Positions 1-64,000 of a DNA stretch of 64,000 bases are shown one piece after another. Position 1 is the first letter of the stretch. Each line of letters begins with the position of its first letter. Under the pieces are notes generated by a model, which made no database searches, had not been told where the DNA came from, and saw nothing but the letters and a program-made list of their open reading frames with translations. The stretch spans positions 682,001-746,000 of the forward strand of contig RSEE01000020.1 of NCBI GenBank assembly GCA_003971905.1, written 5' to 3'. The position numbers were made by a program, and so were the translations under genes. The stretch comes from Moniliella sp. 'wahieum'. Lineage: Eukaryota.

Positions 1-1605
1 TCGGGACACCGCATGGCAGCATGGAAAAACTTTCTGGTCCTCTTTGGTGGCTTTGTCGACACGGGCGCCCGTACCACGTACCTCAACGATCTCTGGCTCT
101 TCGATATGGACCAATACAAGTGGATCGAGCTAAGCCAGAACGACTTTCGTCGCCCAGGGCCACGGTCGGGATTCTCCTTCCTCCCCACGCAGGATGGCGT
201 GGTGCTCCATGGCGGTACTGCAAGCGGTACATCAAGGGCCAGCGCGCCCAGGGGGTGCAACTGGAGGATACGTGGATGCTCAAGCTGGTCGAATCCACAC
301 CGACGCTGCAGAATCCATTGGGCGTCAAGGCCGAGTGGGTACGGCGACGCAAAATTGGCTATGCTCCCAACCCTCCGCGCAGTGGGTGCACCATGGCCCT
401 CTGGCCCACGAGGCAGATGGGTGTTCTGTTTGGTGGCGTGTCGGATACCGAGCGCGACGAGGAGAGCCTCGAGTCTACCTTTTACAATGCGTTGTATGGG
501 TATCAGCTGCCCGGTGCAGGTCGATGGATTTCGCTCAACCTGCGTCGCCCAAAGAATGGGCGGACAGGGGGGCAAAAGAAACGCGCCAAGGCTGCTGCTG
601 CGGCGGCAGCGGCAGCGGCCAAGGCTGAGGAGATTGCTCGGAGGCAGCAAGAACAGGAGGAAGAACGGAGAGCATGGGACGACGAGGGTCCGATTCGGAC
701 GAGGAGACGAAAGACAAGTCGTCTGTTCCCGCTGCTATCCCTCCTCCGGTTGCATCGGCCAAAGACGATTTGCTGGCCCAAGCTGCCACGGCATCTGCTG
801 CGCCCGAATACGACGACCCGGACGATCCTCTAAAAACAGTGCCGCTGGAGGTACAACCATGCTGGCTGTGCAGCGCAACACATTGTACCTCTATGGCGGC
901 ATCTATGAGCAGGGCGACCGCGAGTACACCCTCGACGATTTTTACACCCTTGACTTGGTCAAGATGACGCGGTATCACTGTCTCCGTGCCTGTCCCATTG
1001 ACGCATTGGATTGGCACGATAGCGAGTCCGACTTGGATTCGGACGAAGATGAGGACGAAGATGAGGAGGGGGAGGAAGAGGAGGAGGAGGGGATTCGGAC
1101 GACGACGGGGAGAGTCCCGAAGGGGTCGAGTTTACCGAGGAGCGTGCGGATCATGATTCGGACTATGACGACGACGAGCTGGATCCCGAAGAGCGGCGCG
1201 GCTGGCCAAGGAGAAGGAGCTGCGCGCGCGGGCAACCACATTTCTTGGGGTCAGCAAGGACACGAGCCGGTCGGAGGAGGAGTGCTGCGACGCCCATGGT
1301 GGGGGAGACGGTGGCGGCGTTCTACGAGCGGAGCAAGCTGTACTGGTCCCAGCTGGCCTTGGCCCAGGCGAGAGCGCGGCTGGCGCGGGCGGGCTGGCGG
1401 GGCAGGCAGAGGCGCTGCGCGGCAAGGAGCTGCGGCGCAAGGCGTTCGACCTGGCCAACAGCGCGTACGACGAGTACCGCCCGCTGCTGCGGGAGATTGA
1501 GCCATCCACCGCGACGCCGGGCTGGACCCAGCCGACGTCAAGCACGGGCCAGGGCCAGCGGGGACGCAGCCGAGCGTGGGGCTGGCGAGTCGGAACCGGC
1601 GATGA
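1..1605 (+). CDS. KEL3: Kelch-repeat protein, KEL3/KLHDC4 family (5' truncated by window; several indels)
   Basis: SGHRMAAWKNFLVLFGGF..TYLNDLW, PRSGFSF, PRSGCTMA, LYLYGGIYEQGDREYTLDDFYTLDL, an acidic tract and C-terminal TPMVGET..FYERS..YW / ELRRKAFDLA. Stop TGA at 1603-1605. Confidence 0.85.
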
Positions 1606-2027
1606 GGATGACTAGTGACTAGTGGCGCTAGTGACGAGTCTGCTGAGATGAATGAGATGCATCGGCAATCCACACTCCAGCCCCGTGCGTTTAGGGTTTA
1701 CCCCACTGTGTTACACCCAGTACCACGTGGGCTGCCTACGTAAGCATCGAACTGCGCCGGATAATAGCATTACTTGCGTGTTATACGCCAGGCGGATGCG
1801 TCCGGCCGAGGGTGGCCTGCGCGCCGACGGAGGCACCGGCCGGCACAGGGCCAGTGTGGCACGTGCCAGCCGCCGCAACGCAGCGCCTCTACTCCTCGCA
1901 GACTGACGCAGCTGCGAGGCGGCACACAGCCAGCCACAGCGCCATCGCATCCCAGCGCCCGCCGCACCCCAACCAGCCCGCACCACCACCCGCCAGGGGA
2001 CAGCCGCCCACCTCCCCTCCCATCGCC

Positions 2028-4973
2028 ATGGCCTCCCAGTCGCCGCTGATCTGGCTGCCATCCAAACAGACCTCCGAGGTCGACGTGGCGACGCCCGTCA
2101 AGAAGCTCATCCAGACCAGCTACGGCGAGGACCCAGCCCAGTACGCCAGCGCCCTCGCCACCCTCAACCGCACCCGCCAGGACGCGATGCGTGGCGGCGC
2201 CAGCGACCAGACGGCGCGCGACCTGCTCCTCAAGTGGTTCCACATGCTCGAGGTCCTCGAGCTGCGCTTCCCCGAGCTCCGCACCCCCTTCCCCTGGCAC
2301 GATGCCTTCACCAACAGCAGACCACCCAGCAGAGCCTAGCGTACGAAAGGCGTGTGTGCTGTTCAACATTGCGGCCTCCCTCACATCCTTTGCTGCCTCC
2401 CGCCCGCGTCTGCCCGGCAACGCCGAGGGCATCCGCACTGCCTTCACCTCGCTCCGCCAGGCTGCTGGCATGCTGGGGTACATTAAGGACAACTTTCTCC
2501 ATGCGCCCAGCACCGACATGAGTGCCGACGTGCTCAAGGTGCTCAGCGCTCTCTGTCTCGCCCAGGCCGCCGAAGTCATCTATGAAAAAGCGGTGGAAGA
2601 CAAGAAGAACCCGGCGCTGATTGCCAAGATTGCTTCCCAGGCCGCGACGGCGTACCACCAGGTTTCGGACGACATTCGCCAGTGGTCCAACAAGTCGGTG
2701 CTGGAACGGTTGTGGCACGTGTTGACCCAGGCCAAGGCCCGACTGTTCACATCCTACATGCAGTACCACCGCGCGCTCGCCGACGAGGCCGCAGGCAACC
2801 ATGGTGCCTGTCTTGTGCGTCTCACCATTGCGGAAACGGCAGCTAAGGAGGCGGCGGCGCAAGCGGCCAACTACTACAGTATGGGCAGTGGCTGGCTCGC
2901 GTCCCCCACGTTGCCCAACGATGCGGCGGCCACGTTTCCAGGCCTTGGTGAAGCAACATGCGACGGTGGTGTCGGAGCGCAAGGCGACGGCCGAGAAGGA
3001 CAATGACTTGATTTACCACGATATGTTGCCTACCGAGAGCAGTCTTCCGTCCATTGACCCGGTGGAGGTGGCTACGCCGATCAGCGTACAGATGTCTACG
3101 CCAGTCCGGAGGTGGAAAAGATTGTGTCGCCGGATCTGTTCACGAGGCTGGTGCCGCTGCAAGTGCACGATCGGCCTCGCTCTACTCGGAGGAAAAAGCC
3201 AAGCTTGCGCGCGCCGAGTCGGAGCGATCTGAAGTGGCGTATGGAGCTGAGCACGGCGTTGGAGTACATGAAACTCCCCTCGGCCTTGGTGCCGCTCAAA
3301 GCTGCTACCGGCCAGCGACGGGAGGAGCGAGTTGGATGCGTTGGCCGATCCGCCGTCCGAGGTGCTGGAGTGGTCAACGCAAGAACAAGCTGCGCCCAAC
3401 CAGAGGGACAGCTACAGACGATCACCACTACGCACCCAGACCGACGAAGATTCAATCCATTACCTCTCTGCTGGACGATGAGGCGGCAGCCTGCGAACGT
3501 GCTCGCGCCCACTGGGGCTCGTCCAAGTGGACGCAAGACCCAAGTGGCGGCCACACCCGCACCCTCCGTTCGGATCTCAAGGCCAATCGCGAAGCGCATA
3601 CGGCTGCAGCAGGAAGCGACAAGCGGATTGCTGAGCTGTGGACGTCGATCCGGGCGGACGTGGCCTTACTCCAAGGAGGTCGACCCCATTGGAACGAACC
3701 TATGCAGAAGCGATTGCTTCGATGCCTGCACATGCGAGGAAGGGAAGTCTGCTGGATGCTGGAGAAGAGGATGATCGGAAGGAGAGTTCTTCGGAAGCCC
3801 GTATGAGCCAGCTGGTGAGGAGGTGGATGCAGTATACCAAGCTGTTGCGACTGAAAAAGGAGCGTGCGGCAACGCTTTCTGACCTCAAGGCCAAGTTGCG
3901 CGACGATGACATTTCCCAAGTCTTGGTCCTGCACCGTCGCTCTCCTGGCTCGACGCCCGCCATCTTTGCTGCGGAACTGGACAAGTTCCGTGCGTACCAG
4001 CAGCGCATTGGGCTGGTGAACGACAGCAGGCCCAAGCGCTCAAGCAGCTGAACCAGACCTGGGCCGAGCTGAACCAGCTGCCCGGCGCACGGCCGCCAGC
4101 TCGCGTCATGCGCATGCCGTTGCGGCGCGCGAAGGCTTGAGCCAGCGCTTCCGCCTCGCCCATCAACAGGCTACCGAGGTACGCACCGCCCTCGAACGCG
4201 GCACAGCATTTTACACACCGACTTGCGCGACATTCTCCACCAAATTCGGACCGGCGCCGAACATTTGTCGCCCAACGTACCAGCCAGCGAGACCAGCTCA
4301 CCTCCCAGCTCGAATGGGACAGTAAAGCTGCCCCTTCGTCCCTGATGCCCCCGTTGCCTCTCCCGCTCCTGCTCCCGCCCCCCGCTCCCGTCCCCCGCGC
4401 TCCGGTCACCGTCTCCTCCCCCCCCCCCCGACTTGCCGCAGGCCTGGGCTCGCTTCGTTGGGAAGTGCCGCTGCGCCCCGCGCGCCCCGGTGCCCCGGAG
4501 CGACAGTTGGGGCAATCCTGCCCCGCCCGCTCCGCCCGCCCCTGCTCCGGCGCCCTCCCAACCATCCCAATCGCCCTACGACAACATGTTCTCCCAAGGG
4601 CCCTTTGCGTCGTACGCCTCACCCCCAGCGCCCACGCCACCGAGCTGGACGGCTTCACCCGGCCCCGTCGGGTCCCCCGGCACCTCCTACGCCGTGGGCC
4701 CAGGCGTGCCTCCGCCCCCCCCGACGACGGGTATGCATCTACGCCTACGCCTACGTCTACGTCTACTCTGCGTCTGGGCTGCCCCCGCCGCCGTCGCTGC
4801 CGCCGCCGCCGTCGCAGTTCCACTTCGTACCCCTTGCCTTCGCGCGGGACGTACGCTTACCCCCCGCCGCCCGTGCCTCAGCCACCTCAGGCCCCGCAGG
4901 CCCCGCAGGCCCCGCAGGCTCAGGCTTACCCGCCCCGCCGCCGCCGCAGTGGCAGCAGCGCCCGGCGTATTGA
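2028..4973 (+). CDS. BRO1: BRO1/ALIX-family ESCRT adaptor (Bro1 domain, V domain, Pro-rich tail; indels)
   Basis: [15 protein letters not shown].., [53 protein letters not shown], and a Pro/Tyr-rich C-terminus ending QWQQRPAY*. Confidence 0.9.
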
Positions 4974-5853
4974 GCTGCGCGTGGCCCGGAGCGGGGGCGC
5001 ATGTGCCCGTGGCAAGTGGGCAGGAGGAAGGAGGAGGGGTGGAGAGGAGTGAATGCGTGTACGCATGTACGCATGTAGCATGGCCAGGTGCAGGATGTGG
5101 GTATGGTCCAGGATGCGTTGTGCGTTGTGGGAGAAGAACCAAGTGTGCCGCCGTGCAGGGTAGGTGGGTGGCTATAGGCTGTAACATGGAATGGCCAGCC
5201 CATGGCCAGCCTACTCCGACCGACATGATGCATGCCCAGCGGCATGGGGCAGGGCATGGACATGGACGCGCACATGCATCGCAGGAGCGTAGCAGTCGCC
5301 AGGACGGCGGTGTATAGCCGGTAGGGTTCGAGTGCGCCTGGGCCAACCCTACCTCCCGGGGGAGCGTCCGCACGTGAAGCTTGACGGTTAAGGTTTCGTG
5401 TTTACGGTTTTGAACCATCCCACTTCAAGCTAGTCACCAGATCACTAGGTCACTAGGGCCCCAGTCACTAGCAGGGCGTGCATGCGCGCGACGGATCAGT
5501 AGGGTTGGGCGAGGCGCAGGCACAGCGCCGGTTGGGTGGCAGGTGGTGTGGATGAGCGTGCGCTGCCAGTCGGACGATGCAGGAGGCGGATGCATGATCG
5601 GGCGGGGAGCATGGGTGAGGCTTGCCTGCGCCCCCCAGTGCGTGTGCAATTTGCAATTTCAGGCGGTGCGCCTGCTGTCGGCCCAGTTGGGATGGGGAGT
5701 GGGATGCGCTGGGTGGGTTACGCGCCGAGCACACACTTCTTCCAGCCGCCTGCCTCGTCTGCGCCTGGCTAGCACCACCCTCTCCCTTCTCCCTCCGCAC
5801 GCCTCCATCCTCCATCCTCCACCGCTCGTCCCATCCGCTCCGTCCTGCCCGCC

Positions 5854-7967
5854 ATGGCCTCCCCGCCCCCGCCGTCGCGTGCACCGGCCGTCGACGCCCC
5901 CACGCCGGCTCCCGCTCCTGCTCCTGCTCCCGCTCCTGCCCCTGCCCCTGCCCCTGCCCCTGCCCCTGCCCTGCCCCTGCCCCTGCCCCTGCCCCTGCCC
6001 CTGCCCCTGCTCCTACCTCCGAGGGCACCCGTCTCATCCACCAAGAGTTTGGCCACGACGACACCCCTGCCTACCGCTACACACTCCCAGCACCGCACGG
6101 GCGAGCCTCTGCCTGCGCCGTTTGAGGAGGAGCCCGCGTACATGGTGGTGCTCTTTACCTACTTTACCTACATTGTCCTCATTATCGTTGGCCATTGCCG
6201 CGACTTTATCGGCAAGCGTCTGTACCCCAAGAGCTACGGGCACTTGATGGAGCACAATGGCTATGCGCGCTCAACTCGGACTTTGACTCGTTCTACACCC
6301 GTCGGCTCAAGAAGCGTCTGGACGACTGCTTTGCCCGTCCTGTCACGGGCGTGTGCGGGCGCACAGTCTTGCTTCTCGACCGTGTTTCCCCCGATTACTT
6401 GGAAACCTTCCGACTCACCGGCACCCAAACCCGCTGCCTCAACGTGTCGGCATACAACTACCTTGGCTTTGCCCAGTCTCACGGCGGCTGCGCCGACGCG
6501 GTCGAGACCTGTCTCGCCACCTATGGCATTTCGTCCTTGGGCTCCCGTCTGGGCGCCGGTTACCTGGACCTGCAGCAACAGGCTGAGGAGCTGGTCGCGC
6601 GCTTTGTCGGCCAAGAAGCTGCCACGGTCATCTCGATGGGCTTTGCGACGAATTCCACCACCATCCCGGTGCTCGCTGGCCTGGCACACTCATCATCTCG
6701 GACGAGTACAACCATTCTTCCATCCGCTTCGGCGCACGCATCTCGGGCGCCCACATTCGCCAGTACCGCCACAACGACATGAACAAGCTGGAAAAGTTGT
6801 TGCGCGAGTGCATTTCGCAAGGCATGCCCCGTACCCACCGCCCGTGGAAAAAGATCATTGTGATTGTGGAAGGCTTGTACTCGATGGAAGGCACGCTGGT
6901 CAACTTGCCCGAAATGATGCGGCTCAAACGGCGGTACAAGGTACGTGCCTCCCTTCCCGCTCTCGCCCCCCCTTTTCTGCACCCCTCTTTTGGACCCCCC
7001 TTTTTTTGCCTTCTTGGGCTGAACGACTACACCGACTGTGATCCTAACCCTCCTCGTTTGCTACCAGTTCCATCTCTACGTCGACGAGGCCCACTCGATC
7101 GGCGCGATTGGTCCCAACGGCCGTGGGGTATGTGACTACTTTGGTGTAGACCCTACCGAGGTGACCATCTTGATGGGCACACTTCCAAGTCGTTTGGTGC
7201 CGCGGGCGGGTACATTGCTGGGTCGAAAGAGGTGGTGGACCGGATTCGGCTCATGAACCATGCCAACAACTTTGGTGAGACCTTATCCCGCCGTCTTGAC
7301 CCAGATTGTGGCGTCGATGAGTAGCATTATGGGCGTGGGCAAGGTACCGGAAGAATTGGCGTTGGTGCCGCCATTTATTGCGGCGGGCTTGCCGGCGGAA
7401 ATGCGCAGTGGCCAAGAAGGCTTGGAACGACTGCGTCGACTCGCGTTCAATGCGCGCTACCTCCCTCGGGCTGCGCAAACTAGGTTTCATCATCTATGGT
7501 CACCGCGACAGTCCTATCATCCCACTCCTCATTTTTCAGCCGAGCAAGATGCCCATGTTCAGTCGCATGATGCTCGACCGATCCTTGGCCCTGCCGCCAT
7601 CGCAACGCCGTGCGCGTGCTAAACTCCTCCTCGACCTCCCGCCCGAGCAAAAGGCTCACCTGCAAGAGGTGGATGACCCCGCCTCGCTCGTCCCGGAGTC
7701 GGTGCCATCACGACCGCCGATCAATGTGGTCGTCGTCGCCTACCCCGCCACGCCCCTCGTCTCCTCCCGCGTGCGCTTCTGCGTCTCAGCAGCACACACC
7801 AAAAGGATATGGACGATGTGCTGCGTGCGTGCGACGAGATTGGTACTTTGATCCATTTGAAGTACGGATCGGGCGGGCCGGGGGGCAAGTGGTCAATCGA
7901 CGAGGTGATTGCGCGGTGCGAAGAGCTCGTGGCGTGGGACGGACACTCGCCACTCGTGCCTCGCTAA
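5854..7967 (+). CDS. LCB2: Serine palmitoyltransferase catalytic subunit (intron 6941-7067; indels)
   Basis: [60 protein letters not shown]-lysine motif, [16 protein letters not shown]. Intron GTACGT..CTAAC..CAG. Confidence 0.95.
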
Positions 7968-8399
7968 ACTGCGTTCTGGCATTCTGGCTCTCTTGCGCTC
8001 CAGCCCCACGCCGCTACGGTGCTACAGCACTACAGCTCCAGTAGGCTCAAGCTGGCTAAACGATGCGAGGCGCGTATGGTCCGTGCTGCCTCCCTATGTG
8101 GTTCCTGTTCTCCCTCTTCCCAAGATGATGCTCACAGATTGGTCCCGAGCTGGTTGGGTTGTTGGCCCACGACTATGACATGCAATAGCTAGCCGCGATG
8201 AATGCTCGCCGGTGGCTCAGGAATGCTTCCAACCTTCCCCGCAGGCTAGATGGGGGGGAAGTCGTGCGTGCTCCGTTTCCTGGTCGAACGATGCAGTTCC
8301 AGGTACTCGGAGGAGCGGGTGGGCTGAAGGGTCAGATTGCATAGCTGGCAGTGTTCAACCTTCATGCCGCCGAGGCCATTCGATGGACCCAGCAAGCAA

Positions 8400-8462
8400 A
8401 TGGGATGGAATGACATGGGATGGAATGTGATGGGATGGGATGGGATGGAATGGGATAGATGG
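8400..8462. repeat. Imperfect (TGGGA/TGGAA)n microsatellite
   Basis: Direct reading: tgggatggaatgacatgggatggaatgtgatgggatgggatgggatggaatggga. Confidence 0.8.
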
Positions 8463-9891
8463 TCGATGGTGCGTCACGTGACGACGACCTGCCTCGCAAT
8501 CGCACCCAAGCAGTCACTAGCCAGGCGCCCACGAGAAGGACGAGGGTGGCCGGTGACCGGCGATGCATGATGGAGGCAAAAACCCTACTACCCAGGACCC
8601 AAAATAATTGCGCCCCCCTCCCTGCCTCTCTACCGAGCGTGTTCCGCCTTAACCTTCAGTTGAAGTTCAACGTTCAACCAAGGCGAGGCCTGATCTCATG
8701 GGTCGTGTGAGTCGCTCGCCCCGCCCTCGGACCGCATCTTCCCGTCGCACTCGTCCCACCGCCTGCTCCACCAAGCTGCGCACGGCCGACTAGGCCACGC
8801 AACGCAGCGGGCACGGTACATCCGCAGTGAGGTACGGCAAGTCGTGCACGAATGCCGGTCGGGGCGCGGCGTAGGCCAGGTCAAGCGAACGTTCGGGGAC
8901 CCCGTACCGCTACCCGCTGCGCACCGAGCACTTTACCACGGTACCACGGGGTGCGTGCTGTGGCCACCGGGTCAGCTTGGTGCTGGGCCATGTGCGGCCT
9001 GCGGCCCTTTCGGCGGTGCCAGGGTATACTACGGTGTGTGAATGGAGGGAAAACGCTAGGGGTCTGACTGGGGACGCTGGCTCGCGCGTCAGGCCACTCC
9101 CACTCTGCCACGTTGATGAATGAATGAATTTCGAATGTGGCCACGAGGCCGACGCATTCGTCCCCGTCCGGGGGCAAGAAGAGTGGGGTCGTCAGTCAGC
9201 GTCACGGGCAACGGTGCACCGTGGCGAGGCGGGGGGACGGATCAACCGTTGCTCACGGCCGGTCGGGCGTACCCCAAGGTAAGTACCGCGTCTGTCTAAC
9301 GTAACGTAACGTACCTTGTGTCTGCGCACCCGGGGTGGGCCAGGAACTTCATTGACCACCCCTCAGGCGGTGGGAACTACCCGCACGTTGGTCTTGCGCC
9401 TCGACCATTCCACCTTCTCCCCTGCGCGCCTACCGGGCAAAAGGCAGGTCTGCGTACCGCTCGCTGGAGATGGTACCGGGTTGGGCGGCGGTAGGCTCAA
9501 CAAGGGCGACTGAACGGTAAACCATATGATTGAAGCTGAGAGCTGCGATGAGGCGTCTCTTGCTTTTGTTCGTCCATTGCTTCTTTTCTGTTGTGCATAT
9601 TTTTCTTGGGTTCACCAGCTCGTTGGGGTTAGAAATGGGCCATGGCCAATGCCCGTTGGCACGTGCGCGATGCATGCAAGACCTACAATGGCAAAGGTTC
9701 TGCAGCCTTTGAGAAGGTAATACCAATTGTTGGGATGGAGCTGCATCACATTTCGCATCTCTCCGTCAAATAAACACCAAGTTCACGATGCTTGCCTGAG
9801 CGCTGAGCCTCAGCCTGAAGCAGGTGGCCGGCGGCCACCATGCATAACCGGCGGGGGAAGCTGGAAGCCGGTGCCGGTACGAAGGTGAAGT

Positions 9892-9971
9892 TTGAAGCGG
9901 GAGAAGCTTGAAGCGGGAGAAGCTTGAAGCGGGAGAAGCTTGAAGCGGGAGAAGCTTGAAGCGGGAGAAGC
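9892..9971. repeat. Perfect 16-bp tandem repeat x5 (TTGAAGCGGGAGAAGC) within a TNA-palindrome field
   Basis: Five exact copies start at 9892, 9908, 9924, 9940 and 9956. Confidence 0.95.
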
Positions 9972-11270
9972 TTGAAGCTTGAAGGTAGTCAAGTAGGGAA
10001 GCTGGTGAAGCTAGGGGCGCTTGAAGTGGGGCCGCGCAGCAGCACATTGGTTGGGCGCTAGTACCTAGTACTAGTTTACTAGTTTGGGCGGGCCGACGCG
10101 CGCGCGGCGCCACCGCCAGGCTGCTGGGTACGTGGTCTGTCTGTGTTGGACACGGCTGGTTCCTGCTGGATTGTTTCAGGCCTCGGCCTGGCTCGGCGCT
10201 CGAGGGACGGAGGCGTAGTTGGATCATCGATCAGAGCGGCAGAGTTAGGCTCTGTCTCACCGATCATCGTCCCATTCGCGCTGTCCCGCGGTGGATGGTC
10301 AAGCTTCAAGCTGTCAGGCTTGACGGTGGGGGGAGGAGCGCTGAACGGTGGACGCTGGACACTGACAGCGGGGAGGAGGTGGGGATAGAATTGTGGTTGG
10401 ACAATCCAAGCCAAGCCAAGGGCGGGGTGGAGCACGACGTGTGACGCATGAGGGTGGCGCGCAGCCAAGAAAGGATAGGCCGTAGGGCCGGTAGACACAC
10501 GAAAGGGCGCAGGCCACTATAGTGCGCAGCATGCGCCCAGTGCACTCCAGATGCAGCGTTCACTCTGCGATCGTGAATGTTGAACTGAATGTTGAACTTC
10601 AACGTTCATCCGCGGAGGCACCGGACAGGGCGGAGCCCGCCATGCGGCCTGGTGCGGCCGGCACCACACTGCCCTGGAGGCGGAGGGGGCGGGGACTGGC
10701 GCCGTGCGGGGCATGTGCGGGGGCTCGGAGGACGTCATGCGCGTCATGCGTCATGCATCATGCATCATGGGCGCATTGGAGCTGCAAACCCGCGGAAGCG
10801 CACAGCAGGGCGGCCGCACCAGCACAGCCTGCGGGCAGCTCCAGTACAGCGCCAGTACCGCGCCAGTGCTGCACAGTGCAGCCCTGGTGCGGCACAGGGG
10901 CAGTGTCCTCCGCGTGCTGCGTCTCGGACCAAGCCATCTGTCTCCCGCCTGTGACGATGCCGCCACACAGGCCCAGCCTTGGATGGCCTGCGATGCAGTC
11001 CGTCTCACATCCACACCAACCAACCCCTCTCTGCCCTCCAGCCCCAGCCCCTCCTCTCTGCCGCCTTCTCCTTCTCCTCTTCCTTCTCCGCCTCCTTCTC
11101 CTCTTCCTTCTCCGCATCCTCCAACACCACCCTCCTCCCGCCCCCCCCCCCGCCGCCGCTCGTTGGCCTGCGCTCTTCCCTCCGCCCGACACCCCTCCTC
11201 CCCCTTGTGGCAGGGCGCGCGTGAGCCGCCGCCCGCCGCTCGTTATCAGCCTCCCCTCCCTCCCCCCGCC

Positions 11271-13394
11271 ATGCCTCCTCTGCCACCGCCTTTGCGCTGC
11301 CACCACTCGCTTCCCATCCCCTCTTCCCCCCCTCCCACTCGTCCCGCAGCGATGCCAGGCCACGACTGGCCATGCCGCTGCCCCAACGAGCCGTACCGGT
11401 CGACGAATCCGACTCGGAACTCGACTCGGACGGCTCCAATCCGGCCCAGCCCTTCCTGAACCACGAGTATCCCCCCGTCTCCTCCCTGCCCACGGGCGGC
11501 CAAGCGTCCACCTCGGCCTCTGCCATCCTGTTTGACGAGCACGGCGAACTAGCCCGGGGCCTGGCCCCTGCGCTCGGTACCCACGCCTTGGCTGCCCCGC
11601 CGGCGCCACCACAACCATGGTACCAGCGCTGGTCCCGGGCTTTGTGCTTAGCGCCCCAGCTGCCGCCGCGCATGGTGCGCCTCCGCTCTTCTCTGCTGCG
11701 TCCGCCCGCATTGCCCTGCGCATCGGGCTGATCTTTGTCCTGTCCACGGCGGCGGTGATCGCCGGGCTGATGACGTTGCCCTGTCGCTGCCCGCCAAGGG
11801 CATCACCCACCTGACCATGAGTGAAATACGAAGCATGTCCCTGTCGCTGCAGACGTATGCGCACCAAACTGTGCCCGCGGCGCTGCACACGTGGGTGGTG
11901 CTGTTGAGCTTCTTTACCTGGAAACAAGCGTGGAGCGTGCCCGGATCAGTCGTGAATGTGTTTCTCGGCATGCTCTATGGCACCTACCCAGCCACCTTGT
12001 ACACCTCCTTTTTCACCGCCACGGGCGGCATGTTGTGCTACCTGCTCTCGCGGCCAGTCGGGCCGATCATCGAGCACTTGCCCGGGTTTCAGAAACCGTT
12101 GGGAGCGATGCGCCGCGCGCTCGCCATCCCAGTCCGCACGGGGGCCGCGCCATTGTCCCTGCCGCCCCCGCTGATGCGACGCAAGAAAAGTAGGCTACCC
12201 CGTGCCGCGCGTTCGGGCGGCAGCGTCCCTGTCCAAGCAGAGGGCAGCTCGACCTGGACCTCTTGCTGCTGCGCCTTGTGCCCATCGTACCCTGGAGCGC
12301 GATGAACATGTGTTGTGCCATGCTGCGTGTCCCGCTCTGGCCCTTCTGGGATCCTTCTTTCTCGGCAGCGTGCCGTGGAACTTTGTCACGACCCAAGTCG
12401 GTGACATTCTGCAGGACCTCCTGGCCGCCCTGCCGCTCGACGACAAGCCAGGGAGCGAGGCGGCAACGGGCCTGAGCATGATCAAAGCTAAGATTTGGTC
12501 GCCGGAAATGGTCGGGAAACTCTTCTTGCTCACCCTGGCTTCGCTCGTCCCGATGGCACTCCAGTGGTGGGTCAAGCGGCGCCGAGCAGCGGCGCCAGAG
12601 ACGGGCATGGCGCCTGGCACCGCCCTTTCGGAGCACGAGGTTGTGCCCGGAACCCACCCCGAACTCAACGCGGACCCGAAACCGAAACCGAACCTGAACC
12701 CGAAGCTGATGCTGATGCTGACGCTGAGGCCACGGAAGAATGGGGTGCCCAGCCTGCCTCGCCCCGTCGGTTGTTCTCTTGGACCCAGCCTCTCTTGCGG
12801 CGAGCGGATCGGAACTGTCCTTGCTTCCCAAACCATCGAGGGGGTGGGCAGATACGATTCGGACGCCGTCGCCGTTTGGCCAACTGTTGCGCCTCGCTTC
12901 CCCCGGCCCAGCGAGGAAAGAAGAGCGCGACGTAGAGTCTTCCCCTGGGACCGAAGAGGAACCCGAACGAGGATTTGGCACACCAACGTCCTTGGGATCA
13001 GTCTTGACCTCGCAAACCAGCCTCGTTGCCCCGGATGACAGCGAGCTGTCCAACCTGCCCAACCTGACCAGCCAGGCCAGCCACCCACGAGACGGCCTGG
13101 CCCCGGCCCGCTGCCGCGCCAGGCTCCAGTACCGGCCTACGTGGAGTGAGCTCGGGGCGCAAACCTGTCCTGCCCCCACTTACCCCGTTATCCCCCTCGA
13201 CGCAGAAAGCGATTGCGGACGAGTGGGCCGCGCCGGCCCGCACGCCGTCGCCCATGCAGGCGCTCAAGTTTGCCCGCGACCGCGAACGGGCGTTTGGCTT
13301 GGCCAATCCCCCCCCGGCTGTGGCCGCTACCCAGACACCGACACCGACACAGCCACAGCCACAGCCACAGCCACCGAAACGGCCACCGATATAG
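11271..13394 (+). CDS. DedA/VTT (SNARE_assoc; TMEM41/Tvp38-like) membrane protein; start and end approximate
   Basis: FTWKQAWSVPGS..NVFLGMLYG, TATGGMLCYLLS, LLRLVPIVPWSAMN, VPLWPF..GSFLGSVPWNFV..QVG are typical VTT-domain motifs, flanked by low-complexity tails. Confidence 0.75.
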
Positions 13395-13870
13395 ACACGG
13401 ATACCGCTACGGACACCGACAGAGGCGCGGTGGGTTGGCGTGATTGTATGGGTCTGCAAAGGCAAAGGGTCGGCGGGGCGGTGGGAATGTACCTGTGCAA
13501 CATGCTGATTGATTTGTTGCGTGTAGCTGTGGGCGTGGAGGATACAGAGGAAGAGCCTAGGTAGCTGTGCGGTGCTGCTTTCGTGCATCCCTCCCAGACG
13601 AAAGCGGATCAAGGAAGGAAGAGGGAGGAGTGGGGGTTGGGATTGGGATTGGGATTGGATGCGGGGATCCAAGAGCTCTTCCGAGAGGTACGATATATGA
13701 GGTGCGATGCAAACGTCCTTCCTATCCGACTTGTGCAATGGGGGTTCAATGTTTCAAGGGCGCCGCTGCCACCCTGAGGCCTGGCCTGGCCATCCGAATG
13801 AATACTCCTGCCCACCCTCTTGAGTCGGTGCGTAACCCCCTCCCCGCCGTCCTCGCGCCCTCGCCCGGCC

Positions 13871-16800
13871 ATGTGGATCGTCAGCAGCTTCTGGACGCGC
13901 CATGGCGTGTGGGAGGACCGGGTGCTGCTTCCCAACCACAGCTACCATGTTGGCCGGCGCCCGCGCCGCCCGCCTGCCTCGGGCGCCGACGACCGCACGC
14001 TCCATCTCTGGTTCCCTGAGGAATACGCCAGCCTGAGCCGGAACGCTCTCACGCTCCATGTCGGTCCCGCCGCGCCTCCCGGCACGCCTGTCCCGCCGCC
14101 CAGCATGCCCCCTGACCTGTCTCCCACCTGCCCCCGCTCTCTCCGCCTTGCGCGGGAACCAGGCGACGTGGACGGCGCGGCTGCCCTGCCACCGCTCTTG
14201 TCGGATACGCATGCCGTCCCGCCCGATGCCCCCCCGCTCGAACTCGAGACCCACACGCGCCCTGCCACCCCGTCCACCGTATCTCTTGTCTTGGGAGGCG
14301 ATGCTTCGCTCCGCAAGGACGGCGCACTGGTTACCGACCTCAACTCGCATGCGCCGTTCAAGGCCACCACACGCACCGACCTCGACACCCAGGCGGCGCA
14401 CCAGAACCTGGTGCTCAAACACCGCGACACGATCTACCTGCCTCGACAGGTCCTGCTGGTGTTTCGGTGGGAACCATTTGTGCTCGGCATCCCACCGGGC
14501 CTGGCGGAAAGCGAAACGTGGGCCATCCAAAGGCAACAGGCTGAAGCGCTGGGCATCCGTTGCTTGTCAGTGGACAAAGAGGACCCGGTCCTGACCAAAG
14601 CCGCCGTGTCGGCACAGTTGGTCGGGCAGAGCGTAGTGCGCAACCCACGCAAACCGCGCTTCACTCACCCGCTCTTACTCAGCGTCCCCCTCGTGCTCGA
14701 ACGATACCTGAGCAGGTGCATTGACCACGTGCGCCAGTTCCTAGCAGACCCCAACCAGGCCTTTGTCGGGCTCCCCCCCCCGCGTCGAACTTACCCTTCG
14801 CTGGTCCGGCGCCCGCGCAAGCGTACGACGATCGACCTCACGTGCAAATCTTTCCGGAGAACTTGCGGTCCCGGAGCCTATTTGACCAGCTGTCGCGCGA
14901 CCTGCCCCCGCTCCAGGGGTAGACGTGGCGCTGGAAGAGTACTGGGCTCGGCTCTGTGCAGGGGGAAACTTTAGTACGCTACAAGGCCTTTCGGTGGTGT
15001 GGGTGTGCCCGACGACTGAAGCAAGCCACGAAGCAGCCCGCTCCGCTCCAGCCACCTTTCTTCGCGCCATGGGCGGCCGTCTCTTTGTCCGCACCGCCAG
15101 CCTCGACTCGCGCGAACAAGTAGCAGGCTTGTTGTCCAAGATTCGGCTGGACCATCAGTTGCTGCTCTGGTACCAGCAAGCGATCGCAGCCATGCCGGAC
15201 AATCCCATCGTACCTCCTGGCGCGTCGTACTTGCCACGAGGTGGCACGGCCCTGTACCTCGACCCAGCGTTGGAGGAACAAGTGGGCCAAGTCTATGCCC
15301 AAGGCGCTCTCGCGTACGTATACTTTCGTCTTCATTCTGTTTTTTGGGGGTTTTGGTTTTGGTGTTGGTATTGGTGTTGGTATTGTTTTTGTCGGTAGGC
15401 GCAGTGGCTCACCTTAAGCTTGTCTTTCCTTGCCCTATGGCCCAGGGCGGAGATCCCCGTCATCAACCAACCAACTTTGAGTCGCTCGACTGCTCCTGCA
15501 CAATGCCGGCCTGGGTGTCCACCAACACTCCAGACTCAACTGGGATCGCCTACCTGGTCTCCCCCCAGCGCCGGGCGAAGCCCCCCTTGCCCTAGCACAC
15601 CACGCTCCCACACCGCCACCTGTCCCCGCTCCCGCCCCCATTCCTGTCCAAGCACAAGCACAAGCACAACCGCCCGCCGCTCTACCCGAGCCAAGACAGC
15701 TCACTCCACCACGCGAGCTCCCCGACGTCGGAGGCGGTACTATGATACTACCGAACCCTGTCCCGCCACGCCGAGGATCGCGCCCACCTCGCGCAAAGAG
15801 CGCTTGGCCCGGCTGGCTCAGGAAGCCGAACAGGCCAGTGTGCACTCGAGCGTCGCTCCGCTGCCGGTCCGGCTCAGGATCCGGTCCTAGTGCCGCTGTA
15901 AGTGCAGGTGTAGGTGCAGGTACGAGCGGGAGCGGGAGTGGGGAACCCCCCAAGTCGGCACGGTTCGCCGTTTTGCTGCAGCAGGAACGTGAGGCTCACA
16001 TGGCAGATATGCCTGTGCCAGCGACGCATGCGGCTGATCTGCCTCAGGGCAGGCCGCGCCCCCCCCCACCTGGGGAAGCTGGGACGACAAGCCCACCTGC
16101 TGCACTGGTGGAAACGCAGGCAGAGTCCCCCCCTGCCCCGAGGTCGAGGCAGGCTTCGCATGCGTCCGCCGCGCCCGTCGAGCCTACCTCGGCTTCGGAG
16201 GCGTCGCATGTCCTGACCGACACGGAGTTTCAAGCCCAGTTCCGTTCCGCTCGCAGAGGCGTGGTGCAAGAGGAGCGGTCGCTGGACCAGGCCATCGATT
16301 CGCTCCGACCTCTCAAGCGACCTGGCCGATCTGCTGTGCGCACCCCGTCGGGCCAAGCCGATGTGGACGAGCAGTCGGTGGACATGCAAGCGTGGCAGCG
16401 CCTGGGTCCCGACGCATTCAATTTCCCCCCTGGGAATTACATGCAAATTGTGCGGTTCGAGCTGCCCGCTGCACCGGTCTGGCCTGCCTCTGCTTCCACC
16501 TCCGCCTCTTCTTCTTCTTCTCTGCAGCCGGCGCGCAACCTGAACCTGAAACCGTTTCGGAAGCAATCGGTGGCTGCCTATGCGCCCGACGGACGCCTGC
16601 TCGTCCAGCCCGGCCAAGAAGAAGAGGAAGGGTGGCCCGTGCCACGCGACGCGCCGGTCGCGGTAGCCTTGCCGCGGTACGAAGCCTACGCGTACGCGCC
16701 GCTGGCTGAAGGCGCCGACCCAGGTGCGGCGCAAGGCGCCGCAACCGCGGGCGCGGCCGCGTCCGACCCACCGCCTTGGCCCAACGAGGTGAGCTGCTGG

Positions 16801-17178
16801 ACCCAGGACAGGACGAGGAAGAGGAGGCGGTGCAGGCGTTCCGTGTGCTGCCTGTGCAGCGCGGGGCACGCGTCCTGCTCGGCCGGGCCCCAAGCCAGGC
16901 GGCGGCGCACGACGCACGACCGCACGCAAACGCGCGCTCGCCGTGCTGGACGACGAGAGCGAGGAGGAGCAGCAGCAGCACCGCAGTCGGCGGCGCCGAG
17001 GCGGTGCGTGCGCCGGCGGCAGGCCGGGCGCGGGGGCAGGCGAGGCGCGAGGGCGCGCGACAGGCAGCGGGAGCAGCAGCCAGCAGACGCTCCTGTCGTT
17101 TGCCGGCCGCGCGGGCGGGCGGGACAGGAGGCGGGGGACGAGGCGGGCGGGCGGGTGCCCAAGCGGGGCGGTGTGTGA
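13871..17178 (+). CDS. NBS1: Divergent nibrin / Nbs1-Xrs2 homologue (FHA-BRCT N-terminus, Mre11-binding motif); probable intron 15314-15445
   Basis: N-terminus MWIV..RVLLPNHSYHVGRR..SLSRNA resembles the Nbs1 FHA. WEPFVL resembles the FHA-BRCT junction. NLKPFRKQ near 16545 matches the NFKxFxK motif, and the tail is acidic. Confidence 0.65.
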
Positions 17179-18247
17179 TGGGCATGTGATGGCAGGTTGA
17201 TGGTGTGGGGGGATGCATGATGCATGATGCATGATGACTTGTTCGTCGCCTTCACATGTCACGGTGATGTAGGGCGTAGACCCTGGACGGGTGGAGTGTG
17301 CGGGTTGCACCGAAGGACAGTGCAGGCGATCTGATAAGATGGGGCAACGATAGCGTTGCGTATTTTTGCCGCCGTGTTGGCTGCTCGCCCGCATCACCCG
17401 GCAGCGCACTCGCAGCAAGGCAGCCGGGGCAGCCACCGCGTCCCCAGCACAGGCAGGCGTCCCTCAGGCCTGGCGGCGCACCGCGCTCGTTTGTCATGGC
17501 AATGCTGCGCGCTGTGGCCAGCGCCCGATGGAGACGGTGCGGTGCGCCTGTCCGCCCCCATGCTGGTGTCAGCAAGACAACGGTAGATGTAGCGAACGGG
17601 CGCATGGTAGTTGGCTGGGTGCGGGCACGGGGGCCACATGGGCCTCTCGCCCAAGCGCTTGCGGGCTGGCCCAGGCGGCCCAGGCACGCGCTGCGACGCA
17701 GGCGGGGCGCGGGGGACAGGGGCAGTCCCACCGGCCGACGCTCCGAGGCACCCGCTGTGCTCGACCCGAGCGTCGAGCAGCCCGCGCCCCGTCACACACC
17801 GCCCATGCCCAGCGTCTCCGTCGGCATGCAGCCCAGGCCCCCACCACGCCATCTTAGGTAATAGCCTCCGCTGCCCTTTTCTTCCCCCCCGACCCACGCG
17901 TCTGCGGCGCGCACAGTACCCACGCCCAGCGCGTCTGCTGGCCACCATCACGCTCGCCCAAGTCCACCGCCTCCTCCGCTTCATCCCCCTCCGCCAGCGC
18001 ACCCGCCCGCCGCACCCCCCCCCCCCCCCCCCCGCGTTGCGCGTTGGATGCCAAGGATGACGCCCTCATCCGCACCCCACTTTATACTGCCATTGCGCTT
18101 GAAGCCAGTACGTGCTCCTCCATAACCCATCACTCGCCCGGGCGCATGCTAACCGCATCTCATCTCCTCTCCCCGTAGCAGCAGTCCCCCCCACAGCCGC
18201 AACCCCCATCATCCCCGTCCTCGCCTCCCTCGCCGCTGCAGGGCACC

Positions 18248-20556
18248 ATGGCCTCCGTCGTCCGCACCTGGCGCGCCTGCCACGCCCTCACCACCGCCCT
18301 GGAGGAGGGCCACGCTTTGAGTATGGCACCTGGCGCATGTGGGGCATGGCCTGCCGTCGGCGCCCTGGACGGTCCACTACCCATGACCACTACCACGGCC
18401 GTAGACATCGAGGCCGGACATATCCCCACCAGCACGGCCACGCCTACCAGTAACAGTGCAGTGAGCGAGGATGGGCGAAACCAACGTCGCCGGCTCCGTC
18501 GCGCGTCCGATGATACACCAGAAGCACGCGTACGTCTTGGGACCCAGCAGGGCGGCGCCGATCCCAATCCGGGACCCAAGTCCAATCCACGTAGCGGGCA
18601 GCGAAACTTGGTCGAAGTCGAGTGCGATTGCGGGATGGACCTGCCAGGGTCGAACATTGCATTTGGCCTCAACCGCGCTCCCAGCCCACCGCAACCGGAT
18701 CTGGCGCCCGTATGGGAAGGAAGTGAGTTGGACCTAGACCGCTGGCTTTCCGTCTCGCTCAATGTCCCTTCCCATCCAAGGGATAGTCACCTCCCGGAAT
18801 CGGGTGAGCCGCCGCAGCAAGAGGTGCCCGACGCGCCCGACAAGGGCAGGGAGGGAAAAGGAACAGGAAAGGGCAAAGGGAAGGGAAAGGAGAAGGGAAA
18901 GGCGAAGGGAAAAGGAAAGGGAAAGGGAAAGAATGTGGGCGCCAGCACGGTCACGGGTACGCTTAGCAGCAGTTCCCAAAGCTCGGAAAACAGAACAACA
19001 GACGAGTTGACGGGCCGCGCAAGCGACTTTGGTCAGTCCAATCTTCCTCTCAAGACTCAACCAACAACAGGCTCACGGACTACGCATCTGATCCACAGCG
19101 CTGGCTATATTGAAGCAACAGATGGGGACCGTGGCGGGACTGTCAGAGCAAGCCGTTGGGCCTCATGTGCGCTTGCATAAGGGCAAAGAACCTCTTTCTC
19201 ATGCTCCCTCTTCTCCTCGCACTGCCTTGAGCATGGATGACTTGATGCGTCAGTTGCTCCCCATGGACCGAATGCCACCCTTTCAACCTGTCCCGAATGA
19301 AAGCAGCTCTTCCTTGGCGCAATTGATGGTGCCCCGTCCGGAACAGCAAACGATGCGGGCCTGAGTCTGTTTCCGTCTTCATCAACGGCCCACAACGCTA
19401 CCTTGTTGTCCCCATCAGCTCCATCTTCAGCAGAGGGTAGCAGTATCCCTCCCACAGGGAGAAAAAGACGAGCTCCCTTGGCTCACCTAAGTTGATACCG
19501 CTAACGGGCAAGGGCATCACCCGCCCTATCACCCGATATGCCCAAGCACCCAAGCCAACGCGGACCGCCCCCTGTTCCAACTGCAACTCGTCCCGCACTC
19601 CATTGTGGCGTCGTGATCCCGAGAACAGGCTCTTGTGCAATGCCTGTGGTCTGTTCCAAAAGCTGCACAAGAGGCCGCGGCCAATGACGCTCAAGACAGT
19701 GTACGAGCACCACCCTGACTGTGTTGCGCCCACTGCGCATCAGTGCCACCTGTACGGATGCAAGTTCGAGCCAGAGGAGAATCCACAAACGTGCGCGAAT
19801 TGCGGAACGTCCACCACCCCCCTGTGGCGCAAAGACGACAAAGGTCGGCCCAACTGCAATGCGTGTGGACTGTGGTGGATACTGCACCATACCCCCCGCC
19901 CACTAAAGATGCGCGTGGACAAGATCCGCAAGCGCAATCGGATCGATGGAGCCGCGTAGGCAAACCAAGGACCAAGACCCAACCCAAAACCAAAACCAAA
20001 ACCACAACCTCCTCGGGGAAGACCGCTTCGTCTGACCAGGGCTCTCCTGTTCTCTCAGGCATGCGCTCGGGCACGCCTTCGACCCCGCGCCGCGCTCGCA
20101 TCTCCCTTCGGCTCCGGGGTCCGCCTCCATCAGTCCCGCGCCTGTACCCTCACTTACTTCCACCCGTCCTACAGCCCTTCGCATGCCCTGCCCACAACAA
20201 TCGAGTCAGCGCTGCCCCACCCATCGATCGAACGGGGGATAGCACGCCCTTCTCGGTCCGAGATGCCGGTGCCGCCGAATTTTGACGAACTGTTTGCCAT
20301 GGTCGGCTTTGGCTCGGGCCACCCCAGGCTCTGGCCACGCAAACGTCTCGTCCCCCCCCCCCACCTCCTTCACACAGGAAGAAACCTCTTCTTACCTCCT
20401 TCCTTCTCCGGGAGGCCTCCCCTTCTCTCCCCCTCGCTGGAAAGGGAAGACGTGTCGGGCCAGAGCACACCCACGGGGCAGAACTGGTTGTTATCCCAAG
20501 CTTCCGATATCGTACCTTCCCTCCCCCACCGCACGCCCCAAGCACATCATCCTCTT

Positions 20557-20616
<60 letters not shown>

Positions 20617-21287
20617 GCTCACGCTCACGCTCATGCTCAACCACCATCGCAACCTCGCACCAACCCGTCATCTCCCGGCGCCGCCGTCGCTCCTGTTACT
20701 GCAACCCCGCCTTTAGCACAACAAGCTCCCCTGGACACCAGCCTTCCCTTTATGCCATTCGAGCTGCCCAGCCTGGACCCAGGTAACTTCCCCTACCTCG
20801 ACCCGACGCTCTCTTCTTGGCCCACCCACTTACCCTTGCACCGCCCCCCCACTACGCTTTGGCCCACCCGCCCATCCAATTCCCCGAGCGGTCCGCTGCC
20901 TCCCCAGCGCCCCCCCAGCACAGACCCGCTGATACCCGCGTGCGTGCCCCGATCCAAGCCCAGGCCCAGGTCCCCGTCACGGCGCCCGAAGGTCCCTCGG
21001 GCATAGGCAGGGCCCGTGGACGACCGCGTGGACGACCGCGCGGGCGACCGCGCGGCTCGCGCGCCCAAGCCCGACGTACCTTGTTGCCCCGGCGCAGCTC
21101 GTCCCTATCGCAGCCGCCTGTGGTAGGGCAGTCGGACGTAGCCCCGACTCAAGAACGGCAGGCGACTAGTCTTTCTACTAGTGTGTCTACGGGTCGGTCT
21201 GCCCCAGCGTCCACGGACTCGCCCCAGTCGTCCACGTGGCTGCTCGACGCGTTCCGTAGCTTGCACCACCGTGATCGGTCCGAGTAG
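18248..21287 (+). CDS. GATA transcription factor with two CX2CX17CX2C fingers (19573-19647, 19792-19866); exon structure and ends uncertain
   Basis: CSNCNSSRTPLWRRDPENRLLCNACGL and CANCGTSTTPLWRKDDKGRPNCNACGL..RPLKMR..IRKRNR, with downstream (HS)n and GRPRGRPRGRPRGS tracts. Confidence 0.8.
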
Positions 21288-22184
21288 ACATTGTATGGTT
21301 AGGATCGAGACGAGGGATGGGAGTACGGGTTGAGTGCCGAGTATCGAGTACCGAGTGAGTAGGCACGGAGACGCCTGCAGTACGAATAGTATGCAGCTCG
21401 TCAATATAATCGGGGCGCGCGTACCGGGCTGGTTCGGCTTGGCTGCGCGGGTCGGTTTGGCCCAGAACAGTGGACTATATAGAACGGCGGATTGCCTAGA
21501 TCCCCAAAGCAACGAGCAAAGCCTTTGATCGTTCTATTACCTAGCTCACGGAACCGGATGCAGTGGGTCGTCGCACGTCCATGGCGACATGGGCACAAGA
21601 CTGTGAGACCCCCCCCCCGTCGCAGTATACCGTGTATAGATTAGGCTGATACCGTGGAGCAGGGCAGGAGCGACTGGCGCAACCGAAACCGAAACCAAAA
21701 GCGAGAGGAGATCAACAGGGACTGCAAGAGCCGTCGTCCGTGTATAGTGTGAATTGCGGATCTGATCTCGTGATACCTACTATATACCATCCACAGTTCC
21801 TCAGTGGGTCTCCAAAAAAACCTGTGCGCGACTGTCTGTGGCGAATGGCAGAGGACTATATTACAAGCGGTGCTCGTGCGTGCCTGCCCTGGGGTGTGTG
21901 GCGACCCCACTCGCAGGCTCTCGCGGTGGGGTTGTGTGTGCCGGAGTTGCGCCCATCTGCCGAAATAACACATTCACCACCTCGAGCCAGGCTAGTTACG
22001 CGACGTGTTATACATGTTACGGGACAATAACGAGCAAGACTTTCGATCTATGTCTGAAAAAGCTTAAAATGGTAAGCTTTCAGTTCTTGCCACCCAGAAT
22101 GGCTGGAAAGTGAAACTTCACCATCGAAATGAAACATGAATGGTGGGAAATTTGGCTCTGAATGTTTAATTGCGCCAGCGGGGG

Positions 22185-22215
22185 TAGGGTTGGGATTGCC
22201 CCTCTCTAGGGTTGG
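22185..22215 (+). promoter_or_regulatory. Two TAGGGTTGG telo-box/Homol-E-like motifs upstream of RPL38
   Basis: Exact 9-mers at 22185 and 22207, 80-110 bp upstream of the ATG. The same 9-mer occurs upstream of LCB2 and aconitase. Confidence 0.45.
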
Positions 22216-22294
22216 TCGCCCACGCCTGTCCGCGCCAGTTGGGCAGCTGGGCGCGGTGCTGCAGCCCGCCGCCAACGTCCATCCAGTCGTCACG

Positions 22295-22690
22295 ATGGTC
22301 AGTAGTTACCCCCTCCTCCTCCTCCTGGGCATGGAGCACTGTGTGCTATGCCTCGTACGTTGCGCGTGAAGAGTTTGAAGATGCTAACTGGCTGTTTCCC
22401 CATTCAGCCTAAGCAATTACCGAGATCAAGCAGTTCCTCGAGGTGGCGCGCCGTAAGGATGCGACGGCGGCGCGGATCAAGACGTCGATTGTGAAGCCTT
22501 CCAAGTCGGTGTCCTCCACGGGCAAGAAGAGCAAGAAGTCCAAGAAGGGGGACAACACGGTGTACAAGTTCAAGCTGCGCACGAGCAAGAACCTCTACAC
22601 GCTCGTCCTCAAGGACGCTGAGATTGCCGCCAAGATCAAGCAGTCGCTCCCGCCTGGTCTGGAGGTGACCGAGATCTCGCCAAGAACTAA
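22295..22690 (+). CDS. RPL38: 60S ribosomal protein L38 (eL38); ATG-only exon 1, intron 22298-22407
   Basis: [63 protein letters not shown]. Confidence 0.93.
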
Positions 22691-23670
22691 GTCGTTTCTT
22701 TCCTTTGGCTTGCTGCTTAGGACGGGGGGACAGTACGCGTCGCGTGCACACCGCTCCCCCCACCTCCCGGCCCTGTGGGCGTTGAATGGCGTATCGAGTG
22801 CCGGGGACGGCGGGGGGGGGGTCTATGTCTTCTGCTATTAGGTCTTTTATACCTCAACCCTTGCTTTCCTTCCTTGTACAGATAATATGAAATGGGAGGC
22901 TCCCCATTGCTCTTGCAATGCAAAACCCCGCGCTGCGGGACTGCCGACTGTGCTGGCCCTTGAGGCATGGCTGCGCTTGTAGTCCGATTGGGTATGGGGG
23001 GAGGGAGAGGCCGTTGGGGGGAGGAGAGATGACAGAATCATCGAGCGAGGGGGCAGGATGGTTGTGCGGAGGATGTTGGCAACATGTGGCTAGTGAGGCT
23101 GATTGGCAGGCGCAGACCTGGATGGGATGTGAGATGTGAGATGTGAGAGCGAGAGCAGAACCAGAGCAAGAAGAGCAAGAGGGCCGCAACACGGCAGGCG
23201 GGCAGCGAGCACGAACAGGGTGGGTGCCGAGCGGGCAGGCGGGGCGGGGCCGGACGGGCAAGGGTTGGATTTAGATAGGTAGACGGCATGTTGAACCGAG
23301 GATCGCCTGTGTGTTCTGTCAAGGGCCAGGGTGCAGGCACGGGGCGAGTGCTGCGTGCTGGCTCGGCCGCCGCCCCGCCGCCCGCACCAGCCGCGGAGCT
23401 ACGTGTCGCCAGACCCCCACACTGCCAGGGCGCTGGGCCGCCCGCCTGGGGCTGCCAAAAGGCCGCATGCATTCATTCGGCTGCGCTCGCCTGCCTTCTG
23501 CGCTCCCGCCGACGCCGCCGCCTCGCCCCCCCCTCCCCCACGCTGCCCCCACCACCCCCCGCCCTCCCCGCGCGCCTGGCTGGCCCCGTCCCCGCCCCGC
23601 CCCCGCCCCGCCCACGCCAACACCAACACCAACCCAAACACCAACACTCGTTTCCGCGCCCCTGCCCGCC

Positions 23671-26600
23671 ATGCCCCGCCGCGCCGACCTGTCCGGCAAG
23701 ACGTTCATCCGCATGCGCGGCCAGCCCCAGCCCGACATGTCCATCCCATCGACACCGTCGCCGCCCGCCCCTCCGCGCGCCCACCATGATGCGCCGCGCC
23801 AAGACCCTCACCCGTCCCGAGCGCGGCCATCCCCAGGCCCCCATGATCAACCCCGCCGAACAGTCCTCGGCCCAGCCCGGCATCAACTGGTGGGCCTGGT
23901 ACGCCCGCATCATCACCTTCTGGGCACCCAATGCGCTCCTCGGCAGCTGCGGCATGCGCGACGCGCCCTCCAGCAGGCATGGCGCGAAAAGGTCGCGCTC
24001 TGCTCCATCTCGCTTCTGTTTGGCGGGTTTGTCATCTTCATCACCATCTGCATCACCATCGTCTTTTGTCCCGCCTCGTCCCAGACCCGCAGCAGTTCTA
24101 CAGTTTCGGCAACCGCGAGTACAGTGCATGCTCGGCATTGACGGCTGGATGTTTCGCGGATTGGAATGCGCAGGTGCGGATCAGTCCCAGGTTGGCTTCA
24201 ATCTGTACAATGTGTCTCAGGACGCACCGGGCACCGACATTAGCTTTCTCTTTCGCCCCGTCTCCTTCATGCAACGGTCTGCCCTACGCCGCGGCCACAC
24301 TCGATACGTGCAGCGTAGCCAGCCAATGCCAACAGGCCAGAAATCTGGCTGCGTGTCGGGGCCTTGTCGGCAGACAACCTATCGGCCAAAAAGTTTGAGA
24401 ACACCACCGCCAAGTCGGTTGGAACTGGCCCGATGTTTCCCGTGCCAATACCACCAACTACATTGTACGCTCTCCACACTTTCCCTTTGATCTCGGACGA
24501 GTGCTGACCATATAAATAGGGATCGATGGCACGGTACTGGACAGAACCCGTACCTCTCGGCCACCGGTTCCCGTGCCCAACGACCCCATCGATACCATTG
24601 TGCGTGCCATTGGTGCCCGATAGGGAAGCGGTAAGGAGGCTACTGTCTGCTTTACACTCAACCGCATTGGAGGCAGACATATGATTGCCTGCAAGAGAAA
24701 TATCGGGCGGGCAAGATTGACAAGATGACGCCCGGTTGTTTCTTCACCCAACTCGTTCTCTACACTTCGTTGGTGGTCATTCTCTTGTTGATCTTTGCCC
24801 GCTTCTTTATGGCTCTCTATTTGCCTGGTTCATGGCCGGTCACATGACCGACAAGCCAGTTCCGGAACGAAATAGGTCCCACTTGCCCCTGACCCAAATG
24901 CCAGACGGAGCCATGTCGGATGTGAAGAACCCCGGCACGGCACCTGGGCCGATGCCGCTCACAATGGCCTCCCCCCGCCACCGACATGACTCTCGCAGGG
25001 ATTGGAGACTCGCCCTACATTATCACTCTGATTACGTGCTACTCTGAGGGTGAGGAAGGAATCAACAATACACTTGCGTCTCTGTCCAATTCAGAGTACC
25101 CGGACAACCGCAAACTGCTCTTTGTCGTGGCCGATGGCATGGTCACCGGGCACGGGGAAGCGCGCAGCACACCCGATATCTGTGTTGGGCTATTGGATGC
25201 GGACCCGCGCTTTGGCACACCGACCCCGATGAGCTTCCCCTCGGTTGCCGGCGGAGCCAAGGCACATAATATGGCCATGGTCTATGCTGGATACTACACC
25301 AAGTGCCCCGGTCATCGGACGCCGATGGTCGTTGTGGTCAAGTGCGGTACGCCCGAAGAGGCACACGATGCCAAGCCGGGCAATCGTGGCAAGCGCGACT
25401 CGCAAATGATCCTGATCAATTTCCTGCAGGTGCACGTTCAACGATCCCATGTCCCCCCTCGACTTTGACCTGTTCCGCAAGGTGCACACCCTCGTTGGTG
25501 TTACCCCGGACTTTTCGAGCTGTGTCTCATGGTCGATGCCGATACCAAGGTGTACCCGTCGGCCATGCGGAAGCTAGCGGACTGCATGTCCAACGATCCA
25601 TTGATCATGGGCGCTTGTGGTGAGACGCGGATCACGAACAAGAACCAGTCATGGGTTACGATGATCCAAGTATTCGAATATTTTATTTCGCATCACAACC
25701 AAAAGGCGTTCGAGTCGGTGTTTGGGGGTGTAACGTGCCTCCCCGGTTGCTTCTCCATCTATCGCATCAAGGCACGCAAAGATGGTGGCGACGACTGGGT
25801 ACCTGTCATTGTTGCTCCCGAAGTCACGCGGGAGTACAGTCAGGGCTCTGCAGCCACGTTGCATCAGAAAAACCTCCTTCTTCTTGGTGAGGATCGCTTC
25901 CTCACCACACTCATGCTTCGCACTTTCCCGCATCGCAAAATGGTCTTTTGCCCCAGCGCACGATGCAAGACCGAGGTCCCGGATACATTCAAGATGCTCC
26001 TCTCCCAGCGACGACGGTGGATCAACTCGACCGTGCACAATCTCATGGAACTGGTACTTGTTCGGGATCTGTGTGGGACGTTTTGTCTCAGTATGCAATT
26101 CTCCGTCTTTATGGACCTGTTTGGTACCGCTTCACTGCCCGTTGCGATTGCCTTGACCTACACCCTAATTATTCGTGCTTGCATCAACCCGCCCAAAGAC
26201 TTTAGCGACGCCATCCCGCTGATGCTTCTTGCGGTCGTCTTGGGTTTGCCTGGCGTACTTATCGTGCTGGCCACGCGCAAGGTAACCTATGTGTTGTACA
26301 TGCTCGTCTACCTGATCGCGCTGCCCGTATGGAACTTTATTTTGCCCGTCTACTCCTTTTGGCACTTTGACGATTTTCCTGGGGCGAGACGCGCAAAGTG
26401 GAAGGAGAAGCCAAAGGTGCTGCGCACGGAGACGAAGCAGCAGCAGCCAGCGTGGCCAAGATCCCAATGCGGCGGTGGGAAGAGTGGGAGCGAAGCCGAT
26501 TGCGCAAGCTCAAGCGCAAAGCCAAGCGTCGGGCCGAGTTCGAGGCGCAGTTTGGCCAAGCGTACGTGACTTCGGACGGACGTCTGTCTCCGCTGCCCTT

Positions 26601-27060
26601 GTCCAATGCCTCTGGCCACGACCCGCTGCGTCCAATCACGTACTTGTCCCAATCCGCCTCGAGCTTCTCAGAGACGGAGGAGGACCGGTGGGGCGCCGAT
26701 ATTGGGGGGTACGACGAGACCCAACCACCACCGTTGTTACCGCCGGCTGTGCCTGCCGTGCGACCCACCAGTGGCCTAGTTGCTTCGCACGATATGCAGG
26801 CCATCCTCGATGGCGACTGGACCGATGAGGAGACGCCCCACCCGCCTGCCCCTGCTGCGCCATGGCAACGAGAACACACATTTAGCCCTTACCCGCCACT
26901 CGAAGAGAGCCGAGGGAGCGCGGCGAAACGTGTGTCCTATGCTCCTCTCCCGTCGCGCTCTACCACCGACGTGGCCCGCCCCCTCCCGCCCCTCGCGTCG
27001 GGGTACCAACCCCCCCCCGCGCACCACATCCGTAACCGCTCCCGTAGCGGCCAACACTAA
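23671..27060 (+). CDS. Chitin synthase, division 2, most like class IV (no myosin motor domain); indels
   Basis: [63 protein letters not shown]. Confidence 0.93.
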
Positions 27061-27409
27061 CTTACTGCCTTGTCCTGTCGTCGTGTCATTTGTCCGTCCG
27101 TCCGTGTTATTGCTGTCATGTATTTCGTGGTTATCGATTATCTTATCCACCCTGCCCTCCTTGTGCGGGAGGCGCGGGACTGCCAGTCGTGCAGTTGGGT
27201 TGTAGTACAACGACAAGGGACTCTGGTTCTAAGTGACTAGTGACTCGTAGTGACTCGTAGAGCTGGAAAAGGGGCAGTCGGAGACCATCAGATGCGCACT
27301 GTCTTCAGAATGGTAGCATCCGGGCCACCGACCGTCTGTCTCGTAGCAAAATCCGATCCGGCCCTGAGGCCTGATGCATGACCCATGATCATGACCCATG
27401 ACCTGCTCA

Positions 27410-30400
27410 ACCTGTCTCCCTCCACTCCTCCCTCTCCTTCACCCTGTCGTTCTCCATTCTCCTCCTCCATCAGCAGGTTTAGTAGTAAGAAGCCCACGCG
27501 TGGGGAAGGCGGCTTGCTGCTTGCCGCCCCCCACCCGCCTGCTTGCCGCCCCTCGCCCGGCGCATTCAAACACAGCAGCGATCATTCAACCCACCTCCTC
27601 CTAGGAGCTCTGCGCTCCTGTGCGGCAAGACGTATAGTTCCCTGGTCTCAAGACTCGCTGGTCGATACAAGACCGCCGCGAAGGCACCGGTTCGGTCCCG
27701 GCGCAGACTGTAACGTCCTCCATGAGGCACACGCCCTTCCACCCCGGCGAACGTCTCTCTCACCTCTCGAGCTTGCTGCCGCCGGCCGTCAGTGCCGGCT
27801 TGCCCTCAGTCCTGCGGTCCATCGGCTACCCTCCCTCCGCCAGGGAGAAGGGGTCGACCGTTACCACCCCCCTGTTACCGACTTGCATGTGACATTGTCG
27901 CCGCCCCAATCGCCGTTGGTAAATACGGCAGTAGGCGCTGCCATTCGGTTGAACCTGAGACGCAGAGACCAATTCAACCTAGTACCATGTGAGGTAACGG
28001 AGGACATGTGTGTGGCGCGGCGGTGTGCAAAAGAAGGATCCTTGTTCCAACGACTGAGGAGGGGAACGACAAATGACAGGTCGGGAAAGTCTACGCGGCC
28101 CAGCTGAGGCTCTGCACAATCTACATATAGCGATTATGCTCGGAGACAATGGCAGGGGGTTCGTCTGGGGGACGTGGCGGGAGAGGTGTATAAGGATTGA
28201 AAGGCAACTACCGAACCGGGTTGCACTCTACAGCATATCGGTGCGGGCGAGTAAAGCCACGATAGAAACGCACGCTGGTCACAGTCAAAACCATCACAGG
28301 GCGAGTAGCATAGCGCACACCCAACATCTCACCGAGGGGGACCCTTGTCGCCAACCTTATTGATGTCGAGACCGAGCTCGTCCATGAATGCGTCAAAAGC
28401 AGCTTGGGACGGGGCCATGGCCATTCCGTCATCACAGTCGATTGCGAGCATGATGGACGTATTCGCTCGTGTGGTTATCCAAACGTCCTGCTCGGTTACC
28501 GTCGAACGGAAACCAAGATCTCGTAGCTTGCTGGCGAGGTGTCGGTGCCACACAGCGCCCGAGGCTGAACACCATAGAGGGAGTTCTTGAAGCGCCAAAC
28601 ATTTGCTTTGTCGGCGGGAAAATGATCGGGGGGCTTGACGTATACCTCATAGGGAATGGGGGCATGGAGGTGTGCACTCTTGCAGTCAAATTAGTGTATG
28701 CCTGGAGGCCTTGCGCTTTACCTCCGACGGTTACTGTGCGGAAAGACCGATATGCCGCGCCACTCAAGTAGAACGTGAGGGCCTTGGGCAACTCACTTTG
28801 TCCTCCCTGGTTTTCTTGAACCACAATAGGTGCCATCCGTTTGACGAACATATTCTTTGGGGTTACGCCGACACTGTAGACGGTGCGGGCACCCAGGACC
28901 TCTTTCCGGCCGGAGGGCGTGGCACTCCATCGAAAGCATCCATGGTTCTGAGACCGTCAAGCTCAATGTGTTCGGCCTGGTGCCACAGGGGCCACTCAGA
29001 GGTGGCCATGGCTTCACGCTCGGTCCGAGGGGAAAGGGGCACACCTTCAGCAGTGGTGCCAACGGTCAGGGGAGGGATGCGGAAACGGCGTTGCCGGCGG
29101 GGAATGGCTTTCTTTTTCGGGTTTGGCGTAAGGGGTGCGGCGGCAGGATCAGAGGAAGAAACACTAGGGGGAATCAGGTGGGACAAGGGAGGAAGACGGG
29201 CGGTGCGCGCACGGCCCGTTGGGATCCAATCGGAAACAGGCTCGGTTGGTGGCTCATCCGTCAAGGGAGGCAGTGCATGCCCGTCCTTGGGTTGATAGAA
29301 ATCCGGGGGGAGAAGACACGCCCGAGCCGGGTTGCGGCGGGGGGCAGCCTCAGTCCCACCAGCGTGCCAGGACCCTCGCGAAGCCCATCCGGTGACGTTC
29401 CCGGAAACGATTGGGTCGGGCGTAGCGCCAGCCGGGGGGTTAGCTGGATCCCACTTGATATCGGTACACCACGCCCTGTACGAACTGTGGCCGTCGTCTG
29501 TGATAAACTCAAATTCTATCCCTTGGAGCCGAGCGGATCGAGTCCGACGACCATGCCAGGGGGCGCGCGCGGCGCGGCGAGGTGGCCGCGTTCGGGACCT
29601 AACAACGGACACTAAAATCGGCCGCACCCGGTGCTCAAAGTAGGAGCTTCGTGGAAGGGGGCGGTCGTGATAGCGTTCAAATGGTGAGGGGGGCGCCCAA
29701 TGCGGCCAGCACGGTAAGGTTGGCATACAGACCGGCCGCGATAGCGGCGTCAGCCCAGTACTGGGACGGTGCGCGGGCGCCGGCGAGGAGGACGGCGGGT
29801 ACCCTCCTCTGTATAGCGCCGGGGCCGGCCCGGCGTGGCCATTCTGCTGGGAGGTGTAATAGTCTCCGCCTGCTCAGAGAAGAATGTGTGCTCACCTGTT
29901 GAAGAGGACAAGGTCTGCAAAGAGAAGGATAAAGAGAGAGAAGGTGATGGGATCTATTCTTCCAAGAGAGGAACCCGATAGGGCAGAACACAGGGGAGAG
30001 TCGGATATAGAGAACACCACAACGCGATGCATGGTGTGGTCAGCTGCATACATGATGGCGCTGACACGGATATGTCGCTGGCACTCCCGCCGTCGTGAAT
30101 ATGCTATGCGGCTTCTCTCTTCGGCTGAGGCATGCTGCATCCTTCTTCCACATTTGCCCCAATTAAGTGCTTAAGGACCGGAAAAGGAACCGTGGTATCA
30201 TGCCTCACATATGTCACAGCGGCCCTCCTCCCGATCGATGAGGCTCATCGAGCTCATCGACATAGCCGCGTCTTTTTGGCTAGAAGATCGCTCCTTCCCG
30301 CCGATCGTGTAGGTGTAGGAGTACGATACACTGTAGAACCTTGCGGCCTCGGGCCTTAGGCATATGGCAAGAAGAGGAGCGAGATGCAAACCGGCGAAAC

Positions 30401-30430
30401 CGCCGCTGGGGGCAACCGTCAAAACCGGGT
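27410..30430 (-). mobile_element. Degenerate Ty1/copia LTR-retrotransposon internal region (integrase then RT); limits approximate
   Basis: On the minus strand, in order: CDIC (integrase Zn finger), QQNG.AER-like core with YWADAAIAAGLYAN, SPFERY, EAM..EW..W.QA..IEL, then SGAVWHRHL..KLRDLGF and AIDCDD (decayed YVDD), then YATRP. IN-before-RT order defines copia. Confidence 0.8.
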
Positions 30431-32277
30431 CACTCATGGGACGCGTCACACGTCACGCGTCATCATGCCTGATCGATCTAAGATCTAAGATCTAAATCTG
30501 ACGTCTGAAACGGTTCAACGTTTAACTTGGACGTTCAAGCGATTCAATCCCCTCCCTCCAAAGGCGCGCCGTCATATCGTGTGAGCAACCCGCCCCTGGG
30601 CTGCGCTGATAAGCTAGAGATAGCTGGGCGATTGATGAATATGAACGGAATCAATCACCATATCCTTTGGGGATCCAGATCTGGGCCCAGCGAGTGCTCA
30701 GCGGCTTAGCGGCTCCGCGCTCCAAACTACCCTCAACAGATGGAAGCTCAAAAGCTCAAACGGCTGAACGTCTATTAGCCTGGCCTAGCCCCTTAACTTG
30801 GCTATCTCAAGAAGAGGATGTGCGCACACCGTGCAAGATTGGGGCTGGCCTCCCGTAGCCTAGCCGGCCCTCGCTCCGTCTACGTTTCCCAAGTCTGTGG
30901 TGCGGGCTGCCAAGCTGGCCGGGGTGCCCACAAACGGATGCTAATCTTAATTCGGGAAGAAAATGTCAGGCTCAGGAACTGGCGTGCACAACAGATCGAG
31001 AGGACAGTGCCCAGGACGAAGGTGCAACTGTTGTGCCGTCCTGATGGAGTTAAGCTTGTTATGAACTTACCGCATTCCATAACACCACCCCAGCCAGCGA
31101 GCTTAGTCATTAGGTCGCATATGGGTTACACCCAACACACTTATTTAGACTGACATGTGACATTGATCTCTCTCAAGCTTCAAGCCGTTCAAGCTTCACG
31201 CTTCAAGCCGTTCAAGCTTCACGCTTCAAGCTTCAAGCTCCAAGGGCTGAGGCTCAGCGCTCACATCTGGTCGAGGCGATTCGCTGCTGTGTGTTCCATT
31301 AGGTCGGTCCTTGTGTTTCATTCAGCTATACCGGAGTAACAAAGAGCTCGTGAAGTTGAATGGTGACCGGTGAGCGCTCAGGCTGGGCGCGGAGCGAGCA
31401 TCAATGATTTATTGATTCAATCCCGCAGAAGAGCCGTGTGTTGTCTTCTCGTTTGGAGACGAAACCTAGCACTCTTGACAGCTTCCTCCTAATCAGCTGT
31501 CTAGCAAGCACTAAACTAGTAAAACATCCTCACAGATGGTGGCCTTTCGGCCGCGTCTTTTCTCAGCTCTCACATGCCTGAGATTTCAGTGTGGGGTACT
31601 GCATACTGTGTGAGAATGATGGCGAGGTGGTACGAGAGACTGTATAGGGCGAGCTGTCGCACAGGCTGTCAGTCTGCAACATTGATGTGGGGCCTGGTGT
31701 GGTCAAGAGCATGGCCAGTTGGGGGGCGATCGATGGATCGATGGCCGTGGTGGTCGTGTACGCCAATGTTGGGCGCGGGTTACCGGTACGATCGCAGCGG
31801 CGGTGGCCATAGGGGGGAATAAGTGTGCGAGCGGAAGGAAGGGGGTGGGCGAGACAGCCAGCTCAGCTTCCCGAGCGCAGTTGGGCGGCGTCGGGAGCCG
31901 GGCCAGACGCCGTTTGGGGGCCAGCCGGCGGTGAGGGATGTGGGCATGGGTGACCAAGCTGATCAAGCGATGGCGCAGGCGGCGATACCTCCTTGGCGCG
32001 AAAGATAACAACGACACTGGCCCTGTGCCTGTGCTGATCTGTGCCGTCCCAAAGGCAGGGGCGACAGAGGCACAGGGCCAGTGGGCGCTGCGCCCGCGGC
32101 AGGGCCCAGGCCGGCTCTGGCCGTGTCTGGTGCGGCGTGCAACCAACCCATTTGGGCCATCGCAGGGCACCGTACACCACCTGCACCCTCGAACATCAAC
32201 CAGGCGAGCGAGTATATTTAACCTCCCGTTCTTCCTGGTGTCCGAGCCTGCATCTTCCAACTCCTCCACACCACACC

Positions 32278-33940
32278 ATGGCTTCCTCCATCTCGCCCAA
32301 GAAAGAGGGTGCGCCCCACGTTGAGGTCACGACCGTCGCCCCCGATGCTGTCTCCCTAGAAGTCGTCCACGTCACCCGGCGCGCCGGACTGCTGGGCTTG
32401 TACGACTCGGCCATGTTCCAAGTCTGCATCTTGGGCTTTGTCTGTTTCCTTGGCCCAGGCATGTTTAACGCCCTTAGTGGTATGGGAGGTGGTGGCCTGT
32501 CGGATCCCAGCGCCGCGGTCAAAGCCAACATTGCGCTCTACTCAGTCTTTGCTGGTGTCTCCTTCTTCTCTGGAAGCATCCACAACATTATTGGTTCCAA
32601 GACCATGATGTTCATTGGTACGGGATCTCTTGCACATTTTACTCTGTATGTTTGGTGTTACTAACAACTCTCGTTCAAAACAGGATCCCTCGGCTACTGC
32701 CTCTACACTGGTTCGTTCCTCAGCTACAACATTAATGGCAACACAACTTTGTCATTGCTGCTGGTGCCATTCTAGGCTTGTGTGCCTCCTTCCTCTGGAC
32801 CGGGCAAGGCGCCCTGATGTTGTCTTATCCTACCGAAGAGAACAAGGGCAAAGGTGTGTTCTCTCTCAGCTTTCGTCTTGGCCCAATTTCTGACCGTTCC
32901 CTTTAGCCATTGCCATCTTCTGGATCATCTTCAACCTCGGAGGCGTTTTGGGCTCCGCAATCGAAATGGGCCTCGGATGGGACACGTCCGACAACCAGGT
33001 CAGCAACAGTACCTACATCGCCTTTACCGTGATTACGTTTGTTGGTTCGTGCGCAACATTGCTCTTGCGTAACCCACGCAAGACTGTTCGTTCCGATGGA
33101 ACATTGGTGATTCCTCCGGAGGAGCTTCCTCTCAAGGAAGAATTGGTTGGTATGGTACGGGTGCTATACAAGGATCCTTGGATCCTGCTCTGTGTTCCAC
33201 TGGCCCTCAGTTCCAATTACTGCTACGCGTGGCAGCAAACGGTGTACAATGGGTACTTTTTCTCGTTGCGCTCGCGTGGACTTAACTCCCTCCTCTACTG
33301 GCTGGCTCAAATGTTTGGCGCGATGGTCATGGGCTTTGTTCTGGACACACCGCTGTTGAAGCGGCGGCAACGTGCCTGGGCTGGTTGGATCTTGATTCTG
33401 TTGTGTGCTGGACGGTATGGGGTGGATCGTACCAAGTGCTCATGGAGTTTAAGAAGTATTTCGCGGGTCAGGGACTGACGATGCGTCAGTATGCTGATCA
33501 AACCAACCGCATCGGACTGGACATTCACTGTGGCTACCATACTGTCCCATGCACGAACGATCCCTGGACTGAATCCAACCCCTACGGAGGCCGTGCTGTA
33601 CTGTACCTGACGATGGGACTGATCGATGCATGCACTCAAGTGTTTTGCTACTCCATCTTTGGCATGCTCAGCAACGACATCTCCAAGCTGGCCTACATTG
33701 CAGGACTGTACAAGGCCATCCAGTGCCGGCAACGTCGCTGGATGGGGCATGGAAAACAATAAGAAATCCTTTGAGGAGCAATTGGGTGTTGCCTGGGCCC
33801 TCAATGTCGGCTCCCTCTTGATTGTCGTCCCGCTCCTCCTCTGGCGGATTACAGACCACACTACCTTGGACCGCGAGCTCCACCACGAAATTGCGATCGC
33901 TGATGACGCACCGGTCCCCGTCCGACCTCGGGGGCTTTGA
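32278..33940 (+). CDS. UNC-93-like MFS transporter (introns 32618-32683, 32854-32906)
   Basis: QVCILGFVCFLGPGMFNALSGMGGGG, LWTGQGALMLSYPTEENKG, FWIIFNLGG, SNYCYAWQ..YN..FSLRSRGLNS.LYW, AGLYKAIQ. Both introns are GT-AG. Confidence 0.9.
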
Positions 33941-34245
33941 CCACGACTTGCTCCGGAGAAGGCGTAAATTCCTTACCTTCTTGCCCATATCCTTTTCGCA
34001 TCTTTTCTGTTATTCTTGCCAGCTCAATCGGACGTGTACCATGTATATAAACGAAGCAAAACTCTGAATCTGTTCCTTTGCAAAAGTTTCTTCTGACCTT
34101 CGCTGCAGTCTGCGCTTTAGCATTCATAGGAGTCAATCCGGCCAATGGCCTTTGCCAGTACTAATGAGAGGGTCAGGTTCCTCCAGTACTACTAGCTGCG
34201 TTATTCTCCGCGAGCGAGCGAAATTCTAAAATGGCTTGGCCCTCA

Positions 34246-35315
34246 TGTTACGGGGCCGCGTTGGATCTTCTGAGATGGTCTGAATCAAGTAAGGCCTGCC
34301 TCTCTGCACATGCCCAATGGAGCGCGTCCGGAGTCCACAGTCAAGTTTGATGTTGGTTGGTTTAAACCGTGCCTTACGGTGTGGTCCGAGTGGTCACATG
34401 CATCCGCGCCACAATAGTCGCCCCCCGCTCATGTCAAAATCGGTAGCCTAAAAATGAGGCCACCAAGTTTTCGTTATCTTTGCGACGACTGTTGCTGTCC
34501 ACTGTTACTTTACCCTTTCTCCGTTGGGTCAAAGTTTGGCTGGTCTCGCTCCGATTTTTCCATTCTCTTCGTCCTGAGCGTCTTGCTCTTTGCATCTTTC
34601 TTCACTTCGCACCATGTCCTCTGAGTTTGCTTCTTCCCACGAACGATTGCTACATCCCTTGACCTAGTCTCAACTCTGGCCTCCCTCGCCGTAGCCCCCC
34701 GACTGTGACACGTTGCGCCTGCGGCAACCAACGCCTCTTTTGACATGTCTTCCTTTCTACACCCTTATTGTATCCGTTTTCCCTTTTTGATCTAGCCTGT
34801 AAGTACCCTGGTTGATGGGAATCCTTCCCCAGCCTTCCATTCTGTCCCTTCCCGACTTTCCTGTCCAACGACTGCCCGTTCCAGCCAATCGACTCAACAC
34901 AGGCAACCTCGTCTGCACTTAGTTGCCTCCTCATCTTCTAACCTTGTCTCCCAGCTTTGCCATTCGCCAGTCGCACGAGCCTTGCTTTTGCCAGCCTGCT
35001 TCGGTGGGTTCCTTTTTTCTAGCACGTCGGCTGTCCCTGTTCAGTCCCAGCTCCGGCAATGCTTGTCCTCCATTGCCTCTACCCTTCCCTTATAACCCGG
35101 AGCGTCAGACACGTTACTATATGACCCAAGCCGGTGCATACGCAGCCTTGCCACACGTGCAGCCCTCGGCTTCACGCGCAAAGGCCTCTTGCCCCTCGCT
35201 CCACTGGATCAAAACCAACTAGCCCAGGCCCGAAACTACCGTGAGTCGTCTTTCCGTCTCCTCAGGATTTACCCGTCAATCTGGGTGAGCCTCCTAGCGG
35301 GGACCGCCCGTGGCA
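34246..35315 (+). mobile_element. Older solo-LTR-like element (1070 bp), homologous to 48866-49692
   Basis: Begins TGTTACGGG and ends CCCGTGGCA. Shares long blocks with the reverse complement of 48866-49692 (ACAATAGTCGCCCCCC, GACATGTCTTCCTTTCTACACCC, CGCAGCCTTGCCACACGTGCAGCC). No matching TSD seen. Confidence 0.7.
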
Positions 35316-35835
35316 GGCCTTGCTATAATAACCTCATGAGCCTGTGCCTCTCTCGGGAGGAAGGATGCGGCAGCGCCGCTTACTCTTGCATTGCACCCCA
35401 AGCACGTGCTGCGGCCAAAGAGATCAACTACTTTCTACTTGGCTCTCCTCCATTCCATCCGCCCCGTGCCTCCGGCTCACCGACAAGCAGGGGAGGTTGG
35501 TCTCCAGCTCCGCAAGCTGTGTCGTTCCACGCGCAGCATGTGCAAGTGCGGTGTCATTTCCTCGTGAAGCGCAACGGCTTGCACCCGCATTCAGGAAGTT
35601 TGGCGCGTGCATAAGGCAGTGCGGGAGCCCATTCTCCAGCTCGCGCGCTCCATGCCCGACATCCACGTCCACAACGAACCTACTGTGGAGGAAGAGGATG
35701 GGACGAGGCTGCGCGGAGGAAGGCACTGCGCACTGATTACCGCATGAAAAGGGGCCTGGGAGCAATCGGAGGATCCGGGAAGAGGCAGACACACGCTGCG
35801 GGACACGGAACGCAGAGGCCCAGAGTGAGTACCGG

Positions 35836-36271
35836 AAGGTGGCGCACGAGAGCACTGCGACGCCTTTGGAACACGGTGAGAAGGAACTGCTTCGGATGCT
35901 TGAACAAGCAGAATGCGACAAGAACGCCAAAGTACCAGGGACGCACTCAAGAACCGTTTTTCCCCCTGGTTTTGACGACGCGAGGATACACGGCACCAAG
36001 ACGGCGGGCAAGTTGTTTGCGCATTGGAAGGAGTTGGCTACTAAGTCTCAGTGGAAATGGTTCCTCGCTCGTATGTCAACCACGTTCCTCCGTGTCCACA
36101 CGCGCTTCCTAGGGTACGGGACCGGATGGCGAGAGCCGGAGGGTCCTGATATCCTGGCAATCCCCCTGGTTCCTTGACCTTAGTGGCGCTTCCAAACAAC
36201 CCCCGCAAGATGAACGGTTCGGTTTAGACGTAGCGCTCCCCTGTCCCAGCCTTAAGCTCTGTCAATGGAAT
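35836..36271 (+). repeat. Dispersed ~435-bp repeat, copy 1 (coding-like 3' fragment)
   Basis: Highly similar to 53396-53831. Encodes EKELLRMLEQAECDKNAK..FPPGFDD..LFAHWKEL..PLVP*. Confidence 0.9.
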
Positions 36272-36809
36272 GCACACACATAGAGATGCAGAGAAAACCC
36301 ACAGAGTAGGTTAAAGCAGAGAATAAGAGGGGTTATTACTCAGTAGCGTGCCAGTACCAACACTCCGATCGTCGCCTGCGTTCTCTCTTCTCTGGAATAT
36401 AACTGGTTCGAGAAGAATCAATATGTGTGCGGCCGGAAGAAGGCTTGCAGAACCGCACAATAATCACAGAGAAGTAATCGGCGGGAAACATTCATCAACG
36501 CTCCAATGTATGTAGACTCAAGAAGCCTTCTCCTCTTCGACACCACTATCGAGAGGCGAGAGGCATCCGCTATAGACAGTGAACGCTTGTCACATGTCAC
36601 ATGTCCACTGAAAGATCAAATATGGTCTGGTGGTTGTGGTGGGACAGTATGAATTGGGATTTGTCAACGGAGAAGTGCGTCGACGGCGGACAGTACCACA
36701 GGATCCCTAGTCGCTAGTCGCTGGTGATGCGTGACGTATACGTTAGAACGGAACCCGATCGGATGGGTGATACATGATGATTAATCGGTGATGGATGATG
36801 CAATGTTTC

Positions 36810-36981
36810 GAAACGGCTCGAAGCTTCCACGCGGCTCCACACATACGGTACCCCTTACGTCATGCGCCGTTCGACGGTGCTGGAGGCATCGCGAACACAC
36901 ACCGAAGATACGAGTGACGAGTGACGCCAACTCGACCATGGATGCGGCCGGGACGGCCGTGGTTGCGGCGGGTGTATATAA
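36810..36981 (+). promoter_or_regulatory. HSP70 promoter: gapped heat-shock element and TATA box
   Basis: GAA at 36810 and 36820 and TTC at 36825 are in pentamer register. TATATAA lies at 36975-36981. Confidence 0.55.
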
Positions 36982-37052
36982 GCCCCATCCTGATGGAGCG
37001 TCCTCCATTTTTCATCCACCCCCACCTCTCTACTCCCCTCCCCTCCCTCACA

Positions 37053-38981
37053 ATGACCAAGGCTATTGGAATCGACCTCGGCACCACCTACTCGTGCGTT
37101 GCTGTCTGGCAAAACGACCGGGTTGAAGTGATTGCCAACGACCAGGGCAACCGCACCACCCCCTCCTATGTCGCCTTTACCGACTCGGAACGGCTGATTG
37201 GCGATGCAGCCAAGAACCAAGTGGCGATGAACCCTCACAACACGGTGTTCGATGCCAAGCGTTTGATTGGACGCAAGTTTTCCGACGCAGAAGTGCAATC
37301 GGACATGAAGCACTGGCCCTTCAAAGTGGTCGACGTTGGCGGCAAGCCTGTCATCCAGGTCGAGTACAAGGGCGAAACGAAGAAGTTCACACCTGAGGAG
37401 ATCTCATCGATGGTGCTGCTCAAGATGCGTGAGACGGCCGAAGCGTACCTCGGCGGTGCAGTCAAGGACGGTGTGGTCACTGTGCCTGCCTACTTTAACG
37501 ATTCGCAACGTCAGGCTACCAAGGACGCCGGTGTCATTGCAGGACTCAACGTGATGCGTATTATCAACGAGCCTACTGCGGCTGCCATCGCCTACGGTCT
37601 GGACAAGAAGACCGAGGGCGAGCGCAATGTACTCATCTTTGACTTGGGTGGCGGTACCTTCGATGTGTCGCTCCTGACCATCGAGGAGGGCATCTTCGAG
37701 GTCAAGGCCACCGCTGGTGACACTCACTTGGGTGGTGAGGACTTCGACAACCGTCTTGTCAACCACTTTGTTCAGGAGTTCAAGCGCAAGAACAAGAAGG
37801 ACCTCACCTCCAACGCTCGTGCCCTTCGTCGTCTCCGCACTGCCTGCGAGCGTGCGAAGCGCACCCTCTCTTCAGCCGCCCAGACCACGGTTGAGATTGA
37901 TTCGCTGTACGAGGGCATTGATTTCTACACCTCGATCACCCGTGCCCGTTTCGAAGAGCTTTGCGGTGACCTGTTCAGCAGCCACCCATCGACCCTGTCG
38001 AGAAGGTCCTCCGTGACGCCAAGTGCGACAAGGGCCAGGTCAACGACATTGTTCTTGTCGGTGGCTCTACTCGTATCCCCCGTGTTCAGAAGCTTCTCTC
38101 TGACTTCTTCAACGGCCGTGAGCTCAACAAGTCGATCAACCCCGACGAGGCGGTTGCCTATGGTGCTGCTGTTCAGGCTGCTATCCTGTCAGGCGACACG
38201 TCGGAGAAGACCCAGGACCTGCTGCTGCTCGATGTTGCCCTCTGTCTATGGGCATCGAGACGGCAGGAGGGTGTTTACGCCGCTCATCAAGCGCAACACG
38301 ACTGTGCCTACCAAAAAGTCGGAGACCTTCTCGACGTACGCAGACAACCAGCCGGGTGTGCTGATCCAAGTGTATGAGGGCGAGCGCGCCCGCACCAAGG
38401 ACAACAACCTGCTGGGCAAATTTGAGTTGTCGGGTATCCCACCTGCTCCCCGTGGTGTGCCTCAAATCGAGGTAACATTTGACGTGGACGCCAACTCGAT
38501 TCTGAACGTCTCGGCCGCCGACAAGTCGTCGGGCAAGTCGCAAAAGATCACCATCACCAACGACAAAGGTCGCTTGTCGAAGGAGGACATTGAGCGCATG
38601 GTCTCGGACGCCGAAAAGTACAAGGCCGAAGATGAAGAAGCGGCATCCCGGATCAGCTCTAAGAACGGTCTCGAGTCGTACGCGTACAACCTGCGCAACT
38701 CACTCAACGAGCAGGCGTGTCCGACAAGATCGATGCGGCCGACAAGGAAAAGCTGGACAAGGCGATTACCGAGACGATTGAGTGGCTGGACAATTCTCAG
38801 GAGGCGTCCAAGGACGAGTATGACGACAAGCAAAAGGAGCTCGAGGCAGTTGCCAACCCCATCATGCAGAAGCTCTATGCTGCTGGCGGCGCCCGGCGGC
38901 GCTGCTCCGGGCGGTTTCCCTGGAGGTGCTGCTCCTGGTGCCGGTGGGGATGATGGCCCCTCGGTGGAGGAGGTCGACTAA
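37053..38981 (+). CDS. HSP70: Cytosolic Hsp70 (SSA type), intronless; indels
   Basis: [38 protein letters not shown]-terminal GPSVEEVD*. Confidence 0.98.
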
Positions 38982-39960
38982 ACACCCACCATCCTCCTTC
39001 CTTTGCCCGCAGCATATCATGTCTTGTACATTAATCGCAATTCTCTTTCTTGCATTCTCTCACCTCATACTGCACCTACATAGACGATCCTTTCCTGTTT
39101 CGTACAGAGAAGACAAACATGTCCATATTGCATTGCCATAGTAGGAGAGATCCAGTTGCCTTCCGCTCCGCCGCTCTCAACGTTGGCTTGTAAGGCGACA
39201 AACCCCGTTGCTGTGTGAACGCCTATTCCCGCCATTGGTACTATCTGTCACCGCTTGTCCCTGCTGGCGACGTTGACTCATCTGACGTGAACGTTGTGGA
39301 TGGCTGTCGGACCTACGAGGCACCAGTAAGGCCGCTCGGAAAGCTAATACGTTCCTCTCCCTTGCCGTCTATTGGCTGAATAGTCAGAGCTGGGCATCCA
39401 TGAACAAGTCCGCAGAGCGACACAGGCGGGGACAGGGTCGCCTGTGTCTCCGGCCTCCGCCGTATACGAGCGGTCTGGCAGATGCCTTGTTCGTAGACAG
39501 TGTGGCACGCGAACAGGTGCCAATGATCAGGGCGGTAGGATTGAATGTTGATTGTCGATTAGCACCACAACCAGCGGAGGGCGTCGCCAGGACCGGGGCA
39601 CGGGGGCAGTGTGGGGCTGGCGTCGCCGGAGTTCCCCGGCAGTTTAAGTACTGCCTCGCGGACTCATGACGGCATGCGACGGGAGAGATTAAGTGGGTCG
39701 CACCCTGCACGCCCGACGCGTGGGGGTGGCTGCGCTCACAACACAAGCATATATAAGCCGCATGTGGCATGGCCCCTAGCATGCGCATCCTGCCACCACC
39801 ACCACCACCACCGCTCCTCCACCGAGCCACCCCTCGCTCCATCCTCCACACCACCCTCTCTACTCGGGTACGTTCCTCCTCCCCTTTGTGGGTGCGTCAT
39901 CCCCTCCTCACCTTGCAAGGAACGCTGACACCAACTTGCACCCCAGCCACGATCACTACC

Positions 39961-40265
39961 ATGTCCTTCGTCAGCTTTGTTCGTGCCTTTTGCCCCGTCT
40001 GCCAACAAGCCGTCCAGGCCAAGGCCGACTCGCAGGCATTGACAGTCCAGTGCACGCGGTGTGGCCTCACAATAACGTCTTCGTAACGTGGGTCTCTCCC
40101 CGTGACGTTGACGTTACCAACCTCGCTTTCAGCCCGCCCTCGCTATCATGCCGCCCATATCATCACCATAATCATCATCGCCATCCTTTCTGGCCCGCAA
40201 GTGTCCCATGCCTATCACCCTCCGTCGCACGCCCGGTCTCCACCCTCGTCTGCACCAAGGTCTGA
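39961..40265 (+). CDS. Candidate small protein (~84 aa if intron 40083-40132 is spliced): CxxC..CxxC Zn ribbon plus His-rich tail
   Basis: TATATAA at 39750, a canonical upstream intron 39868-39946 (GTACGT..GCTGAC..CAG), ACCATG start context, and CPVC-x16-CTRC. Confidence 0.45.
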
Positions 40266-41263
40266 ACTCTTGATGCCTTGTTGCCCGTACGGGACCGGCT
40301 CATCTTCTCTCTCTCTCTCTCCTCATATTCCACGTCCCCTCTCCTCGCTTCCCATACCTCGCGCTCTCCCATATATCTGAACGATCCGAACTCTGATCTG
40401 AACAATGTCTGGCTCCTTTTTTCCCGCATATTCCCACGCGACTGTTGCATCCCATCCCATCCTCTCCTCCCTCCCAGGCAGAGGAGAGGCCAACCTACCC
40501 ACGAGACAGAACTGTACCATGGCTCAACAGACGATAGAGGAAAGGTGCGTAACAATGGGGGAATCCACAGGGGCTTGGAGACACACTTGTATCGTGGTTG
40601 TGCCTCGCGGGAATTGGGACCAAGCCAGCACGTAGGCCCAGGCGGCCTTCCCCTACCCCTGTTATCCGAGGCGAGACGAGACAGAAAAAAAGTGGGACAG
40701 CGAAACGGGCGAGCGGAAAGGGAAAGGGAAGGGAAAGGGAAAGGGAAAGGGAAAGGGAAAGGGAGATGGGGATGGATACTGGATAAGGACTAGATGGATG
40801 CGGGTAGGCACGCTTGTATCGTGCTTGTGCCTCCTAATGCGCATCTTGCATCATCGATCATCTTGGATCCTAGGTGGGTTACTTCTCCCTCGTATAGCCC
40901 CATCGTCAATGCGAACCATGCGAGAGAGAAGAGATAGAGTAATGGTGCGAGGGGGAAGGGGCGCGTTGAGAGACATGCTTGTATCGTGCTGTGCCTCATC
41001 GCGCGTGGATCAACTCACGCGCAGGCTCACGCCCCCCCCCCTCAATCTCATCCCAACCCAGAGTGAAATAGTCTGGGCGAGAGAAACAATCCGAGGCAGA
41101 AAAGGAGAAACAACAGGAGGAGTAGGACAAATGGACAGGTGGGGACGTAAACAAACAAACAAAAAGTAGGTGGTGTTAACAGGGGATGAGCAGCAACCAA
41201 CCAACCAACCAGCGCAGCCAACCAACATCTAGGCCAACCAGACAACACGCCAGTAAAGCTGAT

Positions 41264-42479
41264 TCAGTGCCGCCGGCCATCGGCCATGCGCTCCTCTTGT
41301 CGCCGGAGCGGCGGGATGGGCGGGATGGGGTGGGCGCTGGACCAGCTGGGCGAAGGCGCCATGGGGAGCAGCGTGCCGCCACCCTCCTCGGGGGAGGGCG
41401 GCCCTCGGCCTGGTCACGTGCCTCTTCATCCTCAGCCACTTGGGCTGCCAGTTCCGGGTCAATCGATTCCTCCTCCGCTCCGGGCAGAGGCAGACCATGA
41501 ATGACGATCGGTGGTGCGCGGCGGTAGGGCTGACCAATGGTGCGTACCACATGTTCAATCCCTTGCATCAACAGCAACTCTTCATCCAGTACCGCAATGG
41601 CCTTCTTGCCGTTCAGATTGATAAACCCGCGACGAAATTCGTTGGCAGCCTGAGCCAAAGCCGGCGCTTCGCGCACCGAAGGCGCCTCAATCAGGGGGGG
41701 ATGGACACTTCGCGTCCTTCGGCTTTGGCACGCGCCACCGCCGCTTCCTGCCGTGCCGTCAACAAGTCCTCAATCCGCTGCCGGGCCACTTCCACGTGCT
41801 TCTCGCGGTAATGAGCAAGCGAATTGTCTTGCCTTGTGAACCGCGAGTTGCAGTTCCGGAACAGGCAGCGGAACCGCTTGGTAGAGCCGTGGTCGTACGC
41901 CAGTGCCGCCAGCATGGCCCGTCGTACTGAACGTTAAGTTGCATCCAGCCCCCCACACGGGTGCCGTTTCTTCCCATCTACCAGATGGGCGCAATCTTCG
42001 GGCGGACGCGGGGATGCGCATCAAACTGCTGCGGAACGGGGCCTAGGGACGGGGGGGTCACAGGCACGTTCAATAGCAAGAGGCAAGAGAAAAGAGAAAG
42101 AAAACAAGACGTACCAGGTCCAGGCGTCACCGCGAGCCACGCGCCGACACGAGCGAGGACGCATTGGGGTCGCGGTAGCGCGTGTCAGCGTACGGTTCCC
42201 ACCGCTCCCTGCATAGGTGGCAGGTAGGGTTTGGCTGTCCCAGGATCCACGACCGTAGGACGGTGTCGGCTCGTACCGTGGCTGCTCCGTCTCGCTCTCC
42301 GTGCTGGCGGGGACGGTGAGGCCATTGTGAACATAAACATGGTTGGAAGACGAAACGTGGGGCGCAGAGGGCTGCGAAGGGACCATGACAGGTTGGGCCG
42401 GAACCAAGGAAGGGTCTTGGCTGGCGTAAGGTTCCGCCGAGTAGGGTGGGCCCTCGGCCAAGGCCAGGGACGAGTTCAT
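41264..42479 (-). CDS. Nrg1-like two-finger C2H2 transcription factor (intron ~42029-42114; ends approximate)
   Basis: Frameshift-corrected KRHPC..GCNLTFSTTGHA.RHWRT.H, followed by FRCLFRNCNSRFTRQDNSLAHYREKH. This resembles Nrg1 TTSGHLARH..RFSRHDNCLQHYRTH. Confidence 0.7.
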
Positions 42480-43794
42480 GATCCGACATAGTCCTGGGCG
42501 AGAGGGTAGGAAACGCGGTACTCGGGCGAGGCGGGGCGGTAGGGCACGGCAGCCGCGTGGGAATCCGCGCGGGGGCGGACAGAACGGTCGTCGACAAAGT
42601 ACGAGGGCCGCGACGCCATACCACCCTGCGAACCGGGCACGAGGGGCGGCGCAAAGCTCGGAGCCGACTGGATGCGGAACGGCTGCCGGGGTTGGGTAGA
42701 CTAAAGTAGTCCACCTGCCCGGGCCAGGCGGGGGTGGAGCTGGCCGAGGTGGGGTTGGTGGGGTCGAGAGGAGGACCGGGGCCGATGGCCAGGCGGGTTC
42801 GGCCAAGCCGGAGGCAGCGGTTGGGTCCGGCGGAACGGAGACTGGGGCGGAGCCAGCGGTGGGGACTGAGGCGGGGAGGTGTGTGGCGCCCGAACACGCT
42901 TGATCGGCGGTTCTTTGGTTGCGGGCGAAGGGGGGTCGGGAGCCAGGGGAGTGGCAGAGGCGGGGTAGGGAAGGACAGGCAGGCTGCCGGAGGCGGTGGT
43001 GGGGTAGGAGCCGTAGGACAGAGCGGGCATGCTGGCGCTGGGCAGGGAAGCGGTGGGGCGGGCATGGGGCGCCGAGAGCAGACGACGCGCAGCGCCCGGG
43101 GGTGGCGAGGGCGTCGAGGAGGGTGCGGAGGGTGCGGAGGTGGTCGGGGGCAGGAGGGGAAGGGAGGGAGGGGTGGGGAGAAGGAAGGGGCGGGAAGGGG
43201 GCCAAGGGGAGCGAGGGAGCGGCGAGAGATGGGCGGTGCGGGGGGGCAGCGTGTGGGCGCAGGCGGCGAGGTGCACGGAGGACGGAGGGCGGGTGCGGCG
43301 TAGTTCCTGGCGCCTGACGCGTGACGCTCGATCACGGTCACGGTGCGTGGTGAGCGGTGACGGTGGGGCTCGCCGACGCGTGAGTGGGACGCTGGGCCGG
43401 GGGCATGTGCATGTGCTGCTGGCGCTGCTGCTGCCCGGTGCGCCAGCCCAGCACACAGCACTGCGGCTGCCCCCCCGCCCCCCCGGCGACAGCCTGCTGC
43501 AGCGCTGCAGCCACGCCCAGCTAGCTCGCAAGCTGTCGGACACACACTGGCCGGTGCCGCGCCTCCACCCGCCGCGGCCGGTGCCGAGCGTCCTGCGCTG
43601 CCAGCAGTACTGCAGCAAGGCTAATCCGCGCAATCAGCCTAAGCCTTAGTAGCGCTTGGCTCAGCGCCACGCACTACGCAGCACCCACCCGCCCCGCCCT
43701 GCAGTGCCGCACAGCGCACGCGACGTACGGGCAGGCACCAGCCGCCGCACACTGCCCCCATGCGACACGCACCCTGTCCCACCCTGCCTCCTGG

Positions 43795-45160
43795 GTGTGA
43801 CATGTGACATGAGGCATGTGATATGCATGACATGCACGGTGGCTGCCTGGTGGTCACGGATCACGCGTCGCCTCCGGTTAATATTTCATCCGGGTTACAT
43901 GTTACTAACCGGCTCGTAACGCGCCACGCGTAACGCGTAGCAGGCAACACCCAAAGGCTGCCGGCTGCGGTTACCTTACCGTTGTCCGAGGTACGCGGTA
44001 TCGCGTTACGCGTTGGGTTGATCAGAGACCCAAGGGGCTAGGGTAGGCCTGGAAAGACTGGACAGGCTAGGACTGTTACATGTTAGGCCTTAGGCCTAAT
44101 TTTAGGACCAGCCGGGTGCCGAAATCCGGTGTTCTGCATATCATGACGGTGGCGACATGATGCATGATGCATGACCGGTGACCGTTACCGGGCACGGCCT
44201 AGTCACACTTCAAGCTTCAAGCTTCAGATCGTGCTTCAGAGGCCTCAGCTCAGGACTGAGGCTCAGGGCTGAAGCTGAGGCTGAGGTCCTGAGCTCAGGC
44301 CTGAGGCCCGGCCGGAGGCCGGAGGCCCTAGACCCACCTGGCCCACCCGCTGCGACGCGATGGGGGTATGACCGGGCAGGGTCTCCTCTCCCATGCGCAT
44401 GTGGAACGCTCAGCCTGAGCTCAGTACCAGTGCACTGAGGCTCAGTGCTTCAGGACTCAGTCAAAGAGATCTTAGTAACTCAGTTACTCAGTACTCACCG
44501 AGTACTCAATACTCTGAGCGTCGACGTGTGGCGTGTGACGTGTGACGCGTTGATGACGTTGAACGTTGACGCACGTTGACCGTTGGCGACGCTAACGCGT
44601 TGACGCACTTTGACGTTTGAATTTGATGTTTGACGCGTTGACGCGGTTGACATTGAACGCATGTTGAACGTGGAAGATTGACGTACGTAGGTTCGGAGGT
44701 CAGGTTCGGAGGTCAGGTTCGGAGGTCATCGATCATCGATTCTCGATCATCGATTATCAGAACCATGCGCTGGCGCAGAGGAGGGGGATCGAGTGAATCA
44801 AAGGGTGACGTCAGTGATCACGGTGTTCGAAACGCTTTTCCATTGTCATCAGCGTAATCGGTGTAACATGTAGCGTGCAACGGATGTATAACGAGTAACC
44901 CTGTAACACAGAACCCTTGTGATGAATACTTATCATTGCCTTTTGAGAGTGCGCATTGAAAATCCTCGTGCTCATGCGCTCAAGCTCTCAGATCTCTCAA
45001 TCTCAAGCTTCAACTGAAGCTTCAACCTTTTCAAGCATCAATGCAAATCTTTGCATTCTTCTTGGCGCGCACCGGTCCCTACTGGACCCCTACCTCCCCC
45101 GGGTCGGCCACCAGTTGCTACGTGACGTAGTCACTGGTCACCGGTCACCGTGACTTGTCC
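43795..45160. repeat. Dense field of TNA-centred palindromic micro-repeats, including 13-bp AGGTTCGGAGGTC x3 (44689-44727)
   Basis: Successive CATGATG, GGTGACC, CTTCAAG, CCTGAGG, ACTCAGT, GTTGAAC, GATCATC and GGTCACC units. Confidence 0.85.
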
Positions 45161-45899
45161 CCGGCCCGCTACAGTAGCTGCTCGTCACGCGTCATACATA
45201 ATGCGTGATGCGGTGACGGGTTATGCGGTCGTCTAGATCACATGCCTCGTCGTTTGGCTATGCCCCCTCCCATTCACGCACGGTTCTTACCCACTTCAGC
45301 TGGAAGCAGCATGCCGCCTAGAGTCTACTCTTGGCGAGTGGGTTAGGTGTGCCTGATCCGTGATCGACCCCATGGACTGTCTGAGTATAGCTGGTCATTA
45401 TAATAATTGCACGCGTCTTCAAAAAAAAAGTTCTCCACCTTCGATGAGACCCTATTTCTATCCGACTTGAAGCTTGATCTCCCATATTTTCTGCCCTGTT
45501 GTGCCCCCGAGGTCTGACGGACTGCTCTCTTGGATCGACTCTCCCCATCATCGACATCTGAACGATGGTCTGCTCTCAGATCTCATTAGTTATTCTTACA
45601 ACACAGGATTACTGTAATGTACTAGGAAATGCTTCTCTATACCCTGCCGTCAAAGAGGCTTTCTCTGTCCCAGACCTGTGAGGCCTACTTATGACATGCG
45701 GTAGTTCCGACATTGCACGAGAAATGTATACTCAACACACCATTTACCGAGGGTAAGGCTCGGATAAAACAGGAGATGGAGATGGGGAAAGGATGATGAT
45801 CATATTCATCGAGTGTGGAAAGAGGGCAAGGCATATATATATCGGAGAAGAAGAGAACATGCGAGCTGAGTCACTAGTTACACGAAAGAAGAAGGGGAG

Positions 45900-47010
45900 C
45901 ATAGTCAAAGGGGGAAAACAGAGTCTAGAACAGATCAGGGATAAGTCAACTTGGTGATCAAATGGTGATCAAGTGGGTCTGATCCCGACATGGGACAAAG
46001 AAAGGCTGCCCTATCAAGCTCGCTCATCCGGTGTGTGCTTCGACATCACAGTGAACTAAAGTCCCTGCACGTCCGTCGTCACGGCCACAAAATAAGAAAA
46101 TGCGGCTCTTGAGTGCGTCCCTAATACATGTAATGGCGTTCTTGTCGCATTCTGGTTGCTCCCACAGTCGAGGTATCTCCCTTTCCCAGTGGTGCACACA
46201 GGTCTCGCGCTTCCCTCGTATACCATCTTCGGGTACGCCTCAACCATATAGCCCCTTTTGAGCTCCAATCCCTTCAAAGGCGTGGTCCAACGCCTTCATT
46301 CCTGCTCCTTCGAACGCTGTAGTAGTGATCCCACTGCTCGGTTGTCCGTAAGCCTCATCACCTTCCGTCTAGAGGAAAAAGGATAAGCAATCGCTGCACG
46401 GTAAACCACGCCCTGAGAGAGAGAGAGACACACAAAGGGGTCAAGGAAGATCTAGAACAGGGTCATATACGCACAGCCGGTGGGAATGTGTGTGTGTCCC
46501 GTCATTAATCGTTGATCATTCCGTCCACACCATGCCTCGTCCTTCCTCCACCGTCGACTGGTTGATAATGTGGGTGTCCCAGAGTGGCATGCACCATCCT
46601 TAGGGAAAGGAGAACCCTTTTGGACTTGGGTGCTGGTACAAGCCAAAATGTGGACGCCTGGATGAATCATCGACACCGTCTATTATACGTTAAAAAACGA
46701 CCTCACATAGGCATTTTTCAACGCATGTGGCCCTTTTCTATGGCAAAACCCATTTGGAACATGTTTTCTCGCCTGGAGGCGGTGTTGTTTTACTGTTATA
46801 CTTTTCTGACAATCGGCGATGTTCTCTCTCTTATCCTTTTGTTCCTCAGCTTCCTCCTGGAGAGAGCAACATCAAAAACCACTGTCTTCTTTGCTCCGCT
46901 GAGCGCTGATGAGAATCCAACGTTCAAGGTACAAGACACGTTTGCAACAAAAGCTTTCTTGTTCCATCACAGATATGTCGACCTGTTACACATATTGCCT
47001 TGCATTTCTA
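45900..47010 (-). pseudogene. Heavily decayed, lower-GC gene relic related to the 435-bp repeat; possibly a FunK1-type kinase
   Basis: The reverse complement of 46100-46185 gives WEREIPRLWEQPECDKNA..GTHSRA and shares CAGAATGCGACAAGAACGCC and AGGGACGCACTCAAGA with the repeat. Upstream are faint AIEKGH and GACHSGT motifs. Confidence 0.45.
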
Positions 47011-47309
47011 GCTGTCAGGAAACGGGAGATGGAGGAAAGGGGAGCAGATGGATTGGTATACATTGATGGACGGACTGGAGGCATAAGTATCTCAGAAGGA
47101 AGGGGGCATAGTCGAAAAGAGAGGTGGACACAGGATCTCCCATAACTGATAGGAATCACGTCATCGTGCCCATAAGGGCCCCTTAGCAGGGCGTGGTTCC
47201 GACACTAGCCGTCATTGCAATAACTTTTCATCCACATCCGTGCAAGTACTGTTAGTGGTGCTTGGTCATCCCGGTCTCTTCGGTTTGTGTACCCACAACA
47301 GTACTATAT

Positions 47310-48275
47310 GATGATCATTAAGCATGCATCATGTCACGTTCATTTCGGAACCGATTCAATCTGTACTCATCTAAGATCTAAATGCGCTTCTATGCTTCGC
47401 TTGAGCTTGACATCTGAGATTTGAGAAGATCTCAGCTCTGAGGTTGAACTTGAGTAGCTTGATTGGACGAGTAAATGTTTGCGAAGGAAGGCGAGGCCGG
47501 CGAGGATCACACCGTGGTTACCGGTTACCGGTTTTACCGCGGTCACCGTCACCAGGCACTTGGCCCGGGCCTGTCACATGCATGTCGGCATCACGATCAG
47601 ACCTACCTCCGTCAGATTCAGGCCCCTTAGGCCTGAGCCTCTCAGGCCTCAGATCTCGGATCCCTCAGACTGATATCGGCGCCTTCTTGCCGGTAGGTTC
47701 CTGTGGACATGGGACACAGTCGCTAAAAATAGATTGGGGGATCCTCGATCCCCGGTCCACTCGATCTATTCCCGTTCCGAAAACTGTCTCACAGGGCTGG
47801 TGCTGTACTGCCTGTACTGAGTACTGACATATTCCGATGAGTCGTGGCGGGTTGTTGAGACACTGACCGTTGAGGTGTTGAGGCCGCCTGAGGCCTGAGG
47901 GTCTGATCGACTGATTAGTCTAACTAAGGCACACCAGGTCGGGTCAGAGGTTTGAGGCCCGAGACCTAAGGCCCGCTCTGGAATGCCTAACGTGCTACGC
48001 AATTTGAATGAATGTTTCTCGGCTCATGCACTCATGCGCTATGAGGCTCAGCGCTCAGCGTTCGCGCTCAGCCGCTTATGTATATAGCCCACAGCTCGGC
48101 AATCTCGGGCTTTGGCTCTCGCGTTCAATCAACGTTCAACGTTCACGGTGTCGCGTACGTTCAACGGTTACACGTTGACAACACATTTACGCCGTCACGC
48201 GCTGGTACGTGTTATGCGTTACGCGTTCGCTTCAAGTTGAAGCTTCAAGCTTCAAGCTTCAAGCCTGAAATTTGA
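47310..48275. repeat. Dense field of TNA-centred palindromic micro-repeats
   Basis: TCTAAGA, GGTTACC, CCTGAGG x2 (47887), ACTGAGT, GCTCAGC x2 (48046), GTTCAAC, CTTCAAG x3 (48243). Confidence 0.85.
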
Positions 48276-48865
48276 AAGACCGCCTCGGTGTATCCAGCGC
48301 GAGAGAGGCTCCTAAGGCTGGAAACAGAGATCGCATGCGTTCTCACATGCTCACATCGAATCCGTCTCTCGCCGTCGGCCTTCCTTCCATATGTTTTCTT
48401 TCTTTCTCAGCCTATAGTCTCCTTCTCTTCATTTTGGTTTTGTTGTGACGTGGAGATGATGACTTTACCCGGACAGATCCTGAGCGACGCTGGCACTTCA
48501 GGCCACTAGCCACTGTTCTGTCCGCGCGTCTGAGCCTTCCTTTTTGTGCTCGGCTGGGTTCGCCTCGCCTCCTCTTTCTTTCCCCGACCGACATCGCTTC
48601 CACGCTTCCACGCTTCCACGCTTCCACACCATAATACTTCGTTCACCCTCCGTGCTCGTGATCGACTCCCTAACTCCGACATTCAGTGAGTCAGGAAGGG
48701 CCACCTGATTGCGGCCAGTTTACCACGGCGCGCGCAACAGATCCTAATAACCGCAATCGCATGGCACTGTGTGCCAGCTGTCGCAACACCGTGGCTACTG
48801 GGGTGGAACAAAGTAGAGGGTACCATTTTCTCCAACATCTTTGCCCAGTCGTATAAAACACCACG

Positions 48866-49692
48866 TGTCACGGGCGGGCGCCGCCAGGGGGCCCGCCCTG
48901 GGGTTTTTTGGGATACAATCCCTTAGGCGACGGTAGGTCGGCTCACGGTAGTTTCGGGATCGGGCTGGTTGGTGTATCCGAGCGGAGCTAGGGACGAGGA
49001 GAGGCCTTTGGTGGGGCGGCTGCACGTGTGGCAAGGCTGCGTCTGCACCGGCTTGGGCCGTAGTAACGTGTCTGAAGCCTCCGGGACTTAGGGACGGGAG
49101 GAGGAGACAGTGGCGGACAAACACTGCCTCAACTGAGACTGGAAATCGACGCGGCCAGAGGAGGGCTCGCGCGACTGGACTGACGAATGGCTGGAGGACG
49201 AGATCGGAGGAGATGTCGGACGGTAACAAAAGTAGGCTGCCTGTACTGGATCAATTGGCTGGAAAACGGGCAGGAGTCGGACAGGATAGGCGAGAGGGTA
49301 GACGAGGGGGTTGAGACGAGAATGGAAGGTGGGGGAAAAGATCCCCATCAACCAGGGGCACAGGCAGGATCAAAAGGGAAACGGATACAAGAGGGGGTGT
49401 AGAAAGGAAGACATGTCAGAAGCGGCCCGGTTGGTCGCCACAGGCGCGACCGAGAAAGGAAACGGAAACGGGGACGGGACGGCAGATGCCGCCACGGTAC
49501 TGGAAGCTCGGTGGCCTTATTTAGGCCGGCCGACTTGGACTTGGGCGGGGGGGCGACTATTGTCGCACGGAGCATGGCCCTTCGGCCACGATACTTAATT
49601 TAGCCAACCATCATCACACTTGGTTTTGGCCTGCGGAGCAGGCGGGCCTTAGCTTCGGTCGGACCATCTCGAGTCCGCCGCAGCCCGTGACA
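48866..49692 (-). mobile_element. Solo LTR (or short TG..CA element), 827 bp, with 10-bp terminal inverted repeats and a perfect 5-bp TSD
   Basis: CCACG|TGTCACGGGC ... GCCCGTGACA|CCACG (TSD at 48861-48865 and 49693-49697). A TAAATAA box followed by a pyrimidine-rich tract on the - strand suggests the orientation. Confidence 0.88.
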
Positions 49693-50508
49693 CCACGCAA
49701 TCATCGTAGTCCTACACTAGTCGAGAGAGCCCCAACGTCTCAAAGGTACTCAACCACAGTCAGGAAGCTTCGGCCCCCAATGACACCACAGTTGTTTCTT
49801 CAAGGTTCATGTGCCAGGACATTTATAGAGATGCACTGAGCCTGGTTTCCCGTCACTTACGAAGTGCAGTTATGTGGTCGGTGAGTCCGGCTGAGCCTAC
49901 GCCTCTTCGCCTTCTTAACCCCGACAAGCACTGCTCCCAGGCGGCCAAGGGCTTCCTTTGGCCTTCCACACATCGAGAGTGGGACCCCGATCCCACTGAG
50001 GGTGGTCGATTATACATTATGGCCAATGGTACTGCCAACTCCTCTTCGTTGAGTGGAAGATGACGTCGGTGTCAGAGCTGATCCGATCTAAGATAGTCTG
50101 ATCCGAGCAAAGACATGTCTGCTCTACCCACGCCCAACCAAAAGTCGACCGGTTGAACCACGTCCGGTGGCCCGAGCGGATTGAAGCCAGGCTCTAATAC
50201 TTCTATTTATCGGGATGCACACGTCCAGCACATTTTACCGGCCACTACCACCCACTCTTCCTCTTGTTGTCCGCCCGATCGCCTATCAAAACGCTGCATG
50301 CCGTGGATAGAATTATGGAGAGAGTCGCAATCGGTTGTTTTGTGGAATAACGCCGACACAAAGCAAATAGCCATTTAAGGTTTTCTTGTTGTGAGCTCCT
50401 CGTGTCAAAAGGAGACTTGGATTGGATATGCTAAGAGGGGAGACAGGGAGGAATGCACAATGCGGCATCACAGTACGGCAGGACCATCGGAAGGAGGCGA
50501 GCGTACAC

Positions 50509-52233
50509 TTAGAAGCCCATGCCGCCCATACCACCCATACCGCCCATGGGGGGCATGCCACCCGCCGGGCCCTTCTCCTCCGGAGCGTCGACAATGCAGC
50601 ATTCGGACGTGGTCAGAAGCGACGCAACGCCCGCCGCGTCCTGAAGCGAGGTACGGATGACCTTGAGCGGGTCCAAGATCCCGGCCGCGCTCAGGTCCTT
50701 GAACTCGGCCGTGGCAGCATCGTAGCCGTAGCTAAAGTTGTCCAGGTGCGACTCGAGCAGCCGGCCAACGACCACCGAGCCCTCCTCCCCGGCATTCTCC
50801 ACAATCTGCCGCGTCGGCCGCGTCAGCGCCGCCTTGATGATCGACACACCCAATTGCTGATCAAAGTTGGCAGTCTTGACCGCCCCGAGGGCCTGGGTGG
50901 CCTTGAGCAGCGCCGTGCCACCACCGGGCACCACACCCTCCTCCACCGCAGCACGAGTCGCGTTCAGCGCATCGTCGTACCGGTCCTTCTCCCCCACCTC
51001 CACCTCCGAGGAACCACCCACCTTGATCACCGCCACACCACCCGACAGCTTGGCCAGGCGCTCCTGCAGCTTCGACTTGTCGTACTCCGACGTTGTCTCG
51101 TTGACAGCGGCGCGGATCTGCTCGCAGCGGTAGGCAAGCGCGTCCTTAGAGCCAGCGCCGTTAAGGAAGATAGTGTCCTCCTTGGTGATTGTGATGGATT
51201 CGGCCGAGCCGAGCATGTCGGGCGTGGCCCGCTCCAGCTTGATCTCCAGCTCGTCAGAGAAGACGGTACCGCCAGTCAGGATACCCAGGTCGCCGAGGAT
51301 CGACTTGCGGTTGTCGCCAAAGCCGGGGGCCTTGACTGCGCACACCGACAGCTGGCCACGCAGCTTGTTCAGAATGCAAGCCGCCAACGCCTCGCCATCC
51401 ACATCCTCAGCAATGATCAGCAACGGGCGACGCAGCTTGGCGGCCGCCTCGAGCGAGGGAAGGATGTCTTGCAACACCGAGATCTTCTTCTCAGAAAGGA
51501 GGATCAGGGGCTTCTCAAACTCCACCTTCTGCGTCTTGACGTCGGTGATAAAGTAGGGGGAGATGTAGCCGCGGTCAAAGCGCATACCCTCGGTGATCTC
51601 AATCTCGTCCTCGAGGGTACGACCCTCCTTGACAGTGATCACACCCTCCTTGCCGACCTTCTCCATCGCAGTGGCAATCAGCTGGCCCACGTGCGTGTCG
51701 CCGTTGGCCGAAATGGTAGCGACCTGAGCAATCTCCTCCGAGGTGGTAACCGGCTTCTTGTGCTCCTCGAGGAACTTGATGACAGCCTCGACGGCAGCTT
51801 GGGTACCACGGCGAAGGTCCATAGGGTTGCACCCAGCCGCAACGTTCTTGACACCCTCAGCGTAGATGGCGCGAGCGAGGACAGTAGCGGCCGTCGTACC
51901 ATCGCCAGCCTCGTCGTTGGCCTTGTTCGCAACATCCTGCACCAGACGAGCACCCAGGTTCTCAAACTTGTCTTTCAGCTCAATTGCCTTGGCAACGGTA
52001 ACGCCGTCCTTGGTGATCTTGGGTCCGCCAAACGCCTGCTCGATAATGACGTTGCGACCCTTGGGGCCCATGGTGACGCTCACCGCGTCGGCGAGGAGGT
52101 TGACACCCTTGAGCATGGCCGCACGGCCATCGTTGCTGAACAGCACTTCCTTGTGCGCGTGAGCGGCAGCCGACGTGCTGAACGCCCGCGACGCACGCAG
52201 GGGCACCTTGGTAGCAGTACGGAGGAGCGACAT
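50509..52233 (-). CDS. HSP60: Mitochondrial chaperonin Hsp60
   Basis: 574-aa ORF with an Arg/Ser-rich presequence, [22 protein letters not shown] and a (GGM)n tail. Confidence 0.98.
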
Positions 52234-52635
52234 CGCAGCTGCTGGGACGGGGAGAGGAGGTGGTGGGGAAAGCGGACGAAGAAGGACGGGGCGCGAGTGT
52301 ATTTAATGACCGACCGCTCCAGACCAGACGCGGGGAGAGACTGGGGCAGTGCCTGGAAGATTCCGCCGAAGCTACTGGAAGATGAAATGGACCGGAAGTG
52401 CTTTAAGCCACTGCCACACTCGCCCGTGCCTCCTGCGGCGGTGACCAACGTCGACGCAGAACCTCGGCGGCGGGGGCACGGGGCAGTGTATGTGCTCCCG
52501 CCCCGCTGTTAAAGCATCCTGGGGAAGCCTGGGGTCGGGTCCGCCGGCCCGAGCTTCGGGTGGACGGGCTACGCACGTTCCCCTCTTCCTGCCTCACCAC
52601 CACTTGCTTCTGTTACTTCCCCCCACACACTCGCC
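52234..52635. promoter_or_regulatory. Putative bidirectional HSP60/HSP10 promoter with HSE-like units
   Basis: 402 bp separate the divergent ATGs. GAAgaTTC lies at 52356-52363, with further GAA at 52368 and 52378. Confidence 0.6.
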
Positions 52636-53028
52636 ATGGCATCCACCATCAAGTCGGTCAAGAACATCGTTCCCCTGCTGGACCGCGTGCTGGTGCAGCG
52701 CTTCAAGGCGGAGACCAAGACAGCCTCGGGCCTCTACTTGCCTAGCTCTGCGACCCAGTCGCCTTTGCCAGAGGCGCACGTTGTCGCTGCTGGCCCCGGC
52801 GCTCTCACCAAGGATGGCCAGACGATCCCCATGAGCGTCAAGGCTGGCGACAAGGTCCTGCTCCCTGGTTTGGGGCGGTAGCTCCATCAAGGTGGGCGAG
52901 GAGGTACGTCACTTCTCCTTCCATTTGGTTTTGCCAACACGCCTTCTGACTGTCGTCTTTGACGTAACGACTGGTAGGAGTACCTCCTTATCAAGGACAG
53001 CGAAATCCTGGCCAAGCTCAATGAGTAA
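52636..53028 (+). CDS. HSP10: Mitochondrial co-chaperonin Hsp10 (intron 52904-52977; one indel)
   Basis: PLLDRVLVQRFKAETKTASGLYLP..VVAAGPG..VKAGDKVLLP, and exon 2 EYLLIKDSEILAKLNE*. Confidence 0.96.
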
Positions 53029-53395
53029 TACTCCATCAGCATTAAAATGCATTGACTTGGGGGCGCCCCTTTGTTAACCTCCTGGCAGTTAGTCCTCATC
53101 CATACAAGAAGTGTACCTGTTTCCGGTTCCCACCTACAAAAGCTCCAACTATCGTCATCATTCCTGCGTTTCTCATGTAAGACAAGGAGAACCACCGGGC
53201 CGACGGCCCGGTCAGCTGGGGCGAAGCCCCAGCTGCCGTTCCCCCTTCGCCACCGTAGCCACCGTTCCACCGTCGCCAACACCGACATAGGAATAATATC
53301 ACCGATTCGTTCTGGCTGCAGGGGGGGTGGAACGTGGCACGGGGCAGCTGATGTAAAAAGTGCACAGGGCGAATGGAGGAATTCATAACGCAGAC

Positions 53396-53831
53396 GGTGG
53401 TGCATGAGAGCACCGCAACCCCCTTGGAACGCCGGGAGAAGGAGCTGCTTCGGATGCTTGAACAAGCAGAATGCGACAAGAACGCCAAGTACCAGGGACG
53501 CACTCAAGAGCCGTTTTTCCCCCTGGTTTTGACGACGCGAGGATACTACGGCACCAAGACGGCGGGCAAGTTGTTCGCGCATTGGAAGGAGTTGGCTACT
53601 AAGTCTCAGTGGAAATGGTTCCTCGCTCGGATGTCAACCACGTTCCTCCGTGTCCACACGCGCTTCCTAGGGTACGGGACCGGATGGCGTGAGCCGGAGG
53701 GTCCTGATATCCTGGCGATCCCCCTGGTCCCTTGACCCTGGTGGCGCCCCCAAGTAACCCCCGCAAGATGAACGGTTAGGTTTAGACGTAGCGTTCCCCC
53801 TGTCCCAGCCTTAAGCTCTGTCAATGAAATG
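53396..53831 (+). repeat. Dispersed ~435-bp repeat, copy 2
   Basis: Highly similar to 35836-36271, including the sequence after the stop codon. Confidence 0.9.
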
Positions 53832-54077
53832 GACGTGACTTAGGGATGTGTGCGCACAGAAAATCTTACGTGGGTGACGACACATTGACCTTCCGATGGG
53901 CTGGGGTCTGGCTGCCAAACACTGAACGAGCGAGTCTGGTATGAGCTAAGCGATTCAGTAGCTACGTAGCTAAATGGATGGCACACAAAGGGTGAAGATG
54001 GTTAGATCGTAGTTTTGGTATTGAATGGTGACAAGTCGTTACTGGCTCATGAAAAGGAAACCAGCCCAAGAGGCCAC

Positions 54078-55464
<1,387 letters not shown>

Positions 55465-56595
55465 GGCGATGGGAAGGGAAACAATTGCTGGAGACAGATG
55501 GGTGAGGAGGAGGTCGAGGGGGAAGGGCGTGGGGAGCGTGTTTAAATACAGACAGATGGGGGCCGGGGTGGCATGGAAACCGAGAGTGTATCACACAGGT
55601 GGTTCTGCGCCCACTTGGGGGCGCACAGGCGCCGGGCCACAGCACGCACTGGCGCCGTGCGGCTGGGGCAGCGCTCGCGTACATTTCAAATCGTCAAGTG
55701 CCCAAGCCAGCAGTGTCGCGCGAATCAAACCAACAGCACCGGCCGCTGCCCCCACCACAGCCAGCAGCAGCACCCACCAAACTCAGCCCTCGGCATGACC
55801 TGACTTGGCCCGCCGCCCCCACCTCGCCATGCCTCGCCCTGCTGCCATCCCCACCACTGCGCCACCCGTGCACATCGGTTGCATCATACGCGTCCTACAA
55901 CTCAGCCCTCAGCACAACTGTCCCCATCATCACAGCCCATCTCAATCTCCCCCGTCACCACGGTACTTGCTACTCGGTGCGCGCGTCAGCATGTCCATCT
56001 CAGCTGTCCCACAAAGCTCCCAAGGCCCAACCCCTCGTCCGTCAGCACATCAGCTCAGCTCCTGTAGCTTCTATAGCTTCTAGCACTTTTATCCCCCTCC
56101 CCGTCGTCCACAGGCTTGTCCATCACACCTCGCACCTCCTACATGACATGTGACAGCTGCCCCAGCGGTTCGCACCGTCCTCACATTCTCAGATCCTCCA
56201 ACTGAAGGCTTCATATTGGCGCACTCGCATGGATAGCGGCTCAGCCCGCCCGCCCCCCCACTACCATTTTCAATCCCCATCCACTTGTTGGGCTACAAAG
56301 ACGGCAGTTTTCATGCATTGGCATGGCAGAGCTTGACGGTCCCATACCAAAGGGTGGGAGAAGAATGGCGGGCAAAACAGCTAGCAAAGCTTCCTTGAGA
56401 TGATCTCGTGAGATATATATGCGGGGGTGGAGATGGAGAATGGCAAGGGACGAAGCTCATAAAGCGTCGAGTAGGGGCCCAAATCGATCGCAGATCGAGC
56501 TGGAGGTTCAGCGTTCAGCAACCATGCATGTGGATACGGTCGCACTCTGGGTACCAACCTGAGATACCGAGTCACTCGTTCCATAGGACGAGCTC

Positions 56596-58366
56596 TCAGA
56601 GCAGCTCAAACTCCTGCTTGGAGGGGTCGGCATCAACGAGCTTGCCCGGATTCATAATGTCGAACGGATCAATCTGGTTCATAATGTTGCGGTAAAGGGT
56701 GACGGTGCCTGCACCAAGTTCGGCATCGAGGTACATCTTTTTGCCGATCCCCACCCCATGTTCCCCCGAGGCGGTCCCTCCCAATGCCTGCGCTTGCCGG
56801 TTCATCCGGTGCACCACTGCCTTGACCCGGCTCAGCGTCTCCTCGTCCCGCTCGCGGTAAATCAAGATAGCGTGGACGTTGCCGTCGGCCACATGGCCCA
56901 GCAGCGGGCCAAATAACTTTTGCTCATCAATGTCGGCTCGGGTGCGTTGCAGCAAGGCCGACAGCTCCCCCGTCGGTACACATACATCTGTCACCCACGC
57001 ACGCCACGGCCCGTACTTGGCCTCGGCATCGGGCGCTTCGGGAACAACAGGCAACGGGTTGGCCAACGCCGACCACAGTCCTTCCTTGCGCGCCTTCCAC
57101 AACTGATCAATCTTTTGCTGATCGTCACCATACTGCACTTGGCCAGCCCCATGCTGCTGGAGCAAAGCTTGGGTCACCTTCCAGTCGGCTGCAATGTGGT
57201 CCGCTGTCGCACCCTGCAACTTGATGAAGAGCATTGGCGTCTCCTTTCCGGGCAGGCGGAACGCAGTTGGGTCCTTGGCGGCGGCTCGGTTCATGGCCCC
57301 TACCATGGGCGCATCGGCCAGTTCGACACATTGGGGCATCACACCCGTCTTGACCAGCGCACTGGCCGCTGCAATCGCCTGGTCCACCGTAGCAAACGTG
57401 CAATGGCCACAGCCTGGGGCAAAATGGGTTCCAGTCGCAACGTGACGGCAGTGATGACGCCCAACGTGGCTTCTGAACCGACAAAGAGGTTGGTCATGTT
57501 AGGACCAACGGAAGATTTGCGCGCGCGGGAGCGGGTCGTGATTTTTTCCCCATTGGGCAGCACCACCGTCACATTGGCCACTGCATGTTCGCCCCGCATG
57601 GTGCCGTACCGTAGTGCATTTGTGCCACTGCACCCGGTTGCCACCATGCCACCAATGGTGGCTGTCGGACCGGGTCAACGGGGAAAAACAGGCCCGTACC
57701 ACGCCGAGCCAGCTCGTCGTTGAGCTCTTGCCACCCAATTCCCGGCTGGACCGTGATATCGCCATCGGCTTCCGAGATGCGAAGGATGCGCGCATCCGGG
57801 AAAAGTCGAGGCATACACTCCGCCTACCATCGTACGTAGGGCTAGGAGCGGAGGTCTGTGCCTCGAGCGAAGAGCCACCACCATAGGGGATGATGGGTAC
57901 GTTGTGTGCCGCACACGCCTTGACCACCACCACACATCCTCCTCCGACTCGGGCAGGACCACTGCGCCGTGGGGGTGGGTGGCATGGTGGGACCAGGGCG
58001 AGGCACCGCGCACCTCGGTTGTGGTTCCATTGAGCGTGATCTGGTCCTCCTTTAGCGAGGCGCGGATGTCCGACAGCGCACCGGGCAGGTCGGGGGTGGG
58101 GGGTGAGACGCATCTACGAGGTGCGGCGCGAGATCGGTGTGGAAGGCGTCCCCGTGCGGTTCCTGGCTCTGCACCGCCGGCACACACGCCTTGTACACCA
58201 CCCCGGCAGTCACCACTGCTGTGACGGCGACCGCGCCGACCAGCTGGCCTCGGCCACCACGAGGAGCAGGGGGGGCAGTGTGGAGGAGGCGGGGGCACAC
58301 GGCGAGGGTGGAAGAGGGGCGGACGGGGCGCGCGCGTGCAATAAGAGGCGGAAGACGAAGGGGCAT
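56596..58366 (-). CDS. DLD1: FAD-linked D-lactate dehydrogenase (cytochrome), mitochondrial; indels
   Basis: [76 protein letters not shown]. Confidence 0.9.
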
Positions 58367-60448
58367 GGGAGTGTGGGGAGGGGAATGGTGATGGAGGGAG
58401 ATGGTGGTGGAGGAGGGAGTGCAAGTGCAGGACGCAGCTGGGATTGATTAGCAAGGAGCTCGTAGCCCACGGGACACTGGACACCTGCTAAAGTTGCGCT
58501 ACTTGGGCCTGCCGAAGAAGAAGCGGGGTGCTGAGCTCAGCCCGAGTGTGAGCTGAGCGGCTGAGCAGCTCACCGCTCGCGCACCTCCCTCCCCTCTCCA
58601 CTCTCCATCCTCCACCCTCCACCGGGCGAGCGGGAGGCGCACCCGGCGACCGGCATCCGGCAACTGGCAGCCGCCGACAGCACAACAATCCTTACACTCT
58701 TCCAGCTTCCAGCTTCCAGCTTCCAGCTTCAAGCGCCATCGATCATCGCAGACTCGCCCCACTCCCCCGCCCATCTCGATCACTGGGCGGAGCCGCCCGG
58801 GGTTTATAATGTAGCACCACCTCTCCCCCATCAAAGTACTGACGTCACTAGCACTGCCCCGCGCTTGCTGTGACGTGTGCATGTGATGTCGACCCCCGTC
58901 CCACTCCTGTCCCAGACATCCCACACCTCCCCCTCCCCAACCTGGACGCGGTTCAGATCCAGCGGTCAGAGTTCTGATCCCATAACCAGTAACCCATGCC
59001 ACCCTTCTCACCACCCCAATCCCATGCCCACTTCGCGCGTCCATACGCCTAGGCCTTCCTGCTGAGCAACGCAACGTGTTCCTGTGTTCCTGTGTTCCTC
59101 GAGCCCCCCTCCTCCGCCCCCCGGCCAGACCAGAAGACAATCGGCGTTGTGCGTCAACAGCAACATGAAGGGCGTGGCGAGGGGACAAGAAAGACGAAGA
59201 GATGCCCGACTCGCGCTAGGCCTGCCCGCCCAACCCCTCCCTCGGCTTTGTACGCAAGACGTATCAAGGGAAGCGATCCGCGGCGAAGCGTTTGTTGGTT
59301 CGCTCAGCGTGGGTCTTCAGCCATCCACTCGGCGCGCAACGGAAAGCTGAAAGACCCCTCTGATGACCAGCACCGTTCATGCCTGTGTGGCAGGAGCGGC
59401 AGGACCGACACGGGACAGTTTGTATTGGGAGGTGTTGGGGACCTTAGGGACCAAGTGGGACCAGGGGGGACAGGGGGAGCTGGGATCTAGGAAACCACAC
59501 TCGCCCGCCGTTCTACCTATTGCACCGCGGCCCAGTTGGGTCCAACCTTTTCCCTGTCTCTGTCCTCCGCCCACAGTGCGAGGGAGCGTTTGGCGAGCCT
59601 CGCGAGGTGGCTTATACAGGGCCCGAGAAGGCTCCCATGTGATCTCTCATGTCACACCGCGCGGCCTCCAAAGCGCGGCGCGGCGCACCTCAGCACCAAG
59701 CCCAGCACCTTGTTCTTGCTCCAGGGCCACACCCACTGCAAGGTGGCTGCGGGGCTGCTGCAGGTCGCAAAGGTGGCCGGCCATGGTGACTGGTCAGGCC
59801 TCAGGCCGGTCAGGTGACCTGGCGCGTCGTATCCTATCCTATATTATCGTATCCGTTCTTTCCTTAGTACTATGTTCGGCCTGCTCGTCCCCGCTTCCTG
59901 CGCGGCTCGCTGGCCCGCTACACTGCATACTGAACACCGAGTACTAAGACAGACGCTTGAGGCAGAGAGGCACACGGGGCCAACGCAACGTTGGTAAGTG
60001 CAGCAGTAGGCAGACGAGCCGACGGCTCTCCTGAGCGGAGGCATGTTGGTGCGAGTTGAGGCCGGAGGCTCAGTGATGCTAGCAATGCTAGTAGTGAACC
60101 TAAACCTAATACCTCTGAGCGTTCGTTCCATACAGCAAGGGGTGGGGGGTGAACGAGTGAAGCAGGCAGGGTGGCAAATCGATCAACCGGGGCTCTGGTC
60201 GGCAATACTGAATCGATTCAATCATCTATGGCATAGGGGAGACACGAGACTCCAAGTCAAGTGGAATAGTGAGACGGAGCGAGAGCCACAGCTTTTCTTC
60301 ATATCCAACATGTCGCACTAGATGTACATGCAAGGGGGGGTGGGGAAAGGAAGCGGAGAGGACGACGCGACAGCCCAAAGTCAAAAAGCCAAAGCCTGAC
60401 TGGAATTGCCAGCTGTAGCCTTAGGCGGTAAGCCTTAAGCCCTCAAGC

Positions 60449-62938
60449 TTAAGCCTTTCCGGCCTGGGCAGCCATCAAGTTCAATGCCGAGCCGGCCTTG
60501 AACCAGCCAATCTGGCCCTCGTTGTACGTGGGCGAGGGGGATCTTGTCCTCCGACCCGTCCTCGTGGTGAGCGACCAGGGTGATCGTCGAGCCGGGCGCC
60601 ATCTCCGTCACACCCTCGAGGTCAACAAGGTCAGTGGGCTTGACCTTGTCATAGTCCTTGGGGTCCTTAAAGGTAAGCGCGAGCATGCCCTGCTTCTTGA
60701 GGTTGGTCTCGTGGATACGGGCAAAGGAGCGCGTGATGATCGCCCGGCCACGAGGTTAGCGCGGCTCAAGCGCAGCGTGCTCACGCGACGAGCCCTCACC
60801 GTAGTTCTCGTCACCAATTACCACCCCACGGCTTGCCTGCTCGCGGTAAGCGATGGCCGTGGCCGGCACAGCGCCCCACTCGCCCGTGAACCTGTTCTGC
60901 ACCTCGTTGGCCTTGCCGTTGGCCTCGTTGATCGCGCCAATGAGACAGTTGTTCGAAATGTTCTGCAAGTGGCCACGGTACTTGAGCCAGGGGCCACCAG
61001 CCGAGATGTGGTCGGTGGTGCACTTGCCCTTGGCCTTGATCAGAATCGGCAGACCCGTAGGGTTCTTGCCGTCCCACTTGGCAAATGGCGCAAGCTTCTG
61101 CAGACGGTCCGACTCGGGCTGATCGCCACGTTGATCGAGGCACCGTCAGCAGGAGGGCCTGGTACGTGTTCTCACCAGGGGTCGTAGCCCTTGGCCGGAA
61201 GCTCAATGCCCTTGGGCTCCGAGAACTTGAACTCCTTGCCGTCAGCGCCTTGAGCGAGTCGGTCAGGGGGTTGAAGGTGAGGCGGCGGCGAAAAAGCATG
61301 GCCGTCACCTGTCGGGCGAGGGCAACGAACGGTGCGTGGCAGGGTTGGCATCGTACGGCCAGTAAAGTTACGGTTGTACGAGGTGATGATCGAGTTCTTC
61401 TCGCCCTTGGCAACATCCTTGCGGTCCCATTGGCCAATGCAAGGGCCGCATGCGTTGGCAAGCACGATACCACCGCCTTCTCCAGGGTCTCCATCTGGCC
61501 ATCACGCTCAATCGTAGCGCGGATCTGCTCCGAGCCGGGCGTGACAGTGTAGCCCGAAACGGTCTTGAGGCCGTGAGATTCAGCCTCGGCAGCAATGTAT
61601 GCGGCACGGCTCATGTCCTCGTACGACGAGTTGGTGCACGAGCCAATGAGAGCCACCTTGAGCTCCTCGGGCCAGTCGTTCTTCTTGACCGCTTCAGCAA
61701 ACTTGGAGATGGGGGTAGCAAGGTCAGGGGTGAAGGGACCGTTGATGGGGGCTCGAGGTTGTCGAGGTCAATGGTGATGTGCTTATCGTACGAAGCGTCA
61801 GCGTCGGGAAGGAGGTACTTCTGGAACTTGGAAGCGTACGCGGCAATGTCACCACGCTTGGTCGCCTTGAGGTAGGCCTCCGTGCGCTCGTTGAAGGGGA
61901 AGAGCGAGGTGGTCGCACCAATCTCAGCACCCATGTTGCAGATCGTGGCCATGCCGGTAGCCGAGAGCGACGAGACACCGGTGCCCTTGTACTCAATGAT
62001 GGCGCCAGTGCCACCCTTGACGGTGAGCTCGCCGGCAACCTTAAGAATGACGTCCTTGGGCGCAGTCCAGCCCGACAGCTTGCCCTTCAGCTCAACACCG
62101 ACCACCTTGGGGCACTTGAGCTCCCAAGGCAGGTTGGCCATCACGTCCACCGCATCAGCTCCACCGACACCGCAGGCAATCATGTTGAGACCACCAGCGT
62201 TGGGGGTGTGCGAGTCGGTACCAATCATCAGACCACCAGGGAAGGCGGCGTAGTTCTCGAGAATGATCTGGTGGATGATACCCGACCCAGGCTTCCAGAA
62301 GCCAATGCCGTACTTGGCCGTGCAGGTGGCAAGGAAGTCGTAGACCTCCTTGTTGATCTGCTTGGCGCGGGCAAGGTCAGCTTCACCGCCAACCTGGGCC
62401 TGGATCAAGTGGTCACAGTGCACCGTGGTGGGGACAGCCGTCTTGGGGAGACCAGCCGACATGAACTGGAGCAGGGCCATCTGGGCAGTAGCGTCTTGGC
62501 AGGCGACACGCTACAGAGAGGCAAGGAAGAAGCGGTCAGCAAGTGTCACGCACCAAAGCAAGGCTATGCTGCAAGCGAGAGAGAGAGCAAGTACTCACGT
62601 CCGGGCGCAGCTTGAGGTAGGAGACACCACGCTCAATGTCCTGGGTGGGGGTCGTCCAAGTGGCCGTAGAGAATCTTCTCCGACATGGTGAGGGGGCGGT
62701 TGAGGCGCTGCTGGACGATCTGGAGGTTGTCGTAGATGCGCTTGTAGTTGATGAAGTGGCCCTTGCCCACCTCGAGGGGCGACATCTCGACCTTCTCGTT
62801 GAACATGGCGGGGTCGACGTCGGGGACCTGCTCTGCGACCGTGGCGGATGCGTACCCGCGGGTGGCCGCAGGGATGCGGGTGCTGGCCAGGGCAGCGCCA
62901 CGGCGGGCGGAGGTGCGGAGGAGCGGGGCAGCGAGCAT
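60449..62938 (-). CDS. ACO1: Mitochondrial aconitate hydratase (intron 62511-62598; indels)
   Basis: Presequence, then [70 protein letters not shown]. Confidence 0.97.
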
Positions 62939-63763
62939 GGCGTCGGCTGCGCGGGAGAAGGGCGGTGGTGGTGGGACAGAAGGCAGCCGGAGGCCTAGCT
63001 GGGCTGGGCTGCCTGCGAGCGCCAGCCGTCGCTTTTTAATCCAGCCGCCGAGGCCGCGGGCGCGGGCACGGCGCCAGTGGCGGCGCGTGCGGGGGAAGGC
63101 GGGGGACGCGGGCGCAGGGGCAGTATCCGGAGGCCGCGGCTGCCTTTGAAAACGAGCGGTGGCTCGTGGCATGCCGCCGCACCGGTGCTGTGCGCATGCG
63201 AGCCAACCCTACGGCCGCTGACAAATGGGCGCGATGTGCAGCCGGCAGTGCGCGGGCGTTTGGGCCGGGCCAAGCCGGAGATGGCAGTCGCAGCCCCTGC
63301 GTGTGCATCGCTCATGCATGTGCGTGCAGGCGGTGACACGCCCGGGCAGCCGGATAGCCGGGCAGCCGGGCAGCCGGAGAACGTCAACCGGCAGCAGGCG
63401 AGCCGGGCTGTCACATGTCACATGTCACATGCCATGTGGCAGCGGCGCAAGCGGGGCTACGCGGGTGCATGCGCCACCTGCTTTGGGCCAGCGTGAATGC
63501 ATGCGTTGCCTGCCAAATATCAAATCCCAGTCCCGACACAGGGGGATGTGCGGGGTCACGTGCCAACCCAGTCTGAGCGCACCTCAACTCAACCAACGCA
63601 GTTTACCCCAGACGCTCGCTTGGGCCATCTCCTGTCTGGCCACGCTACTAAAAGGGCGTGGAGGCACGGACATATATGTCACTTGGTGTTCCTTCCTAAG
63701 GCAACGAGAGCGAGAGAATCGTAGCAACGCACAGGCACGTGCTCGCCTGCTCCCCACCCCCCA

Positions 63764-64000
63764 TCACCCCCACTGCACCAGCCCCGCGTCCGACGCATCC
63801 TCCACCTCGTCATCGTCCACGCACAAGTTGTCGTCCACGTGCCCCTCGTGCCCGTCGCCCGGCGTCGCAGGCGACCCTCCCACCCGACGCGTCAGCCGAC
63901 GCACGCCCGTGGAAGCCCGCGATCGTGTCTGCACCCAGTCCAATCCCATCCACTCCGTCAGCCCCCACCCATCCGCAAGCCCTCCGGGAAAACACAACAT
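63764..64000 (-). CDS. Possible 3' end of an unidentified gene entering from beyond the window
   Basis: Open acidic frame ending DDNLCVDDDEVEDASDAGLVQWG*. No recognisable motif. Confidence 0.25.
   Translation of the reverse strand: MLCFPGGLADGWGLTEWMGLDWVQTRSRASTGVRRLTRRVGGSPATPGDGHEGHVDDNLCVDDDEVEDASDAGLVQWG

Follow-up and report, generated by a model that had tools for sequence, protein, structure and literature searches.

Hairpins formed on flanking DNA are known in the hAT, Transib, RAG and MULE groups of elements, and the hairpin of the MULE Muta1, at 43+43 nt, is exact (PMC5499845). The excision footprints of such exact hairpins, namely Transib/RAG coding joints and Muta1 scars, share with the locus studied here a directly duplicated target, a few inverted bases copied from the adjoining flank and, in our reading, an even palindrome with its axis at the former element boundary and a hairpin opened a few bases from its tip. 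Artemis usually opens hairpins at 2 nt. The locus is a 64,000-nt stretch of DNA, called the window below, from Moniliella sp. 'wahieum', a smut-related fungus (assembly GCA_003971905.1, contig RSEE01000020.1, positions 682,001-746,000, forward strand). It differs from the Transib/RAG and Muta1 cases in that its junctions fall into one class and not a spectrum, lie densely enough to build repeat arrays, and are accompanied by no element in the window. The duplication here is 7 bp with a T-N-A centre, whereas that of Transib is 5 bp. Duplications of 2-5 bp are described for the CMCT clade (PMC12730594) and of 8-10 bp for MULEs (PMC5499845).

Two groups of elements with 7-bp duplications are described from Basidiomycota, hAT7 in rust fungi and Kyakuja (PMC12730594). 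The hAT elements (Ac/Ds, Hermes, hAT7) have the flank hairpin and the palindromic scars in common with this locus, and hAT7 also the 7-bp duplication. Because the hAT hairpin is offset by one base, its scars should be odd palindromes around the last flank base, and a 7-bp duplication should be left with a +6 scar. The hAT target consensus, nTnnnnAn with an 8-bp duplication, would place the centre of the scars on A-N-T. Galileo, of the P superfamily, makes a 7-bp duplication with the odd-palindromic consensus GTANTAC (PMC4168063). It shares the duplication length and an odd palindrome around a free central base, but its centre is A-N-T, its arms are fixed and it comes from animals. When P-type elements excise, the bases left behind derive from the element and not from the flank. 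PIF/Harbinger and IS5-type elements do target T-N-A. They have this trinucleotide in common with the locus, but their duplication is 3 bp, as described for the PIF/Harbinger type in PMC12730594, and the scars here are +7. Short-range template-switch mutations, in the four-point model, likewise make an inverted and a direct local copy in one event; they can arise at any local quasi-palindrome with variable geometry, whereas here only T-N-A is used and the geometry is fixed.

An earlier note on this DNA had described fields of short palindromes centred on T-N-A, and 10 of its 10 examples were found in place with the units it gave. The enrichment is indeed specific to this centre. Odd palindromes of the 7-mer form xyzNz'y'x', where z..z' is T..A for T-N-A, were compared with 30 dinucleotide-preserving shuffles of the window. 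T-N-A palindromes number 267 against 170.2±12.4 in the shuffles, and the other centres are not enriched (A-N-T 154 against 188, C-N-G 352 against 401, G-N-C 334 against 387). Among 9-mers T-N-A reaches 101 against 45.0±6.6, with A-N-T, C-N-G and G-N-C at expectation. Period 7 is prominent among the periods which are not multiples of 3, with 203 match runs of at least 5 against 57.5 in shuffles; periods 5, 8, 10, 11 and 13 have 85-122 runs, and period 8 is no higher than its neighbours. The class of 5-mer palindromes in the same note, such as GTAAC and CTCAG, is not enriched: T-N-A, a 2-bp palindrome and T-N-A occur together 10 times against 6.5 in shuffles, and the sole real array of this kind is at 9297-9313.

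Underneath the palindromes is a sharper rule, which reads T-N-A, a 4-bp palindrome, and T-N-A again. The pattern occurs 63 times, against 0-18 times in the 15 other XNY frames. In 54 of the 63 cases the two neighbouring bases are the template of the palindrome: the core is the reverse complement plus a copy of that dinucleotide, and a site pqTNA appears as pqTNA-q'p'-pqTNA. This is the pattern expected of P nucleotides, inverted bases templated next to a break. The other 9 of the 63 cores are without flank templating, and the cores comprise 13 distinct sequences. One could take such patterns for the usual scars of elements that duplicate TNA, 3 bp in all (PIF/Harbinger-, CACTA- or Tc1-like), made of TNA, two end bases from each terminus, and TNA. 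Such a core would also be a 4-bp palindrome, T-N-A or TWA is the PIF/Harbinger-type target, and the 9 untemplated cores would fit. The 54 cores which follow the local flank already contradict this explanation, the 13 core sequences would need 13 families with matching flank preferences, and we consider it highly improbable.

The central base was informative. The earlier note had linked it to the unpaired tip of a hAT-type hairpin, and this is not supported. Across 74 pairs of T-N-A sites joined by a palindromic core, N is the same in 63, the complement in 5 and another base in 6, so N was copied directly and not mirrored, and the axis of the palindrome is the middle of the 4-bp core and not N. 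The +6 scar expected of a hAT-type hairpin is not enriched in the window, with 3 cases at T-N-A against 1, 5 and 15 at the other centres. The 5-mer NNTNA is repeated at a spacing of 7 in 106 cases, against 9, 19 and 23 at spacings of 5, 8 and 9, and in 74 of the 106 the spacer is the inverted dinucleotide. A repeated NNTNA with the same N is a direct duplication, as expected for the duplication of a target site.

Nearly every possible arm sequence is in use, and some arrays reach 3-4 copies. Slippage at heptamer microsatellites, or selection for clustered palindromic sites of transcription factors, might be suspected from these 3-4-copy arrays and from the intergenic, often promoter-side position of the patches. 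We think either one very unlikely. Slippage gives no reason for T-N-A, for a palindromic core or for flank templating, and plain 7-bp duplications are equally common at the four centres (7 at T-N-A, and 6, 11 and 7 at A-N-T, C-N-G and G-N-C). Slippage also needs two or more existing copies, while the T-N-A class begins at single-copy sites, adding 5 direct and 2 inverted bases. Slippage is thereby contradicted as the origin of the arrays, although it may lengthen arrays which already exist. As for binding sites, with nearly every arm in use no single factor would bind.

The patches number 18, close to the earlier estimate of about 20, and hold 52 arrays. They are intergenic and often on the promoter side of genes. 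Single +7 junctions are found at 1607-1620 (TGA.CTAG.TGA, templated from the right flank, between a Kelch-repeat gene and a BRO1/ALIX gene), 40849-40862 (TCA.TCGA.TCA), 43313-43326 (TGA.CGCG.TGA), 46898-46911 (TGA.GCGC.TGA), 56142-56155 (TGA.CATG.TGA, between enolase and FAD-oxidase genes) and 59792-59805 (TCA.GGCC.TCA). Small arrays are GTTCAAC x2 at 8665-8678, where a palindromic 7-bp target is duplicated, three copies of TCA.TGCA at 10749-10769, CATGATG x3 at 17216-17236, TGTCACA x2 at 36588-36601 upstream of an Hsp70 gene, and TGTCACA x3 at 63409-63429 on the upstream side of an aconitase gene (minus strand). At 30451-30497 a TCA.CGCG junction is found with a TAA.GATC array of three copies. 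Larger patches are at 9795-10310 (4 junctions, including a 16-bp higher-order array at 9887-9978 with a TGA.AGCT.TGA unit), 27129-27383 (3 junctions: TTA.TCGA, TGA.CTAG and TGA.GGCC/TGCA), 31149-31375 (5 templated junctions, mostly TCA.AGCT), 45136-45587 (4 junctions, including GGTCACC x2) and 47370-48277 (10 junctions, among them CCTGAGG x2, GCTCAGC x2 and CTTCAAG x3). The densest patch, at 43796-44737, has 11 templated junctions, set among many decayed units.

Within this densest patch, the mixed arrays at 44074-44094 and 44156-44183 can be read as successive hits on one site. The second of these, CA TGA.TGCA TGA.TGCA TGA.CCGG TGA CC, resolves into three +7 events on an ancestral CATGACC; the left flank (CA) was the template for two of them and the right flank (CC) for the third. 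The earlier note had proposed that an enzyme repeatedly cuts at or next to T-N-A, that repair copies the flank in inverted form and recreates the target, and that the fields seed themselves. In outline this stands, although the copying is only partly inverted. The repeated hits are borne out by the three successive events at 44156-44183 and by the specificity of the junctions: against 54 flank-templated junctions at T-N-A there are 2 at A-N-T, 1 at C-N-G and 1 at G-N-C, and 0.2 in shuffles (20 shuffles).

The same counts bear on a short-range template switch, during replication or break repair, in which a nascent strand ending in TNA would re-pair with an opposite-strand T-N-A (T with A and A with T, N mismatched), copy two bases backwards, return, and recopy pqTNA. 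Inverted plus direct copies are typical products of such switches, and with the outer bases of T-N-A self-complementary, no sequence-specific enzyme would be needed to account for the site. But A-N-T, C-N-G and G-N-C are equally self-complementary and have almost none of the events, the return jump would take place without homology, and the geometry (2 back, 5 forward) is fixed in all informative cases, which is unexpected from a wandering polymerase. A template switch therefore seems to us quite unlikely.

Our preferred reading is that the patches are accumulations of scars left by the excision of a cut-and-paste DNA transposon, or by a single transposase family, with a 7-bp NN-TNA-NN duplication. 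We put its probability at roughly 55%. The transposon itself, its hairpins, the position at which they open and the route of ligation are what we infer from the junctions. The element would insert at a 7-bp site pqTNArs and duplicate it. On excision the transposase would leave both flanks as exact, covalently closed hairpins, and a nuclease would open each hairpin 2 nt from its tip; opening at 3 nt would give an identical product because T and A are complementary. The ends would then bear 4-nt self-complementary overhangs (left end rs s'r', right end q'p' pq), and both strands would be ligated directly across the gap. At a non-palindromic site this would leave a 4-nt mismatch bubble, which the next replication would resolve into pqTNA-q'p'pq-TNArs or pqTNA-rss'r'-TNArs. 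At a palindromic site (rs = q'p') the overhangs would be true sticky ends, and the result would be a perfect tandem duplication. In both cases the net gain would be +7 and T-N-A would be regenerated twice. One of the new sites would be a perfect palindrome, easily re-ligated, and so arrays would seed themselves.

Excision scars of this kind should all be +7, with the left and right outcomes equally frequent, no classes of +9 or +11 and more palindromic targets than expected, and this agrees with what was found. Templating is one-sided in 15 arrays from the left only and 13 from the right only, and the central trinucleotides are balanced too (26 TCA and 21 TGA); such symmetry would follow from a two-fold transpososome and from a mismatch bubble. 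Another 15 of the 52 arrays are templated from both sides, 10 of them among the 42 two-copy arrays, and this suggests an excess of palindromic target sites, as about 1 in 16 would be expected for random arms. The junctions are stereotyped, as direct ligation would predict: on non-palindromic sites 34 fit hairpin opening at 2-3 nt and 0 fit 1 nt only. The +11 class, which would keep both inverted pairs, has 0 cases in the window and the +9 class has 2. A +3 class (TNATNA), with 44 cases where shuffles have 25.7, is only weakly raised, and +7 events dominate. The spectrum of variants expected of end joining is thus not seen. End-joining scars are usually heterogeneous and the informative junctions here are of one class, which counts against our reading and may mean that the enzymatic reaction is more concerted than the opening of hairpins by a host nuclease. 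A 5-bp duplication, as in Transib, was considered as well. Symmetric opening and direct ligation would then give pqTNATN'TNArs and pqTq'p'pqTNArs, which do not match the observed product, and by this reasoning the 5-bp variant fits only with an unexplained asymmetry.

The process seems to have lasted for some time and to be confined by selection. The 12-nt pattern with 0, 1 and 2 broken constraints occurs 74, 90 and 210 times, against 0.3, 7.9 and 105 in shuffles, and this graded series is what a lasting process with neutral decay would leave. The earlier note had seen no fields inside conserved coding sequence, and the excess does lie outside the Pfam-supported coding frames: T-N-A palindromes number 231 outside them (129±10 expected) and 33 inside them (15,667 bp; 39.5±7.2 expected). 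The templated junctions are restricted to non-coding DNA, with 0 of the 54 in the 15.7 kb of these frames, which we read as selection against frameshifts. An assembly or amplification artefact is almost certainly not the cause, because avoidance of coding frames, graded decay and a local templating rule are all unexpected from one.

Several observations count against a transposon. The window has no element that combines a 7-bp duplication with inverted ends, and the known flank-hairpin superfamilies do not pair a 7-bp duplication with a T-N-A centre. The density of scars is high, with 54 recognisable perfect scars for 1,769 T-N-A sites outside coding frames, or about 1 per 30. The window holds no transposase either, in agreement with the earlier note, which had seen no candidate enzyme: no transposase, integrase or nuclease family was found among all 186 frames of at least 130 aa in the window, nor among 102 frames of at least 70 aa (10 of them shared with the 186) in the densest regions, at 27.0-36.9, 43.6-50.4 and 52.9-53.6 kb. 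When the window was scanned for inverted termini flanked by duplications of 5-10 bp, there was no match with 7-10 bp, and a search for CTCACTG, CACTG and CACTA ends gave two chance-level pairs and nothing credible.

Some of these observations would suit a site-specific nuclease or a domesticated RAG-like transposase which acts at NN-TNA-NN with no mobile element, making staggered breaks and hairpins that lead to the same +7. The lack of an element or transposase in the window, the high site density and the extreme stereotypy, with all 34 informative junctions in one class, speak for it. However, a direct duplication of 5-7 bases requires a staggered cut with fill-in, or an insertion, and a transposon supplies that; we know of no host enzyme of such a kind. 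We regard this explanation as unlikely.

Single gain events were looked for as well. Two pairs of dispersed repeats in the window, 35835-36272 with 53393-53831 and 34715-35274 with 48910-49447, have no 7-base indel, and no gain event was caught in them. A scan of metagenomes with the Hsp70 protein gave 80 loci, and the closest two, L026 and L027 (46-48% G+C), are 90-91% identical in protein but only 79% in coding DNA, which makes their spacers too distant to align. As a negative control, the 263 kb of these metagenome loci, mostly coding, hold 7 rule-fitting junctions at T-N-A, 5 at A-N-T, 3 at C-N-G and 4 at G-N-C. In the published literature outside subscription journals, neither arrays of this kind nor a 7-bp target centred on T-N-A was found described.

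The broadest reading is tentative. Possibly an undescribed mutational machine is still running in this fungus, in which a transposase of an unrecognised type (7-bp NN-TNA-NN, exact hairpins), or a derivative captured by the host, writes a deterministic +7 at T-N-A about as often, per site, as point mutations arise, and continually creates palindromic A-NNNN-T hexamers and heptamer repeats in promoters. If true, this would be a new route for the birth of short tandem repeats and of potential protein-binding palindromes. Should our reading of the scars hold, it would show how heptamer repeats can be seeded from DNA that was single-copy, and annotators should not take such palindromic arrays for regulatory motifs by default. 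It would suggest a type of transposon, with a 7-bp target centred on T-N-A, outside the listed superfamilies. The scars would also form a natural record, across the genome, of the way in which a fungus without the vertebrate machinery opens and joins hairpin-capped breaks. Altogether the cut-and-repair chemistry of one enzyme would have left its mark on a visible part of a fungus's non-coding DNA, with a history that can be read base by base in the scars.

The earlier note had described fields of odd palindromes sharing a T-N-A centre, and all ten of the sites it cited read as stated. Against 30 dinucleotide shuffles of the window, TNA-centred palindromes are enriched, both as 7-mers (267 versus 170±12) and as 9-mers (101 versus 45±7), while odd palindromes centred on A-N-T, C-N-G or G-N-C are at or under the shuffle expectation. 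Coding DNA was annotated from Pfam matches alone, with 15.7 kb of supported frames, and "non-coding" thus takes in unrecognised genes. The TNA excess lies wholly outside these frames (231 versus 129±10 expected outside, 33 versus 39.5±7 inside). The 5-mer palindromes that had been named as part of the pattern are not enriched (10 versus 6.5). With multiples of three set aside, period 7 stands out, with 203 match runs of at least 5 versus 57 in shuffles; periods 5, 8, 10, 11 and 13 give 85-122.

A tandem xyTNAy'x' is identical to TNA, a 4-bp palindrome (the core) and TNA again, so junctions were counted as XNY + palindrome + XNY over all 16 outer pairs: TNA gives 63, and the other pairs 0-18. 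Where a TNA....TNA pair shares its N, the four bases between form a palindrome in 63 of 119 cases, against an expectation of about 1 in 16. These 63 junctions group into 52 arrays, of which 42 have two copies of TNA, nine have three and one has four. For 43 of these arrays the flank sets the core: the last two core bases match the pair immediately left of the array, or the first two match the pair immediately right of it. The match is on the left alone in 15 arrays, on the right alone in 13, on both sides in 15 and on neither in 9. The change can be written as pqTNA becoming pqTNA-q'p'-pqTNA, a templated insertion of 5 bases forwards and 2 backwards. Such flank-templated junctions number 54 at TNA versus 2 at ANT, 1 at CNG and 1 at GNC, with 0.2 in shuffles. 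NNTNA 5-mers recur 106 times at spacing 7, with the inverted dinucleotide as spacer in 74; recurrence is 37 at spacing 14 and merely 9, 19 and 23 at spacings 5, 8 and 9.

Several other repeats were seen. An array at 9887-9978 comprises 5.8 copies, 98% identical, of the 16-bp unit GAAGCTTGAAGCGGGA; the unit holds a TGA.AGCT.TGA scar, which has thus been carried into a higher-order repeat. Plain 7-bp CATGACC copies at 27372-27401 have a 10-bp even palindrome, CATGA|TCATG, between them; this junction is outside the main rule, and here more of the left flank would have been copied in inverted form. The long hexamer arrays CCTGCC x16 (5917-6014), AGGGAA x13 (18852-18931), CTCACT x12 (20564-20633) and GGAAAG x8.5 (40715-40764) are ordinary microsatellites, also outside the T-N-A rule.

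The earlier note had placed an unpaired hairpin tip at N. This fails, since the central N is copied directly and not mirrored (63 same, 5 complement, 6 other), which puts the mirror axis in the middle of the 4-bp core. A hAT-type hairpin has a one-base offset, and on a 7-bp duplication would leave a +6 scar with core q'p'q; this class has 3 members at TNA versus 1, 5 and 15 at the other centres. The flank templating and the 13 distinct core sequences rule out scars built from element end bases (Tc1 or PIF logic). Plain 7-bp duplications with non-palindromic units are at background (7, 6, 11 and 7 at the four centres).

The reading we favour, at a probability of roughly 0.55, is that the arrays are excision scars of a transposon with a 7-bp NN-TNA-NN duplication. 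The flanks of the duplication pqTNArs would form exact hairpins, opened 2-3 nt from the tip, and the ends would then be ligated directly. In the model, each flank of a 7-bp site t ends in a hairpin that opens at a distance of k bases from its tip, and both strands are then joined. Whatever the value of k, the change is +7, and the product reads t, the reverse complement of the last k bases of t, and then t starting at its base k+1. Of the junctions on non-palindromic sites, 34 fit k = 2, whose product is identical to that of k = 3, T and A being complementary; k = 1 is never the sole fit, and fits to k = 0 do not exceed background. The +11 class, retaining both inverted pairs, has no members, and the +9 class has two. 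The two mirror-image products (15 and 13) would be the two daughters of a single heteroduplex with a 4-nt bubble. At palindromic sites the two overhangs would be true sticky ends, and 10 of the 42 two-copy arrays are templated on both sides (chance would give about 1 in 16). At a non-palindromic site each event would make one perfectly palindromic site, and so be self-seeding. The model accounts for the exclusive +7 change, the equal mirror products, the lack of +9 and +11 classes, the palindromic-site excess and the self-seeding, and would fix the duplication length at 7 bp; the hairpins, their opening position and the ligation route we infer from the sequence outcomes. Two mixed arrays, TG TTA.CATG TTA.GGCC TTA GG and CA TGA.TGCA TGA.TGCA TGA.CCGG TGA CC, are derivable from TGTTAGG and CATGACC respectively, and read as successive hits on a single site.

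Duplications of 7 bp are described for rust hAT7 and mushroom Kyakuja, and of 2-5 bp for the CMCT clade, in portions of Kojima 2025 (PMC12730594). The Galileo duplication is also 7 bp, with consensus GTANTAC (Gonçalves et al. 2014, PMC4168063, in part). Flank hairpins are formed by hAT, Transib, RAG and MULE and opened by enzymes of the host, according to Liu and Wessler 2017 (PMC5499845), who put the Muta1 hairpin at 43+43 nt. Excerpts of a Cryptococcus study (PMC12810828) report active CMC and KDZ elements with duplications of 2, 3 and 4-8 bp, and leave scars unmentioned. A literature search of journals outside subscription turned up no account of heptamer scars with a T-N-A centre.

The window holds no inverted termini with a 7-bp duplication and, two chance-level pairs aside, no CACTA-like ends with one. 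As the earlier note had it, there is no candidate enzyme: no transposase, integrase or nuclease family was found in the 186 frames of at least 130 aa, nor in the frames of at least 70 aa in the densest regions (102, 10 of them already among the 186). A dispersed repeat without annotation occurs at 35835-36272 and 53393-53831 (93% identity over 440 bp), as a second, inverted pair at 34715-35274 and 48910-49447 (77-83% identity, several indels) and as a fragment at 46096-46161; none of its copies matches Pfam, and no indel of 7 bases separates them.

The window is 60% G+C and its Pfam-backed gene content is ordinary fungal (Kelch, BRO1/ALIX, aminotransferase, GATA, L38e, chitin synthase, Hsp70, Hsp60, enolase, FAD oxidase and aconitase). 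PF10712 (NAD-specific glutamate dehydrogenase) is matched, with E-values of 1e-21 to 1e-47, by three minus-strand frames at 36858-38699 that run antisense to Hsp70; we read this as a match to the opposite strand of Hsp70 and no second gene. The nearest named matches of Hsp70 (76-78% identity to Tilletia and Violaceomyces) and mitochondrial Hsp60 (82-84% to Malassezia, 79% to Tilletia) are Ustilaginomycotina, and neither comparison found a close named relative. The closest Hsp70 relatives recovered, the metagenome loci L026 (1-3000) and L027 (1-770), have 90-91% protein identity and 46-48% G+C, and their flanks hold no rule-fitting junction. The pattern may therefore be lineage-specific, but this sample is far too small for a judgement.

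All scar counts come from one 64-kb window. Outside coding frames, events per site are 26/703 at TCA, 21/600 at TGA, 4/245 at TTA and 3/221 at TAA, favouring G or C as the central base about 2.4-fold; no added preference was seen in the eight bases on each side of 43 sites. None of the 54 junctions lies in Pfam-supported coding frames. Arrays are clustered, with 30 neighbour gaps of at most 200 bp versus 11.4±2.7 for random T-N-A sites, which may be partly due to unannotated coding DNA. The lowest-G+C part of the window, 44001-48000, has 17 of the 52 arrays and 286 T-N-A sites outside Pfam frames. The stretches 12001-16000, 20001-24000, 32001-36000 and 52001-56000 have 73-150 such sites each and zero arrays; these stretches may contain genes that went unrecognised, DNA of younger age, or chromatin in a different state. 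Counted over both strands, the 12-nt pattern occurs 74 times intact, 90 times with 1 broken constraint and 210 times with 2, versus 0.3, 7.9 and 105 in shuffles. The similar excess in each class fits scar formation that has gone on for long, with neutral decay, and not a single burst.
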